In this document: positions 1-64,000 of the stretch, in pieces
Position numbering within the stretch: position 1 is the stretch's first letter
Layout of the letters: each line of letters starts with the position of its first letter
NCBI GenBank assembly: GCA_029210585.1
Contig: JARGFP010000006.1
Location: 88,322 to 152,321 of the forward strand
Direction: 5' to 3'
DNA length: 64,000 nucleotides
Origin: Bacteroidales bacterium
Lineage (GTDB): Bacteria; Bacteroidota; Bacteroidia; Bacteroidales; GCA-2748055
Made by a program: the position numbers and the translations under genes
Notes under the pieces: generated by a model
What the model saw: only the letters and a program-made list of their open reading frames with translations
The model's database searches: none
Told to the model about the DNA's origin: nothing

Positions 1-1221
1 ATCATCAAGGGGAAAACACTGAAAGAACACCTGCGCTTTGCAGTGGCATACTGGCACACCTTCTGCAACACAGGTGATGACCCGTTCGGCCCGGGAACCG
101 TCACATTCCCCTGGAGCGAAGGAAAAGACGGCATCACCCGCGCCAAAAACAAACTGGATGCAGCATTCGAGTTCTTTACAAAGCTGGGTACTCCCTACTA
201 TTGTTTCCATGATATCGATATGGTCAGCGAAGGAAATTCAATTGCAGTGTACGAAAAGAACCTGCAGACCATGGTCGGGTTTGCCAGGGAGAAGCAGGAG
301 GCCTCCGGTGTGAAACTGCTGTGGGGAACTGCAAATGTGTTCTCAAATCCGCGTTATATGAACGGGGCCTCCACCAATCCTGACTTCAATGCCGTTGCTT
401 TTGCAGGAACACAGGTAAAAAACGCACTGGATGCCACCATCGCCCTGGGAGGTGAAAACTATGTTTTCTGGGGAGGACGCGAAGGCTACATGTCCTTGCT
501 GAATACCGACATGAAGCGCGAACTCGACCACCTGGCCCGTTTCCTGCACATGGCCAAAGACTATGCAAGAAAAAACGGGTTCACAGGTCCGTTCCTGATC
601 GAACCCAAACCCATGGAACCCACCAAGCATCAATACGACTACGATACCGCTACAGTGATAGGTTTCCTGAGGAAATATGGGCTTGACAAGGATTTCAAAC
701 TCAATATCGAGGTGAACCATGCCACGCTGGCCGGACATACTTTCCAGCATGAATTGCAGGTGGCAGCCGATAATGATCTTTTTTGCAGCATCGATGCCAA
801 CCGGGGTGATTACCAGAATGGATGGGATACCGACCAGTTCCCGATCAACCTCTACGAACTGATCGAGTCCATGATTGTCATCATCCAGGCAGGCGGATTT
901 ACTTCCGGGGGGGTCAATTTTGATGCGAAAACACGAAGAAACTCTACTGACCTGGAGGATATCTTCATTGCACATATTGCCGGGATGGATGCTTTTGCAA
1001 GGGCTTTCGAGATCACCCATGAGCTGCTCGATCATTCCAGGTTCCTCACGATGAGAAAAGAGCGATATGCCTCCTTTGACAGTGGAGCCGGGGCGAAATT
1101 CGAAAAGGGTGAACTGACACTGGAAGATCTTCACAGCCTGGCCCTTTCCAACGGAGAACCCACGATGACCAGCGGTAAACAGGAGCTCTACGAGTCAATC
1201 ATCAACCAGTACATACGATAA
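1..1221 (+). CDS. xylA: Xylose isomerase (class II), 5'-truncated by the window edge
   Basis: Frame is open from base 1 ([21 protein letters not shown]). Motifs FHDx[33 protein letters not shown] and GWDTDQF are present. Confidence 0.97.
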
Positions 1222-1488
1222 ACGCCTTCAATTACCTGCAGCCAATGTCCGTCACCTGCGATACTATCAATATCTTTTTCACATGAGCAGGTGGAGACAG
1301 TGCGGTTCAACATTCCATTTTCGCAACGGTCGCGGACATGATGACACAGGTACGTTGGTAACAGATAAACACTAACTACTACTACCGGGAAGGTCTGGCA
1401 GATCACTGCCGGACCTTCCTGCTTTTGACTGCTGCATTTCCTTGCGGATCATTGCATTTTCAGCTATATTTCGGAAAATTCATCAACC

Positions 1489-2502
1489 ATGGACAGCATC
1501 TTACAATTAAAACCAATTGGATTTCACTGGGAACTGTATGATCCTTTCATTTTTTGTGCACACCACAACGACCATTTTCCAAGGGGAAATGAACAACAGG
1601 GACCTGATCCCAGGCTACTGGATGGAAGGAACATCGGAAATGATTTTGTCGTCAAAGACGGTTTCCGCATGTATCACGGCTCCAGCGTCCCCGGGTTTCC
1701 GGTACACCCGCACCGGGGATTTGAGACCGTAACGATCACGCTGAAAGGACTGGTAGATCATTCAGACTCCCTGGGAGCATCGGGAAGGTATGGCAACGGT
1801 GATGTACAGTGGATGACCGCCGGCAAAGGGATACAACATTCCGAAATGTTTCCGTTGCTGCATTCCGACAGGGAAAACCCGCTCGAACTGCTCCAGGTAT
1901 GGATCAACCTGCCCGCCAGGAGCAAGTTTGTCGAACCTTACTATAAAATGCTCTGGAGCGAAGACATCCCGGTGATTGAGGTCAGCAACTCCTCGGGAAA
2001 AAAGGGCAAGTTACTGCTGATCGCCGGGGAATTCAACGGGGTCGCGGCGCTCTCTCCCACCCCCGATTCCTGGGCCGCGGATCCCGCGCACGAGGTGGGA
2101 ATCTGGATCGCGGAACTGGAACCGGGAGCAACAATCGAACTTCCTCCTGCAAAGGGAAATGTATCACGCGCGGTGTATTACTATTATGGCGACGGCATGA
2201 CCATCGGCGGACAGGAAATGCCCGGAAAACACCAGGCAAGGATGCAGGCCGGTCAGCCTGTGCAGGTGGTCAATGGCGATACAGCTTCAACATTCCTGGT
2301 GTTGCAGGGGAAACCCATTGCTGAACCCGTTGCACAGTATGGCCCATTTGTAATGAATACGCGGACCGAGATCCAGCAGGCCTACCAGGATTATACCCAA
2401 ACCAGTTTCGGCGGGTGGCCATGGGACCGCCAGGATCCGGTACATGGCAGCGAACCACGGAGATTTGCAAAATATATCGATGGTTCGGAAGAAAAGAAAT
2501 AA
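1489..2502 (+). CDS. Pirin family (bicupin) protein
   Basis: GFPVHPHRGFETVT, GDVQWMTAGKGIQHSE, QVWINLP, and C-terminal EPVAQYGPFVMN. Confidence 0.93.
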   Translation: MDSILQLKPIGFHWELYDPFIFCAHHNDHFPRGNEQQGPDPRLLDGRNIGNDFVVKDGFRMYHGSSVPGFPVHPHRGFETVTITLKGLVDHSDSLGASGRYGNGDVQWMTAGKGIQHSEMFPLLHSDRENPLELLQVWINLPARSKFVEPYYKMLWSEDIPVIEVSNSSGKKGKLLLIAGEFNGVAALSPTPDSWAADPAHEVGIWIAELEPGATIELPPAKGNVSRAVYYYYGDGMTIGGQEMPGKHQARMQAGQPVQVVNGDTASTFLVLQGKPIAEPVAQYGPFVMNTRTEIQQAYQDYTQTSFGGWPWDRQDPVHGSEPRRFAKYIDGSEEKK

Positions 2503-3314
2503 TGGTGCGATCAGATATCAACACCGACTGGCGTAAGGTTGCCGCAGCCATTTATAAAAAGCCGGCAGATGCAAAGATATTTGGTTCCGTTGAACTGGAT
2601 GTAACCGACCTTGAAGAATATGTGACACGCAAACGCAGGGAGGGATTGAAGATCACCCTGACGCACATTTTTACACTGATCGTCGCAAGAGGGATCAGGG
2701 AGGCTGTCCCGGAACTGAATTGTTACGTAAAACGCGGGAACATCGTGGAAAGAGAGCAGGTCGACGCCATGGTGAGCGTATTGCTTGCAGACGGTTCCAT
2801 GAGCTCGGTGAAAATCGAAAATGCCGACAGGCTCAGTCTTGCCCAGAGTGTGGATGCCATCAGCAATGGAATCAAAGCATCCCGGGGCGGCGATGAAAAC
2901 CGTACCATGAAAATGAAAGGGATCATGGGAAAGATTCCCTGGCCCATGCGCACCTGGATCTTCAACCTGATTAAATTCCTGACCATCAAATGGGGAATCT
3001 CACTGCCTGGACTGGGTCTCAGCGCCAATAATTTCGGTTCGTTCGTGATGACCAATATCGGCAGCATCGGCCTGGACACGGGATACCCGGCACTTTTTCC
3101 TATTTCAAATGTCTCCTTCGTATTCGTAATGGGCGGTATCGCGAAAAAACCAACCGTTGTGAAGGACCAAATCAAAATTCGCAGAATCATGACCATCTCC
3201 TCGGCAATGGATCACCGTACCGTTGACGCCATGCATGGGGGAAAACTATTCCGTTTCATCAAGCAACTGGTAAAAGAACCGGAATTGCTGGAAACCCCGC
3301 CTGCTGTTTCATGA
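2502..3314 (+). CDS. Stand-alone 2-oxoacid dehydrogenase E2 (acyltransferase) catalytic-domain protein
   Basis: GSFVMTNIGSIG and DHRTVDA (DHRxxDG-like) motifs, with no lipoyl domain. The ATG overlaps the pirin stop (TAATG at 2500-2504). Confidence 0.8.
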   Translation: MVRSDINTDWRKVAAAIYKKPADAKIFGSVELDVTDLEEYVTRKRREGLKITLTHIFTLIVARGIREAVPELNCYVKRGNIVEREQVDAMVSVLLADGSMSSVKIENADRLSLAQSVDAISNGIKASRGGDENRTMKMKGIMGKIPWPMRTWIFNLIKFLTIKWGISLPGLGLSANNFGSFVMTNIGSIGLDTGYPALFPISNVSFVFVMGGIAKKPTVVKDQIKIRRIMTISSAMDHRTVDAMHGGKLFRFIKQLVKEPELLETPPAVS

Positions 3315-3318
3315 ATTA

Positions 3319-6300
3319 TTACTCATTTCGCAACGCAACGCTTAACGACCTTCCCCGCAGGGCAATACCCGCCATCAAACGTGTCCAGAAAAGTCCATTG
3401 ACCACCAATATCGCCAGGATGAGCAGGACAAACCTGATGGATATGCCGGTGTGCGCGCTTAAGAATGCCGGCAGTGTGGCAAGTATGGCAGCAATGGCGC
3501 CAATAAGGATACCAATAAACAACAACACGGCATACTCCCGGAATACCAGGATCCTGATCTGTTGCATACTGTATCCCACGGAACGGAGCAGTGCAAGCTC
3601 ATTCCTGCGTTCCATGGTACTTCTGAAAAGCACGATGGATAACCCGACAGTGCCCAGTAATAAGCCCAGTGCCCCCATCACCAGGAAAATAGACAGGTAC
3701 GTATTGGTCACGGAATAGAATTCAGCCAGCCGCTGCCCTGTAAATGTCATGGTCCATCCATAATCCCGCATGGACCGGTTCAGCTCCTCACTGATTGTTG
3801 CGGTATCAGCAAGCGGACCATCGACCAGGAATACACCTGTTCCGCTGCTTGAAGGAAAGTTGTTGATGAATTGCTTTTCAGATATGATGACGTTTCCCTG
3901 GAAAATGGAAGGCGCCAGTCCTCCCACGAGCAATAACTTCAGCCGCTCACCCGCAGCATTCTGGTAAAAGAGGGTATCTCCGACCGACATGCCCAGTCCC
4001 CATTTGATCACGGTTTCATCGGCAATCGCAGGAATGACCCCACCGGGCAGTTTTTCATCCAGGGTGAGCCAGGGCTGTTGTGCATCCAGCAGGTCAATGG
4101 ACGTGACAAAGCTGAACCTGCCGGAAAGCTGCGCCGGATCCGTCGCCAGGATTCGTGGGTTCATGACACGGTTCAGATTCAGGCAGGAGGCATCATCACC
4201 TTCGGCAATTCGCATCTGCACAAAACGATAGGTATCGCCCAGTCCCAGTGAATACCGCACATCCGCGTCATTCAGGTTTTGCAATACAGGGGTTGTCGAC
4301 TCCGCATAAAAAAGAAATCCCCCGGTACCGCTCCCACGATCATCCGCATTGACAAACATGTCTTTGCGGTTGCTACCGGTTGAGATTACAAGGAATGTAC
4401 CCAGCGCAAAGAGCACCAGGATCGAGATGCTTCTTGTGGCATTCCGGATGGCATTCTTCATGCTGAGCCGTGGAAGATCAAAGGCAGTGTTTCGTCCATG
4501 CCGCAACCGGACCAGGTAGCCGTATGAGAGAAGGAGTCCTGACAACAGGAACAGTCCGCCGGAAATAAAAAAAGTGGCTGGATCATGCACGTCATTTCCC
4601 ATGAATTGCATTGCTACAAGTACCAACGCTGCCACAAGCAGCATAAGCCCGGCAGGAAATGAAAGCCTGCCGGCCCGGCTATTTTTACCGGGAATTGCAG
4701 TGTGCTGTGCTGCAGGACGTTTCAGAAACCGTCCCAGCGGAATATAGATGGACAGGAATGCCACGGCCAGGGAAACCACCAAGCCTGTCAGTAATGTCAG
4801 CACACGCACATCGACCACCAGCATTTCTGTACGCACAATATCCATCCAGATCGTATTGAGCGCACGAAAGATCAATTTATTATACAGCACCGAGAGCAGG
4901 ATCCCGAACAGCGCCCCGACAAGGGCTACGGTCATTCCTTCTGCCACCAGCATCCACCGGATGGTTTTGAAAGGTATTCCCATGGAACGCAGTGTTGCCA
5001 CCTGTCCTCCCCGTTCTTCCAAATTCAGCAGGAAGAGCAGGGCACTCAGCAGGATTGCGCCAAGCAGCAGAAAAAAAGAGAGTCCTGCAAACAACTGGCT
5101 GAAATCCACACCATTGCCAGCCGCAAAATCAGCTTCGACCCGTACGGGAGCCACCTCAAATCCCAGGTCGCCCGGATTGATCGCATCCAGGATCTTACGC
5201 TCCAGGACACCATCTTCGGCCGCTTCGGAAGGAACCCTGAAAGCGGTATAGGTACCAAACCTGTTGGTCCACATCTCCCTGGCTGATTCCATGGAAATAA
5301 ACGCCTTTGGCGTACCTTTGTACCTGGTCCAGTAGTCTTCGTCCTTGTCCCTGATGCTTTCCAGGTCCACCGGCACCCCGGTTTCCCAGTCACGGCAGTT
5401 CCCTGCGGTGGACAATCCCGGAATTTCAGGCATCATCTGCCTGTCACCCGGACCATCTTCTACCGGCACCACACCTGTTACGAGAAAAGTGGAGGATCTG
5501 ACAGCGAGTTCGCGGAGTGGTCCCATGACAAAGTATTCCACAACGACCGAATCGCCCGGACCGGCGTTAAGGTCATCGGCCAGCCACTGGTTGATCAGCA
5601 TCTCATCGCTTCCAATATCCTGATCCGTGATACCCGTTACAAAGGAATAGGGCGTGGACCGTTCTTCCGTCGAAAGCGCATTCACAAAATAAGTGATCAC
5701 CGGCTGCGCCCCGGGCACATTTTTCATGATGGCATCTGCAATGGCGTCATCAATAAACACCCTGTCACTGATGATCTCCACTTCGGACCTGCCTGGTATA
5801 GTGCGCAGGTTCAGTCCGGCATCCTGGAGCGACCAGTGTGCACTGACCGCATTCATCACCTGTTCCTGGTCGTATGCATCACCTGAAAACAGCAAAATAT
5901 TGGCCTTTTCCCCGATCTCCATGATCTCCCTCAGCCAGCCGGCATTGATAAAAATATTGTAGGGAGCTGTCTGCGAATGACGCAGGTTGAATGCGCCCAG
6001 CGCATCGGTTGCAGCGATGCTTTTCACCCTTGCCCTGACCGTCACGATATTGTCTGCATCAGATACAAAAGGGGCATTCAGTGGGATCAGGGATGCGCGG
6101 GTCATCCTGATCAGCAATTCATCCCCCGCTTCCAATTCCAGCCGGTCGGCAATATTGCTGCTGATAATGATTTCATCCTCATCAAGTTGTCCGTACATGT
6201 CCCCGGTTCCTGCCATCCGGTCGAACGTACTGTCGACACCCAGGATACGAACATCATTGAGTCTGTACCTGCCCCCGGCAGCGATTGCTGATCCATCGGT

Positions 6301-6567
6301 CCGCAACACGGCAGCGGTGGAAAGTTCTGCTCCTGCCGCAAGATTCGTTGCCAGGCCTGTGGTAAAATACCGGTCGCCAGAACGCATGGCCAGGTCAATT
6401 GCACCAAGCCGTTTGTCAACGATCGACGAAAGGCTGTAGTTGACAGAATCGCCAACGATCAGCGCACCTGTCAGCACAGCGGTACTGACCGCAATCCCGA
6501 GCGCGAGCCAGATATGCCGTTTCCAGAAATACCTGAGACTTTGTATGATCAGTTGTACCGGTCTCAT
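3319..6567 (-). CDS. Large FtsX/MacB-family ABC transporter permease (two repeats)
   Basis: 1082 aa with two MacB-like repeats (TM, large periplasmic domain, 3 TM). ERxxxxATLRSMG and ERRNELALLRSVG motifs. Confidence 0.88.
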   Translation of the reverse strand: MRPVQLIIQSLRYFWKRHIWLALGIAVSTAVLTGALIVGDSVNYSLSSIVDKRLGAIDLAMRSGDRYFTTGLATNLAAGAELSTAAVLRTDGSAIAAGGRYRLNDVRILGVDSTFDRMAGTGDMYGQLDEDEIIISSNIADRLELEAGDELLIRMTRASLIPLNAPFVSDADNIVTVRARVKSIAATDALGAFNLRHSQTAPYNIFINAGWLREIMEIGEKANILLFSGDAYDQEQVMNAVSAHWSLQDAGLNLRTIPGRSEVEIISDRVFIDDAIADAIMKNVPGAQPVITYFVNALSTEERSTPYSFVTGITDQDIGSDEMLINQWLADDLNAGPGDSVVVEYFVMGPLRELAVRSSTFLVTGVVPVEDGPGDRQMMPEIPGLSTAGNCRDWETGVPVDLESIRDKDEDYWTRYKGTPKAFISMESAREMWTNRFGTYTAFRVPSEAAEDGVLERKILDAINPGDLGFEVAPVRVEADFAAGNGVDFSQLFAGLSFFLLLGAILLSALLFLLNLEERGGQVATLRSMGIPFKTIRWMLVAEGMTVALVGALFGILLSVLYNKLIFRALNTIWMDIVRTEMLVVDVRVLTLLTGLVVSLAVAFLSIYIPLGRFLKRPAAQHTAIPGKNSRAGRLSFPAGLMLLVAALVLVAMQFMGNDVHDPATFFISGGLFLLSGLLLSYGYLVRLRHGRNTAFDLPRLSMKNAIRNATRSISILVLFALGTFLVISTGSNRKDMFVNADDRGSGTGGFLFYAESTTPVLQNLNDADVRYSLGLGDTYRFVQMRIAEGDDASCLNLNRVMNPRILATDPAQLSGRFSFVTSIDLLDAQQPWLTLDEKLPGGVIPAIADETVIKWGLGMSVGDTLFYQNAAGERLKLLLVGGLAPSIFQGNVIISEKQFINNFPSSSGTGVFLVDGPLADTATISEELNRSMRDYGWTMTFTGQRLAEFYSVTNTYLSIFLVMGALGLLLGTVGLSIVLFRSTMERRNELALLRSVGYSMQQIRILVFREYAVLLFIGILIGAIAAILATLPAFLSAHTGISIRFVLLILAILVVNGLFWTRLMAGIALRGRSLSVALRNE

Positions 6568-7241
6568 TGCCTGTGCAGTTTTCCTTCGTCCAGCTGGTAC
6601 ACTGTATCCATCCCGGCAGCCAGGGCATCAGAATGGGTCACCAGCACCAGTGCAGCGCCTTCCTCCTCTTTCATCTGCAACAGGAGGTCGGTCAAGCGTC
6701 CCACGTTTTTCTTGTCCAGTGCCCCGGTGGGCTCATCGGCAAGCAGCAGCGACGGACGGTTGATCATGGCCCGTACCACAGCCACCCGCTGGCATTCCCC
6801 ACCGGACAACTGACCCGGTAGTTTGTTCACATGACTGGTCATTCCAACCTTTTCGAGGAGGGATGCCGCATATGCCTTTTTCTCATCCGCATCTTTCCTG
6901 TTCATCAGTGTCGGCACCAGCACATTTTCAAGTACCGTACATTGCGGCAGCAGGTGATGAAACTGGAACACGAAACCAATCTCCTGGTTACGGAAATGGT
7001 CGAGTTCATCACCGGAATATGCGGTGATGTCACGGTCGCGATACGTGTAGCTCCCCGAATCGGGAAGGTCCAGTGTCCCCAGTATATTCAACAGTGTACT
7101 TTTCCCTGATCCGGACGGTCCAAGGATAGCTAGTGTGGCACCGGCAGACACCTCAAGTGACAGGGATGTCAGCACCGGATGATGATCTGCTTCGCCCGGA
7201 GTTCCGTATGACTTATGGATGTTTTCTAATTTCAGCAGCAT
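6564..7241 (-). CDS. ABC transporter ATP-binding protein (LolD/MacB-type)
   Basis: Walker A GPSGSGKST, GFVFQFHHLL, LSGGECQR, LLADEPTGALD. ATGA overlap with the permease. Confidence 0.95.
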   Translation of the reverse strand: MLLKLENIHKSYGTPGEADHHPVLTSLSLEVSAGATLAILGPSGSGKSTLLNILGTLDLPDSGSYTYRDRDITAYSGDELDHFRNQEIGFVFQFHHLLPQCTVLENVLVPTLMNRKDADEKKAYAASLLEKVGMTSHVNKLPGQLSGGECQRVAVVRAMINRPSLLLADEPTGALDKKNVGRLTDLLLQMKEEEGAALVLVTHSDALAAGMDTVYQLDEGKLHRQ

Positions 7242-7283
7242 AAATAAAAGATTAGCATGCTAAGATAATGAATTATAATTCAT

Positions 7284-10200
7284 TCAGATCACAACCAGGG
7301 TACCCCTGAACACCCTGTCCGCAATTGATATACGCATGAGGCAGGCACCCGGGTCCACCAGGAGTTCCAGCACTTCCAGCTGCTGATACAGGATCCCCTG
7401 TTGAAGTACCTTCCCTGAAAGATCGGTGATGGCATACCTCGCACGGGACCTTTCTTCCGGCAGTCTGATATAAATGTGATGATCTGTAACAGGGTTTGGA
7501 TACATCTCCAGTCCCCCCGCAGTAAAATCCACCACATGGTCTGGCGCACCATCCTGTTCCACGGTGATTTGGTGTGTGCCGTCGCAGTGCACTACGGAAA
7601 CTGTGGCTGTTCTTGGTGCAACAGAAACGTTTGCAGCTACGTCGATGTAGACAGTATCTGCCCCGTCACTGAGCCAGGGGGTAACGAAAGCAACATCAGC
7701 AGCCACTTCCAGTGTGTGGTTCGAGGATACCACACTGGCCAAAAGCTGTGCATGGTGACCGATGCGCAGCGTATCTGCACCGATCATGAAAACACAGGGG
7801 CCCGCTTCCTGCGCGATGCTCACCCGGATAGAAGTGTTGCAACCGGCCACTTCGAAGGAGCCGTTCCTGGTATCCAGTGTTTCATTTTCATCAACAGCAA
7901 CCAGCAGGGTATCTTCGTGCACTTCCACTGAAAAAAAACTACCTGAAAGGGTACGCAGGAAAAATCCATCTGCAGCGGTTACGATCAATTGCTGTTCTGA
8001 AGCCGTGGCATCAAAATCGAGCTGTTGCACCGATACGGAAAGATCACATGAAGTGATGGATTCCAGGGCACCGGCATCACGCGATCCTTCAGGGGCATTC
8101 CCCCGCATATCGAACAGGAATGGACCGCTGGTCTGCCATTTATAGATTTCATCTGCCGTGGTTCTTGCTTCATAGAGTGCGCCCCTGGAGATCCTCAGGA
8201 AATCGATGGCTCCATGAAAAAATGCTCCCTGTATGGTACGGCCTACCAACAGATCTGCAGTGTTGGCGAGGGAAACATCCGTTGCGGGCATCGTGCCGCT
8301 GACTTCCCCTGGCGACTTCACACCGTCAATGAAAATACTGATCCCGCCATTGCGGTCCACCTCTGCAAGAATATGGTGCCAGGCCGTATCACTGACGGCC
8401 ACTGCACTGTGCTGGCGAATGATTGGTGTTCCGTTTTCATAAAGTGTCATTACCACCTTTCCCGAGCCATCAATTGCCAGTGCATATCCCGCATTCCCAT
8501 TATATTTCGTTACAAGTGCACCATTTGTATGACCTTCCGCCGTTTTGACATAGGTTTCAACAATAAAACTGTTCAAATCCATGTCCACGTTATTGCTTTT
8601 CACGCTGTTAGACGCAACTTGATCCAGCACGCAATATACCGATGCTCCGTCGAATTGCAGTGCTCCATGCGTCCAGTCCTCCAGGTCCCCCATGATGTAA
8701 CTCTCCGCCGTTACATTCACTGCAGCAAGATGGTTTTTAGGTATATCCTTGTAGGTGATCCTGTCGCTGAAATCCTCGGTCATATAAAAGTTATCTCCCC
8801 TGACCAGCCCCGGATCGGCCGGATGAAGATAGAAATTCCATTCACCCACTACCTTTGACAGCGGAAATGCGGTAAAGAATTTCACTCCCTTCTCCCCTGC
8901 CCCGCCGTCAGGAAGCAGCCTGAAATCAAACGCCCCTGCATTCGGGACCAGCTCCTGTGTCGCATTTACGCCTGTTGATGACAGTTCGGCATTGTATCCT
9001 TCCAGCTTCGTCCTGAACTGTTCCAGGTCCAGCTGATTGCCCAGGTTTTCCAGGCTGCCGTTGAAATCCATTCCACTGGCGAAATTGTGTCCATAGGCAT
9101 CAAAGGGAATGTATCCGGGTGCTATCTCGTGGCGAAAAAACGTGTGGATATCCTCTGCAACATTTGCAAGATACACATTGTGGCCATTCAGTGCCAGGTC
9201 ACCTTTCCACGCATTGAAGAATGTTTTCGTATTGTACCCCGTATTATGCACATACATATTGTAAAATCCAAGCACCTGCATCACGGAGGCCGAATTCCTG
9301 TTGTGTGCCACTCCCGAAGCAATGTTGTTGAAAACAATATGCTTAAAGGAACCGTCAAAATAGTAGGCATACCCGATGGACTGTTTGAGGTAGTGTTTGT
9401 AGCCCATCGCATTGTGGGAATAATTATTGTAGCAGAAAGTCGGTCCTCCCTGCCAGCTTTCTATTCCGCCGTAATCATTGGTGCCTATCAGCGTATTGGC
9501 AGCCTTGTTCTGGTGGATGAATCCCCTGACGAACGGCACATGGGCATCACTCCCGCTTCCTTTTCCCCAGAACATATCGATCCCGTTTCCGAAGGAATAA
9601 TTGACAATATTGCCAGCCACTTCGCCGTAGTTCATCTGGCCATAGATTGCCGGGATGGAACCATACCAGCGGCCCTGGTGACGAAAACCATTCTTAAAAA
9701 TATTGTTGCGAAGAATATTGATATCGTCCATGTAGGCATCACCCGATGCTGCAAAGATGATGGCATGATCACCGGTTTCCAGGAAATCATTATCACTGAC
9801 CGTAATGCCCTGGCTGTTGACAGCCGATGAACCCGTATTGTTCATGGATACTCCCCCATTCACATAAAGGAACCTGTTGTTCTGAATGCGTATGTTGCTG
9901 CAGATTCCCGACATCCTGATCACCGATTTGGCGTCGGTATTACTATAGCGGACGCTGTGCTCTGTTGTGATCCCGAATGTGATCCCGCTGATCCCGATGT
10001 TGTGCCTGTTATCGATCCGGATCAACTGGGTCCGGTTTGCTGCTTCAATGACCGTGGTATTGGGATCTCTTTCGCCCTGCAGTCTGACAAACAAACGGCG
10101 GGCACTTTTATCATAGTAGAATTCATTCACCGTGTCGAGCAGAAAGGGCGTGTTCTCAATGAAATAGTGTGATCCCACACCCCCGAAGTTTGCATCATCC

Positions 10201-11819
10201 ACCCTGATCCTGTTATGATCCGGATCCCATTCAAGCACGTCCTGCTTCCATACCGTGCACATAACAATGGCATCTTCCTGGCTGAAGATGGTGGCTCCCC
10301 TGTAATATGCCGGATCATCCTGCACCAGGTTTTTATTGTCGGTCAGCCAGAGATCACCGCTGAGCACCTGCTTTCCGGTCATTTTGTACCAAGTCCGCAA
10401 TGGATCATCCTCAGTAAACCGGTAATTTGGTGACCGGGCTACGTGCAATTGCCTGAACCTGTCGCCATCGACTTCGCACACCATTTTTGTTTCAGGAAGT
10501 GCAATATCGATGTACCATACTTTTTCAGGTTCCGGTATACCGGGCGCCTCGATTGTACTTGCCCGTTTCCAGGTCCCACTGATTCTTTCCGACCCGAAGA
10601 AACAGGCCTCTCCTAATCCCCAGGAAGGATCGGAAGTAATCCGTACCGGGTCCAGCGGGCTGCCCGAGTCTTCTGCAGACAGCTGTCCGCGGTAAATCAC
10701 CCCGCGTTTGAACACATAGGTATGTATGCCCTTCTCCTGTGCTGCCAGGCCTGTTGCATTGTCATCCCATGGATGGTGCTTCCATGGAGTGCTCCGGGAC
10801 ATCCCGTCGCTGGCATCATCACCGTTTTCATAGTCGATGTACCTGACGGATGCTCCCTCTTTGTAGACAAAAGGCTCCGGCTTCCATTCCATGTCTCCTG
10901 ACGGCAATATGCGGGCCTGTTCCCTTTCCCACGAATACCGGTAATCTGCAGGCATTTGTTCCAGCTGAACCTGGATGGATGCCGAGCTCCCGGAAATGTT
11001 TTCTGCCACATCGTGTGCGATCACGGAATATGATGCAAGGCCGCCCGGCTCCTGGTAACGCACCTCGGTGATGGTGTCACGTGAAAACATCAGGGTATTG
11101 CCATTTTTCAGCACTTCGTAATACTGAATCCCATTATCATCTTCAGAGGCATTCCAGGAAAGGGTGAAGCTGCTGAATCCGACCTGTTCGGAAAACAGGT
11201 TGGCTGGTGCTGTAGGAGGCGTTTCGTCGACCGGGTATGCTGTGAGGGTAATATCATCCAGCGCGTAGGGATGAATGTCGGGCTGGGTATGAGTGAACCT
11301 GATGTACAGGGTACTGCTTGAGGGAAGCACCTGGGATAACCTTACAAAACTCCAGGTATTTTCGTCTGCACAGGGCCAGGAACTTTCACCCTCAAGGGCA
11401 GCCTTGTCGATTTCCACCCAGGCAGCACTGTCGGTGGAATATTCAATACCTGTAAAATTATTGGTCAGCGTACACGGACCCCAGCCATCTGAATTATGGG
11501 TGATCCCGAAAGACAAACGGATACTGATAAAGCCTGTTGTATTGGCCTGCAGCACGAATACGGTGTTTTCTATGCCATTCCAGCTACCCATTCTTACCGC
11601 TGCGCCCCCGGATGCTCCGGCGTAACCGGAAGAATTCGCTACAACGAACACATGGGAATCGTCGCCGCTGAATTGCGCATCGCTGGTATAATCGGGGTAA
11701 TCCGAGGGATTTCCGTCAAATGCGACGGATCCGAAGTTTTCCTGCAGGATAATTTCCTGGCCGTGGGCTGACTGCCAGGTGAGCAGGACAGCAAAAAGCA
11801 GCAATTGCAAACGCAGCAT
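7284..11819 (-). CDS. Secreted multidomain protein (FN3, parallel beta-helix, LamG, BACON-like, T9SS CTD)
   Basis: Signal peptide; DETPPTAPANL...SWNASEDDNGI FN3; Asn-rich beta-helix repeats; WHHILAEVDR...FHGAIDFLRI LamG; MYPNPVTD...ITDLSGKVL T9SS CTD. Confidence 0.8.
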   Translation of the reverse strand: MLRLQLLLFAVLLTWQSAHGQEIILQENFGSVAFDGNPSDYPDYTSDAQFSGDDSHVFVVANSSGYAGASGGAAVRMGSWNGIENTVFVLQANTTGFISIRLSFGITHNSDGWGPCTLTNNFTGIEYSTDSAAWVEIDKAALEGESSWPCADENTWSFVRLSQVLPSSSTLYIRFTHTQPDIHPYALDDITLTAYPVDETPPTAPANLFSEQVGFSSFTLSWNASEDDNGIQYYEVLKNGNTLMFSRDTITEVRYQEPGGLASYSVIAHDVAENISGSSASIQVQLEQMPADYRYSWEREQARILPSGDMEWKPEPFVYKEGASVRYIDYENGDDASDGMSRSTPWKHHPWDDNATGLAAQEKGIHTYVFKRGVIYRGQLSAEDSGSPLDPVRITSDPSWGLGEACFFGSERISGTWKRASTIEAPGIPEPEKVWYIDIALPETKMVCEVDGDRFRQLHVARSPNYRFTEDDPLRTWYKMTGKQVLSGDLWLTDNKNLVQDDPAYYRGATIFSQEDAIVMCTVWKQDVLEWDPDHNRIRVDDANFGGVGSHYFIENTPFLLDTVNEFYYDKSARRLFVRLQGERDPNTTVIEAANRTQLIRIDNRHNIGISGITFGITTEHSVRYSNTDAKSVIRMSGICSNIRIQNNRFLYVNGGVSMNNTGSSAVNSQGITVSDNDFLETGDHAIIFAASGDAYMDDINILRNNIFKNGFRHQGRWYGSIPAIYGQMNYGEVAGNIVNYSFGNGIDMFWGKGSGSDAHVPFVRGFIHQNKAANTLIGTNDYGGIESWQGGPTFCYNNYSHNAMGYKHYLKQSIGYAYYFDGSFKHIVFNNIASGVAHNRNSASVMQVLGFYNMYVHNTGYNTKTFFNAWKGDLALNGHNVYLANVAEDIHTFFRHEIAPGYIPFDAYGHNFASGMDFNGSLENLGNQLDLEQFRTKLEGYNAELSSTGVNATQELVPNAGAFDFRLLPDGGAGEKGVKFFTAFPLSKVVGEWNFYLHPADPGLVRGDNFYMTEDFSDRITYKDIPKNHLAAVNVTAESYIMGDLEDWTHGALQFDGASVYCVLDQVASNSVKSNNVDMDLNSFIVETYVKTAEGHTNGALVTKYNGNAGYALAIDGSGKVVMTLYENGTPIIRQHSAVAVSDTAWHHILAEVDRNGGISIFIDGVKSPGEVSGTMPATDVSLANTADLLVGRTIQGAFFHGAIDFLRISRGALYEARTTADEIYKWQTSGPFLFDMRGNAPEGSRDAGALESITSCDLSVSVQQLDFDATASEQQLIVTAADGFFLRTLSGSFFSVEVHEDTLLVAVDENETLDTRNGSFEVAGCNTSIRVSIAQEAGPCVFMIGADTLRIGHHAQLLASVVSSNHTLEVAADVAFVTPWLSDGADTVYIDVAANVSVAPRTATVSVVHCDGTHQITVEQDGAPDHVVDFTAGGLEMYPNPVTDHHIYIRLPEERSRARYAITDLSGKVLQQGILYQQLEVLELLVDPGACLMRISIADRVFRGTLVVI

Positions 11820-11967
11820 GGTAGTTGTTGTTTCGTTCGAACCGACAATTTAACCAAAATCCTTTAGCCGGCAACGAAAATTGAACCTAAACAGCCCATT
11901 GGAATCATTCGTAAAATATCCTTACATTTATTCTTGTAAAAAGTCCGTTTCGAACACAACCACGATC

Positions 11968-12572
11968 ATGATGGAAAAACTTATGGAACTCTTCCGATCA
12001 CGCATTGAACCTACCGGTGTCCTGCTTGTATTGATCCTGCTGATGATCCTGAATAACTACATCTTCAGTAAGTTTCGTTCCTCAACAGGTAACGGGAACA
12101 TTGTGAAAAGATCCATTGCCACTTTCCTCGCACTCATTGGCGGACTGGCATTTATCCTGGCATTGCCGATAAATCATACACTGAAAGGACAGATTCTCAG
12201 TTTTCTTGGCATCATCATCAGCGCTGGCATCGCGCTGAGCTCCACTACTGTACTGGGGAACCTGATCGCAGGCTTTATGAACAATTCCATGAACAGGTTC
12301 CGCAATGGTGACCTCATCAGTATCGGGGATTTCCAGGGGAGGGTCACCCGAAAGAGTGCATTTCACTCCGAAATACAGTTGGAGGACAGTAATTTCGTTA
12401 CGATCCCGAACCTGTACATGGCCTCCAACCCGGTAAAACTTACCCGTAAATCGAATACCGTGATCAACAAAAGGTCACAACCATTGAAGCGGCACAGAAA
12501 CGACTGGACGAACTGAAAACAAAGATCGAAAAGCAGATCGAAGAGGAAAAGGAAGAAAAAGGAGAAAAATAG
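11968..12572 (+). pseudogene. Small-conductance mechanosensitive channel (MscS family), internally deleted and frameshifted
   Basis: The MscS core (GNLIAG...FRNGDLISIGDFQGRV...VTIPN) stops after ~170 aa. A charged coiled-coil tail (TIEAAQKRLDELKTKIEKQIEEEKEEKGEK*) follows in another frame, ending at 12572. Confidence 0.65.
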
Positions 12573-12613
12573 AAATTCCACCATTTCGTTTCAATTTTTA
12601 ATTATTATTCCCC

Positions 12614-12621
12614 TACTTTTG
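12614..12621 (+). promoter_or_regulatory. Bacteroidota -7 promoter element (TAnnTTTG) for the aspartokinase
   Basis: TACTTTTG 25 nt upstream of the ATG at 12647. Confidence 0.6.
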
Positions 12622-12646
12622 CAAATTCAAATGCAAATAAAAAATT

Positions 12647-14026
12647 ATGCTTACAGTTCATAAGATCGGGGGGACTTCCATGACAAAGTTCGGGGAAGTG
12701 GTGGAAAACATCGTGATCCGCCAGGCCGAAGGGGAAAATTACTACAACAGGATCTTCGTGGTGTCGGCCTACAGCAATGTAACCAACTGGTTATTGGAGC
12801 ACAAAAAGACGGGGGAACCCGGTGTATATGAATTGTTTGAAAAAGGAAACGGGTTCGTGGAGGCACTCGCTGACCTGCTGCAGAAACTGGTTGCCATCAA
12901 CCGGACGTTTGAGAGCATTGGCCTCGACCAGCGACTGGCAGATGCCTTTATCACGGACCGCATCAAACAATCCAAAAACTACCTCGACAGTCTGTCCGAG
13001 GTGCTCGCCTCGGGATATGTGAACAAATCCAATATCCTCCTGGCTGCCAGGGAGATCCTTGCCTCCATCGGTGAGGCACATTCAGCCTTCAACTCGGTGA
13101 ACATCCTGCAGAACAGGGGCATCAATGCACATTTTACAGACCTGTGCGGATTTAATGATTCTGAATACCTGACCATCGACGAGCGCATTCACAAGGCGTT
13201 CAGGGACATCGACACATCGAAGACACTGCCCTTTGCAACCGGGTACACAAAAGGAACAGAGGGAATCATGCGTGAATTTGACCGGGGGTACTCAGAAGTG
13301 ACCTTCAGCAAGATCGCCGTGGAGACCAAAGCTGCAGAAGCAGTGATTCACAAGGAATACCACCTGTCGAGTGCAGATCCCAACATTGTTGGGGTCGAAC
13401 ATTCCAGGCCGGTGGGCCAAACCAACTACAACGTTGCAGACCAGCTGGCGGACATCGGGATGGAGGCGATTCATCCCAAGGCTTCCAAGCCGCTGGAACT
13501 GTCCGGCATCAATATCCGGATCAAGAACACCTTTGAGCCTGACCACCCGGGAACGCTGATAACCCGCGACTACAGGGGTGAAGAGGCGAAAGTGGAGATC
13601 ATCTCCGGAACCGACCAGGTGGTTGCACTTGAAATCCACGACCCGCTGATGGTCGGCCAGGTGGGATTTGACCTGAAGATGATGCAACTGATTGAGCGCT
13701 ACAACATCAGCTACATACTGAAAGCCACGAATGCCAACAGCATCACGATGGTGGTATGGGAGAAGGACATATCCGGTGAACTGGTTGCTGAGCTGAAGCA
13801 AACCTACTACGAAGTCACAGAGAAGCAGGCCGCGCTTGTCTGCGCGCTGGGCACCAACATTGCCAGGCCCGGGTCACTCGCAGCAGCCACCACGGCTTTG
13901 CACCTGACCAACATCAACATCGAAGCCGTTTCGCAATCACTCAAACAGGTGAACATGCAGTTCGTGATCGGGCGAAATGATTATAAAAATGCGGTCATTG
14001 CGCTGAACAGTGCGCTCTGCGGGTAA
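12647..14026 (+). CDS. ask: Aspartate kinase, ectoine-cluster type (Ask_Ect-like)
   Basis: KIGGTSM...RIFVVSAYSxVTNxLLEHKKTGEPGVY, FDRGYSEVTFS, IHKEYHLSSADP and LADIGMEAIHP, which I recognise from Ask_Ect sequences. Confidence 0.9.
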   Translation: MLTVHKIGGTSMTKFGEVVENIVIRQAEGENYYNRIFVVSAYSNVTNWLLEHKKTGEPGVYELFEKGNGFVEALADLLQKLVAINRTFESIGLDQRLADAFITDRIKQSKNYLDSLSEVLASGYVNKSNILLAAREILASIGEAHSAFNSVNILQNRGINAHFTDLCGFNDSEYLTIDERIHKAFRDIDTSKTLPFATGYTKGTEGIMREFDRGYSEVTFSKIAVETKAAEAVIHKEYHLSSADPNIVGVEHSRPVGQTNYNVADQLADIGMEAIHPKASKPLELSGINIRIKNTFEPDHPGTLITRDYRGEEAKVEIISGTDQVVALEIHDPLMVGQVGFDLKMMQLIERYNISYILKATNANSITMVVWEKDISGELVAELKQTYYEVTEKQAALVCALGTNIARPGSLAAATTALHLTNINIEAVSQSLKQVNMQFVIGRNDYKNAVIALNSALCG

Positions 14027-14244
14027 CCAGGTGCGCGACAACCAAAGGATGCCTGGCATGATTTCGTTGAACAGGGTGTTTGTGTGGAAAAATTTCCCTG
14101 CCGGGGGTTGATTTTACCCAAAATCATACCTTGCAGACCCCGTACTTCTGATGAGCAGGTATTATAACAGTGCTTTTCCTCTTATTGCATCTATCTGTAT
14201 TATAACCCTCTACACGGAATAAGCCAGACTTACTGCACTGCGGG

Positions 14245-14260
14245 CGGCACAGTCCTTGCA
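14245..14260 (+). promoter_or_regulatory. Putative sigma-54 (-24/-12) promoter
   Basis: CGGCACAGTCCTTGCA matches YGGCAC-N5-TTGCW with exact GG-N10-GC spacing, 27 nt before the ATG at 14288. Confidence 0.6.
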
Positions 14261-14287
14261 CATGTTCGAGCAATAAAAACAAATATT

Positions 14288-14755
14288 ATGAGAAACAAAA
14301 CCTTTCATTTTTTAGCCGCATTTTTAATGGTATTTGCAGTATCCTGTCAGAATACCGGAAAAGATTCCGACACTTCCAAAGAGGAGGAGAAATCACAGTC
14401 TATGGAGATCAATGCATCAGTGAAAGCAGAGCTTGAAGCCATTAAGGACAAGAGCAATGACCTGATGGAGCGGATCAGCAATGCAACGTATGCTGAGCGA
14501 CAAAATCTCCAGGACGATGTCGAAAATTTCGTGAGTGAAACCAGGGAGACGCTTACCGAAATGGAGACTGACTCAGAGCTTGAACAGGGTGTAGAGGATA
14601 TGGTGCACAATCTCAAAGAAAACACAAACATATTGGTTGAGGAAGCTAAGAAATTCAGCACCCAGACAGAAGAGCAGTGGGAAGAAGCCACTACCAACCT
14701 GGAAAATAAGATGAAGGAGATCAGTGGAGAGATCGAAGCATTTTTCAGCGACTGA
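14288..14755 (+). CDS. Acidic coiled-coil lipoprotein, hypothetical
   Basis: Lipobox FAVSC followed by an E/K-rich helical body. Confidence 0.75.
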   Translation: MRNKTFHFLAAFLMVFAVSCQNTGKDSDTSKEEEKSQSMEINASVKAELEAIKDKSNDLMERISNATYAERQNLQDDVENFVSETRETLTEMETDSELEQGVEDMVHNLKENTNILVEEAKKFSTQTEEQWEEATTNLENKMKEISGEIEAFFSD

Positions 14756-16070
14756 CAAGTACTCCTGCTTCCTGGGTTACACTTTTGTATACTTCCAACA
14801 TTTTATGAACCTGTCCCTCGACATGAAAGTGTCGTTCAACGCCTTCCCTGCCCTTACGGGCAATGTCATCAAGCTGTTGCGGATCTGACAGCATCTGCTT
14901 CAGGGCTGCAACCAGTGCTTCCGGAGTATTTGGCTCATACGTGATGCCACCCCCGGAAAGTGCCACGATCTCGGGAAAGGCTCCCAGGGCAGGCTGCACC
15001 ACGGGGACTCCGGAAGACATGGATTCCAGCAGGTAGATGCCAAATGCCTCCCCTTTCCTGACGGGAACAGATATGACTGCGACTTCGCTAAAGAAATCCT
15101 TCAGTCCCTGCGCTTCAAAATCGCCATGGTATTTCACCATATCGCTGAGGCCATGCTGATGGATCCTGCGTTTCTGTGAATGGATGAACTTCCGGTCGTC
15201 GCCCGTGGATCCCCCGGTAATATGCAGTTCAACATCATCAAAAGCCCTGTCCTGCTTGAGGAGGATAAACGCATCGACCAGGATGTCCATCCCCAGGTCG
15301 TGGCACATGCGGGATACGTAACCGATGTTCCTCTTTTTCTCCGAAGGCAGTCTGAATGAATAATTTTCCGGGTAGACACCGATATGGACGCGTTCCAGCC
15401 TTTCTTCCGGAAGATGCATCACCTTTTTCATCTCTTCCGCATACCAGCTGCTTACAGCAATGAATTTAGTAATATGCTCACCACGTTTTGACATCAGGTC
15501 CCAGACCATTTTACGGGAGGAAGGTTGCATCACATCCACCCACTGGTCTTCATCCTGAAGGGAACAGATCACCGGTACCCCGATCTTTTCACGGAGACGC
15601 AGGGCAAGGCCCACGAGCAAGGCATTGGAAAGATGGATCACATCGGGCTTACAGTGTTCTGCGATCCAGTCCACCATCTTGTCAAGTTCCGCTTTCTGTT
15701 GTCCCTCTTCTCCGAGCAACATGGACACGGTCATCTCCTCGAGCCCGGCAGCACGGGTTGAGCCGGCGAACCTGGAAGCCAGCTTCAGCATTGGCTTCGC
15801 ATTCAGCATCCTGTCCAGCCATGCAGGGGCTTTCCTGAACAGAGGGAACTGTTGCTTCAGGTAAATACTGATAGCCCCGTAGAAGACAGGTATCTCGCCG
15901 GTCAGGTCATGTTCATCGGCAAAGAGTGGCAGGTACATGGGGATTTTGGTCACCTGGTGGTCGGAAGCCCTCAGGGCCTCGACAAATTTACTGTCGCGCA
16001 GGCAATTGCCACAGTAGAAGCTTCCGCCGGAACCTGGTATGATCTGTATAATTCTCATTGCTCTTGACAT
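14745..16070 (-). CDS. Glycosyltransferase family 4 (GT-B) with N-terminal CxxC
   Basis: EAFGIYLLESMSSGVPVV (Ex7E) GT4 motif; N-terminal GSGGSFYCGNCLRD. Confidence 0.88.
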   Translation of the reverse strand: MSRAMRIIQIIPGSGGSFYCGNCLRDSKFVEALRASDHQVTKIPMYLPLFADEHDLTGEIPVFYGAISIYLKQQFPLFRKAPAWLDRMLNAKPMLKLASRFAGSTRAAGLEEMTVSMLLGEEGQQKAELDKMVDWIAEHCKPDVIHLSNALLVGLALRLREKIGVPVICSLQDEDQWVDVMQPSSRKMVWDLMSKRGEHITKFIAVSSWYAEEMKKVMHLPEERLERVHIGVYPENYSFRLPSEKKRNIGYVSRMCHDLGMDILVDAFILLKQDRAFDDVELHITGGSTGDDRKFIHSQKRRIHQHGLSDMVKYHGDFEAQGLKDFFSEVAVISVPVRKGEAFGIYLLESMSSGVPVVQPALGAFPEIVALSGGGITYEPNTPEALVAALKQMLSDPQQLDDIARKGREGVERHFHVEGQVHKMLEVYKSVTQEAGVLVSR

Positions 16071-17215
16071 TACTTTTTACCAAAACAATAAATCCTGCCG
16101 TCCTGTGCTCCTGCGATGATGTACCCGTCAATCACAGCCGGGTTACCAAATACCGCACTGCCCAGCTCATAGGTCCACCTGGTTTTTCCGTCCGATGCAT
16201 TCAGAAGCATGAGGTCGCCGCGCATGGTGGCCACCAGCAGCAACTGGTTCAGCAATACCGGTGATGCATCCACACGACCGAGTGTATTCACGCTCCAGCG
16301 CAGATCCCCATTTTCCCGGTTGAAGCAATAGACGTATTTATCGCGGTTCCCAATATACACGCTTTTCTCTGACAGTGAAGGAGATGCAATAAATGGCAAA
16401 TCCGCTTCCGGGTTTTTATAACTCCACAGTTCCCTGCCTTCCCGGATATCCAGGCAAGTGAATTTCCCGTCGTAATCACCCACGTATGTGATCCAGTCAT
16501 CGACAGCCACCGATCCGGCCACGTAGGTAGCCACGGGCTGCCGTTTCTTCAGTGATCCGTCGCGAACCATCACCTGGTGCAACAATCCATCGCACCCCCC
16601 GAAAACGGCCACTCCCTCGTATACCGCAGGGGTGCCGTTAATAAAATTATCGGCCTCATATTTCCAGAGACCTTCCCCGGTGGAAGCGTCAATACCGTGC
16701 AGAAAATAATCATAGCTTCCGATCAACAGCACACCCTCATCGCCGGACCCGGTCGTATTGCCGTTCCAGTAATTGGGTGCACCCATGATCTGTCCCTCGG
16801 TAGCATAGGTCCACAGGGTCCTGCCGGTCTGCAACTCAATAGCAAATACTTTTCCATCGAGGTTCCCGATATAGGCAACGCCATTCTTAATCAATGCTGC
16901 AGATTCGATACCGTTACCGGTATTGATTTTCCATTTCATTTTACCTTCCAGGGTGATGCCATATACATTTCCATCCACCGACCCTGCCACGATGATCCCT
17001 TCGCTTACTACCGGTGAAGCCTTGATGGCATCGCCGGTTTTAAAACTCCAGAGCAGCTCAGGTTGCGCAGGAATATTTGCCCCGGAGGTTCCTGTCAGCT
17101 GCGCGTCACCCCTGAAATTGGTCCACTCCGACTGTGCCGAAAGATTGAACAATACAGCCGGGGACAAGGCCAACAAGACGCTCAGCACCAAAAAGAAATG
17201 AAACTGCTTTCGCAT
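16070..17215 (-). CDS. PQQ-binding-like (BamB-like) beta-propeller protein
   Basis: Signal peptide, WTNFRG, and repeated xGxxxW blades (TGRTLW, TGEGLW, GRELW, GDLRW). Start is uncertain (17215 or 17275). Confidence 0.85.
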   Translation of the reverse strand: MRKQFHFFLVLSVLLALSPAVLFNLSAQSEWTNFRGDAQLTGTSGANIPAQPELLWSFKTGDAIKASPVVSEGIIVAGSVDGNVYGITLEGKMKWKINTGNGIESAALIKNGVAYIGNLDGKVFAIELQTGRTLWTYATEGQIMGAPNYWNGNTTGSGDEGVLLIGSYDYFLHGIDASTGEGLWKYEADNFINGTPAVYEGVAVFGGCDGLLHQVMVRDGSLKKRQPVATYVAGSVAVDDWITYVGDYDGKFTCLDIREGRELWSYKNPEADLPFIASPSLSEKSVYIGNRDKYVYCFNRENGDLRWSVNTLGRVDASPVLLNQLLLVATMRGDLMLLNASDGKTRWTYELGSAVFGNPAVIDGYIIAGAQDGRIYCFGKK

Positions 17216-17319
17216 TGGAATTTCACTCCCCGGGTTGCTTACAATTGAATTGGTCCTGACTTGATTCTTCCTCATTCAATGTCATTAATATTAACTCATT
17301 CCTGTTTCCTTTATTTATA

Positions 17320-18957
17320 CTACCTGTTCGTCAGTGCGCCTGTAGGGCACTCTTCAACCACCTGCAGGGCCACCTTTTCCAGCCCGTTCTCCAGTGCCTC
17401 CCCGAAAGGAACCCCAACCACTACATCAAATCCCCTGCCAATAAAGCTCATACCGAATCTCTCCCTGTGTTCCTCTGTTATACGGACACAGATTCCGCAT
17501 TTTATACATTTATTGGGTTCATATATTACAAATATATTTCTGTTCTGTTCACTTGCTTTCAGAATACTTCCCGAACCACCTCCGTTCCCAGCCGGCAGAC
17601 TTTCCTTCATCTTTGGGGATCCAAAATGCCTTTTGCGGACCAGCCGCCGGTCTTCCGACCAATATCTTTTCTGACTGGCCTTGTATTCATCGGACAATAA
17701 GCGCAGTTTACAATCGATGATTTCCCTGCAATCGCAATGCATACATCTTGCCGCCTCCTGCATTACCTCCTCCTTTGTAAAGCCTTTCGACGGGGCGGCC
17801 GGTTCCAGGCGGATGCCTTCCACCGATTCTTTCAAATATTCCGGAAACTCCTCCGGCAGCAATTTTCCAAACCTGGAGTTGAACAGGAACGGTTCTCCTG
17901 TCACCACTTCTCCCTGCAGGTACTGATCGATGCTGAACGCTGCCTCCTTCCCCTGTCCAAGTGTACGTATGGCCAGTTTGGAATTCCGGACGGCACTTCC
18001 GGCGGCAAAGATCTTTTCATGGGCGGTTGAATAACTGCTTTTACCGGCCGCGATCCCCTTGTCGGTCATTTCCAGTCCCCATGTCTCTACACCGGTTTCA
18101 CCGCTTCCGGTTGCCACCAGCACGGCATCAAACTTCCTGCATATCTCCCTGAAATGCTCCGGGTCCACATACGTATCAGGATACATCCAGGCCCCCATTT
18201 CCCTGATGCGCCCGATCTCATACTCCAATACATGTTCGGGCAAAACACCACGCTTTACTTCTGTCCAGAGGCTGCCTCCCGGCTGTCGGCCCCTGAAATA
18301 CACATCACACTGGTAGCCACGCAGCTGCAGGTAATATGCTGCGGCAAGACCGGCTGGTCCGGCGCCGATGATGGCCACTTTTGTTCCGTTGGATGGTGCC
18401 TTCTCCGGCAGGTAGTTATGTGCTGCATCCATGTCGTGATCCCCGGCATAGCGCTTCAGCAGGCAAATGGATACAGCAGAATCGATCGTCTTGCGCCTGC
18501 AGGCTCCTTCACAGGGTGCAGGACAAATCCTCCCGAATACGGCAGGCAGTGCAATATCGCGTTTGACCACCTCCAGGGCGGCCTCAAAGTTACCTTCTGC
18601 CAGCAACCGGTTCATCAGGGGAATGTCCATGTGCGCCGGACAGGTCACCTGGCATGGCGCCTCGCAATCGCCTGTATGTTCGCTCAGCAGCAGTTCAAGC
18701 GCTGTTTTCCGGGATTCTTCTATCTCCTCATCCCGCGTGATAATGTCCATTCCTTCCACCGTTTTCACCGAGCAGGAAGGAAAGAGCTTCCCGCTCTTAT
18801 TGTCCTTGACCATACAGATCATGCACGATGTAAAATGTGGTTTCCCGTCCCTGTAGCACATGGAAGGCACATCGAATCCTTTCATCCGCGCGGCAACCAT
18901 CACGGTAATCCCTTCAGGCACACGTACATCTTCGTTATTTATCTTCAGCTTCAGCAT
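17320..18957 (-). CDS. HydA/NuoG N-terminal Fe-S plus GltD-like oxidoreductase subunit lacking the NAD(P)H-binding domain
   Basis: 2Fe-2S (SMC...SCMIC...PSC), HxGDCEAPCQVTCP, GRICPAPCEGAC, GAGPAGL, RCMHCDC, CIKCGIC...CPTGAL. Confidence 0.82.
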   Translation of the reverse strand: MLKLKINNEDVRVPEGITVMVAARMKGFDVPSMCYRDGKPHFTSCMICMVKDNKSGKLFPSCSVKTVEGMDIITRDEEIEESRKTALELLLSEHTGDCEAPCQVTCPAHMDIPLMNRLLAEGNFEAALEVVKRDIALPAVFGRICPAPCEGACRRKTIDSAVSICLLKRYAGDHDMDAAHNYLPEKAPSNGTKVAIIGAGPAGLAAAYYLQLRGYQCDVYFRGRQPGGSLWTEVKRGVLPEHVLEYEIGRIREMGAWMYPDTYVDPEHFREICRKFDAVLVATGSGETGVETWGLEMTDKGIAAGKSSYSTAHEKIFAAGSAVRNSKLAIRTLGQGKEAAFSIDQYLQGEVVTGEPFLFNSRFGKLLPEEFPEYLKESVEGIRLEPAAPSKGFTKEEVMQEAARCMHCDCREIIDCKLRLLSDEYKASQKRYWSEDRRLVRKRHFGSPKMKESLPAGNGGGSGSILKASEQNRNIFVIYEPNKCIKCGICVRITEEHRERFGMSFIGRGFDVVVGVPFGEALENGLEKVALQVVEECPTGALTNR

Positions 18958-19044
18958 TTGGTTCCTTTTGTCAACATTCCGGTTATCAACTCCCGGCTGC
19001 TGTTCATCACAATTACAGCCGTAAAAAAACAGCAGACCTGGGGG

Positions 19045-21402
19045 TCATATCACGATCACCGCATCTTCAGGGCAAACCTGCCGGCAACCGTCGCATTTGA
19101 TGCATAATTCCAGGTTGATCTCGTGTTTTTCATGGGGTGCAAAGGGTATGGCATTCACCGGGCAATCCTGCGCGCACAGGGTACACCCGATACAATCATC
19201 TGTGATTTCGTAATGGATCAGCTCCTTGCATTTTCCCGTGGGGCAGGTACCATTGATGTGTGCTTCGTATTCATCCCTGAAAAATGCAAGTGTTGTTTTA
19301 ATCGGGTTCGGAGCAGTCTTGCCCAGTCCGCACAGGCTTCCCTTCGCGGTCCATTCTGCCAGGTTCTCGAGTTCATCCAGGTCTTTCATCGTCCCTTTTC
19401 CTTCGGTGATCTTCACAAGGATCTCCAGCATTCGCTTGGTGCCGATCCTGCAAAATGTACATTTACCGCACGACTCATTCTGGGTGAACGATAGAAAATA
19501 TTTTGCAATGTCGACCATGCAATCGGTATCATCCAGCACCACCATGCCCCCTGAACCCATCATGGCCCCTACCCCGGTCAGCGATTCAAAATCGATAGGT
19601 GTATCAGCCAGGCGTGCAGGAATGCATCCTCCTGAAGGACCGCCGATCTGGATCGCCTTGAACGTTCTGCCGTTGGCAACCCCGCCGCCAATCTCCTCCA
19701 CTACTTCACGGATGGTAATTCCCATAGGAACTTCGATCAATCCGCCCCTGGCCACTTTCCCTGCCAGGGCAAATACCTTGGTACCCTTTGAATGCTCGGT
19801 GCCCACACTATTGAATGAATTGGAACTGTATCGCAGGATATAAGCGATCTGCGCAAATGTCTCCGTATTATTGACAAGTGTTGGTTTTTCCCATAGTCCG
19901 CTTACCGCGGGAAAGGGCGGCCGCATCCGCGGAAACCCGCGTTTCCCTTCGATGGAGGCAATGAGGGCTGTTTCCTCGCCGCACACAAACGCACCTGCAC
20001 CCTGGTAGATCCGCAGATCAAAACTGAAACCGGAATCAAGGATGTTCTTCCCCAGGTAACCATGTTCATAGCACCTGTCCAACGCCTCCTGTATCCTGCT
20101 GACGGCCAGCGGATATTCAGCGCGAATATAGAGAATCCCTTCATCCGATCCGGTACAATACCCGGCAACGATGATGCCTTCAATGATTCTGTAGGGATAG
20201 GATTCGAGCAACATCCGGTCCATGAAGGCACCGGGATCCCCTTCATCGCCATTGCATATCACATATTTCTTTGGTCCCTTCTGGTCGGCCACCATCTGCC
20301 ATTTGGTTGCAGTCGGGAAACCGGCACCTCCTTTCCCGCGGATTCCGCTCTCCCTGAGCTCGTCGATGATCTTCTGCGGCGCTTTTCCAAGGCTCTTTTT
20401 GAAGGCCAGGAACCCCTGCCGTTCCTTGTATTCTTCAATATCCACGGGATTGATCACCCCGCGGTATTCCGTAGCTACCGGCACCTGCCTGTCGAGAAAT
20501 GCAGCAACGTGTTTCTCCCTGACATTCAATGCATACCGATCCACACCCGACCATTTTCCGTCATCCACCACATTCTCAAGTGCATTGACGACCTGTCCCC
20601 GCATGCGTTTCCAGAAACCGGCCGGCTGGAAATGCTGGCGAACAATCTGGTCCACATCCACCGACTTCACTTTTGAATAGAGGATCGGCTCTCCTTCTGC
20701 CGGGACCACTTCCACCAGTGGTACCTGGTGACACATGCCCACGCATCCCACGTGTTTCAGCTTGACGTTCAGGCTGTTCCTTTCGATTGTATTTTTAACT
20801 GCATCCCGGATCTCATCGCTTCCGCTGGCCACGCAGCAGGAACCCAGCCCGATGCGGATCTCACCCTGGATCTCTTCCCCGCTGGATTTCCTGAAACGCT
20901 GTTTTACACCCCCGTCCTTCACTTTCTCAAAATCGCTGAGCACTCCGCCAACGGCAGCGGATGCGACATGGCCATAGGTAATATTATCGATCTGAACAAC
21001 CGGGGCAAGGGTACAACAGCCCAGGCAGTTCACCTTTTCCACTGTATATTTCCCGTCTGCAGAAGTGTCGGTCCCTCCTTCCATGCCCAGTTTCCGCCGA
21101 AGGGCGTCATACACCTGCTCCGCACCTTTCACATGACACGCCGTGCCTACGCATACCTTCACCATGTGGTCTCCTGCAGGTGAGAACCTGAACTGGGAAT
21201 AGAAGCTGGCTACGCCGGTGATCATCGCAGGGGTGATGTCCGACACCTCGCACACCCTGCGCAGCGCCTCTTCGGGCAGGTAGTTGTACTTTGCCTGGAT
21301 CGCTTGCAGCACGGGAATTACAGCCGACGGGTCGTGCCCGAGCTTTTCAACAATCTGTTCTATTTCCTTGTAGTGTTCTTCCATCTTCGCTACTTCACCC
21401 AT
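19045..21402 (-). CDS. Fused HydC-HydB (NuoE-NuoF-like) FMN/Fe-S NADH oxidoreductase with C-terminal 2x[4Fe-4S]
   Basis: CVGTACH...CLGCC, a second TRX-like Fe-S domain, GKGGAGFPT, NGDEGDPGAFMDR, CGEETALIASIEG, GGPSGG, ESCGKCTFCRIG, and two CxxCxxCxxxCP motifs. Confidence 0.92.
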   Translation of the reverse strand: MGEVAKMEEHYKEIEQIVEKLGHDPSAVIPVLQAIQAKYNYLPEEALRRVCEVSDITPAMITGVASFYSQFRFSPAGDHMVKVCVGTACHVKGAEQVYDALRRKLGMEGGTDTSADGKYTVEKVNCLGCCTLAPVVQIDNITYGHVASAAVGGVLSDFEKVKDGGVKQRFRKSSGEEIQGEIRIGLGSCCVASGSDEIRDAVKNTIERNSLNVKLKHVGCVGMCHQVPLVEVVPAEGEPILYSKVKSVDVDQIVRQHFQPAGFWKRMRGQVVNALENVVDDGKWSGVDRYALNVREKHVAAFLDRQVPVATEYRGVINPVDIEEYKERQGFLAFKKSLGKAPQKIIDELRESGIRGKGGAGFPTATKWQMVADQKGPKKYVICNGDEGDPGAFMDRMLLESYPYRIIEGIIVAGYCTGSDEGILYIRAEYPLAVSRIQEALDRCYEHGYLGKNILDSGFSFDLRIYQGAGAFVCGEETALIASIEGKRGFPRMRPPFPAVSGLWEKPTLVNNTETFAQIAYILRYSSNSFNSVGTEHSKGTKVFALAGKVARGGLIEVPMGITIREVVEEIGGGVANGRTFKAIQIGGPSGGCIPARLADTPIDFESLTGVGAMMGSGGMVVLDDTDCMVDIAKYFLSFTQNESCGKCTFCRIGTKRMLEILVKITEGKGTMKDLDELENLAEWTAKGSLCGLGKTAPNPIKTTLAFFRDEYEAHINGTCPTGKCKELIHYEITDDCIGCTLCAQDCPVNAIPFAPHEKHEINLELCIKCDGCRQVCPEDAVIVI

Positions 21403-21403
21403 G

Positions 21404-23263
21404 CTATTCTCCGATACAATATAAACTCTCGCTGCCCCTGATATAAATCTTCCCGCCTGCAAAGGCAGGGATGGCATAAGATGGTTCGCCCAATACCGGC
21501 TCCCCGATAAGGGTCCCCGACCTGTCGGCTTTCACGATATGCATCACCCCATCATTGCCCATGATATACAACTTCCCGTCAACCACCATCGGCGAACTGT
21601 ACAGGGTGGTACCAAAATCCATCTCCCATACCTGCTCCCCGGCTTTGGCATCATAGCACACCAGCACCCCGTAGCTCGTTGCCAGGTATAGCAAGCCGTT
21701 GTAGGCCACCGGGCTGGCCGCTTCTGAAAGATAGTCGTAGCTTTCCCACTGCACTGCTGCGCCCGGCTCCGGGTTGATCGCCACCAGGCTGGCATATTCA
21801 TTGTTGGCATATACGAGCCCGTCAGCGTATGCACATGAAGGTCCCACTTCACCCATCATCACATCGACCTTCCATATCTCTTCCCCGGTTTCAACATCAT
21901 AACCACCCACCGTAGGATCGGTATTTGTCACTACCTGGATCTTCCCTGCATAATCGACCAGGATGGGAGATGCCCACGAAATGTGGTTGTCACGCGAAAT
22001 ATCCCATACAGACGCTCCTGTTTTCGTATCCAGTGCCAGCATCCTGCCGCTCTTCCCGGTGTCGTACTGCACGATCACCTTCCCGTTCCACACCAGCAGC
22101 GAAGACGAATGTCCGTAGTGGTTCTGCGGAACCCCCAGGTTGCGGGCCCAGACCCTGTTCCCTTCGAAGTCGAATGCGATCACATCGCCTGTGGCGAAAA
22201 TGGCGTACACACGGTATCCATCCACCACGGCAGTGGGTGCCGAAAGCCCGGTATCATCAGTAACCTTGGGCATCGTGGAAGGGGATCCGGGAATGTTGTC
22301 GGCCTTTTTCTCCCACAGCAGCTGTCCGGAATGACGGTCGTAGCAGCTAACGATCCTGGCTTCTTCATCAGCCCCTGCAAGGAACAGTTTGTCGCCCCAG
22401 ATCACCGGTGAATTGTACCCGGGTTTTGAGATCGCCACTTTCCACGCCACGTTGGTACCGGCCCCGCCATCCCAGCTGGTGGGGATGTTCTTGTGGTAGG
22501 AGACGCCCAGTGCCATGGGGCCCCTGAAGCTGTTGTGGTGCTTTTTGAATTCTGCCAACCCGTGAATTTTCTCCACAGGAACAGCCTGTTGTGCAGCTGT
22601 GGTTTGTCCGTCCCCGGCTTGTGCTGAATCATCCGCGCCCGTATCCTGTCCGGGTTCTCCTGTTGCTGTATCCTGAATGGCACCGGCCAGTGCTCCGGAC
22701 GCGGAAGTGTCGGCAGGATCGACAATCTCGATCACTTCAATTGTTTCATCCATGGTTGACGGACCCGTTCCGGCGATGGCTTCCGGGTAATAGTTCTCCA
22801 GGTAATTTGTACTTGAGAAGGCAGCAAAGAAAGCCATCCCGAGCACCAAAATGCCGGTGGCCAGCAGCCATTTCCATGCAGTCATTCGGGCCTTCAGAAA
22901 ATCTTCTTTCGCTGTATCCGGAACCCCGATCCGCCGGCGCAGGTCGGTATAGACTTTCAGAGAGCCTGCAAACAGGACGCCCCCGATCAGCATCAGCAGG
23001 GCCCCGGTCCTTACCTGCCAGGTGGATGTAAAGTAGGCCTTGCGCACCATCATGTCAAAATCCCTGATTTCCTCCTTCAGCTGCTCATTGCGCGGGTCCT
23101 CTTCCAGTTGCGCAACGAGTGTATTGAGTGTCTGGCTCTCGAGGGGTTCATATTTTTTCAACTGGACAAAGTTGATAAGCAAGAGTGCTGCCACCACCAG
23201 GGTAAAAATCCCTGAGATCTGCATCACCTGCCTGGCCAATTTTATTTTTTCTTCGTGGGTCAT
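21404..23263 (-). CDS. Membrane-anchored (3 TM) PQQ-like beta-propeller protein
   Basis: Three hydrophobic N-terminal segments, an acidic linker, then NSFRGP...WKV...GYNSPVIWG and W-docking repeats. Confidence 0.85.
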   Translation of the reverse strand: MTHEEKIKLARQVMQISGIFTLVVAALLLINFVQLKKYEPLESQTLNTLVAQLEEDPRNEQLKEEIRDFDMMVRKAYFTSTWQVRTGALLMLIGGVLFAGSLKVYTDLRRRIGVPDTAKEDFLKARMTAWKWLLATGILVLGMAFFAAFSSTNYLENYYPEAIAGTGPSTMDETIEVIEIVDPADTSASGALAGAIQDTATGEPGQDTGADDSAQAGDGQTTAAQQAVPVEKIHGLAEFKKHHNSFRGPMALGVSYHKNIPTSWDGGAGTNVAWKVAISKPGYNSPVIWGDKLFLAGADEEARIVSCYDRHSGQLLWEKKADNIPGSPSTMPKVTDDTGLSAPTAVVDGYRVYAIFATGDVIAFDFEGNRVWARNLGVPQNHYGHSSSLLVWNGKVIVQYDTGKSGRMLALDTKTGASVWDISRDNHISWASPILVDYAGKIQVVTNTDPTVGGYDVETGEEIWKVDVMMGEVGPSCAYADGLVYANNEYASLVAINPEPGAAVQWESYDYLSEAASPVAYNGLLYLATSYGVLVCYDAKAGEQVWEMDFGTTLYSSPMVVDGKLYIMGNDGVMHIVKADRSGTLIGEPVLGEPSYAIPAFAGGKIYIRGSESLYCIGE

Positions 23264-23309
23264 CCTTTTTAGTACTTAATTTGCGCTCGCATAAGCCCGG
23301 GTTACCCGT

Positions 23310-24620
23310 TCATTGCTTCGCTTTTACTATCCCTGATTTACGATCTCCGGACTGCTCTCCTACAGGGCAATAATCCATGCACCTGCCACAACTGAAGCAA
23401 TCACGCTTATGTGGTATATAATCTTTCCTTTTCCTGAGCACGAACTGGTTCATGAGCATGATCCCCAGCACCAGGCCCAGGTATCCGCCCAGGTACCAGC
23501 CACCGGTCCTGAATTTCGACCTGATCACCGACGCCTCTTCCACCAGCTGGTCCATGGACTTTCCTGATTCGAGGAATGCCTGGATATCCAGGTTTTCCGT
23601 ATCCTCCCGGAGTTCGGGCTGGGCAATCAGCAATTCAGAAAGGTACACATCGGGATGTGCCTTGGAGAGGAATACGTGTGCCTTCGACACTGCAAAGCCG
23701 CCTGCAAAGATCCACACCGGCACCAGCAAACCAAAGATCACATAGTTCCTGAGGTTCTTACGGACTGTCGATTCGGTGCGCACCTTTTCATCGATGGGGG
23801 CTTCGATGGCATCAAAAGGACAGGAATTTGCGCACAGTTTGCAGTTGATACACTCCGAAGGGGTGATGGTGATGTGTTTTTTTGAGAAATGGGACATAAA
23901 GCCCAGCAGCACACTGTAGGGGCAGAAAACCCTGCAGTAGGGACGTGCAAAAAACATTCCGAGCACAAGAAAAGCAATGCCGAGGCCTATCATCAGGTAG
24001 GGACCGTCTGTCCTGAAAATCCCGACAAAGGGGTCGTACCGGCAAATGATAAAGTCGGTCCCGGTTGCTGCAAACAGTATCGCGAGCCCGATATAAATAT
24101 GGGGGATAAATGACAAGGTTTTCCTGACCCAGCTGGAGACAGAGATGGGCCTGATCACCACCAGGTCCTGTATGGCCCCGAGCGGACAGGCAGCGGCGCA
24201 GAAGGTCCGACCGTAAAAAAGGGCAAACACCAGTGGCAGCAAAAAGAACAGCAACACTGTTATGGATATCTTATAGCCCGGATCGAAGAGCGCCAGCGTT
24301 ACATTCTGGATGGACCCGATGGGACAGATGCAGCCGTTCCGGTAGAAGCCGAAATAAAGCAGGGTAAAAACAGATAACCAGAGGACTCCCCGACGGGAAC
24401 GTTTTTTGAGAATCAGCCAGGTGGCCAGGGCCATTACCCCGAACAGGACGATGACATCGAACACTTCCATGCCTGCGGTACGCGGTTCCGGTGTGGTTGT
24501 ATTTGGCTGTTCATATCCGCTCTCAAATTCCGGTTTCGGAAACCGTTGCTGGGCATTCAATGCGAGAAACGCAAACACCATCAGTACCAGGAAGCCCAAT
24601 CTGTAATTTTTCCTTATCAT
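23310..24620 (-). CDS. Membrane polyferredoxin (NapH/MauN-like 4Fe-4S binding protein)
   Basis: Multiple TMs; GCICPIG, FCAAACPLG and YCRVFCPY (CxxxCP); CINCKLCANSCP and CFSCGRCMDYCP. Confidence 0.85.
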   Translation of the reverse strand: MIRKNYRLGFLVLMVFAFLALNAQQRFPKPEFESGYEQPNTTTPEPRTAGMEVFDVIVLFGVMALATWLILKKRSRRGVLWLSVFTLLYFGFYRNGCICPIGSIQNVTLALFDPGYKISITVLLFFLLPLVFALFYGRTFCAAACPLGAIQDLVVIRPISVSSWVRKTLSFIPHIYIGLAILFAATGTDFIICRYDPFVGIFRTDGPYLMIGLGIAFLVLGMFFARPYCRVFCPYSVLLGFMSHFSKKHITITPSECINCKLCANSCPFDAIEAPIDEKVRTESTVRKNLRNYVIFGLLVPVWIFAGGFAVSKAHVFLSKAHPDVYLSELLIAQPELREDTENLDIQAFLESGKSMDQLVEEASVIRSKFRTGGWYLGGYLGLVLGIMLMNQFVLRKRKDYIPHKRDCFSCGRCMDYCPVGEQSGDRKSGIVKAKQ

Positions 24621-25204
24621 GCGCCTGCTTCTCCCGATTCGTTAGCTGTAAAATCTCCTTTGATCATATAAGGTTCACTGGCCGGCACCCTGCTGATGGC
24701 ATCTGACGGACAAACGCGTGCAATGCTGCATTCGTTGCAGTTGACACAGATGTCATGCCTGATCTGCAGGTGCAACGATCCGTTGCCAAATGCACTGCAC
24801 CCTTTCACGCACTTGGCACACCCGATACACAGTTCTTCATCGATGATATACTCGAAATAGGGTTCTTCGATGAATTTTCGTTCAATAGCCGCAGCAGGAC
24901 AAAGCTGTTTCTCTGCTCCTGTATCAAGGTCCGTGACACCAGGTTTGAAATAGCCGCCACAAAGGTCGCAGTAACCGCAGATGTCGTATGCATGCACACA
25001 TTTCACAGCCGATGGAGACAGTACACAATCGGTGGCACATCTTCCGCACTGGGTACATTTAAACGGGTCGATCTGCCACAGGTATTTCTCACTGCCGGCA
25101 TTTACCGCTGCCGCCACGCCCACACCTGCCAGAGACAGGCCGAGTGTGAACCGGGCGCCCCTGTTGATAAATTCCCGCCTGTTGTATTCCTTATCCCTTG
25201 CCAT
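24617..25204 (-). CDS. Multi-[4Fe-4S] ferredoxin with twin-arginine-like leader (NapG-like)
   Basis: NRREFIN plus a hydrophobic stretch; CTQCGRC, CGYCDLC, CIGCAKC, CVNCNEC...CP. Confidence 0.85.
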   Translation of the reverse strand: MARDKEYNRREFINRGARFTLGLSLAGVGVAAAVNAGSEKYLWQIDPFKCTQCGRCATDCVLSPSAVKCVHAYDICGYCDLCGGYFKPGVTDLDTGAEKQLCPAAAIERKFIEEPYFEYIIDEELCIGCAKCVKGCSAFGNGSLHLQIRHDICVNCNECSIARVCPSDAISRVPASEPYMIKGDFTANESGEAGA

Positions 25205-25397
25205 TACCCTTTGCTTTTAGTGCGCCCGGAAGGGTGCAGTTATTCAGTTTACCGCAGTCATTGCAGAATTTATTGAGTGTGCAGTCTGACTGTACTGAGA
25301 CTTTGTCGCGGTAGACAAAAACGCCTACCATTGCTGCCATCACAGAAAGGATGGATATCCTTGCAAATGCTGCAAAAAACGCTCTCCTGTTCATCAT
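25191..25397 (-). CDS. Small Cys-rich protein with twin-arginine-like leader
   Basis: MMNRRAFF, a TM, then C-x5-C-x2-C-x5-C. Lies in-operon, overlapping or abutting its neighbours. Confidence 0.7.
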   Translation of the reverse strand: MMNRRAFFAAFARISILSVMAAMVGVFVYRDKVSVQSDCTLNKFCNDCGKLNNCTLPGALKAKGNGKG

Positions 25398-25400
25398 TTC

Positions 25401-26363
25401 TTACCTGTTTTTTTCAAAAATCCTGATAACGTTCCTGTCGAAATCCAGCGCGTAAACAACACCGTTTTCATCCACAACCACTTCGGGGGCCTGTCCTTCC
25501 TCCAGGAATTTGCGGGGTGGTGCCACCACTGTTTTCAGTTCACCTGAGCTGTCATATATCTTGATCCGCACCATATGTTTCTCGCTGGTCACAAATGAGC
25601 CATCCTCCATCACTGCAATATGTGCCGGATTGCAACAGCCGCTGAATCCTTCAATGTTCATGGAGCCCGCTGTCCAGAACCCCCTTAACTGGCCTTCGTT
25701 TGTGTAATTCTCGAGGGCATGCCGCCCCGGATTCACCACCCACAGTTCGTCGTAGCTGTTCACCACCAGGTCGAAACTGGCGCTGGGTACGATAAACCCA
25801 TGTCCGGCGCTGCTTTCCGCCTTTCCCTCGAACTGACCCATCAATTCACCTTCTAAATTATATCTCAGTACGCGCCTGTTTCCGGCATCTGCCACAAACA
25901 GGAATTCACCGGCAGATGCCAGCGATGTAAATACGCATTTGCTGCCCGGGGAATCCCATTCCGCTAGGAAGGTACCCTCCCGGCTGTATTTTTTTATATG
26001 ATCCTCGAAACCGATAAAGACCGCCTGGTCATTGACCTCAATACATGTGGGAAGGCCCTGGATTTCTGTTTTCATCTGCTGCACCCCGGCCAATGAAATC
26101 ACCTGCAGGACCTGTTCACCAGCTATCCATAGCAGGTTATCATACAAATCCAGCGCCCCGGGCTTGTAATCGCGTACCGGAAAATTTTTGGTTTCCCGGT
26201 AGCCGATCAGCGAGGTATCCACCTCCTTGTATTCATCAAACTGATATTCATACGGATTGTCCCCCAGCCGGTCCGGACGTTTCGCTGAATAGTCAAGCAC
26301 GATCACCACGATAATGGCAGCGATAATCAGTACGACGATGAATGATAACGATTTATTCTTCAT
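25401..26363 (-). CDS. Membrane-anchored NHL-repeat beta-propeller protein
   Basis: N-terminal TM; LFVADAGNRRVLRY NHL repeat; GFSGCCNPAHIA. Confidence 0.8.
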   Translation of the reverse strand: MKNKSLSFIVVLIIAAIIVVIVLDYSAKRPDRLGDNPYEYQFDEYKEVDTSLIGYRETKNFPVRDYKPGALDLYDNLLWIAGEQVLQVISLAGVQQMKTEIQGLPTCIEVNDQAVFIGFEDHIKKYSREGTFLAEWDSPGSKCVFTSLASAGEFLFVADAGNRRVLRYNLEGELMGQFEGKAESSAGHGFIVPSASFDLVVNSYDELWVVNPGRHALENYTNEGQLRGFWTAGSMNIEGFSGCCNPAHIAVMEDGSFVTSEKHMVRIKIYDSSGELKTVVAPPRKFLEEGQAPEVVVDENGVVYALDFDRNVIRIFEKNR

Positions 26364-26366
26364 ATT

Positions 26367-27803
26367 CTATCTGTTTCGGCTTGCAGCCATGTCCATGCAG
26401 ATCATTGTTTCCGAATCCCGCAGCACCATGTACCCGTCTGCGACAGCAATGGGAGCCCAGGCATCGGCGCCATCCTCGATAACGCGGTACCGGTCGAGTT
26501 CGATGTACCTGTTGACGGAAGGACGTGCGATCACCAGTGTGCCGTCATCATCCAGGATAAAGAGTTTTTCATCAGCAATCATATAAGGTCCAAGACCGAA
26601 CCGGACCGTTTGTCCGCTTTCCCATACGATTTCAGTAAAATCATCCGGATGCACGCAGACCAGTTCGTTCCTGAGCGGGCCGGCGTCCTTGGGCAGGATA
26701 CCCAGCAGGTGTCCCTGGAACACAACGGGAGTTTGCTGTTCAGAAGCCAGTCCTTCTTTCGGACTGTACTCCCTGATCACCTCGGCCGCAAATCCATCGC
26801 CGCTGCGCGACAACTGCAGCACCATGCTGCCGGCACCATATCCAGCTGTGAGAAATACTGTGCCGTCGGGGAGACAAACAGGTGACGGGGCCACCACATT
26901 GTGCTTCCAGTCGGGAGCTGTCCAGAGGATCTTCCCTGCATCACGCCCCTCCGCCGCAATTCCGCAGGCTCCGCCAATAGCGCTGTACACGTACATTTTC
27001 ACACCATCAAGTTCGTAGGGCATAATGGAGGAGTGCGACATGCCCCACTGATGCTCATTGGGCGTTTGCCAGGCAAACTCCCCGGTCTTACAATCCACTG
27101 CCACGAACAGGTTTTTACCGCCCGTTGCAATGATCGCAAGGTCGTTGTCTACCAGCGGACATTGCCCTGTGTACCAGAAAGGCACCTCCGTTTCATAATC
27201 CTGCTCCACGTTCAGTCCCCACCTGAAGTCACCATCCTCGCGGTCGACACACATTACGTGGCCGCGGGGTCCGATCGTGACAATATAGTCCTCAGTGACG
27301 GCAGGAACGGTTCGTGACATCCCATGGTTCCGTTTGATCGGGATTTTATACCATCGCCTCCAGAGCTCTGTTCCCTCAACCAGGTCGAAGCAACGCAGCA
27401 TATCAGCACGCAGTTCCTCATCGTAATCCAACACATACACCTTGCCCTCATAAATGGCGGCGCCACCATGCCCTTCCCCCAGGTCAACCTCCCACATTAT
27501 CTCCGGTCCTGTCTCAGGAAATGCGTCGATAAGGGCCACCTCTGACCGTGAAATATTATCGAAATGTTCTCCCCTGAAACGGGGCCAGGTACCGGTGAGG
27601 TCAGAACCCTTGCGCTCAAACCGCTCGAAGAACTCCCCGATCTCAATATCCAGGCTGACAGCTACCCCTTCCCCGCGGTTGTCCATACCGGGCACACTCA
27701 CCACGAGGTCCTTCACAGGATCCTTTGTGATCCACCATGCGATGGAAAATACACCTGCCAATGCCAGCAGGTAGGGAATCAGTATGTGCGGTTTTAATCT
27801 CAA
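26367..27803 (-). CDS. PQQ-like beta-propeller protein, N-terminal TM
   Basis: WPRFRG, WEVDLGEGHGGAAI, and C-terminal WAPIAVADG. Confidence 0.85.
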   Translation of the reverse strand: MRLKPHILIPYLLALAGVFSIAWWITKDPVKDLVVSVPGMDNRGEGVAVSLDIEIGEFFERFERKGSDLTGTWPRFRGEHFDNISRSEVALIDAFPETGPEIMWEVDLGEGHGGAAIYEGKVYVLDYDEELRADMLRCFDLVEGTELWRRWYKIPIKRNHGMSRTVPAVTEDYIVTIGPRGHVMCVDREDGDFRWGLNVEQDYETEVPFWYTGQCPLVDNDLAIIATGGKNLFVAVDCKTGEFAWQTPNEHQWGMSHSSIMPYELDGVKMYVYSAIGGACGIAAEGRDAGKILWTAPDWKHNVVAPSPVCLPDGTVFLTAGYGAGSMVLQLSRSGDGFAAEVIREYSPKEGLASEQQTPVVFQGHLLGILPKDAGPLRNELVCVHPDDFTEIVWESGQTVRFGLGPYMIADEKLFILDDDGTLVIARPSVNRYIELDRYRVIEDGADAWAPIAVADGYMVLRDSETMICMDMAASRNR

Positions 27804-27806
27804 GAC

Positions 27807-29054
27807 CTACCGTTCTTTAATATCATATACAAGCAATACATCATGGTGGCGCAGGAACAGTTTATCGTCGTAGATGGAAGGATGCGCCCATCGCGGGCCC
27901 CTGCCATCACTTACCTGGAAGGAACTCACAACATTGAATCCTTCCGGGGTTGCCTCCACGAGCCCCACATGGCCCTGTTTTTCCTCAAAGACATACAGCA
28001 TGCCATCTGCATAGATCATAGCGCCCTTGTTGCGCCATTCCTCTTCGTACATCACTTCACCGGTATCCCAGTCGAGACACACCCAGTTGCCCATACCATT
28101 GCTGATCCAGTTAGATCCGTAGATATACCCGTCCAGCAGGACCAGTCCTCCATGGTGATTGTCAAGCACGTCGTTGGTCCACTTCACCTTTGCGGAACGG
28201 ACATCATCGGAAAGTGCTACCATGAGTGCTTTGTCATCGTAGCCGCTTGAAACGAAAATCTCCCCGTTGTGGTACAGTGGGGTATTGGTACTGTTGCGCC
28301 TTCCTTTTTCAGTATAATCAGTTACCAGGTCAAGTTTCCAGAAAATTTTTCCGGTAGCCGGATCAATCCCTGCCAGGTTACGGGAAGTGGTTGCCACAAG
28401 TAACTGGTTGCCATTGTGTTCGATCATCAGGGGAGAAACATAGGAGCGGACATCCCCGGTGGGTTCAGACTTCCAGATCACCGATCCATCCTCCTTGTCC
28501 AGTGCTACCATCACGGTCTCTTCCCCGACCGGTGAGGAAATCACTGCGTCTTCAGTAAGCAATACAGATTCGGCCATTCCCCACCTGTGAAAGCCGGCAT
28601 CGAATTCATCGTGCGTGTTCCTCGACCAGAGGATCTGCCCGGTTTTGGCATCGATACAGTTCACGGTACCCATGGCACCGGTGATATAGATCCTTCCGTT
28701 CTCGATGGCAGGGGTGTTCCTTGTTTCCTGGAAGGACTCCATCCATGGACGTCCATACACGGTTTCCCAGTACACAGAACCGTCAAGGCCCACTGCAGTG
28801 ATCACCTCCAGCGTATCCCTTCTTCCTGTCACATAAATGGTTCCATCGTACATGACAGGTGTGGAATATCCTCCGCCCAGGCCCTCTTTTTTCAGGAGCA
28901 GGTCAGGACCGTTTTCCGGCCATTCCTTCAACAATCCTGTTGCAGGATATTTACCGTCCCGTTCAGGCCCCCTCCATTGTGCATCCTGTGCATAAATAAC
29001 AGTGGTATGTGTTCCCAGTACCAGGATAATCAGTATATATAGATTTCTGTGCAT
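27807..29054 (-). CDS. PQQ-like beta-propeller protein (secreted)
   Basis: Signal peptide, QWRGPERDG, GYSTP, and C-terminal WAHPSIYDDKLFLR. Confidence 0.85.
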   Translation of the reverse strand: MHRNLYILIILVLGTHTTVIYAQDAQWRGPERDGKYPATGLLKEWPENGPDLLLKKEGLGGGYSTPVMYDGTIYVTGRRDTLEVITAVGLDGSVYWETVYGRPWMESFQETRNTPAIENGRIYITGAMGTVNCIDAKTGQILWSRNTHDEFDAGFHRWGMAESVLLTEDAVISSPVGEETVMVALDKEDGSVIWKSEPTGDVRSYVSPLMIEHNGNQLLVATTSRNLAGIDPATGKIFWKLDLVTDYTEKGRRNSTNTPLYHNGEIFVSSGYDDKALMVALSDDVRSAKVKWTNDVLDNHHGGLVLLDGYIYGSNWISNGMGNWVCLDWDTGEVMYEEEWRNKGAMIYADGMLYVFEEKQGHVGLVEATPEGFNVVSSFQVSDGRGPRWAHPSIYDDKLFLRHHDVLLVYDIKER

Positions 29055-29061
29055 GGTTTCT

Positions 29062-29253
29062 TTATTTATCTGTTCTTTTGTTTTCAGAGATCTGTTGACT
29101 GTCTGTAGCACGCATTTCACCCTCCTGTCCCCTGAGATTGTATACCATCAGTGCATCACCGTGCCTGACGTACAGCCTGCCATTAAAGATGGCGGGGCGT
29201 GCCCTGAAAGGACCTCGTCCTTCCTCTATTCTGGATGAGCTGCCGATTTGCAT
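29062..29253 (-). pseudogene. C-terminal remnant of a further PQQ-like propeller paralog
   Basis: SSRIEEGRGPFRARPAIFNGRLYVRHGDALMVYNL aligns by eye with the last blade of both flanking genes. Confidence 0.65.
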
Positions 29254-29303
29254 ATCCTCTTCATCTGGTCATTCATCCTGTCGTTTTCAACCAAACATGT
29301 CGC

Positions 29304-30506
29304 TCATTTCACCTGATAGGCGATCAGCGCCTTTCCATGACGCAGGTAGAGTACACCCTCATGGATGACAGGATGTGCCCAGTGCTGTTCTGACCCAATG
29401 GTCACCCGTGTCTTGCCTGCAAGGTCGAACTTCACAGGAGTTGCCCTTACCAGCACAAGTTCACCCATGTCGGAATAACCGAACAATTTTCCATCAGCCG
29501 AAATAGTGACACCCTTGCCAACCTCCATACTGGTCCATTCATCTTTTCCTGTTTGCCAATTGATACAACGCCATTCGCGGCTGTTATCACCTGAACCATA
29601 TATATATCCGTCAACCAGGACCGCACCTCCCATCCTGCTGTCAAATGGGGTTGTCCAGGCCAGCGCCACACTGGTTCCGTCTTCATTCAGCATCAGTTTC
29701 CCGCCTCCCTGGCCGTAGCCACTGAAAAAGAACAGGTCGCCATCGTAGTAAATCGGGGTGTTGGCGTGTACCGACCACTCATTGGGGTGTTTGTGTGTCC
29801 AGAGCACCTTGCCGGTTGTTGCATCAATACCGAGCAGGTGTGATTCGGTATGTGTAGAGAGTATTTTTCTTCCGTTATGGGTAAACAACAGCGGGGTACA
29901 GTAAGCCGAAAGCTCTCCTTTCCCGGGGCAGCTCCACAGCAGTTTTCCATTGCTGCGATCGATTGCCACCACACTGTTTTTCCCGCCAGGTGTAGCGTAA
30001 ATAATATTCCCGTCCACTACCGGAGTTTCATTGTATCCCCATTTGATGACCGAACCGCCAAGGTCCTTTACCATATCCACCTCCCATATTTTCTCACCAG
30101 TGCTTTCCATCATGCACATCAACTTACCGTAACCACTCACGAAGTAGATCCTGTCACCAACGATCACGGGTGTGCCCCTTGAACCGTAGAAGCTCTCCGT
30201 ATATTCCGGGCCATAGGCTTTTTTATACACCAGGTTTCCTTCCATATCCAGTTTAAAGAGGTACCCGGTTCCGTCTGTCATGCCTGCTGTATAGATATAA
30301 TTGCCGGCAACAACCGGTGAGGAATGGCCCTGTCCCAGTTCTTCGAATGTCCACAGAACCGCTGGTCCGGCGTCGGGCCAGGCATCCAGTAATCCGGATG
30401 CCGGATAAAGGCCATCAGTGCCATTTCTCCAGGCTGTTGCTTCCTGTGCATTGCTGTTCAGGGCAAGAAGGGTAAGAAAAAATGCAGCTAATAATTTGAT
30501 TTTCAT
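29304..30506 (-). CDS. PQQ-like beta-propeller protein (secreted), first gene of the operon
   Basis: Signal peptide MKIKLLAAFF..., AWRNG, GHSSPVV, and C-terminal WAHPVIHEGVLYLRHG. Confidence 0.85.
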   Translation of the reverse strand: MKIKLLAAFFLTLLALNSNAQEATAWRNGTDGLYPASGLLDAWPDAGPAVLWTFEELGQGHSSPVVAGNYIYTAGMTDGTGYLFKLDMEGNLVYKKAYGPEYTESFYGSRGTPVIVGDRIYFVSGYGKLMCMMESTGEKIWEVDMVKDLGGSVIKWGYNETPVVDGNIIYATPGGKNSVVAIDRSNGKLLWSCPGKGELSAYCTPLLFTHNGRKILSTHTESHLLGIDATTGKVLWTHKHPNEWSVHANTPIYYDGDLFFFSGYGQGGGKLMLNEDGTSVALAWTTPFDSRMGGAVLVDGYIYGSGDNSREWRCINWQTGKDEWTSMEVGKGVTISADGKLFGYSDMGELVLVRATPVKFDLAGKTRVTIGSEQHWAHPVIHEGVLYLRHGKALIAYQVK

Positions 30507-30581
30507 TGTTATATCCTTTAATTGTTCATATTTGTCGATGCGGTTCACAGTTTCGCCTGGAACCACCTTTTTTAAAACTTC

Positions 30582-30589
30582 CAAATTTA
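30582..30589 (-). promoter_or_regulatory. Bacteroidota -7 element for the propeller/Fe-S operon
   Basis: Minus-strand TAAATTTG about 75 nt upstream of the 30506 start. Confidence 0.5.
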
Positions 30590-30777
30590 TCATTTAAGTG
30601 CGCTGCTCAGAGGCATTTGGACCATTTTAGATATAATTCAGAATCATTCTGTATAAATCAGTAACCAGGTAAAAAAAAACAGTGATGCGGGGAGCACGCG
30701 GGTGAGGACAAACTTGCGATGATCTTTAAAAGCGAAGGGTTCCGACAGGCAAGAACAGGACTGCGATGCACGCCGAA

Positions 30778-30897
30778 GAGGCGGAAGGCAGCGGACAGGT
30801 GAAGGAAGGACTTCCAGGTGCCTTAAAGCAGTAGCTGCTGACATGTGGAAACAGACCCGCAACAGACCGGGGAGGCGGAAGGCAGCGGACAGGTGAA
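30778..30897. repeat. 26-bp perfect direct repeat, 2 copies
   Basis: GAGGCGGAAGGCAGCGGACAGGTGAA at 30778-30803 and 30872-30897. Confidence 0.9.
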
Positions 30898-31002
30898 AAA
30901 ACATTCAGCAGAGGCAACCTGACATGCAGGATAAGATGCGCGAGAACCTGTGTATTCAATTCAGCAGAATTTTATAACTTACACACTCTAAAACAAAACG
31001 TC

Positions 31003-31962
31003 ATGAAAAGAAGAGATTTTATTTCCAAAACTGCATTTTCCATTCCTATGATAAGCATGTTCCCGGCCGACCTTTCTTCAATTGGCATTGAACGAAAGAA
31101 AGGAAAAATCGAAAAACGCACCCTGGGGAAAACGGGGTGGAAGATCTCGGCCATCGGTTTCGGCGGTATCGTTGTCATGGATGCCACCACTGAGCAGGCC
31201 GCTGCACGTGTAAAGGAAGCCATCGGTTATGGAGTGAACTATTTCGATGTTGCACCAACCTACGGAAATGCCGAGGAGATGCTCGGTCCGGCCCTGGAGC
31301 CCTATCGCAAGGATGTATTCCTTGCCTGTAAAACGGGGAAACGCACCCGGGATGAAGCGCGTCGGGAGCTCGAAGAATCGCTGGAAAAAATGCGCACCGA
31401 CCATTTCGACCTCTACCAGTTGCACGCTGTTACCAAAATGGAAGATGTGGAGACCATTTTTTCGGAGAACGGGGCCATGAAGGCATTTCTCCAGGCCAAA
31501 GAAGAAGGACTGGTGCACCACCTTGGTTTTTCCGCACATTCTGTCGAAGCAGCTGTCGCACTGATGGAGCGTTTTGATTTCGATACGATCCTTTTTCCTT
31601 TCAACTATGCCTGCTGGTACCATGGCAACTTCGGTCCGCAGGTAATGGAAATGGCAAAGGAAAAAGAGATGGGCATCCTGGCACTGAAAGCCATGGCGTA
31701 CAGGCCGTGGCCTGAGGGTGCTGCGCGGACGATCGGAAAGGCATGGTATGAACCCCTGACAGAAAGAGAAGATGCAAGAAAAGGACTGCGTTTTACCCTG
31801 TCTCACCCCGTCACTTCGGCCATTCCCCCGGGAGATGAAAACCTGTTCTCTATGGCCCTGGACCTGGCACAGGATTTCAAACCAATGAAAGACAAGGAGA
31901 TCCTTGAGATGAAGCAGAAAGCGATGAATACGGAGCCTCTGTTCTCTTATCCGATGACGTAA
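31003..31962 (+). CDS. Aldo/keto reductase with twin-arginine-like leader
   Basis: MKRRDFISK; GVNYFDVAPTYG, ACKT, DLYQLH, LGFSAH. Confidence 0.9.
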   Translation: MKRRDFISKTAFSIPMISMFPADLSSIGIERKKGKIEKRTLGKTGWKISAIGFGGIVVMDATTEQAAARVKEAIGYGVNYFDVAPTYGNAEEMLGPALEPYRKDVFLACKTGKRTRDEARRELEESLEKMRTDHFDLYQLHAVTKMEDVETIFSENGAMKAFLQAKEEGLVHHLGFSAHSVEAAVALMERFDFDTILFPFNYACWYHGNFGPQVMEMAKEKEMGILALKAMAYRPWPEGAARTIGKAWYEPLTEREDARKGLRFTLSHPVTSAIPPGDENLFSMALDLAQDFKPMKDKEILEMKQKAMNTEPLFSYPMT

Positions 31963-31992
31963 CAGACTGGATTACAGACACCTTATCGTGTG

Positions 31993-32055
31993 TTCCCGGT
32001 AAACAGGGAAGCATTCCCGGCAGACAAGGAAGCATTCCCGACAGACAGGGAAGCG
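31993..32055. repeat. 21-bp tandem repeat x3, each unit hairpin-like
   Basis: TTCCCGGTAAACAGGGAAGCA / TTCCCGGCAGACAAGGAAGCA / TTCCCGACAGACAGGGAAGCG. Confidence 0.85.
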
Positions 32056-32137
32056 CTCACGGAATATGTATTTTTTGCGGGAACAGGTATTACATTCAAT
32101 ATTTTTACGCACAAATACGGTGGTGCGTGTAAAAAAC

Positions 32138-32212
32138 TGATCCCTGTCAGCTGAAATTTCTGATCACAAAGTATTGATGCAAGTGAGAAAGTGATCCCTG
32201 TCAGCTGAAATT
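32138..32212. repeat. 21-bp perfect direct repeat x2 with 33-bp spacer
   Basis: TGATCCCTGTCAGCTGAAATT at 32138-32158 and 32192-32212. Confidence 0.85.
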
Positions 32213-32347
32213 CCTGCTTCTATGCGGGAATGCTAAAGCGCGATCCCCTTCGAAAGGGATAACCGCTCAAACAGGGCTGCTGAAAAAGTTGCTTTTTTTT
32301 ATGGAATCATTGTACAAATTGCATCCTTCTGATAAACTCAAAAACAA

Positions 32348-34228
32348 ATGAAAAAAATCAGTTTTCTAATCCTTTGCCTGGCCATCGGCACCAGCTATGC
32401 GCAGGACCTGCCTGAAAAAGAGGTAACGACCGAAGTAAGTGAAGTCACTGTCTTTTTGGAAGGTGCACAGGTTACCAGGGAAAAATCAATTGCACTCGAC
32501 CAGGGAAAATCACTGGTAAAATTCGTGAAACTTTCACCGTTCATCGATGCAAAAAGCCTGCAGGTGAAAGCAGAAGGCGACATTACGGTCCTTTCGGTGA
32601 ATCACCAGCAGAACTACCTGGAGGAGATGGAAAGGTCCGAAGAACTGCAACAGCTGGAAAAAGCGCTCAAGGAGATCAATGAGCAGGTTATGCTGGAGCA
32701 AACCCACCTGTCGATTATCCGGGAGGAAATCGGTTTCCTGCAGGAGAACCGGAACCTGGGAGGCAGGAATGAGCAAGTGAGCGTTACCACGTTGCAGCAA
32801 GCGGCCGATTTTTACGGAAAGCAACTTACCACACTCAAATTGAATGATATAGAAAGAAGCAAGAACCTCAGGGAACTCAACAGGAAAAGTGCTGAATTGC
32901 AAAAACAGATCAGCGCCCTTTCCAGCAAAAAACAGTATCCTTCCGGTGAGATACTTGTAAAGGTGGATGCGGTCAGTGCAAAAACCTATACTTTCACTGT
33001 TTCCTACACGGTAAGCAATGCAGGCTGGTTCCCTTCCTATGATATTCGGGTGAAGGATATCTCCACCCCGGCGCAGTTGATCTACAAGGCAAATGTGCGG
33101 CAGGATACGAAGGTGGACTGGAAGAATGTCAGACTGGCATTTTCCTCCTCCGATCCGAACGTATCCGGGGTGGCACCGGAACTGCAGACCTATTATCTCA
33201 GCTACAACCTGCGACCCCCTACTTACGACCTGATAAGCAACAGTGTGAGCGGTAAGGTAATGGACAGTGAGGGTGGTGCTTTACCGGGAGCGAATATTGC
33301 CGTTACAGGAACGACCATCGGCACGGTGGCTGACTTCGATGGAAATTATTCCATCACCATTCCCAACAGTGCAAGCCAGCTCACCTACTCCTTTATAGGC
33401 TTTGAGAGTCAGACACTGCCCATCTCCGGACCAGTTATGAACGTGGCACTCGTGGAAAGTGCGGCGACGCTTGAAGAAGTCGTAGTGGTCGGATACGGAT
33501 CAGACAAAAGCGTGCGAAGATCACTGCAGAATAAAGCCAGTGGTGTTATAGCAGTAGATGATGAAATCCGAATCAGGGGAACCAGCAGCATCCCGGTCCC
33601 TGTTGCCCGGACAGAGAAACAAACCACGGTGGAATTTGAGATCGAAACGCCCTACACCATAAAGTCTGACAATAAAAGTTTCACTGTGGACATGCAGGTC
33701 TCGGAACTGCCCGCATTCTACCAGTACTATTGTGTCCCCAAGATCGACAATGATGCCTTCCTGATCGCAAATATCGTAGATTGGGAGCAGTACAACCTGC
33801 TGGAAGGTGAAGCCAATGTCTTTTTCGAGGAAACCTACGTGGGCAAGACCCTCCTGGATGTCAGGTTTGCCAGTGATACCTTGCAGGTTTCCCTTGGCAG
33901 GGATAAAAAAGTATCTGTCAGCAGGGAAAAGATCAGGGATTACACCAGCAAGCGGTTCATCGGCACGAAAAAGGAGGAAACCAGGGCATGGAAGACCACG
34001 GTAAAGAACAACAAGAACAGGGAGATCAGCATGGTGCTGATCGACCAGGTACCTGTCTCTGCATCCGATGAGATTGAAGTGGACGTGCAGAAAATCTCGG
34101 GGGCAACACATGACAGGGAGACCGGTGAGATCAAGTGGGAATTTGACTTAGCACCTTCGGCTGCCACCGAATTTGAACTCAGGTACGCTGTCAAACATCC
34201 AAAAAACCGGGTCCTGATTATTGAATAG
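32348..34228 (+). CDS. DUF4140/DUF4139 protein with inserted CarboxypepD_reg-like domain
   Basis: VTVFLEGAQVTR, coiled coil, AGWFPSYDIR; internal SGKVMDSEGGALPGANI...GTVADFDGNYSI; DQVPVS. Confidence 0.85.
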   Translation: MKKISFLILCLAIGTSYAQDLPEKEVTTEVSEVTVFLEGAQVTREKSIALDQGKSLVKFVKLSPFIDAKSLQVKAEGDITVLSVNHQQNYLEEMERSEELQQLEKALKEINEQVMLEQTHLSIIREEIGFLQENRNLGGRNEQVSVTTLQQAADFYGKQLTTLKLNDIERSKNLRELNRKSAELQKQISALSSKKQYPSGEILVKVDAVSAKTYTFTVSYTVSNAGWFPSYDIRVKDISTPAQLIYKANVRQDTKVDWKNVRLAFSSSDPNVSGVAPELQTYYLSYNLRPPTYDLISNSVSGKVMDSEGGALPGANIAVTGTTIGTVADFDGNYSITIPNSASQLTYSFIGFESQTLPISGPVMNVALVESAATLEEVVVVGYGSDKSVRRSLQNKASGVIAVDDEIRIRGTSSIPVPVARTEKQTTVEFEIETPYTIKSDNKSFTVDMQVSELPAFYQYYCVPKIDNDAFLIANIVDWEQYNLLEGEANVFFEETYVGKTLLDVRFASDTLQVSLGRDKKVSVSREKIRDYTSKRFIGTKKEETRAWKTTVKNNKNREISMVLIDQVPVSASDEIEVDVQKISGATHDRETGEIKWEFDLAPSAATEFELRYAVKHPKNRVLIIE

Positions 34229-34294
34229 GCTGTCGGTACTACCCTGCAACCTTCTTACTTAGCTTCCAGTTGATGGTTATTTCAACAGGTGTTT

Positions 34295-34807
34295 TTATTG
34301 CCCATGCATTGCGGCCATTTTTTTCATGCGCGCAACAGCAACAAGCACATACACCAGTGCACCACCCGCGATCCCGAAAACAATCGGGTCCAGGCCGAGG
34401 GGCAGGTCGGCGCCTGCCAGGATCAGGGTCAGTGATACAGCACCGCCGGTGATCATGGAATAGAAGGCGGCCACAGGATCGGGTCTCCTGTGCACGAGAG
34501 CCGCCAGAACGGGCACGAACATTCCAGCCACCATGAACGCGTAGGAATGCAGCATGAGTTCCAGGACATTTTCCATCGACATGGCCAGCAGGAGGGCCGA
34601 TGCACCGATGGCGAAGGTGATCACCTGGGAATACCTCAGGCCCCTGTGGTTGTTGTGTTGTCGCAGCACATCGGTAAGGAGGTTACCTGAAGCGGCCATC
34701 ATACAGCTGTCGGCAGTGGACATAATCGCGGAGAAATAGGCGGAAATCACCAGCCCGAGTATCACAATGAGGTAGGCGACGATGATGAGCAGGTCAAATA
34801 TATGCAT
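34295..34807 (-). pseudogene. Sodium:solute symporter (PutP-like) with large in-frame internal deletion
   Basis: The first TM (DLLIIVAYLIVILG) is joined directly to the late SSS motif SAYFSAIMSTADS. Only 170 aa, against roughly 450-500 aa for the family. Confidence 0.75.
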
Positions 34808-34818
34808 GTGGTTCAGGG

Positions 34819-35022
34819 TTAGGAAGCCATGTACCTGGATCCATCTCCATGGACCAATAGTTTTTTGTCAAGCAGGGAATTCAGCACACGCTGTCCGTGG
34901 TTGGCTGAAAGCCCGAGCCTCATAATGATCTCTACGAATTTCATCTGCCCGCTTTCTTCCAGCAGGCTCAGCATTTTCCTTTCATAAGGATCAAGGTCCT
35001 TTAATACTTTTTGTTGACTCAT
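34819..35022 (-). CDS. Small winged-helix-like protein
   Basis: ERKMLSLLEESGQMKFVEIIMRLGLS...LNSLLDKKLL wHTH pattern. Confidence 0.55.
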   Translation of the reverse strand: MSQQKVLKDLDPYERKMLSLLEESGQMKFVEIIMRLGLSANHGQRVLNSLLDKKLLVHGDGSRYMAS

Positions 35023-35042
35023 AATTTACTGTTTCTGTTGTT

Positions 35043-35249
35043 CTACTGTTCAGAAAAAGGATGGATATCATCACGCACTTCCTTCCCTTGTTCGAGCAAA
35101 TTGTGCCGTGCACAGTTTTTCCATCCTTTTTTGCCACGGTTACAAAATACATTTCGCAACAGATGGAGCGGCATCTGATTCACTTCTGTCCTGCCTGCAT
35201 AAACAGGACACTCCTCTGCATATCCGCATCTCAATCCTAAATTCATCAT
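35043..35249 (-). CDS. Small 4-Cys protein, hypothetical
   Basis: C-x5-CP...FC-x8-CAR; lies 4 nt after the ablB stop. Confidence 0.6.
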   Translation of the reverse strand: MMNLGLRCGYAEECPVYAGRTEVNQMPLHLLRNVFCNRGKKGWKNCARHNLLEQGKEVRDDIHPFSEQ

Positions 35250-35253
35250 AGCT

Positions 35254-36219
35254 TCAATTTACGTGCTTGTACAGCACATTCATACTCTCAATGTTTCCGG
35301 CGATATTGGTGTTGTTGATCAGGGTGCCCGAATATTCATAACCATGTTTCAGGAAAGTCTTGTTCATGGGCAATGAATTAAGCCTGGCGATGGTATACAG
35401 TGTTTTGATTCCCTCTGTTTTCATCTCCTTTTCCATGGCCCCGAGGAGGTGATACGCTGCCCCCTTGCCACGTGCCTTCGGCAATGTTGCAAAATCTGTC
35501 ATCTCCGCATTCTTTGCTGCAGGGTCCATTTCAGCAGATGAGAGCGCAACCAGCGCCTCCCTTTCCCTGATCCCAAAATAGCGGATGTGGTCACGCATGG
35601 TCTTCCTGATGTAATTGGGATCATGGATCGGGAAAGGATAGCTCCTGAATACCTTTTTGTACACTTCAGTAATTGCGTCGGCATCCTTTTCCTCAAGGGC
35701 GCTGACCCCATGGTCATCCTGGCTCTTCCCTCTGTCATAGCCGGACATCCGGATGCCTGGTTTTTCTGCACCTGCAACCCGTTCTCCTGCCAGGACATCT
35801 TCTTCTACTGCCATTTTTTCCCTGACAGCTGTCTCGTTACCCGCCCTGCTTGCTGCCACACCTTCGATTGTTGCATGTGTTTTCAGTATCCTGCTAAACT
35901 GCATAAGCGCGTGGTTATCAATTCCAAGCAGCCGGTCGGAATTGAGAAACTTTGACATGAAGCACACACCTTCCGTTCCGAAAAAAAAACCTGGGATAAA
36001 GGCCTCCATGATAAACCCGTCGGCATTGAACACCGGTGCTGCCCAGGCCGGAACCTTACAGAATATTTTGCTATAGCCCCGTTCCCTGGCCAGGAGTGTC
36101 AGCAGTGAAGTGATGCTGCCCACATCCTGTTCATCCAGTTTGATAAGGTAAATCCGTTTGTTGTGTTCGCCGTGTTGTATGGTTGAATTTGTTCCAATGA
36201 TCTCTATTTTATCCTGCAT
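35254..36219 (-). CDS. ablB: Beta-lysine N-acetyltransferase (GNAT)
   Basis: QHGxxNxRIYLIKL, [54 protein letters not shown]; overlaps the end of the aminomutase gene. Confidence 0.9.
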
Positions 36220-37150
36220 GTTCATCTCTTCTTTGAATACGTTCATTGTTCTCCGGCACAAGTGAAATCGTATCGTTTTCGTCCTGCAACAATTTCTCAA
36301 TACCGATTGAATCAATTTCCTCCCCTTCACCCAGTTCAAGGTCGAGGTTACATTTCTCACAATCCCTGTCACAAAATTTTGGTTCGTAGGTGTCCGGCTC
36401 CTTGTAGGTAGTAATCACACCCTCATAATTTCGAAGCACAACACGGTTGGTGGACCACGAAATAATATAGTTGGGCATCACCGGAATCTTACCTCCCCCA
36501 CCGGGCGCATCAATAACGTAGGTAGGCCGCGCAAAGCCACTGGTATGCCCCACCAGGCTCTCCATGATTTCTATGCCCTTCCCGATGGGTGTCCTGAAAT
36601 GTGACAATCCTTCAGCGAGGTCGCACTGGTAAAGATAATACGGACGAACCCGGTTTTCCACCAGCTTGTGCAGCAAAGATTTCATGATGCGCGGACAATC
36701 ATTCACATCAGCCAGCAGCACCGACTGATTCCCAAGCGGGAAACCTCCATCGGCAAGCCTGGCGATTGCTTCCCTGGAGGAGGTGGTTATTTCCCAGGGG
36801 TGGTTAAAATGGGTATTGATCCACACGGGCTGGTATTTCTTCAGTATGCTGACCAATGCATCCGTGATGCGGTAAGGCAGTACAACAGGCATCCTGGTCC
36901 CGATGCGTATCACCTCCACATGTGGAATGCTGCTGATTTCCGAAAGGAGCCAGTCAATCCTGGAATCAGGCAGCATGAATGGATCTCACCCGGAAAGCAA
37001 TACATCGCGTACCTGGGGCGTTTTCCTGATATATTCGATCCCTTTGCCCAACTGGTCCTTTGTGGGTACAAAATCGACATCTCCCACCTTGCGTTTGCGT
37101 GTGCAATGCCTGCAATACATGGAGCAAATGTTGCTCACATGGAACAACAG
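36209..37150 (-). pseudogene. ablA: Lysine 2,3-aminomutase (radical SAM), 5'-deleted with in-frame TGA
   Basis: [22 protein letters not shown] (TGA at 36986-36988 where SGGDP is expected), [25 protein letters not shown]. The N-terminal region is absent. Confidence 0.85.
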
Positions 37151-37172
37151 CCGGGTGGCAGGCATACATAAA

Positions 37173-37661
37173 TCATTCATTTTCTGCATCATTCAAATCC
37201 CCCTCCATGGTCAGCAGGGGCGACGCTTCAACTTCCTGTAAATTCAGTATTGTCACAAGCGTATCCAGTCCTTCCTCCAGGATTTCCAGTTTTTCAGGTT
37301 CGAGGTACTGTAATTTTTCTGATAATTGTTCGTGCAGAAGCGAAGGTATCCGGGAAAGCAGTTCCTCCCCGTCGGATGTAAGTGTGATATTCACCACCCT
37401 TTTGTCACCCGACCTGGGAAGCCGGGCAACCAATCCTTTTTTCTCAAGACGGTCGATGATGCCGCTTGCAGTACTTGAGTTCAGGTTCATAAACTTCCTG
37501 ATTTCACCTTGTGTAGCCCGGTATAAAGCTGCATTTTGCAGGTAATTCAGGCACAGCACCTGTGGTATGCTCACGCCATATTCTTTCTGTATCTTCTTCG
37601 ATTCCAGGTTGATGGACCTGACGATCTTTCGGACTTTGATCAGAATTTCGGTTGTATCCAT
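37173..37661 (-). CDS. MarR-family regulator (EctR/CosR-like)
   Basis: [24 protein letters not shown]...[18 protein letters not shown]...[10 protein letters not shown]. Confidence 0.88.
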
Positions 37662-37920
37662 AATAAGGTTGATGTCAATACATGTTTCCTTTTGTATGTA
37701 CAGAAATAAATATCCTGTTGTAAATATAGGCAAATGCAGTCAATACCTTTCGATGGGAGACCGCAAGTTAAGCAACCCGGAATTACTGCAGCAAGGACAA
37801 GTTGGGAGTTACAAAGCTGGTAATAAATTAATCCAGAAAAAAATTGGGATTATACCAAAGTTCACGGTTTTTCACATATATTTATCCTCTGTGTTATATG
37901 AATAACAGTTTCAAACTACC

Positions 37921-38672
37921 ATGAAAGACCCTGAAAACGGCTATCACATCAGCTTTTTAAACCCACAACTGAACAGGCGCGATTCAATCGCAACCTGGTG
38001 ATCCGGCTTGCATCCATTTGGTTCATTGCCATTTTCGGATTCCAGATCGCACTGCGTGTACTGGAGCAACCCACTCCTGAACCCTCTTACACTGCTTTTG
38101 AAAATTCCTTGGAAAACATCTAAAGCAGCGGTGCCTCTGCAGGTGACCTGAAGTCATTTGGTACTGCGCTGTTGTCTGTACACGGTAAAGTTGCCATCGA
38201 GGAAGACGAACGGTCGCTGCTTGCAGTCTCCATGAACTGGTCATTCTTTGAACTGCTACCTGATGAGCAACGCAGCTGCATGCTGGAGGAGGTAGCAGCG
38301 CTTGAGGAAATCAAGGCAGGGATCACCGACATCACGAACCCGGAATATGTTGAGGCAAAAAGTAATCTTCGAAAAAGTGCCGCTCCCGTGTTCGGCCTTG
38401 AAAGCAAAGATCCCAGGAACGTGCTTCTTCCCGTTGAACTGACAACCAGGAACATCAATTCCCTTTCCGATGAGGCAAAGAGCGATCTTCCCGGCATCAT
38501 GAAGAAATACCTGGTACATAACCAGTCCTTTCTTACTGATGCAAGATTCCTCGGATTCCCCTTTCATTATTTCTATTCCGCTGTGTTCCTGCTCATCCTG
38601 TTCGTAGGGCTGTGCTGGTTATACTGCGTAAGGGCCGACCGGCGGAACGTGCTACTGGGAATCGAAGACTGA
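37921..38672 (+). pseudogene. DUF4212-type membrane partner of acetate symporter, frameshifted
   Basis: MKDPENGYHISF, then a frameshift at the T-run 37954-37958 (KPTTEQARFNRNLVI...), an in-frame TAA at 38121, and C-terminal FLGFPFHYFYSA. Confidence 0.7.
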
Positions 38673-38701
38673 TCTGTAAAACCCTACTAAATCGGAATAA
38701 A

Positions 38702-39500
38702 ATGAATAAAGCAATATTACCAATCATATTACTGGTAACTCCTTCATTTGCACAAGGAGCTACTGCGGCGACCCACCTGGCAGGCAGTTTTCAACTGGGA
38801 CCCGCCATCATACTGATCACAATCCTGGTACTGTTCGTTGCCGTGGGTATTATTTTTCGCGCCAGAGTCACCAATGATTATTATGCAGCCGGAAGAGGCA
38901 TCTCGAGGGTCGGATCCGGGATGGCCATTGCCTCCAACTGGATGAGTGCAGCCTCCTTCCTGGGCATGGCAGCCCTGATGTATGGCTCCGGTTACCATGG
39001 ACTTGCATATGTAGTGGGATGGACAGGCGGCTACGTGTTGCTGCTGATCCTGATGGCAGGACAGATTCGTAAATATGGAAAATACACCGCAGCGGATTTC
39101 ATTGGCGACAGGTATTATTCCCAATCGCTGCGTGCGGTGTGAGCGATCATTGCGATCCTCATTTCAATCGCCTATTGTGTCGGCCAGTGTGGAGGAATTG
39201 GCCTGATGTTCAGATGGATCCTTGGCATTGAATATACATGGGCAGTCATTATTGGCGGAACAGTTGTGCTGGCCTATACCCTGATCTCAGGGATACTGGG
39301 GGTGACAAAAAACATGCAGATCCAGTATGTGATCATCATTATTTCGTTCATCGTCCCCCTGTTCATTTTGAATTTTAAATTCGATTACTCCTGGCTGCCC
39401 GCCTGGGTACGGTCCTGATGGCAATCATCGTGACTGTAATAGCTCTTGCCGAGCTTGCACTGATCAGACAACTTGTGGCAGTTGCATTTTCGCTGGCCGG
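38702..39500 (+). pseudogene. actP: Cation/acetate symporter ActP, disrupted
   Basis: DYYAAGR, GMAIASNWMSAASFLG, GWTGGY, YTAADFIGDRY; in-frame TGA at 39140-39142; truncated after 39418, with a late-TM fragment (VAVAFSLAG). Confidence 0.8.
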
Positions 39501-39559
39501 ATGCATGGTATTTTGCCATTTTTGGTGCACCACTTGCCATTTTAGCAAACATCAGTATT

Positions 39560-39915
39560 TATACAACCAGTTCGGTCATGGCGATCCTGTCAGATGCCGG
39601 AAACAAATTGCTGTTGCGTTCCTGGACGGACTTGAACAATGCGATCCGGTGCAGCAGGAACGCTTCCTGGAAAAACGGGTCAGCAAGATCGTGGAGTCTG
39701 CATGAGAAGTCAAACGACGCCTGTCGGTCAGCTATACCAACATGGGAATCGTGCACAGGCACCATGCCAGGTATGATTCGGCAGCGGTTTGTTATACCAG
39801 GGCACTGGAACTATGGGACAGGAACCTCACTGCAGAAAACAATCTCAACCTGCTGCTCGGACTGCCCCAGAAAAAAGTGAATATCATACAGCGGCTTTCC
39901 CCGCCTGAAAAATAA
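39560..39915 (+). pseudogene. C-terminal fragment of a TPR protein
   Basis: After the in-frame TGA at 39703 the frame continues EVKRRLSVSYTNMGIVHRHHARYDSAAVCYTRALELWDRNLTAENNLNLLLG...* (TPR pattern). The 5' boundary is approximate. Confidence 0.6.
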
Positions 39916-39991
39916 TTGTAACATACCAATAGCAACAGAAAAAAGGTCAGATACCAGCACCTGCAAAACAACAAACCCAAAATACCCCGAT

Positions 39992-40706
39992 ATGAAACGA
40001 CTACTTCTGCTATCCGTCAGCCTGATGATCCTGCTCGCTCTGAATGCCTGCGCAATGCCCACGTACCCGATATGCATTTCCAGGTTCATTTTGCCACTTC
40101 AGACGGCAAGGGCATCGTCGAATCCGTGCTGGTTGGATCAGGAGTGGCATACAAGCACATCGTGCCCAGGCTAAAATCAGATTGGTTGTTCAATACCTAT
40201 GCCTTGGATGAAAAAGTACATGGCATCACCACGATTCTGTTCACAAAGATCGTTACGGCACCTTTTACCGGGAAGTTGCAGGGAAGGTACGGTGAAAATA
40301 TTCCCGACCTGCTCTCCCTCAGCGGTTTCGCAGTAAAAGAAATCGTTGACTTCACCACAGGGAATAATCCTACACGCCATTGCGGAACATTTCTGCCTGG
40401 GGAGAAATCCATTCCAACGGGTCCATGTTCCAGGCAGGCTTGTTTGCAGGTGTAACAAAAAACATCGGGACAAAGGAACCGATGTCCTCTCCCGGTAACA
40501 GGGTATATGGACTTGGCACAAATAACGAGTCCCTGATCAGGGTCGCCCCCAGGCTGCTGATCATCTCCGGACATACCAGGATTGGTGCAGAAATTGAATT
40601 CACCGGTGCCCGCTATGGTTCGGATTATGATGTAAACTATATTGCAGGAGACATTGTTGAAGTCACAAACACCAGGTTGCTGATGAGCATGATGTATAGT
40701 TTTTAA
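39992..40706 (+). pseudogene. Fragmented outer-membrane beta-barrel protein
   Basis: Signal peptide MKRLLLLSVSLM, fragments in three frames, and a terminal aromatic strand RLLMSMMYSF. Confidence 0.55.
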
Positions 40707-40776
40707 TATCTTGCAAAGTCAAACAAACGAACCAAAGATTGCGCAACGATGAATTGTGCAACATAACCATCAACCT

Positions 40777-42639
40777 ATGCGACCAAAGATATTTAGCATC
40801 CTCGCTGTTGTTTTGCTGGCAGCGCTGTTTCATTCCTGCAAACCGGGCGCTGAGCTGCCACCTCCAAACATCGTGTGGATCACCTCCGAAGACAATTCCG
40901 TTCATTACATGGACCTTTACACGGAAGGAGGGGCACCCACTCCCCACATTGAAGCGCTGGCCGAACACGGAATACTGTTCAGCAATGCCTTCAGCAACGG
41001 GCCCGTCTGCAGCGTGGCACGTTCCACGCTCATGTCCGGCTGTTACGCACCCCGGATCGGCGCCAACTATCACAGGAGAGAGAAGCTGGTGCCCATGCCC
41101 GGTGGTCTTGAAATGTTTCCTGCGTACCTCCGCAGCGCCGGTTATTACACCACCAACAACAGCAAGGAAGATTACAATATCATCAAAGGCGATAGTGTAT
41201 GGGATGAATCGTCGCGTACAGCTCACTGGCAGAACCGGGCTGAGGGACAGCCCTTCTTTCATGTTTTTAACATTGTCACAACCCACGAAAGCCGTCTGCA
41301 TTTCACGGAAGATCAGATGCAGGACTACACACCTGTAACAGATACAACTTCATTTTCCCTCTTCCCCATCCATCCCCGGACCGCACTTTTCACATACACG
41401 AATGCCTTTTACCGTGACAAGATCATGGAAATGGATCGCCAGGCAGGGCAGGTGGTTGCTGAGCTGGAGGAGGCAGGGCTCCTTGAAAATACGTTCATCT
41501 TTTATTTCGGGGACCACGGGGGTGTATTGCCGGGCAGCAAGGGATACCTCTACGAAACGGGGTTACATGTTCCACTGGTGGTACATGTGCCGGATAATTA
41601 CAGGCATCTTACCGACAATGAAAAAGGCAGCAGCGTAAATGGTTTCGTGCGCTTTGTTGACTTTGGGCCGACGGTTTTGCACCTTGCGGGTGTGGATATT
41701 CCGAAGGCCATGGATGGTGTTCCTTTCCTGGGCAAAGGAATCAACAGCAGCGAGGTGAACAAACGGGACGAGGCGTACGGATATGCCGACCGCATGGATG
41801 AGAAATATGATATGGTACGTTCTTACCGCCATGGCCGCTACAAATATATCAGGAGTTACCAGCCATACCAGTTTGACGGGTTGATGACCAACTACAGGCA
41901 TATTATGCTCGCCAACCAACAGTGGCTGGAACGCTTCAAAAAGGGAAAGCTGACCCCCTTGCAGGCCCGTTTCTTTAACCGTCGTCCGCCCGAGATGCTG
42001 TTCGACCTGCACAATGACCCGCTTGAAACCAGGAACCTGGCAGGGGATCATGCTTATAGCGAAATTCTGACCGGTATGCGTAACGGATTGGATCACTGGA
42101 TCAAAAGCATGCCCGACCTTTCTTTTTACCCCGAACATGTATTGGTTGAGCAGGCATTCGATGATCCTGCAGCTTTCGGGCGTGACCATATTGAAGAGAT
42201 CGTTTCCTATATCGGACTGGCCAATCTCCAGCTGTTAAAATTCAGCGATGCCAAGTCCGGAATCCTGTCTGGCCTCGGATCGGAGGATCCCCGGGCACGC
42301 TACTGGGCGTTGGTCGTATGCAGCAGCTTTGCAACCCCCGACCGGGAACTGGTGCAGGTAGCCAGGGAAATCACTGCCACCGATCCTGAGCTGTTGAACA
42401 GGGTAAGGGCCGCTGAATACCTGGGACTTATTGGCATTGACAGCCCGGTAAAAACGATGACCGATGCCCTTTATGCATCGGTGAACGGTACAGAGGCACT
42501 GCAAATCTTCAATTCGATCGTACTGATGCAGGACGGTGAACCAGGTTATGTATTTGAACTTGACCCGGAACGGATCAATGAAGAGGTGCGCAACCACCTG
42601 CAGGTAAGCAGGCGGCTGGAATACCTCATAAAAAATTAA
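40777..42639 (+). CDS. Sulfatase (Cys-type, lipoprotein) with C-terminal HEAT-like extension
   Basis: Lipobox FHSC; PNIVWITSED; CSVARSTLMSG (CxxxR); FGDHG; LHVPL. Confidence 0.92.
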   Translation: MRPKIFSILAVVLLAALFHSCKPGAELPPPNIVWITSEDNSVHYMDLYTEGGAPTPHIEALAEHGILFSNAFSNGPVCSVARSTLMSGCYAPRIGANYHRREKLVPMPGGLEMFPAYLRSAGYYTTNNSKEDYNIIKGDSVWDESSRTAHWQNRAEGQPFFHVFNIVTTHESRLHFTEDQMQDYTPVTDTTSFSLFPIHPRTALFTYTNAFYRDKIMEMDRQAGQVVAELEEAGLLENTFIFYFGDHGGVLPGSKGYLYETGLHVPLVVHVPDNYRHLTDNEKGSSVNGFVRFVDFGPTVLHLAGVDIPKAMDGVPFLGKGINSSEVNKRDEAYGYADRMDEKYDMVRSYRHGRYKYIRSYQPYQFDGLMTNYRHIMLANQQWLERFKKGKLTPLQARFFNRRPPEMLFDLHNDPLETRNLAGDHAYSEILTGMRNGLDHWIKSMPDLSFYPEHVLVEQAFDDPAAFGRDHIEEIVSYIGLANLQLLKFSDAKSGILSGLGSEDPRARYWALVVCSSFATPDRELVQVAREITATDPELLNRVRAAEYLGLIGIDSPVKTMTDALYASVNGTEALQIFNSIVLMQDGEPGYVFELDPERINEEVRNHLQVSRRLEYLIKN

Positions 42640-42654
42640 TTCACCGGATATTGA

Positions 42655-44550
42655 TCAATATTTTGGCTTACTGCCCTTCCTGTGCTTCTTTTTCGCAGTA
42701 CCGGAATCCTGCTTCTTGCCCGAGTTCCAGGTATCCTTTGCCTGGAATCCTGAATAGCCGTTTTTCCGGAGGTCGGCCTCCCAGGCCGGAGCCTGCTGTT
42801 TCCGGCGACGCCGGTCACTGCCGGGAGCGTCTGAATTTTCCGCCAAACGTCCCCTGCCCGGCAACTCCTGGCCTTCCGACAATTCCACCTTCACCTTGGC
42901 ACCTTCGTGCCTGATGTTCCTGCTAAAGGACTGCATCACCAGCGCTTCATTGTTCTTCTCCACTTCAAAGAAAGAAAAACCCTTCATGATATCGATCTTT
43001 CCTACCTCGATCTGCCTGTTGTTGGTGGTATCCATCAGCAATCCGATCAGTTTGGTGGGATTGATGTTGTTTTTGCTGCCTACGTTGATATAAAAACGGC
43101 TGTAGGCATCCTGTCCCTCCCGTCTGCGGTCTTCGCTGGCATCCTTCCTGTTCTCACTTCGGTTCTGCCTGGTCGCTGGTCGCCTGGCTGCAGGTTCCCT
43201 ACCTCTTTCATCACGCTGGTCCGCCTGGACATTCAGGTCAGGAGCATTTTTGTAATATTCCAGGAAACGGTTGAACTCAACGGAAACAAATTTTTTGATC
43301 AGATCCTCCTTGCTGAGCCATTCCAGTTTTTTATAAATCTCCGGGAGGAACTCATCGATCTGCTTATCAGCCGTTTTCACCTGTTCCATGGTATTGACCA
43401 CGTTGAAGAGCTGCTTTTCACAGATCTCTTTTCCCCCGGGGACCATCACCCGTTTGAATTTCTTTTGGGTAATCTTCTCCAGTTGCCTTATCTTCCCGGT
43501 TTCCCGGGTATGTATGATGGAAATCGAAATCCCGTTCTTCCCTGCCCTTCCTGTCCTTCCGCTGCGGTGAATATACACTTCGAGGTCATCCGGCATGTTG
43601 TAATTGATCACATGTGTAAGATCATCCACGTCCAGTCCGCGCGCCGCCACGTCGGTGGCAACAAGCATCTGCAGCTGGCGTTTCCTGAACCGGTTCATCA
43701 CATAATCGCGCTGCGCCTGTGACAGGTCACCATGCAATGCATCTGCATTATAGCCATCGGCCATGAATTTATCCGCCACTTCCTTGGTCTCGCGCCTGGT
43801 CCTGCAAAATACGATCCCGTAGATATCGGGGTGCATATCTGCAATCCGTTTCAATACTTCATAGCGGTGTTTAGCATGCGACATGTAATATTCGTGAACC
43901 ACATTGTCGGCACCTGCATTTTTGGTTCCCACGGATATCTCCAATGGGGCATTCATATAATTATTCGCAATCTGGTATACCCCTTTCGGCATGGTGGCAG
44001 AGAACAGCAATGTTTGTTTTTCTGAAGGTGTACCGGAAAGGATCGCATCCAGTTCCTCCTTGAATCCCATCTGCAACATCTCGTCGGCTTCATCGAGGAC
44101 CAGCCATTTGATCTTCTCTACTTTCAGTACCTTGCGTTCGATCAGGTCACGCACCCTGCCCGGGGTTCCCACAACGATCTGGCCTCCGGACCTGAGTTGC
44201 CGGATCTGCGTTTCAGCAGGTGCCCCGCCATATACCGGGATAATATTGAAACCCGATGTATATTTTGAGAAATCCTGCAGGTCGCCGGTGATTTGCATGC
44301 AGAGTTCCCTTGTCGGACAAAGGATCAGGGCCTGCACAGATTTGTCACTCATGTCAGCTTTCTGGATCAGTGGAAGGCCGAAAGCCGCCGTTTTTCCTGT
44401 TCCTGTCTGCGCAAGCGCAATCAGGTCCTGATCAAGTCCCAGTATATGGGGAATTACTTTTTCCTGGATGGGGGTTGGATCAACGAAACCAAGTTCATTG
44501 ACAGCCCTTTGAATGGGATCATCCAGTCCCATTTCATTAAATGTATTCAT
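42655..44550 (-). CDS. deaD: DEAD-box RNA helicase with DbpA-type RNA-binding domain
   Basis: AQTGTGKT, PTREL, DEAD, SAT, HRSGRTGRAG, and C-terminal RFYINVG...GKIDI...FSFFEV. Confidence 0.92.
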   Translation of the reverse strand: MNTFNEMGLDDPIQRAVNELGFVDPTPIQEKVIPHILGLDQDLIALAQTGTGKTAAFGLPLIQKADMSDKSVQALILCPTRELCMQITGDLQDFSKYTSGFNIIPVYGGAPAETQIRQLRSGGQIVVGTPGRVRDLIERKVLKVEKIKWLVLDEADEMLQMGFKEELDAILSGTPSEKQTLLFSATMPKGVYQIANNYMNAPLEISVGTKNAGADNVVHEYYMSHAKHRYEVLKRIADMHPDIYGIVFCRTRRETKEVADKFMADGYNADALHGDLSQAQRDYVMNRFRKRQLQMLVATDVAARGLDVDDLTHVINYNMPDDLEVYIHRSGRTGRAGKNGISISIIHTRETGKIRQLEKITQKKFKRVMVPGGKEICEKQLFNVVNTMEQVKTADKQIDEFLPEIYKKLEWLSKEDLIKKFVSVEFNRFLEYYKNAPDLNVQADQRDERGREPAARRPATRQNRSENRKDASEDRRREGQDAYSRFYINVGSKNNINPTKLIGLLMDTTNNRQIEVGKIDIMKGFSFFEVEKNNEALVMQSFSRNIRHEGAKVKVELSEGQELPGRGRLAENSDAPGSDRRRRKQQAPAWEADLRKNGYSGFQAKDTWNSGKKQDSGTAKKKHRKGSKPKY

Positions 44551-44680
44551 TGTTATGTTCTTATATACCGATCCGAAAAGGAAGCTGGTGACAAAAATCA
44601 TCGGATTTTACCCCGTGGCCGGGAACGCAAATGCGGTATACAAAAACTCGGGTCTCCCTTGTCCTCTTATAATCGAGCCG

Positions 44681-44688
44681 CGAAGGTA
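44681..44688 (-). promoter_or_regulatory. Bacteroidota -7-like element for deaD
   Basis: Minus-strand TACCTTCG about 130 nt upstream of the start codon. Confidence 0.45.
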
Positions 44689-44858
44689 ATATAATTATCG
44701 TAACATTAACTGTCAATCTGACGTTTTTTTGACGAACGTTCATGTCATGCTGACATTTTTACAATGGTCTCGTAAGGAAAAACACCCTGGCCATATCTCC
44801 CGTTATGAACTGATTTACTGCATATTATAATTCATACAAAGAAAGATAATCATTGTGA

Positions 44859-44873
44859 TGGCATTTGTTTTGT
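44859..44873 (+). promoter_or_regulatory. Sigma-54-like element upstream of hsp20
   Basis: TGGCAT-N5-TTGT, with an imperfect -12. Confidence 0.4.
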
Positions 44874-44932
44874 TCAATGTACAATGTGAATAAAAATAGA
44901 TTGTCTAATTAAAAATTATGGAGGGAATTACC

Positions 44933-45385
44933 ATGACACTTGCAAGATTATCCAACAACTGGGCACCATCATTTCCTTCCTTACTCGACAGGTTTTTTGA
45001 GGGAGATGTGATGGATTGGAACACTACCAATTTTGCCGGATCAAATTCAACCTTGCCGGCAGTAAACATCAGGGAAGACGCTGATGCTTACCAGATCGAG
45101 GTGGCGGCACCGGGCATGAAAAAAAGTGATTTTGACATCAACTATGACAATGGCCGGCTGACGATTGCTTCGGAGCGCAAGGACGAGGTTGAAAAGAAAG
45201 ATGGTGAAACCGTTACCCGCAGGGAATTCAGTTACCAGTCATTCCAGCGTTCTTTCAATGTTGCTGAAAACGTGATTGAAGCAGACAAGATCAAAGCTGC
45301 ATACAATGACGGCATACTGAGCATTACGCTTCCCAAGCGGGAAGAGGTCAAGCCAAAGCCGGCAAAAGCAATCAAGATTTCATAA
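44933..45385 (+). CDS. Hsp20/alpha-crystallin small heat-shock protein
   Basis: PAVNIRE, APGMKK, RREFSYQSFQRSF, YNDGILSITLPK. Alternative start at 44918. Confidence 0.95.
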   Translation: MTLARLSNNWAPSFPSLLDRFFEGDVMDWNTTNFAGSNSTLPAVNIREDADAYQIEVAAPGMKKSDFDINYDNGRLTIASERKDEVEKKDGETVTRREFSYQSFQRSFNVAENVIEADKIKAAYNDGILSITLPKREEVKPKPAKAIKIS

Positions 45386-45403
45386 GCGGATGACCCGCCG
45401 TAC

Positions 45404-45433
45404 AAAGAGGGGTACTGCACCCCTCTTTTTTTT
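45404..45433 (+). terminator. Rho-independent terminator after hsp20
   Basis: AAAGAGGGGT-actgc-ACCCCTCTTT followed by a T-run. Confidence 0.85.
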
Positions 45434-45503
45434 ATGCATGTGTGTATCAGGTCCCTGATTACAGGGTATGTGCGAATGCCCCGGAAGCTTTCTTTGACAG
45501 GTG

Positions 45504-46997
45504 TTAATGATCCCCAGCGATTTCTTCCTTTTTTTCCAATGTCTCGTTGTTTGCTTTGGTTCCTTTTTTGGGCTTTGAATTCCCGCTGAAACCTTGTCGC
45601 TCCTGTTTTCCCCAAGTGGTTTTTCTGAAAAGCTTATCGATGTTTCCCTTGATATTCATCAGCATGGTGAGCGGATGATATAAAAACGGCTCCAGGAAAG
45701 CTGTGATCATGAGTTTGATCACATCGCGGCGCTTCTCATATTTATGGAAGGTAATCTCTTCGAACAGGACCGACCAGATAGAAAGTGAGACAGCGAAAAA
45801 ATAGACAAATCCAAGCAGCAGTAAAAAGAAGGGCAGGTTCAGTCTCCCCGTAATCGCAAGCACGGTGAACCACACGATCCCCAGGAACTCAACGATAGGT
45901 GCCAGCCACTCGAAGAAAAGCCAGTAAGGATATCCGAGTAATCCCAATTTGCCATATTTGGGATGGAAGAACAACTTCCGGTGCTTAAACAATGTTTCCA
46001 TGGTACCCCTGGTCCAGCGGCTGCGTTGCCTGGCAAGGCTCTTAAGGTCTGAAGGCACCTCGGTCCAGCAGAGCGGATCGGGAATATATTCGACCCGGTA
46101 CGGTTGTTTCTTTTCGGCCATGTAGCGTCTGATCCTTACCACCAGTTCCATGTCCTCCCCTACTGTATTGGTACTGTATCCCCCTGCCTGGATGACGATT
46201 TCGCGATTAAACATTCCAAGTGCACCGGAGATCAGCAATAGTCCGTCGAGCTCGCTCCATGCCATTCTGCCCAGGAGGAAGGCCCGGGTATATTCCATCA
46301 CCTGGGCCCTGGGGAGCCATTTTTCCGGGAGGTGGATTTTCTTGATATGTCCTCCGGATATCTCGCATGAATTGGCAATACGAATGACGCCTCCGGCTCC
46401 TATGACCTTTTTTTCCTTTTCTTCCAGGAAGGGCTTGACCAGTTTCAGCAGGGCATCCGGCTCCATGATGGAATCGGCATCTATACTCACCACCAGGTCA
46501 TTTTTTATCACGTTCAAACCCGCATTCAGCGCATCTGCCTTGCCCCCGTTCCGCTTGTCCACCACCACCAGTTTCTTGAACGACCTGTTCCTTGATTTAT
46601 AGACTCCCCTGATCCGCTCACATGGCAGCCTGTAATCGAAGTAATAATTCACCTTCTCCAGTTCATAGGCCGCAATGATTTTTTCCATGGAGTCGTCTGT
46701 GCTTCCGTCATTCACCACGACGATCTCGAAATTATTGTAATAGAGAGAGAGCAGGGTGCGGATATTGTCAACAATCGTGGCACTTTCGTTGTAGGCAGGT
46801 GCAATCACTGAAAGCGTAGGTGCAATGGGGGATGTGATAATGGAATTATAGTCTACATAGCTGTTTTTTCGCAAGTACTTTCTTAGCGAGACGGCAGAGA
46901 AGATCATCAGTGACAGGTAGGTACTAAAGATGATCACGGTCAGTATAAACACCGAATTGTTTACTACCTCGCCCAATATCGTCCAGAACGTTCCCAT
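45504..46997 (-). CDS. Processive GT2 glycosyltransferase (PgaC/IcaA-like)
   Basis: PAYNE, VNDGSTD, GKADALN, IDADS, GEDME, QRSRW, plus TMs. Confidence 0.9.
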   Translation of the reverse strand: MGTFWTILGEVVNNSVFILTVIIFSTYLSLMIFSAVSLRKYLRKNSYVDYNSIITSPIAPTLSVIAPAYNESATIVDNIRTLLSLYYNNFEIVVVNDGSTDDSMEKIIAAYELEKVNYYFDYRLPCERIRGVYKSRNRSFKKLVVVDKRNGGKADALNAGLNVIKNDLVVSIDADSIMEPDALLKLVKPFLEEKEKKVIGAGGVIRIANSCEISGGHIKKIHLPEKWLPRAQVMEYTRAFLLGRMAWSELDGLLLISGALGMFNREIVIQAGGYSTNTVGEDMELVVRIRRYMAEKKQPYRVEYIPDPLCWTEVPSDLKSLARQRSRWTRGTMETLFKHRKLFFHPKYGKLGLLGYPYWLFFEWLAPIVEFLGIVWFTVLAITGRLNLPFFLLLLGFVYFFAVSLSIWSVLFEEITFHKYEKRRDVIKLMITAFLEPFLYHPLTMLMNIKGNIDKLFRKTTWGKQERQGFSGNSKPKKGTKANNETLEKKEEIAGDH

Positions 46998-48292
46998 CAG
47001 TAAATCCTCCCGTCCAGAACATGCCTGATGATGATCTGGTAATTCTTGTATTCCGACTTTTTCTTCATAAGTTTGATCAGCCTGGATATGCCGGGCTCAT
47101 CCAGATTCTCCATTGCCTTGGTAGCCAGGATCTGCAATTGCACATCATCTTCTTTGTCCAGCACCCCGTTCAGAAACTCAAGGTAATTTTCATCGGGAAC
47201 CTGGGCAAAAGCCTTCAGGAGCTCCATGCGGATATTGTACGATGCCTGGTCATACATTTCCTGCAGATGCGGCAGTACTTTTTTCTCTCCCAGCTTACCG
47301 CAGGTGCGAATGGCATATATACGGACCTCTTCGTCCGCGTGATTCAACAGCCTGATGACGCCATCGACGGCCTCTTTCTGATGAAACCAGGCAACCATCT
47401 GCAGGCTGAACTTCACAACACTCAGGTTTTCTGAATCGAACCACTCATTGAAATCGGGCACATTCAGATTGTGCTGTGTCAGTAATTCATGAATGGTGAT
47501 CTGCTCCCATTTGGCCAGGGGTTTTTCCAGGTAACTCAGAAAAGTGTAGGGATTGTCCTCGGACAACCTTACAAGCGCAATCTGTGCTTCCATCCTCAGT
47601 ATCTGGTTGTGGGAATTGAGGCACTCGATGATCCTGTCATTGGCAGACCTGATATTCATATAGGCAAGTTCCCTGAATCCCTTCACGTTTTCGTGCCATT
47701 TTTTACTGTGTGCCTTACGCAAAGAATCCTTTTTCAGTCCGACATCAAGGTAGAGGTTTCTCAGGTCCTCCCTGACTTTTCCCTGCATGTTCACGCTCAA
47801 TTCGATGATCTGGTTGATCAGTATCTGCCGGCGGAAATTACTGGAGGCAATACGCAGTATCTTCCTGAATATTTCTTTGCGTTGTTCCTCATCAAACAGG
47901 TAGTCGATCAGCAATTGCTGGTATTGCTCATTGAGTTCCTGCCGCAGTTCCTGTTCTTTTTGCATCCTTGACCTGTTCAGAAGAATAAAGACAGTCAGCA
48001 CGATCAGGGTAATGATCGAGTATATGATGACGATATACAGGATAAGCACCAGCGTCGGCGATTTTTCGAAGGTATCGAAGATGCGTGCAAACACTCCCGT
48101 GTACCTGTTTCCGTCGGATTGCACCCCGCCCGTTTCCTCTTGTGCCGGGATCGTGTCACTGCTGACCGCTGCAGCATCCTGCTGCATCACAGACATGGCT
48201 GCGCTGTGCTGCTGAGGGAAAACTGACAGCAGCAGTACGAAAGTCATTATGTGGAATGTCGTTTTCAAATCCATTCTAACATTAATTGCCAT
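46997..48292 (-). CDS. Membrane-anchored HEAT-repeat protein
   Basis: A TM followed by HEAT-like repeats (LNHADEEVRIYAIRTCGKLG). Confidence 0.75.
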   Translation of the reverse strand: MAINVRMDLKTTFHIMTFVLLLSVFPQQHSAAMSVMQQDAAAVSSDTIPAQEETGGVQSDGNRYTGVFARIFDTFEKSPTLVLILYIVIIYSIITLIVLTVFILLNRSRMQKEQELRQELNEQYQQLLIDYLFDEEQRKEIFRKILRIASSNFRRQILINQIIELSVNMQGKVREDLRNLYLDVGLKKDSLRKAHSKKWHENVKGFRELAYMNIRSANDRIIECLNSHNQILRMEAQIALVRLSEDNPYTFLSYLEKPLAKWEQITIHELLTQHNLNVPDFNEWFDSENLSVVKFSLQMVAWFHQKEAVDGVIRLLNHADEEVRIYAIRTCGKLGEKKVLPHLQEMYDQASYNIRMELLKAFAQVPDENYLEFLNGVLDKEDDVQLQILATKAMENLDEPGISRLIKLMKKKSEYKNYQIIIRHVLDGRIY

Positions 48293-49556
48293 CCAGCGTG
48301 TAGTAAAATCCTGCCTGCATATTTAAACGGTTCCTGAAAAGCTGCTCCGGGTATTCCTCGTAGGCATATCCGACCCCTGCGCCAAATCTTGTCCTTGCCG
48401 ACAACTGTTTCATGATCTCAATCCGCACTGAAAGCGCATTGAGCCGCTGCAGGTCAGCCACCACCGTGACAGGTTCATCAGGGGAAGTCCCATAGCCGAT
48501 GGTGGCCGAAACATAGTTGTACTTGTTCTCAAAGTACCTGCGCACAGTAAGATGGGAGGATACTGAAACCCCATATGCCTTGTTGAAAATATAATTTTTC
48601 AGGTCAAACCAGTAATTTCCCAGGTATTTATCCACTCCCAGTGCATAGAAAAGGTAATGCTGATCAAAATAAAAATACCTTGCCCCGGCTGAAACTGACC
48701 AACCGGCAGGCAGAACCTGCCACAGGTGGACTGCTGCCCGGTGCCTGGGCAGGTAGGTACCGGTACCGATCCCGTAGCCCAGCAGCAAATAGTTTTTCGG
48801 GGTAATGTCAAGGTATGCATCTGCATTGAGCTGGAATGCAGTGGTGGAGAGGAATGTCTCTCCATCGCTGATAAAATGCCCCATATTGAAGTAGGGGGAT
48901 ATGGTGCCGGGGGCAATGGGGTAGTTTCCTCCCAGGGTGACCATGTGCCAGCGCCTGTTGTAGGGTTGTCTGAAATGATCAAACATGTACCTGGCAAACA
49001 GTTCCGGGGCAGGTTCACTGGCAAGTACCTGTGCTTTCAGTTGGAGGGCCTGGTCATTTTGCGGAGCATCTTCAAGAAGCTGATCAAGGATTTCCAGCGC
49101 TGTATCACCGTTGTCCTGCTTGTAATGAGCAATGGCCTGCTTGTACAGCAGATCCGGGTCGCCGGGCATGACTTCCAGAGCTTCGGAATTGGCAGCGAGT
49201 AATGCTGACCAGTCTTCGCTCCAGTAAAGCAGGCTGCTCCGGGCCCTGAGTGCATCCTCAGTCCCGGGATGCCTGGTTAATACCGACCCGACAAGTGAAA
49301 GTCCGGTTTCATATTCTCCTTGCCTGCCGTGGATCAACGACAGGTAGACGCGGACATCGTCATACCCGGGCTGGTCCTCCAGAAGCACATAGGCAAGTGC
49401 TTCGGCTTCTTCCAGGCGGTCAGCCTCAACCAGCGTCCGGATGCGAAGGAATTGCTCTTGAGGGGTAGGTGATGCAGTGGTTCCTACCTGTGCTGCTGCA
49501 TTCATGCCGAATACCAGGAGGAGGAGGAGGATATTGTTTATTCTTGACATCCACAT
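48282..49556 (-). CDS. TPR plus YaiO-like outer-membrane beta-barrel protein
   Basis: Signal peptide, TPR repeats, C-terminal aromatic beta strands (KYLGNYW, RRYF, GYGTSPD). Confidence 0.75.
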   Translation of the reverse strand: MWMSRINNILLLLLVFGMNAAAQVGTTASPTPQEQFLRIRTLVEADRLEEAEALAYVLLEDQPGYDDVRVYLSLIHGRQGEYETGLSLVGSVLTRHPGTEDALRARSSLLYWSEDWSALLAANSEALEVMPGDPDLLYKQAIAHYKQDNGDTALEILDQLLEDAPQNDQALQLKAQVLASEPAPELFARYMFDHFRQPYNRRWHMVTLGGNYPIAPGTISPYFNMGHFISDGETFLSTTAFQLNADAYLDITPKNYLLLGYGIGTGTYLPRHRAAVHLWQVLPAGWSVSAGARYFYFDQHYLFYALGVDKYLGNYWFDLKNYIFNKAYGVSVSSHLTVRRYFENKYNYVSATIGYGTSPDEPVTVVADLQRLNALSVRIEIMKQLSARTRFGAGVGYAYEEYPEQLFRNRLNMQAGFYYTLDGN

Positions 49557-49560
49557 TGTT

Positions 49561-49935
49561 TTACACAGGAAAGTTAAGGGATTGAATAATTTCCAGGAGT
49601 TGATCAGGATCAAATGGTTTGGTGATATAGGCATCTGCTCCGAGTTCCTTTGCATGCTTTCGTGTATCGTCAAGACTGATATTGGTAACAATGATCACAG
49701 GAATTTTCCTGCCATAATTCTTGCGTACGAATGCTACGATCTCCAGCCCGCTGTTATAAGGCATGTTGATATCAGTAATGATCAACCCGATCTCATGCTC
49801 CTTGATCAGGCGTATGCCCTCCTCTCCGTCGGTCGCCACCAGGATTTCATGATCCATACTTTTCAAGGCCACCTCCAGCACCCGCTGGGTAAGTTTGTTA
49901 TCCTCGCATACAAGTATTTTTTTTCTGTCTGACAT
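49561..49935 (-). CDS. Single-domain response regulator (REC)
   Basis: ILVCED, ITDINMP, GLE, YITKPF. Confidence 0.92.
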   Translation of the reverse strand: MSDRKKILVCEDNKLTQRVLEVALKSMDHEILVATDGEEGIRLIKEHEIGLIITDINMPYNSGLEIVAFVRKNYGRKIPVIIVTNISLDDTRKHAKELGADAYITKPFDPDQLLEIIQSLNFPV

Positions 49936-50229
49936 ATTGCTTTCAATAACTTATCGATTCCCCCTGGTCATCCGCACAGGCTGACATCCGTGAAAGAAAC
50001 CCGCAACTCCCGGCGAAACATAATCACCCCCGCTCATCTGAAAATACGTTTTATTTACCCCTTTGTTTCCGGGAGTTCCAAAAACTTGATGGATCAGCCC
50101 AAATGGGTGACAGGGAACGTATCCTGATCAATGGAAACCTTGAGGTCCGCATCATTTCCCTGTCAAAGTTAATGTTTATTTTGGAGGCAGGAAGATAAAA
50201 AACTTGTGTATATTTAAAACAAAAACAAG

Positions 50230-51012
50230 ATGCAGGAACAACACGAAAACAACCGTCCATCCAGAAGGTATTTTCTGAAAACCGCAGGTGCCGGGGCAGC
50301 AGCTATCGCCGGTTTTTCTGCCTTCTCTCCTTCATGCAATCCTGCCAGCATCTCCTCAGCGGAATATGAAAAATTCTTTGGCCAGGGCGACACAATCCTG
50401 TTCCAGGGGGATTCCATCACCGATGCCCACAGGGACCGGAAAAACGGACAGTTCAATCATCCTGCTGCCCTCGGGGATGGATACGCCATGCTGACAGCCT
50501 CTGAGCTGCTGGGAAAACTGCCCGGCAAAGCGCTTACCATTTACAATCGCGGCATCAGCGGAAACAAGGTGTACCAGCTGGATGAAAGGTGGCAGCAGGA
50601 TTGTATTGACCTGGAACCGGATGTACTCAGCATACTGATCGGCGTGAATGATTACTGGCACATGCGACAGGGAAGGTATGACGGAACTGCAGGGACCTAT
50701 GCCAAGGATTTTCGCAGCCTGCTAAAGCGGACCCGCGCTGCCCTGCCGGATGTCAGGCTGGTGATCTGTCAGCCTTTTATACTCACGGAGACCAGTGCCG
50801 TGGATGCATCATGGGTTGAACCCTTCCGTGCCTACCAGGAAAGTGCTGCCACGATCGCCGCTGAATTTGGAGCCACCTGGGTACCCTTCCAGGAAGCCTT
50901 CGATAATGCTTTGTCACTCGCCCCTGCTACCTATTGGGCAGCTGATGGTGTACATCCCTCCATGGCAGGAGCACAACTGATGGCAAACACCTGGCTCAAT
51001 GCGCTGAAATAA
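50230..51012 (+). CDS. SGNH/GDSL hydrolase with Tat signal
   Basis: SRRYFLK; FQGDSITD, NRGISG, GVND, DGVHP. Confidence 0.92.
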   Translation: MQEQHENNRPSRRYFLKTAGAGAAAIAGFSAFSPSCNPASISSAEYEKFFGQGDTILFQGDSITDAHRDRKNGQFNHPAALGDGYAMLTASELLGKLPGKALTIYNRGISGNKVYQLDERWQQDCIDLEPDVLSILIGVNDYWHMRQGRYDGTAGTYAKDFRSLLKRTRAALPDVRLVICQPFILTETSAVDASWVEPFRAYQESAATIAAEFGATWVPFQEAFDNALSLAPATYWAADGVHPSMAGAQLMANTWLNALK

Positions 51013-51170
51013 TCCGCAGAAAGGATGATGGCAGGCAGAACAGTAGTCGAACTATATCCCGGCGGAGGAGACAGCCGGATCCTTCAGCAGGCATGGGAAA
51101 ATCTTACTTCCCGTTTTTAATTCTGTTCATTTCCGCTTACCTTTATCGAAACCAACAAAGTCAATCTCGC

Positions 51171-52211
51171 ATGAAAAAGTGTTTGATCGTACTCGCTGCA
51201 ATTGCCCTTACAGCGTGTGGCAACAATGTCGAAACTCCCACACCGACGCAAGGTAATGTATCGCCGGATTACTATCTGGGTGCCTGGGCCCTGGACCTGG
51301 ACTACGAAAACAGTCCTGCAGGGTGGCTGGAAGTCAGGCAGGAAGAAGGATATCTTGATGCGGATCTGTTATGGCGGGGAGGAAGTGTAAGCCCGGTGGA
51401 ATTTGTCTTCATGGCCGAAGGCAACCTCATGGTCACGCGTGGCCGTGATCTCGTCAGGGAAAGAAATGCCAACGATGAACCAGTCAGAACCCACCATGCC
51501 ATCAGCACACTGAAGATTGAAAAAACAAATGACAATGAAATAACCGGTACAGCCATATTTCCGCGAAACAATGTTATCGATTACGAAAAAGTTACGTTCA
51601 CCGGCAAAAGGCTCCCGGAGCCTGGCGAAAAACCGGATCTATCCTCCATCAGCTACGGAGATCCGGTGACCCTGATCGCAGAAAACAGCCTGGCAGGCTG
51701 GGAACTACTGGAAGAAGGCGCTGCAAATGGATGGAGCGATACAGAAGGAATACTGAAGAACGATCCCGTACAGAAAGAGGGTGAATCACATATCCATTAC
51801 GGGAACCTGCGTACGAAGGCAACATTCAGTGATTTCAATTTATCCCTTGAAGTAAACGTGCCAGAAGGCAGTAACAGCGGTGTATACCTGAGGGGAATTT
51901 ACGAAATACAGGTGGCCGATACTTATGGCAAACCATTGAATTCTCACAATATGGGAGCCCTCTACAGCAGGATCACTCCCTCCGTGGCAGCAGAAAAGCC
52001 GGCCGGCGAATGGCAATCACTGGATATTACCTTGTACAAACGGCACGTGACAGTGGTGCTGAATGGTATCCCGATCATCAACAACCAGCCTGTCAGGGGC
52101 GTTACAGGCGGAGCGATGCGCGCTGATGAATTCAAACCGGGCCCCATCTACCTGCAGGGTGATCACGGGAAAGTGGCCTACCGGAATATGGTCCTTACCC
52201 CGATTGAATAA
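51171..52211 (+). CDS. DUF1080 (3-keto-glycoside hydrolase-like) lipoprotein
   Basis: Lipobox LTAC; GSNSGVYLRG-YEIQV, GEWQ, GPIYLQGDHG-VAYRN. Confidence 0.85.
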   Translation: MKKCLIVLAAIALTACGNNVETPTPTQGNVSPDYYLGAWALDLDYENSPAGWLEVRQEEGYLDADLLWRGGSVSPVEFVFMAEGNLMVTRGRDLVRERNANDEPVRTHHAISTLKIEKTNDNEITGTAIFPRNNVIDYEKVTFTGKRLPEPGEKPDLSSISYGDPVTLIAENSLAGWELLEEGAANGWSDTEGILKNDPVQKEGESHIHYGNLRTKATFSDFNLSLEVNVPEGSNSGVYLRGIYEIQVADTYGKPLNSHNMGALYSRITPSVAAEKPAGEWQSLDITLYKRHVTVVLNGIPIINNQPVRGVTGGAMRADEFKPGPIYLQGDHGKVAYRNMVLTPIE

Positions 52212-52254
52212 GGCTGCGGTCCCCTGGCCTGCCTGTAAAATTATTGAACCGAAA

Positions 52255-53340
52255 ATGATTGAAGAACTGATCTCAAATAAAAGCGACAACTGGCAAAACA
52301 TGCTGATCATCAGCGCATTGATTCTGGTTACAGCAATTGTAGTATACCTTGTGTCAATCGTATTGATCAAAAAATTCAGTAAGCGGGAGGACAATCCGCT
52401 TAAAAAAACCACGCATAAAAAATTCAGGACGCCCCTGCTGGTCTTTCTGCTCAGCATCGCGCTCAGCATTGTTTTCTCAGCCTGGGATGGAGAATATGAG
52501 TTCATTACATACTTGTTGCATTTCCTGAAAGTGGTCATCATATTCGCTGCCACCTGGCTGATCATAAGTACCATTAAACTTGGGAAGGAATTATTGCTCA
52601 GACCACACAACATTGACGAGAAGGACAACCTCAGGGCAAGGAAGGTTACCACACAATTCAGGATTATTGAAAGAATCCTGATCACGATCATAATTATTAT
52701 CTCCCTCAGTATCGCCCTCATGACCTTCGAAAGCATCAGGCAAATTGGTGTAAGCCTGTTTGCTTCTGCCGGGGTTGCCGGGATCATACTCGGTTTTTCT
52801 GCACAGAAATTGTTGGCAAATGTGCTGGCAGGAATCCAGATCGCGCTTGCCCAACCCATTCGGCTCGACGATGTGGTGATCGTGGAAGGTGAATGGGGAT
52901 GGATTGATGAGATCAATCTCACCTATGTGATTGTGCGCATCTGGGACAAACGCAGGCTGGTGGTCCCCACCACCTACTTCATTGAAAAACCGTTCCAGAA
53001 CTGGACCCGCGAATCGGCAGATATCCTGGGCACTGTATTCATTTACACTGATTATACGGTGCCGTTTGACAAATTGCGGGCAGAACTCACACGTATCCTG
53101 GAAGCTGACAGTAACTGGGACGGCAAGGTAAATGTGTTGCAGGTCACCAATGCCACTGAAAAAACGGTGGAAGTGAGGGCGCTCATGAGTGCAATCGACT
53201 CACCCACGGCCTGGGACCTGCGTGTGAGCGTGAGGGAAAAACTGATCAGCTTCCTCCAGGAACACTATCCTGAAAGCCTGCCGCGCACACGCCTGGTAAT
53301 TGAGAAAGAGCAGGACAAAGTGCAGGAAACGGACAAGTAA
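52255..53340 (+). CDS. MscS-family mechanosensitive channel
   Basis: SLFASAGVAGIILGFSAQ, QPIRLDDVVIVEGEWG, PFQNWTR. Confidence 0.9.
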   Translation: MIEELISNKSDNWQNMLIISALILVTAIVVYLVSIVLIKKFSKREDNPLKKTTHKKFRTPLLVFLLSIALSIVFSAWDGEYEFITYLLHFLKVVIIFAATWLIISTIKLGKELLLRPHNIDEKDNLRARKVTTQFRIIERILITIIIIISLSIALMTFESIRQIGVSLFASAGVAGIILGFSAQKLLANVLAGIQIALAQPIRLDDVVIVEGEWGWIDEINLTYVIVRIWDKRRLVVPTTYFIEKPFQNWTRESADILGTVFIYTDYTVPFDKLRAELTRILEADSNWDGKVNVLQVTNATEKTVEVRALMSAIDSPTAWDLRVSVREKLISFLQEHYPESLPRTRLVIEKEQDKVQETDK

Positions 53341-53376
53341 AACCATAACAACGGGACCTGCTAAACAGAACAGGAA

Positions 53377-54837
53377 ATGGAAATCATCTATATTATTACA
53401 GGACTGGTAATCGGGGGAATCGCAGGATATGTGATCGCTACCCTCGCTGCAAGGTCTTCGTCTGTCCCCAGATCTCAATACGAAAAATTAACGGCTGAAC
53501 TTGGGCTTACCCGTGGTGAAATAGCTACGCAAAAAGCCAGGTTGGAATCATCTGCTGAGCAGGCTTTACAACTGCGGCAAGAGATTGAAGTATTGAAAAC
53601 CGAGGCCGAAAAAAAGTCGGAAGCATATTACGAACTCAACAAGCAGACTGCTGTTTCAGAGGCTAACAACAGGGCATTAACAGAAAAACTGGATACCCAG
53701 AAACAGGAGATCGAGGCACTGGGCAAAAAGTTCAATACAGAATTTGAGAATATTGCCAACAGGATCCTGGATGACAAGACGCTCAAATTCACGAAGCAAA
53801 ACCAGGACAACCTGGAAATGATCCTGAAGCCGCTTGGCGAAAATATTTCGACCTTTAAAAAGAAGGTTGAAGAGGTATATGACAAGGAATCCAAGGAGCG
53901 CTTCTCCCTGGGAAAGGAACTGGAGCGGTTGGTGGAACTGAATAAAAAAGTAAGTGAAGAGGCCAACAATCTGACCAATGCACTGCGCGGCAGTTCAAAG
54001 GCGCAAGGCGATTGGGGCCAAATGATCCTGGAAAAGATCCTGGAGCAGTCCGGACTGGAAAAGGACCGGGAATATTTTGTGCAGGAATTCCTGAAAGATG
54101 AGGATGGCAGCCTGCTTAAAAACGAGCAGGGACGGAAGCTGCAACCCGATGTGGTTATTGCCTATCCTGACAACCGCAAGCTGATCATTGACTCAAAAGT
54201 ATCCCTCACTGCCTATACACGCTATTCAGAATCAGACGACCCGGAGGTGCAGGCACTTGCCCTGAAAGGACACCTGGAATCCATGCGCACCCACATTGAT
54301 GAACTCAGCGCCAAAAGTTACCAGGATTTTACATCTTCGCTGGATTTCGTAATGATGTTTGTCCCCAATGAACCGGCTTACCTGCTGGCCCTGAAGAATG
54401 ATCCTGACCTCTGGCACTATGCCTACAGCAAGCGGATTCTGTTTATCAGTCCTACGAATCTGATCGCGGCATTAAAGATGATTGCCGACCTCTGGAAACG
54501 GGAATACCAGAACCAGAATGCACTGGATATTGCCGATCGTGGAGCGGCACTTTATGATAAGTTCGTGGGGTTTGTTGACAGCTTACAGTCCATCGGAATC
54601 CATATCGACCGCACACAAAAAAGCTACAATGCGGCCATGGGACAACTCAAGGAAGGGCGTGGCAACCTGATCGGACAGGCGGAAAAATTGCGCGACCTTG
54701 GGGTGAAGACCAAAAAGAACCTGCCGCCCAGCATGCTGAATGAAGTTTCAGATGGGAAAAATGAAGTTTCTGATGAGGGAAATGAAGTTTCTGATGAGGG
54801 AAATGCCGGGAATGTAACAGGAGAGAATTCAAAATAA
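53377..54837 (+). CDS. rmuC: DNA recombination protein RmuC
   Basis: N-terminal TM plus coiled coil; [36 protein letters not shown]. Confidence 0.93.
54739..54805 (+). repeat. 21-bp coding tandem repeat x3 in the rmuC tail
   Basis: AATGAAGTTTC(A/T)GATG... encoding [21 protein letters not shown]. Confidence 0.85.
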
Positions 54838-54881
54838 TACGCTGATGCACGTCCGGGTGATGCACGGTTAAATGATGGATG

Positions 54882-54900
54882 GGCATGCGATCCGCATGCC
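54882..54900. terminator. Hairpin between convergent rmuC and BON genes
   Basis: GGCATGCG-atc-CGCATGCC perfect 8-bp stem; weak U-tract. Confidence 0.4.
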
Positions 54901-54912
54901 ATGATTTTACAG

Positions 54913-55692
54913 CTATTGTATTACAAGTTCATTCTCAACAGCGTAAGCACCACCTTCCCAGGCATTATTAGCTGCTTCCCTGTATTCCCGGTAACTGTCG
55001 ACGGTTCCCTCGAGGCTGACGACCCCGTTTTCCACGGTGATCGTTACCTGGTCCCGGTCCACATACGGACTCCACCAGATTTCCCTGGAAACCTGGGTCT
55101 TGATACGTTCATCGTTGGGTATGATGCTGTAGTTATCCGGAGGTGTTATAAAGAGGTCATAATAAGGATAGCTTCCATACCAGTAATACCCATATGGATA
55201 ACTGATCTCCAGGTTATTGTTGACTTCATTGACCCCTTCCACGTTACTGGCAACCCATTCTGCCTAAGTCTTCTCCAGGTAGCTGTCTACGCGTCCTGCC
55301 AGTGTGGCCACGCCATTTTGTACAAATACGCCGATATCCCAGGCTTCTGTGATGGCATTATCCGATAGTGCTTCATTGATATCAGCCTGTATCTCGCTAT
55401 CCTCAATATCTTCGGTCTTCACCTTGATCCTGTTGGTAACACCTGACACACCATAGGTATTCTCAGCGAGCATTTCGGCGGCTTTTTTGGCTTTCAGGTT
55501 AGTTACTGTTCCCGTAAGTTCAACAATACCATTGGTTACCGTAACATCAACTTTGTTGTTGTTCACGGCATGATCGAAAATGAATTCGTTTTCAATGGCG
55601 TCAACAATGTCTATGTCGTCTGGTTTTGTTTGTCCGTTGATCAGCACAAAACCAGTAAAAAGCATGGTAATAATCAAAGTTAATCGTTTCAT
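54913..55692 (-). pseudogene. BON-domain (OsmY-like) protein interrupted by an in-frame TAG
   Basis: ...GRVDSYLEKT*AEWVASNVEGVNEVNNNL...; TAG at 55264-55266 with both halves in one frame; three BON repeats. Confidence 0.75.
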
Positions 55693-55749
55693 AATGTCTG
55701 CTTTTAATTTTTACTGTTGTTACATGTGCTGAATGATCGGGTCAAATAG

Positions 55750-55953
55750 CTATGATTCGATCTCAAATGAGATCTTCGCATTCACTGCATAGGATACGAT
55801 CTCGTTGTTCTCAACATTCGCATTCATGTTTTTGATGTAAACCGATCGAATGTTCTTCACTGTTTTTGCTGCTTCTTTGACAGCATTCTCGGTTGCTTCT
55901 GAAAATCCATTTTCGGATGAAGCAATCACTTCAATAACTTTTACCATCTTCAT
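55750..55953 (-). CDS. Dodecin family protein
   Basis: KVIEVIASS...AVKEAAKTVKNIRSVY...YAVNAKISF. Confidence 0.85.
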   Translation of the reverse strand: MKMVKVIEVIASSENGFSEATENAVKEAAKTVKNIRSVYIKNMNANVENNEIVSYAVNAKISFEIES

Positions 55954-55978
55954 AATCATTTGGTTTTTAGGTTAATAT

Positions 55979-56302
55979 TTATAATTCATCGATTTTCGCA
56001 GCCATGATAAAATCATTTCTGGACAGGCCGCCTATGTCATGTGTGCTTAGTTCCACCTCGACTTTGGGAAAGCTGACGCAGACCAGGGGGTGGTGTTGCT
56101 CCTCTTCGGCGAGCCGCGCGATCTCCTGCGCAAAAGCCATCCCCCTTTGAAAATTTTCAAAAGGAAATTCCCGGGTGAGGCGCTTGTTGTCATAAACACG
56201 CCATTCAACCGGCAACTGTTCCATATAGACCTGTATCTTCTCCTTATTCAGCGGCTCAGTTCCTGCGAGGACTGGTTCGCAATGCATTTCCCTTAAGTTC
56301 AT
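55979..56302 (-). CDS. phhB: Pterin-4-alpha-carbinolamine dehydratase
   Basis: FENF...AEEEQHHP...STHDIGGLSRNDFIMAAKID. Confidence 0.9.
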   Translation of the reverse strand: MNLREMHCEPVLAGTEPLNKEKIQVYMEQLPVEWRVYDNKRLTREFPFENFQRGMAFAQEIARLAEEEQHHPLVCVSFPKVEVELSTHDIGGLSRNDFIMAAKIDEL

Positions 56303-56527
56303 AGGCGAATATTTTTAAAGTTTGACCAGTATCAATAGAATATCATGCCAAAAAGGTTCGTTCAGCGCGATTCCTTTTATAACAGTGGGACAGGGCAAGA
56401 TTGATGCGGGCACATCAATGTTGCCCGGAATAGAAAATCAGGTAACGGATTACCACAATTGGGGAAGGAATTCAACAGGATATCGACAAGTCAACAGGAA
56501 CTCAAAAATTCCGAAGAAAGTCAACAG

Positions 56528-57106
56528 CTATTCCGGTGGATCTTTTCTAAGGAAATACACCGGCATCCCGATGGTCTCGTCGAAAAATTCATCGTACACC
56601 TCAAAGCCTACATAGCGGTATAGTTTCAGCAATTTTTCGACAGTGGTTTCAATGAGGATGGGAATATTGAGGCTGCGGGCCAGGTCGTTCAGGTGATCCC
56701 GGATATCGGCAAGGCCGCGGATACTGTTGGTTTCCGGATCCTTACCGAGCAGCCAGACATAAATGTAATCATCCAGGTCGGGCCGACGGCTTTCGACGTA
56801 TTTTTCACGTCGTGCCGTTTCCAGCAGTTTGTGCAGTTTCAGGGTCCGCAGGAACATCACAGCATATTTCAAATAGTCCTTCACCGACCTTTTGTATTTA
56901 CTTTGCTGCCAGTATACAATCGCCGTGGTCTTGTCTTCAGAAAGGTATACACCATTGAACTTAAACGCCAGGTCGTATGCATAGGCCGCCATGATCTTCA
57001 GTCGCTTTTCCGTGTTGCCTTTCCGGAGGATGGGGCGCAACCGGTCGCTTTCCCTGAACGCTCCGGCCATAATTTCAAGAAGGATCTGCTTGTCTGTTTT
57101 GTTCAT
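56528..57106 (-). CDS. GNAT-like hypothetical protein
   Basis: YIYVWLLG...ILIETT...LYRYVGFEV GNAT-like C-terminus. Confidence 0.65.
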   Translation of the reverse strand: MNKTDKQILLEIMAGAFRESDRLRPILRKGNTEKRLKIMAAYAYDLAFKFNGVYLSEDKTTAIVYWQQSKYKRSVKDYLKYAVMFLRTLKLHKLLETARREKYVESRRPDLDDYIYVWLLGKDPETNSIRGLADIRDHLNDLARSLNIPILIETTVEKLLKLYRYVGFEVYDEFFDETIGMPVYFLRKDPPE

Positions 57107-57193
57107 GGTCCAAAAATAAAAAAAAAACACTTGCTGCGAAGATTAATTTCCCCCGATGCAGGTATTGCCGTCAGATTCAGTATTTTTGCACAA

Positions 57194-57754
57194 ATGAATC
57201 ACATGAATAAAGCTGCAGCTTTCATTCTTCTGTTTAGCATCATTATACCCATCCTCCAGGCACAGAGTCCTCCCCCTGTGACATACAAAGTCGTCCCGGT
57301 ACATTCCTTTGAAGATCTCTACAGGTATCATGATTTCTATATCTCGGCGCAACCTGAAGTTGCGAGGCTCACTTTTCTGAAGGACCAGGGCATCAGGACC
57401 ATTGTCAACCTGCGGACAGAGGAAGAAAATGAAGTATTCAGGGAAGAGGAATACGATGAAAAGTTCGTGGCTGAAAAACTTGGTTTCAGTTACATCGAAT
57501 TGCCCATTGAAAACGGTCCAGGCTTTACCCCTGAAAACCAGGCAGAATTCAACAGTTTACTGGATACAGGCACACCTACATTGATCCACTGCAGCAGCGG
57601 CCGCAGGGCTACCTACCTGTTCATCGCCTACCTCGTTCAGGAACGCGGAGTTCCCCTCCAGGAAGCTGTCGAAACAGGAAAACAGATGAAGTACCGCTCA
57701 CCCCTGGAACAATTGCTGGATAAAGAGATTATCCTGGAAATCGCCACGGAATAG
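57194..57754 (+). CDS. Secreted PTP-like/DUF442 (Cx5R) protein
   Basis: Signal peptide; SAQP, GIRTIVNLR, LIHCSSGRRA; TATTTTTG -7 element at 57181. Confidence 0.75.
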   Translation: MNHMNKAAAFILLFSIIIPILQAQSPPPVTYKVVPVHSFEDLYRYHDFYISAQPEVARLTFLKDQGIRTIVNLRTEEENEVFREEEYDEKFVAEKLGFSYIELPIENGPGFTPENQAEFNSLLDTGTPTLIHCSSGRRATYLFIAYLVQERGVPLQEAVETGKQMKYRSPLEQLLDKEIILEIATE

Positions 57755-57882
57755 ATTCCACAATGCAACATGCCAGTCCGATCCTTAGGATCAGACAGAT
57801 GCATTCGGTATCCTGTTACAGATAAAAGCTGTCGCAATGCAATCAGCAGTACAACAGCTTCTTTATCCATTAAACCAGAATG

Positions 57883-58875
57883 TTAACGCTTTGCGATGGT
57901 TTCTGTAATAAACCTGTACCCGGTTGTAGTATTGTATTTGTAACTCAGCGTAAACGTTTCAGTCACCGGGTCGTAGGTACTCTCACCATCGGGTTCGCAT
58001 GGTGGTGCACTTCCGGAAGAAATCACCTCGACAGTATTGTCCTCGTTGATCTTCAGTTTCATCCGGTAGTCATAGGAAGCAAGGTCGGCAAACTCTGTTT
58101 CGTAGACAGTAAGACCCGTACGCTCAAGAATTTTCAGGTGACCAAACGCACGCTCGCCGGTAATCGGATGAACAAAGACTCCTTCCGATTCATAGATCCC
58201 GATCTCCAGTTCGTTCCACTCGCAGACAAAAGAATCGAGCGCGGTGGGCTCCGGCACATACCATGACCGGAACTGAATGCCCTCTCCAAAATTCAGCATA
58301 ACGGTTTCACTGCTGTCCTGGTGAACAAAGACAGTTTCTGTATTGCCTTCCCGGTCTGCATACACCAGGTCCGTGCCACGCTCAAGTTCATCGGAATTGA
58401 GCCAGTCAATGGCAATATTGCTTGTTCCACGGATCTCAAAGGAGTTGGCAATACGTGACAGGAGGCCCTTACGGTAGAGTTCACCATAGGCAGTACCAAA
58501 GGCGGGTACCCTGATGGATCTGTCGCCAAGACTGTTCCCTGTGTAAATATTAAAACTGTAGGATTTCTCATCGAGGTTATCGATCATGATTTCGATGGAA
58601 TCCAGGTCACTCTGCCGTTCATAATCCACCACAACAGAGTCCTGGTTATCGTTATAGAAAACCTTGATAAATTCAACGCCCCTTGCCTCCTGCAGGATAC
58701 CTGTGATCAGCACCCTGGAGTCGCCGGCATAAGTCTTCACCGAATCCATTTTGGTCGTGTACCGGACTTCGCCGTCTTTGATGAACTGGTAATGCAATTC
58801 GTCCATGGATTCGCAGGAGAAAAGGCCCGCGAGTACCAGTATGACCAAGCTGGTTGTTATTATATTTTTCTTCAT
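57883..58875 (-). CDS. SusE-like lipoprotein (DUF4998-like)
   Basis: Lipobox LFSC, MDELHYQFIKDGE; last gene of the SusCD locus. Confidence 0.7.
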   Translation of the reverse strand: MKKNIITTSLVILVLAGLFSCESMDELHYQFIKDGEVRYTTKMDSVKTYAGDSRVLITGILQEARGVEFIKVFYNDNQDSVVVDYERQSDLDSIEIMIDNLDEKSYSFNIYTGNSLGDRSIRVPAFGTAYGELYRKGLLSRIANSFEIRGTSNIAIDWLNSDELERGTDLVYADREGNTETVFVHQDSSETVMLNFGEGIQFRSWYVPEPTALDSFVCEWNELEIGIYESEGVFVHPITGERAFGHLKILERTGLTVYETEFADLASYDYRMKLKINEDNTVEVISSGSAPPCEPDGESTYDPVTETFTLSYKYNTTTGYRFITETIAKR

Positions 58876-58893
58876 AAGTACGCTTTTTTACAA

Positions 58894-60099
58894 CTAATTA
58901 TATTCTTCGATGATATCCCCCCAGAAGTCCAGTTCTGAAAAATTGATAAATCCGGCACCGTCCCAGGTGGAATGGATCGCGATCCTGAAATACCTGATCT
59001 CAACTGGAACCTCGAACGAAAATTCATCCCCGTTATAAAAGGCAGTCATATCCTCATCAGTTACCTGTCCAGCTGGCAATCCGGAAGGTTTGGATGATTC
59101 ACATTCACGCAGCTTGATCCAGTCTGCCAGGTTACCTTCCCCATTGCCCAGGTCCATAGCCCCGTAAACGGTATATTCCATCGGGTTCCCGTGGGTAAAT
59201 GCCCACCAATCCTGTTCCAGTCCGCGTTGGAACACTTTGAACCTGCTCAGACGCACTTTAACACCCAGGTCGACCGTGAAGATCTGTGGCATGGGATGGT
59301 CTCCCTGTGAATGAACAAATGACTGGTAATCATTGTCATAAGCGCTTTCATACCTGCCTTCCCATGCATCCCAGTTGGTATCGGTGGGCAAAATCACCTT
59401 TCTGAATTTCGATTTGTCCAGTTTCGCCTCATAAAAGGGCGTGATCATTCTGTCTTCCGTATCCGGGTATTTTGGTGCGGTCAGGTGATCCCACCGGTCT
59501 TTCACCAATGCATAGAAAGCAGTGGGTTCGGGTTCATACCCTCTTAGTGAATATCTTCCTTCCATGGTGGAAGTGTAAATGGTATGGACATTCTCCAGCT
59601 CTCCGGTTGAATCCTGCGCAAAAATAAGAATGGCCACTGGCGCCTCCGTAGGATTCTGCCAGGTGAATTTGGCACCACCGAAGTCCGGTTCGATCCTGAT
59701 GGACCGCTGTATCAAAGTAGCGGGATCCACCAGGGGTTGTTCCGTGAATGAAGTACCCTCCGAAACATTGGCACTCCTGTCGACAGCATACAGCGTAACT
59801 GTTTTGGGCAATGTATCTCCAAACCCAAGTACTGACAGATCGTTGCGATACAAGGAAACCTTTACTTCCGAGGTGTTGGTATCAGAAGGTTTAAATTCTG
59901 CCTTTACATACAACAGGTCCTCATCGTCCGGCAGTACATAGCTTACATCGAATCCTCCGGCAACGGGTACAACCGACTCAATCACAACCGGACCCGGGGG
60001 AACACTATCCATTTTGACCGGCATTTCCAGGCCTTCGTCACAGCCGGGAAACAGCAACAATGCAAGGATCAAGACATTCCAAAGTTTTCTAGTTCTCAT
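58894..60099 (-). CDS. PUL lipoprotein (DUF4959/DUF5126/DUF5000-like)
   Basis: Lipoprotein signal, PDDEDLLYVKA, LYAVDRS, discoidin-like C-terminus FTVDLG...RYFR...ELDFWG. Confidence 0.75.
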   Translation of the reverse strand: MRTRKLWNVLILALLLFPGCDEGLEMPVKMDSVPPGPVVIESVVPVAGGFDVSYVLPDDEDLLYVKAEFKPSDTNTSEVKVSLYRNDLSVLGFGDTLPKTVTLYAVDRSANVSEGTSFTEQPLVDPATLIQRSIRIEPDFGGAKFTWQNPTEAPVAILIFAQDSTGELENVHTIYTSTMEGRYSLRGYEPEPTAFYALVKDRWDHLTAPKYPDTEDRMITPFYEAKLDKSKFRKVILPTDTNWDAWEGRYESAYDNDYQSFVHSQGDHPMPQIFTVDLGVKVRLSRFKVFQRGLEQDWWAFTHGNPMEYTVYGAMDLGNGEGNLADWIKLRECESSKPSGLPAGQVTDEDMTAFYNGDEFSFEVPVEIRYFRIAIHSTWDGAGFINFSELDFWGDIIEEYN

Positions 60100-60135
60100 A
60101 TTGCAATATTTTAATAATTTTTTATGAATAGCCTA

Positions 60136-62037
60136 CTACCATCCGGGGTTCTGCACCAGGCTCGGGTTAAGTACAATCTCGTTTTCCTCGATGGGCCAGA
60201 GATAATCCCGTACTGAAAATGACTGCAAGTGCAGTGTATTGGTACGGTAGTACTCACGTACATCGGTTTTCAGCACATTCCATCCCCTTACAGGTTTGTT
60301 CATGTATTCCTGACCGAGTTTCCATCTCCTCAGGTCCCAGAATCTTGCACCCTCGAATGCCATTTCAATCAACCGTTCGTGTTGAATGATCTTGCGCAAC
60401 CCTGCCTTGGTTGCCGGCTTGTCGGGCTGGGATGAATAATTCGCCCAGCTTTCCACGACACCCTGCAACCCTGCGCGTTCGCGCACCAGGTCGATGTATT
60501 CGTATACTTCCTCATCCGGACCGGCCTTCACCTCGTTCAGTGCTTCGGCATAATAGAGGTAGAGGTCTGCCAGCCGGATCACCGGGAAAGGATAATTGAT
60601 GGTATAGTACCAGTTGCCATCCCGGATCTCGTTTTCAATGTGGCAGAGTTTCTTGGCCCAGTACCCGGTTACCGAATATTGCGTCACTTCAAATACAGAG
60701 GAATATTCTCCCCTTCTGCCATGAATGGCCCAACTGTCCTCCTGGTCAGTCGTCTTCCCGTTACCGAACCAGAGTGAACGGTCGTGTGCAATATCAGCAT
60801 AAAACCTGTATTCGCGGTCGAAGTGCAGAGCGGCAGTTTGCTGACCAAACTCGATAAAATAGCGGTGATCGCTCTGCACGGTTCTCAGGTTGAATCTTCC
60901 CCCGTAATCATATTCCACATCCTCACTGATCGGGACGCCGTTTTTCGTATAGTACTGTTCTGCGATCCGGAGGGTTGGTGCATGCCTGGCTGCCACCGGG
61001 TTGGAAACCGCCGCGTACAACCTCGGCTGTGCCTCGTACTGCAGCGTACCCACGATGCCTGAGGTTCCTCCCCAGATAATTTCCGGGTTCCACCGCTTGG
61101 TGATCCTGCTGCGTAACAACAATTTCATGTTGAGACTGTCATTGTAGTCCATCACGGTGATCAGTTCATCCTTGTCGAACAACTTATGTCCTACCTGGTG
61201 CGCAATATCTATTGCTTCCTTACAGGCCACCGCTGCCTTTTCCCACTTTGCCTTGTCATAGGTTGTACTGAAAAGCGTCTCACCATCCTTATTGGCGAAG
61301 GTTGCATAATCGGGATTGCCATTAAACAGCGGACTTGCTGCAGTAACCAGTACCCTGGCCTTGATGGCCATGGCAATGGGCTGGGTGATCCTTCCCAGTT
61401 CAGTACTGGGTAGATCACGCTGCAGGGGAAGATCAGCAATGGCTTCATCCATCAGGTTCACAGTATAGTTAAAAGCCGAATCCACATGATCCCGTTGTAC
61501 CTTGATTGCTTCGGTTTCGGCCGATACAGCAACACTTTCATCAGTGATGTGGATCGGACCATACATGCGTATAAGGTAAAAGTGGAAATAGGCCTTCAGG
61601 AATTTCACCTCTGCAATCCACTGGCGCTTTTCATAATCGGGCAGGTCCTGTACACCTCCTATTTTCTCCAGGAAGATATTGCAGGAACGGATCCCCACAT
61701 AGAGTTGTTTTCCTCCATTGCCGCCTCCCCAGAAATCGAAAAGGGGACTCACAATATTCTGTTCACCCCGCGCGATACGGAGGGCCGCATTGTAATTCAG
61801 ACGATCCGGATACCAGACCTCATCGCCACCCAGCAGCGTGGGATTGTCCCAGGCTGATCCGTAATTGGGGAGGAAGGAATAACAGGTATAGAGGTATTTT
61901 TCCGCTGTATACCTGTCGGAAAAAGCATTCTCGATTGTTGCAACGTTGTCCGGAACAACATCGAGGAAATCGGTGCATGATGACAACCCTGACACCAGGA
62001 AAAACGATACTATCGTATATTTATACAGTAACTTCAT
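60136..62037 (-). CDS. susD: RagB/SusD family lipoprotein
   Basis: SSCTDFLDVVP, AEVKFLKAYFHF, IRLADLYLYYAEALNE, ERLIEMAFEG-RFWDLRRW, QNPGW. Confidence 0.95.
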   Translation of the reverse strand: MKLLYKYTIVSFFLVSGLSSCTDFLDVVPDNVATIENAFSDRYTAEKYLYTCYSFLPNYGSAWDNPTLLGGDEVWYPDRLNYNAALRIARGEQNIVSPLFDFWGGGNGGKQLYVGIRSCNIFLEKIGGVQDLPDYEKRQWIAEVKFLKAYFHFYLIRMYGPIHITDESVAVSAETEAIKVQRDHVDSAFNYTVNLMDEAIADLPLQRDLPSTELGRITQPIAMAIKARVLVTAASPLFNGNPDYATFANKDGETLFSTTYDKAKWEKAAVACKEAIDIAHQVGHKLFDKDELITVMDYNDSLNMKLLLRSRITKRWNPEIIWGGTSGIVGTLQYEAQPRLYAAVSNPVAARHAPTLRIAEQYYTKNGVPISEDVEYDYGGRFNLRTVQSDHRYFIEFGQQTAALHFDREYRFYADIAHDRSLWFGNGKTTDQEDSWAIHGRRGEYSSVFEVTQYSVTGYWAKKLCHIENEIRDGNWYYTINYPFPVIRLADLYLYYAEALNEVKAGPDEEVYEYIDLVRERAGLQGVVESWANYSSQPDKPATKAGLRKIIQHERLIEMAFEGARFWDLRRWKLGQEYMNKPVRGWNVLKTDVREYYRTNTLHLQSFSVRDYLWPIEENEIVLNPSLVQNPGW

Positions 62038-62050
62038 GATCGCTTGTAAT

Positions 62051-64000
62051 TTAGAATGACAATTGAATTCCACCGTTGACTACCATCTGGATTGGATACC
62101 CCAATCCGTTTCCTCCCATTTCGGGATCCCAGAGATTGAAGTTGCTGAGCGTCCAGAGATTCGTTCCGTTCACATAAAAACGTGCCTGTGTCATTTTTAC
62201 CTTTTCCACAATGCGCCGCGGCAATGAATATCCGATCTCCAGTGATTTCAGCCGGAGGAAGGACCCATCTGCCATGAACTTGGTACTGGTCCGGTTATTA
62301 TTGTTAATGACATAGGTTGAAAGTCGCGGCCACAGTGCATAGACATCCCGGTTTTCTTCCGACCAGTAACTATCTGCATAGGCTTCGATCAGCTGGTTGT
62401 TGGAGGTGATGTTTCCATTCCCGTCCACATCCAGGAAAGGTGCAGTCCAGTAGGGCGAAACCCAGAAGGATTCGCGTGCCAGTCCCTGGAAGAAAAAGGA
62501 AAGGTCGAACGACTTATATCCAAGCGACAGACCTGCTCCGTATACAATCTCCGGTGTTGTCGGAAAACCCAGCGGTACCTGGTCGATCCCTGAAATCCTG
62601 TCATCACCATTGATATCACGGTACTTGATATCCCCGCCGGTATACTCACCGAAAGTCTGTTCCGGGGAATTGTCCACTTCGGTCTGGTCCACGAACAGTC
62701 GTTCCGCAACGTAGCCCCACACCTGGTTGATGGGATGTCCGACGCGCGATAACCATGGTGTTTCTGAATAGTCGGGCTCTTCCGCCCTGGTGATTTCCGA
62801 CGTTGCATAGGTAAAATTGCCCCTGGCCTGTATCCAGAAATCATTGGTGATGAACGTATTGAAATCAAGCGACAGGTCCACTCCCTCGCTCACCGCCTCC
62901 CCCACGTTGGCACGTACAGGGGATTCAAGCCCCATGCTGGCCAGATGGATCCTGTCCATCAGGATATTGTAGCGCGTATCGTGGAACACATCTGCCTGTA
63001 TCATCAGTTTCTCGAAGAGTCCGAGCTCGATCCCAATATTCAGTTTCCTGGCGGTTTCCCAGGTGATCTGGTCATTGGCATACCTGCTGATGGATACCCC
63101 GGTCCTGGAATAATCCATAAAGGTTCCGAAAGGAATGCTCCTGCCGCCGTCATTCATATTTACCTGCGACATATAGAAGAACCTGTCACTGGGTGATCCG
63201 ATCGCATCGTTCCCGACAAGACCATAGGTACCTTTGAGTTTCAGCAAGCTGACCACATCCTTGATTCCTGCAAAGAAGCCCTCGTTGGAGGCAATCCATG
63301 CCAGGCCCACTGAGGGAAAGAATCCAAACCGTTCAGACTCCGAGAACCGTTCCGATCCGTTGTACCCAAAGTTCAATTCTGTAAAATACCTGCTATCGTA
63401 TGAATAGGTAAAGCGACCCGAAAGTCCCATGTTGCGGTAAGGCAGGGAAAGCTGCAGGTTGTCGGCATTGGCAAACAATTCCTCCCGCATGATATATACC
63501 AGCAATCCGCTTACCCCGTGTTTATCGAATTCACGGTTGTATTGCATGGCAGATTCGAAGTACCAGGAAGAGATAATGTCCTTGGATCCCGGAGTGTACC
63601 CGAGGTATTCCGTTCCTTCATCAACATTAAGCGGCAGCAATATATAAGGTTCCTGTCTCAATGGATCTTCAACAGGCCTGTAGTAAAACGGATTATAGGA
63701 CCTGATCACGTCAAAAAACGAATAGCGGTTGGCCATTCCCATGGCCCGGACCTTCAATCCTTCGGTGATCCAGTTCAGGTCCTGGTGAAGCTCAAACTGC
63801 GCCAGCACCCTGTTCTGGCTGTAATCCTTGTATCCCTTCACCATATCTGCATAGGGATTGTAATAGTCCCCGTTCCCATAGTTGCCGAACAGGATGTGGT
63901 TCTTGTACTGGTTGGCTTCATCCGGCTCGTAGTAGGGACGGAAATAGACCGGGTTGGAGCGCATCACCTTGTTGTACATTGCTGAACCCCCGTCGATGGG
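62051..64000 (-). CDS. susC: SusC/RagA TonB-dependent transporter, 5' part outside the window
   Basis: GYNGSERF, FFPSVG, ITWETARK, GDIKYRDINGD, DGSFLRLKSLEIGY, WDPE, and terminal F. Confidence 0.95.
   Translation of the reverse strand, partial: PIDGGSAMYNKVMRSNPVYFRPYYEPDEANQYKNHILFGNYGNGDYYNPYADMVKGYKDYSQNRVLAQFELHQDLNWITEGLKVRAMGMANRYSFFDVIRSYNPFYYRPVEDPLRQEPYILLPLNVDEGTEYLGYTPGSKDIISSWYFESAMQYNREFDKHGVSGLLVYIMREELFANADNLQLSLPYRNMGLSGRFTYSYDSRYFTELNFGYNGSERFSESERFGFFPSVGLAWIASNEGFFAGIKDVVSLLKLKGTYGLVGNDAIGSPSDRFFYMSQVNMNDGGRSIPFGTFMDYSRTGVSISRYANDQITWETARKLNIGIELGLFEKLMIQADVFHDTRYNILMDRIHLASMGLESPVRANVGEAVSEGVDLSLDFNTFITNDFWIQARGNFTYATSEITRAEEPDYSETPWLSRVGHPINQVWGYVAERLFVDQTEVDNSPEQTFGEYTGGDIKYRDINGDDRISGIDQVPLGFPTTPEIVYGAGLSLGYKSFDLSFFFQGLARESFWVSPYWTAPFLDVDGNGNITSNNQLIEAYADSYWSEENRDVYALWPRLSTYVINNNNRTSTKFMADGSFLRLKSLEIGYSLPRRIVEKVKMTQARFYVNGTNLWTLSNFNLWDPEMGGNGLGYPIQMVVNGGIQLSF

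Follow-up and report, generated by a model that had tools for sequence, protein, structure and literature searches.

A conserved gene cluster encoding a Bfu-type core together with membrane and exported iron-sulfur proteins and beta-propellers

In the window, which is the whole stretch of 64,000 nucleotides analysed here from the genome of an anaerobic member of the Bacteroidales, and in related loci, the genes of a Bfu module are accompanied by those of a haem-free membrane polyferredoxin, a Tat-signal four-cluster ferredoxin and an RR/4-Cys protein, as well as of an NHL propeller, four to eight BamB-like propellers, a GT4 glycosyltransferase and a MacB-type ABC pair. Since the same order recurs in loci of relatives, genomes and metagenomes, this arrangement is far beyond chance and is not a chance neighbourhood. 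If our preferred reading is true, a cytoplasmic NADH/ferredoxin enzyme is wired through the inner membrane to exported beta-propeller proteins. Full-text literature searches gave no description of such a system, in line with the original remark that no characterised system of this composition was known.

Gene organization and conservation

ORF and domain analysis gave 12 intact co-directional genes and a 45-codon remnant on the minus strand at positions 14745-30593. All twelve ORFs lie at the places previously given for them, with domain assignments consistent with Pfam and NCBIfam. Neighbouring genes overlap by 1-74 nt or are separated by 3-87 nt, the sole exception being a 183-nt gap between the propeller genes P1 and P2, which contains the remnant. 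The modules are interleaved: the gene of the propeller with a three-helix anchor (3TM-propeller) sits between the NapH-like and Bfu genes and runs over into the start of the Bfu gene, and one propeller gene sits between the BfuA and GT4 genes. The bounds proposed originally (14745-30506) were too narrow, because orthologues of an ABC ATPase and an FtsX permease are found at 6564-7241 and 3319-6567, also on the minus strand; this MacB-type partner and variable accessory genes had been absent from that description.

Of 40 species-genome loci that were 20 kb or longer, 38 contained the whole core. Colinearity was seen for 78 of the 79 loci from genomes and 51 of the 57 from metagenomes that have at least three core genes; the gene order was identical in all 12 loci of relatives. 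GC content of the loci spans 33-74%, and Phycisphaerae, Planctomycetota and Armatimonadota are the names on high-GC relatives. The synteny check thus extends the gene combination to many genera and at least two phyla, and cultured strains that have it include Draconibacterium orientale DSM 25947 and Mariniphaga sediminis SY21. In the metagenome loci L106 and L156, the periplasmic block ends after the TM-propeller and is not continued by Bfu genes, a restriction-modification system coming next in L156, and in the high-GC loci L143, L146 and L175 the block prop401-GT4-ABC-FtsX is placed upstream of P3. The missing Bfu genes in L106 and L156, together with a displacement of the ABC pair by 7.5 kb in the window (to 3319-7241), indicate that the modules are separable. 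Weak support for expression comes from two RNA libraries of one study, in which relatives are represented by short contigs.

The Bfu core

By its domain content, the core is a fused BfuC-BfuB with a subunit derived from NfnA/StnC. The fusion (19045-21477, minus strand; HydC-HydB/NuoE-NuoF type) carries 2Fe-2S thioredoxin-like, second 2Fe-2S-like, FMN/NADH, SLBB, NuoF 4Fe-4S and C-terminal 2x[4Fe-4S] domains in Pfam, and it matches the four InterPro domains by which BfuB was collected by Schut et al. The HydBC/BfuBC-type core that had been proposed is therefore borne out by both the BfuB domain architecture and the BfuC domain. Top PDB matches were 9n5u_B (NfnB; 5.7e-207), 8oh5_B (3.7e-199) and 9bov_B (8.4e-194), and the nearest solved relatives (9BOV, 9N5U and 8OH5) are Nfn/Stn-type, all of them bifurcating enzymes. 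NuoF/NuoE models also match strongly (TIGR01959, 461.7 bits, below the cut-off of 558.65). Among 62 sequences the cofactor Cys residues are conserved. In Nfn-Bfu, ferredoxin is bound by the C-terminal 2x[4Fe-4S] domain, and all eight Cys of this domain are kept here at 94-98%; the BfuC cluster is likewise kept, as is the second 2Fe-2S-like domain.

The BfuA-like subunit (17320-18957, minus strand; PDB alignments) has a 2Fe-2S domain, a GltD-type FeS and FAD domain and two further 4-Cys motifs. Whereas the NfnA/StnC type has an NADP(H) Rossmann insert and an Fdh-like C-terminal half, this subunit is without both. HMMER alignments to 9bov_A, 8oh5_C and 9n5u_A skip 130-146 target residues (290-420 of 9bov_A and 300-445 of 8oh5_C) and end near residue 671 of 1172-1178, so that a GltD-like subunit really lacking the NADP(H)-binding insert, as first supposed, is found here. 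The insert is missing throughout the family, whose orthologues are 514-974 aa long (median 518). In all 54 orthologues compared, Ser or Asn takes the place of the Asp in the flavin GD motif, and FAD binding may consequently be altered or lost. Type 2/3 Bfu enzymes, in which additional subunits feed BfuA, form an accepted class.

Pfam was applied to recurrent families and selected unmatched ORFs of 160 loci, and neither the core-matched genes nor the recurrent neighbours included a subunit of the H-cluster, NiFe, Mo/W-pterin or haem type. The expectation that neither this cluster nor its homologues encode a recognised catalytic subunit holds to that extent.

Membrane and exported iron-sulfur proteins

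The integral-membrane polyferredoxin (23310-24620, minus strand; NapH/NosH/NosR-C-like, with Fer4_5 and Fer4 families) has a signal peptide, about seven TM helices with Cys pairs close to both faces of the membrane, and two CxxCxxCxxxCP motifs; 15 Cys are invariant in alignment A1, and JGI names on its relatives read 'NosR/NirI family'. The Tat-signal polyferredoxin (RR-ferredoxin; 24617-25204, minus strand; Fer4 families) resembles NapG/NosG in architecture, and its RR and 17 of 17 Cys are invariant in 77 sequences. The label 'NapGH-like' given to this pair is apt for architecture only, since scores were far below the NCBIfam cut-offs for NapH models (34.4 bits against 213) and for mauM_napG (15.6 bits against 178.85). 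Between the RR-ferredoxin and NHL genes lies the ORF of a 68-aa protein (25191-25397, minus strand), which matched no Pfam or NCBIfam family and consists of an R-R/K-x-F motif, one TM helix and a Cx5Cx2Cx5C motif whose four Cys are invariant in 49 sequences and in the 30-sequence alignment A4; it is probably a Tat-anchored mini iron-sulfur protein. We know of no established mechanism for electron passage across the membrane by a haem-free NapH-type protein.

Beta-propellers, GT4 and ABC pair

The propellers carry predicted signal peptides or membrane anchors. P1 (29304-30593, minus strand; exported, PQQ_2/BamB-like, Pfam PQQ_2 9.8e-24) has orthologues in 53 loci, a probable start at M29 near 30509, and a signal peptide with predicted cleavage before a conserved Gln. 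The remnant (about 29131-29265, minus strand) is the C-terminal 45 codons of a fourth upstream propeller gene, and by tblastn its 45 aa match the C-terminal end of an additional propeller paralogue of locus L011 (60% identity, E 1e-15), a paralogue that many relatives have intact. P2 (27807-29120, minus strand; exported, PQQ_2/BamB-like, PQQ_2 6.9e-31) has a signal peptide as well as HH and H motifs that are conserved. The membrane-anchored P3 (26367-27803, minus strand; PQQ_2 2.1e-19; N-terminal TM at 7-25) is the most conserved of the propellers. In 68 sequences, 37% of its positions reach 90% identity or more, Cys and His residues are conserved, and identity in distant metagenome loci is 41-58%; P3 is a candidate catalytic or hub subunit.

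The NHL protein (25401-26363, minus strand), a six-bladed propeller with an N-terminal TM anchor, showed profile matches in PDB to NHL domains of TRIM proteins and PknD. Its vicinal Cys pair C243 and C244 (GCCNP) is invariant, and H215 and H188 are conserved at 100% and 99%, in 71 sequences; the motif GCC[NSD]P was found in 148 of 150 representatives of the family, which comprises 673 clusters at 50% identity (E<=1e-30) and in which some relatives have Tat signals. From these conserved Cys and His residues, a catalytic site may lie in the NHL protein or P3.

The 3TM-propeller (21404-23263, minus strand; PQQ_2 7.4e-29) has TMs at 15-33, 84-102 and 133-151, followed by a low-complexity linker and the propeller, and a conserved NHYGHSSS motif. 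The exported propeller at 16070-17275 (minus strand; Beta-prop_ACSF4/PQQ_2 type) has a signal peptide and scored 199.5 bits for Beta-prop_ACSF4 against a Pfam cut-off of 133, and its family travels with GT4-ABC-FtsX in high-GC loci.

The cytoplasmic GT4 (14745-16070, minus strand; Pfam Glycos_transf_1 and Glyco_transf_4) has no specific NCBIfam equivalog and carries a conserved N-terminal CxxC...H...H, in which C20, C23 and H54 are invariant and H38 is kept at 97% in 39 sequences. In other genomes, a MacB-type ABC ATPase and permease directly follow it. For 8 queries taken from other loci, the ATPase of the window (Pfam ABC_tran) was the best match in the genome, at 53-61% identity versus 37-44% for paralogues, and the ATPase is linked to the cluster in 39 loci. 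The double FtsX/MacB-type permease (1082 aa; Pfam FtsX twice and MacB_PCD) has 10 predicted TM and two large periplasmic loops; its orthologues come after the ATPase in 28 loci, including high-GC loci at 34-37% identity.

Proposed mechanism and alternatives

The host, whose genome encodes PFOR, RnfC and three separate HydA+HydB sets, is a fermenter, and the core of this locus is thus a fourth, dedicated Bfu core. In the reading that we prefer, to which we would give an even chance, the products of the locus form a single multi-subunit redox machine of the envelope, a confurcating electron sink with a transmembrane wire; physical wiring, bifurcation, electron direction and substrate are what we infer, and outward flow is the most likely direction. 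The flavin/cluster site would combine electrons from NADH and reduced ferredoxin, PFOR and Rnf being present in the host, and the NapH-like protein would hand them on to the exported ferredoxin and 4-Cys protein, from which they would finally reach an NHL/P3 propeller complex at the outer face of the inner membrane. The iron-sulfur conduit would replace the lost NADP(H) site as a 'third partner', and the machine would be built like HydABC with the H-cluster domain exchanged for a transmembrane wire. For the terminal step, the NHL Cys-Cys/His site may use thiol/disulfide or metal chemistry, with an envelope-bound substrate, e.g., a glycolipid or glycan, made or presented by GT4 and the mechanotransducing ABC pair. 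Confurcation pays only with an acceptor near -400 mV, however, and no such periplasmic acceptor is evident, both of which count against this reading. The low family scores of the NapG- and NapH-like proteins, the separable modules and the altered GD motif weigh against it too.

A higher-potential periplasmic acceptor would need no ferredoxin, and the NuoEF-like fusion might be an NADH dehydrogenase input only, as in complex I or NAD-linked formate dehydrogenase; its additional clusters and the BfuA-like subunit would simply conduct electrons to the membrane conduit. The strong NuoF/NuoE match agrees with this, and the lost NADP(H) site and changed GD motif show that the ancestral three-substrate logic was remodelled; yet the ferredoxin-binding type of C-terminal domain is retained along with the BfuC cluster and the second 2Fe-2S-like domain, and the closest solved relatives are bifurcating, which makes such an enzyme rather unlikely. 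We consider it quite improbable that functionally separate units, namely a flavoenzyme in the cytoplasm, a periplasmic enzyme of NapGH type that is linked to quinol and has propeller partners, and a GT4/ABC envelope-biogenesis unit, are together for regulation only. NapGH-type pairs normally draw on quinol, and this usual source, the mobility of the blocks in L143, L146 and L175, the displaced ABC pair and the truncated L106 and L156 would all fit separate units, but the blocks share one neighbourhood over the full GC range, their genes are interleaved and overlapping, and the BfuA-like subunit retains no substrate domain of its own.

The same conservation and composition would also serve an inward flow, in which a low-potential donor in the periplasm or outside the cell is oxidised by the propeller/NHL complex, the iron-sulfur conduit carries the electrons inward and the Bfu core passes them by bifurcation to NAD+ and ferredoxin, as an uptake enzyme building membrane potential. 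As general bioenergetics, periplasmic oxidation with inward electron flow is electrogenic in a useful sense, and this benefit speaks for such an enzyme. The characterised Bfu enzymes NfnABC and HydABC are reversible, and Nfn runs from a mid-potential donor towards NAD and ferredoxin. We nevertheless regard inward flow as unlikely, since for bifurcation the donor has to lie near -400 mV, the locus has no gene for a hydrogenase, formate dehydrogenase, CODH or any other recognised low-potential oxidising site, and the hosts examined, with PFOR and three HydABC-type sets, look like fermenters needing sinks rather than sources.

Gene set and organization of the cluster

The twelve intact minus-strand genes between 14745 and 30593 start with three PQQ_2/BamB-like propellers recognized by Pfam and NCBIfam, P1 and P2 having a signal peptide and P3 an N-terminal anchor. 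They are followed by an NHL propeller of 320 aa with a TM helix at its N-terminus (25401..26363), a 68-aa protein with four Cys, a single TM helix and an RR motif (25191..25397), an RR-ferredoxin of 195 aa with a twin-arginine leader (24617..25204), a polytopic NapH-like protein of 436 aa with Fer4_5/Fer4 domains (23310..24620), and a TM-propeller of 619 aa composed of three TM helices, a low-complexity linker and a propeller (21404..23263). The next genes encode BfuCB, an 810-aa NuoE-NuoF fusion with extra cluster domains (19045..21477), and a BfuA-like 2Fe-2S/GltD-like protein of 545 aa (17320..18957). An additional exported propeller, prop401 (16070..17275), is located between the BfuA-like gene and the gene for GT4, the glycosyltransferase that is the last of the twelve. 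Adjacent genes overlap by 1-74 nt or are separated by 3-87 nt, except for P1 and P2, where a gap of 183 nt contains what is left of a propeller paralogue, namely its final 45 codons, 60% identical to the gene still intact in a relative (E 1e-15). On all points that could be checked with ORFs, Pfam and NCBIfam, the gene content, order and domains described in the original prediction were correct.

An 86-aa ORF at 30644-30904 was rejected as a member of the system, having no family match and no tblastn match in any locus. Two plus-strand genes are transcribed divergently from the operon: an aldo/keto reductase gene (31003-31962), which is a neighbor within the genus only, and a gene for a DUF4139/DUF4140/CarboxypepD_reg protein (32348-34228).

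Conservation and phylogenetic distribution

Strong matches to the NapH-like protein (E<=1e-140) were found in 19 of 40 genomes of relatives: 10 of 12 within the genus, 7 of 12 in the family's other genera and 2 of 16 in the order's other families. The gene order was identical in all 12 loci cut from close relatives, as far as the contigs extend. A pattern scan of GTDB species genomes yielded at least 599 stretches, 550 of which encode a relative; among the best 80 of these 550 relatives, 40 loci are 20 kb or longer and 38 of them have the complete core, and 79 loci contain three or more core genes, 78 of them colinear. Two cultured Prolixibacteraceae, Draconibacterium orientale DSM 25947 and Mariniphaga sediminis SY21, are among the carriers and have the entire cluster in colinear order (L085, L090); many uncultured Bacteroidales from sediments carry it as well. 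None of 400 genomes drawn evenly across Bacteroidota had a match to the NapH-like protein at E<=1e-40, and therefore, within this sample of a single phylum, the system is limited to part of one order.

At a threshold of E<=1e-30, the NHL family comprises 673 clusters of 50% identity; 148 of its 150 best representatives contain the motif GCC[NSD]P. A metagenome scan seeded with 11 distant members of this family gave 80 loci with a GC content of 33-74%; 57 of them contain three or more core genes, and 51 of these 57 share the gene order. For the NHL protein of a 73%-GC locus, close relatives are named Phycisphaerae, Planctomycetota and, in one case, Armatimonadota in NCBI; a lead from the Atlas points to Acidobacteriota as a further phylum. 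The number of P1/P2-like genes varies from 0 to 6 per locus. The colinearity in genome and metagenome loci clearly counters the possibility, considered along with the original prediction, that the gene combination is not conserved elsewhere.

In several genomes, the cluster has acquired genes for 23S rRNA intervening-sequence proteins (9 loci) or IS200-type transposases (8 loci), either internally or at its side and with its order unbroken, for instance at L093:16061-16525 and L041:153-638. At L174:12960-15542, a NitT/TauT-type ABC transporter (permease, an ATPase with 32% identity to the ATPase of the window, and an NMT1-like binding protein) is inserted between the NapH-like and TM-propeller genes. 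In locus L017 (G016:C49:6845-8095), the NapH-like match lies within a 1074-aa open frame and the tblastn piece has one stop codon; this long frame may be a read-through or a fusion with the TM-propeller gene, or an assembly error.

Cytoplasmic Bfu core

The BfuB part of BfuCB has the Pfam domains Complex1_51K (375-545), SLBB (569-617), NADH_4Fe-4S (656-740) and Fer4 (758-807). The four InterPro domains with which Schut et al. (2022) collected BfuB are NuoF FMN, SLBB, NuoF 4Fe-4S and a C-terminal ferredoxin-type 2x[4Fe-4S]. The BfuC domain (PF01257, 4.6e-51, residues 39-183), with invariant cluster ligands C109, C114, C151 and C155, is fused to BfuB, and the protein also holds a second 2Fe-2S-like domain by Pfam. 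Across 62 sequences, conservation extends to the cluster Cys, the flavin motif GGAGFP and the ferredoxin domain with eight Cys at the C-terminus. The HydBC-type core of the original prediction is thus borne out by the four-domain BfuB architecture together with the BfuC domain. The nearest solved structures are NfnB of 9N5U (5.7e-207), chain B of StnABC 8OH5 and NfnB of 9BOV (8.4e-194). When compared with NfnABC/StnABC (PDB 9BOV/9BP5 of C. saccharolyticus, 9N5U of 'Tsi' and 8OH5 of StnABC), the BfuB part matches over its full length and the BfuC-type 2Fe-2S domain is shared, whereas BfuC and BfuB are fused in the cluster and the core is embedded among membrane and periplasmic genes.

The regions of the BfuA-like protein that can be aligned with NfnA/StnC are the 2Fe-2S and FAD domains, the GltD-type clusters and two cluster motifs further on. 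The alignment consists of three pieces, has no counterpart for residues 290-420 in 9bov_A or 300-445 in 8oh5_C, and stops near target residue 671 of about 1175. The omitted segment is presumably the insertion site of the NADP(H)-binding Rossmann domain in GltD-type proteins, and Pyr_redox_2 matched only at profile positions 2-36 of 291. A GltD-like NADP(H)-binding domain as in NfnA/StnC was not found in the BfuA-like protein, nor was the Fdh-like C-terminal half of those proteins (about 1170 aa in total). The deletion is a trait of the family, orthologues having a median length of 518 aa, and the Asp of the flavin GD motif, unlike in NfnA/StnC, is replaced by Ser in 35 and Asn in 19 of 54 orthologues. 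The original prediction of a GltD-like subunit without the NADP-binding domain therefore holds, as the alignments skip the insert throughout a family of short proteins. Since both the insert of 130-146 residues and the Fdh-like half are missing, the core cannot be an NADPH-linked transhydrogenase. To judge from the absence of the insert across the family, it is a Bfu core whose ancestral third-substrate site is gone.

The host genome encodes PFOR, RnfC and three separate HydA+HydB sets; by this gene content, the host is predicted to produce reduced ferredoxin and the core of the cluster to be a fourth, dedicated Bfu core. On contigs C72, C39 and C116, outside the window, a HydA-type [FeFe]-hydrogenase gene adjoins a NuoF/HydB-like gene in each case, giving three canonical HydABC-type sets besides the cluster core.

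Bfu enzymes of type 2/3, in which additional subunits feed electrons to the core, form a defined class in Schut et al. (2022) and the papers on the Nfn and Stn structures. In multi-subunit or predicted membrane-bound Bfu enzymes (type 2/3, Mbh-Bfu of Dehalococcoides and WOR-Bfu, a 'plug to a nanowire'), BfuABC receives or delivers electrons via extra iron-sulfur subunits, as proposed here. The partners in those enzymes are recognized ones, namely NiFe hydrogenase, tungsten oxidoreductase, PFOR and CODH, whereas those in the cluster are a NapH-like membrane protein, exported ferredoxins and propellers without a known catalytic cofactor. According to Schut et al. (2022), 18 of the 57 Bfu clades are uncharacterized and have no known third partner, and a word search of the text of that paper found neither 'propeller' nor 'polyferredoxin'. 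A full-text search of the literature, at the level of main articles, found no description of this gene combination.

Proposed membrane conduit and periplasmic proteins

The RR motif and 17 Cys of the RR-ferredoxin are kept in 77 sequences. This protein has the Tat-signal and four-4Fe-4S architecture of NapG/MauM, and its score with TIGR00397 was 15.6 bits vs a cut-off of 178.85. The NapH-like protein, in which 15 Cys are kept, does not belong to the NapH/MauN/NosH families as judged by TIGR02163 (34.4 bits vs 213.05) and NF007013 (31.9 vs 234). The NapGH-like conduit of the original prediction accordingly stands as an architecture of Tat signal, Fer4 motifs and polytopic partner, but family scores are far below the curated cut-offs. 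Among the window-matched genes and the recurrent flanking families of 160 loci, napA, nosZ and mauB were absent. A Nos, Nap or Mau identity of the ferredoxin pair was rejected on the low scores and the lack of a partner enzyme.

NapGH, NosGH and MauMN pairs serve periplasmic enzymes, of which NosZ and the heavy chain of methylamine dehydrogenase are beta-propellers. The cluster resembles them in pairing a Tat-signal multi-cluster ferredoxin with a polytopic membrane protein, and the latter has Cys-x3-Cys-Pro-type and cytoplasmic ferredoxin motifs as in NapH/NosH/MauN. Unlike NapH/NosH, it has a signal peptide and two extra TM helices splitting the ferredoxin motifs. The cluster also differs in encoding no NapA, NosZ or MauB and in having a cytoplasmic NADH/ferredoxin module attached instead of, or besides, quinol. 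From the signal peptide and the predicted helices, we infer as the simplest topology that three Cys are near the outer face and four near the inner face, with both CxxCxxCxxxCP motifs cytoplasmic.

The 68-aa protein keeps Cx5Cx2Cx5C and an R-R/K-x-F leader, and we take its Cys spacing to resemble the cluster loop of endonuclease III. It can be read as a putative Tat-anchored mini iron-sulfur protein. The mau operon also combines a propeller subunit, a small exported Cys-rich subunit with an RR leader and the NapGH-like MauMN pair, and the cluster is similar to it in this grouping. It differs from mau in that there is no MauG-type heme enzyme and the adjoining propeller is a six-bladed NHL. The 68-aa protein, moreover, has no Trp, and therefore a TTQ- or CTQ-type cofactor is not possible and a methylamine-dehydrogenase-like small subunit is ruled out.

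A profile of 71 NHL sequences matched the NHL domains of TRIM2/3/71, Thin, Brat and PknD in PDB (E 1.7e-18 to 3.4e-11), all of them non-enzymatic. A six-bladed NHL propeller was thus recognized by the profile, the single-sequence Pfam NHL score being marginal (19.8 vs 20). A vicinal Cys pair is kept in this protein, and some relatives have Tat leaders. P3 is the most conserved propeller, with 37% of positions at least 90% identical. None of the six propellers reached the BamB equivalog level (TIGR03300, 29-145 bits vs 285.2), and the test for PQQ-dependent dehydrogenases was also negative (TIGR03075, 21-65 bits vs 480); quinoprotein and BamB identities were rejected on these scores. Single short stretches exceeded the Pfam cut-off for PF01011 in five of the six, with P3 below it (17.4 vs 26.7). 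PqqC had no match in the 99%-complete host genome, where the search has to be read with a positive control that was likewise silent in 14 of 14 control genomes. No CxxCH motif was present in any of the 14 proteins, which rules out a heme-based conduit.

ABC pair linked to GT4

An ABC ATPase gene directly follows GT4 on the same strand in 31 loci, and in 20 of these an FtsX permease gene is next; relatives of the ATPase and the permease of the window were found in 39 and 28 loci, respectively. The orthologues in the window are located at 6564-7241 (ATPase; 53-61% identity vs 37-44% for paralogues) and 3319-6567 (permease); between them and GT4 are one unrelated gene, encoding 1511 aa, and three genes on the plus strand. 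In high-GC loci, the block of prop401, GT4, ATPase and FtsX permease is upstream of P3. The pair is of the MacB type, the ATPase gene (PF00005, 6.3e-34) adjoining an FtsX permease gene (PF02687 twice, 6.3e-21), and the MacB core domain of the permease (PF12704, 8.7e-06) is just below the cut-off (26.6 vs 27). On these neighborhoods, we regard the ABC pair as a partner of the system that the original prediction overlooked.

Type VII ABC systems perform mechanical work in the periplasm, not transport across the membrane. The pair resembles the type VII systems MacB, LolCDE and YbbAP in combining an ATPase with an FtsX-domain permease that has a MacB-like periplasmic core domain, and differs from them in its single 1082-aa permease with two FtsX domains and 10 predicted TM helices and in its genetic tie to GT4 and the redox gene set.

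The 1511-aa Laminin_G_3 and BACON protein (7284-11819, minus strand) is encoded directly upstream of the displaced ATPase. It was rejected as a system member, with no relative in the 172 loci searched (L011-L182), and its gene therefore has the appearance of an insertion, specific to the lineage, that separates the ABC pair from the other genes of the system. The plus-strand genes at 11881-14755 encode an MscS-like channel fragment, an aspartokinase with an ACT domain and a 155-aa apolipoprotein-like helical protein; an aspartokinase gene also adjoins GT4 in the same-genus relative L011 (L026 is the same record).

Search for a catalytic subunit

Flanking and inserted ORFs of 160 loci were clustered, and the recurrent ones and selected unmatched ORFs were run through Pfam. 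The flanking families found were the ABC pair and lineage-specific regulators, GH2, IS200 and 23S intervening-sequence protein genes. No hydrogenase, pterin enzyme, CODH or cytochrome was detected among these recurrent families and selected ORFs. Within this set, homologous clusters are likewise without a recognized catalytic subunit, in agreement with the original claim that none is encoded.

Isoprenoid-type genes occur within the cluster in two lineages only, L108 and L171/L174, the latter two being apparently one sequence. The genes at L108:2197-8406 and L174:2073-8474, for radical SAM, a DUF116-polyprenyl synthetase fusion, prenyltransferase-like and squalene-hopene-cyclase-like proteins, lie between the P1-type propellers and P3, and L108 adds a DGC-domain gene. 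The cyclase-like gene alone is beside the cluster in three more loci (L073, L066 and L146) and has no match at E<=1e-10 in the genome of the window. These genes point to a possible isoprenoid lipid partner in certain lineages, and are a lead, not a general feature.

Proposed mechanism and its significance

The composition and conservation of the cluster, its cofactor motifs and export signals and the loss of the NADP(H) site are direct observations. We give an even chance to a single machine running from NADH and ferredoxin through the Bfu core, the NapH-like protein and the exported iron-sulfur proteins to NHL/P3, with a substrate from GT4 and the ABC pair. Electrons from NADH and reduced ferredoxin would enter at the Bfu core, with the NapH-like protein in the place of NADP(H) as the third partner, and would exit via the RR-ferredoxin and the 4-Cys protein of 68 aa to a complex of the NHL and P3 propellers. 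GT4 and the ABC pair would make or present an envelope-bound substrate. All contacts, the flow direction, bifurcation, the active site and the substrate are inferred parts of this scheme, and rival explanations differ from it on these parts: electrons may flow inward through the same machine, the input may be plain NADH with no bifurcation, or the parts may be independent modules.

Tentatively, the single machine may represent a wider class distributed across phyla, although we consider this extension doubtful. In such a class, a confurcating or bifurcating flavin core would have as its third 'substrate' a heme-free transmembrane iron-sulfur wire. This wire would lead to a multi-propeller enzyme in the periplasm whose site is a vicinal dithiol or a metal, and the enzyme would act on an envelope glycolipid or an external acceptor supplied by a mechanotransducing ABC pair together with a dedicated glycosyltransferase. 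If true, this would be the first flavin-based bifurcation directly coupled to periplasmic chemistry, and the class would be one not recognized before.

Bfu-type enzymes are central to the anaerobic energy economy, and the cluster provides one Bfu core with a defined, strongly conserved and testable set of partners. If the wiring is real, flavin-based bifurcation would reach the cell envelope, and a NapH/NosR-type membrane protein would gain a cytoplasmic electron partner, which bears on the long-standing question of why clusters are kept on the cytoplasmic side. It would also give a role to two very large uncharacterized families of exported propellers (GCCNP NHL and BamB-like PQQ_2), and a new electron sink might be available to fermentative polysaccharide degraders, which are abundant.

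Expression and regulatory signals

Two RNA libraries from one sediment study match the stretch (shares of 0.06-0.07). At 90% likeness, short contigs of relatives were found in 24 of 30 and 22 of 30 bins, DNA carry-over being possible. No RNA contig in these two libraries spanned two genes by at least 31 letters, and neither co-transcription nor transcription is established by them. A promoter scan gave 13 promoter-like sites vs 16.4 expected, and terminator-like matches were scattered within genes. Rfam had no match in window 1-34000 at E<=0.1 and none at the gathering score in 7 loci.

In 22 loci, the gene upstream of and divergent from the first propeller gene (e.g., L038:1940-2602, opposite strand) encodes a protein of 220 aa with a weak winged-helix match, and genes for a LytTR response regulator and a histidine kinase are upstream of the cluster in 6-7 loci. 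These genes are possible regulators.
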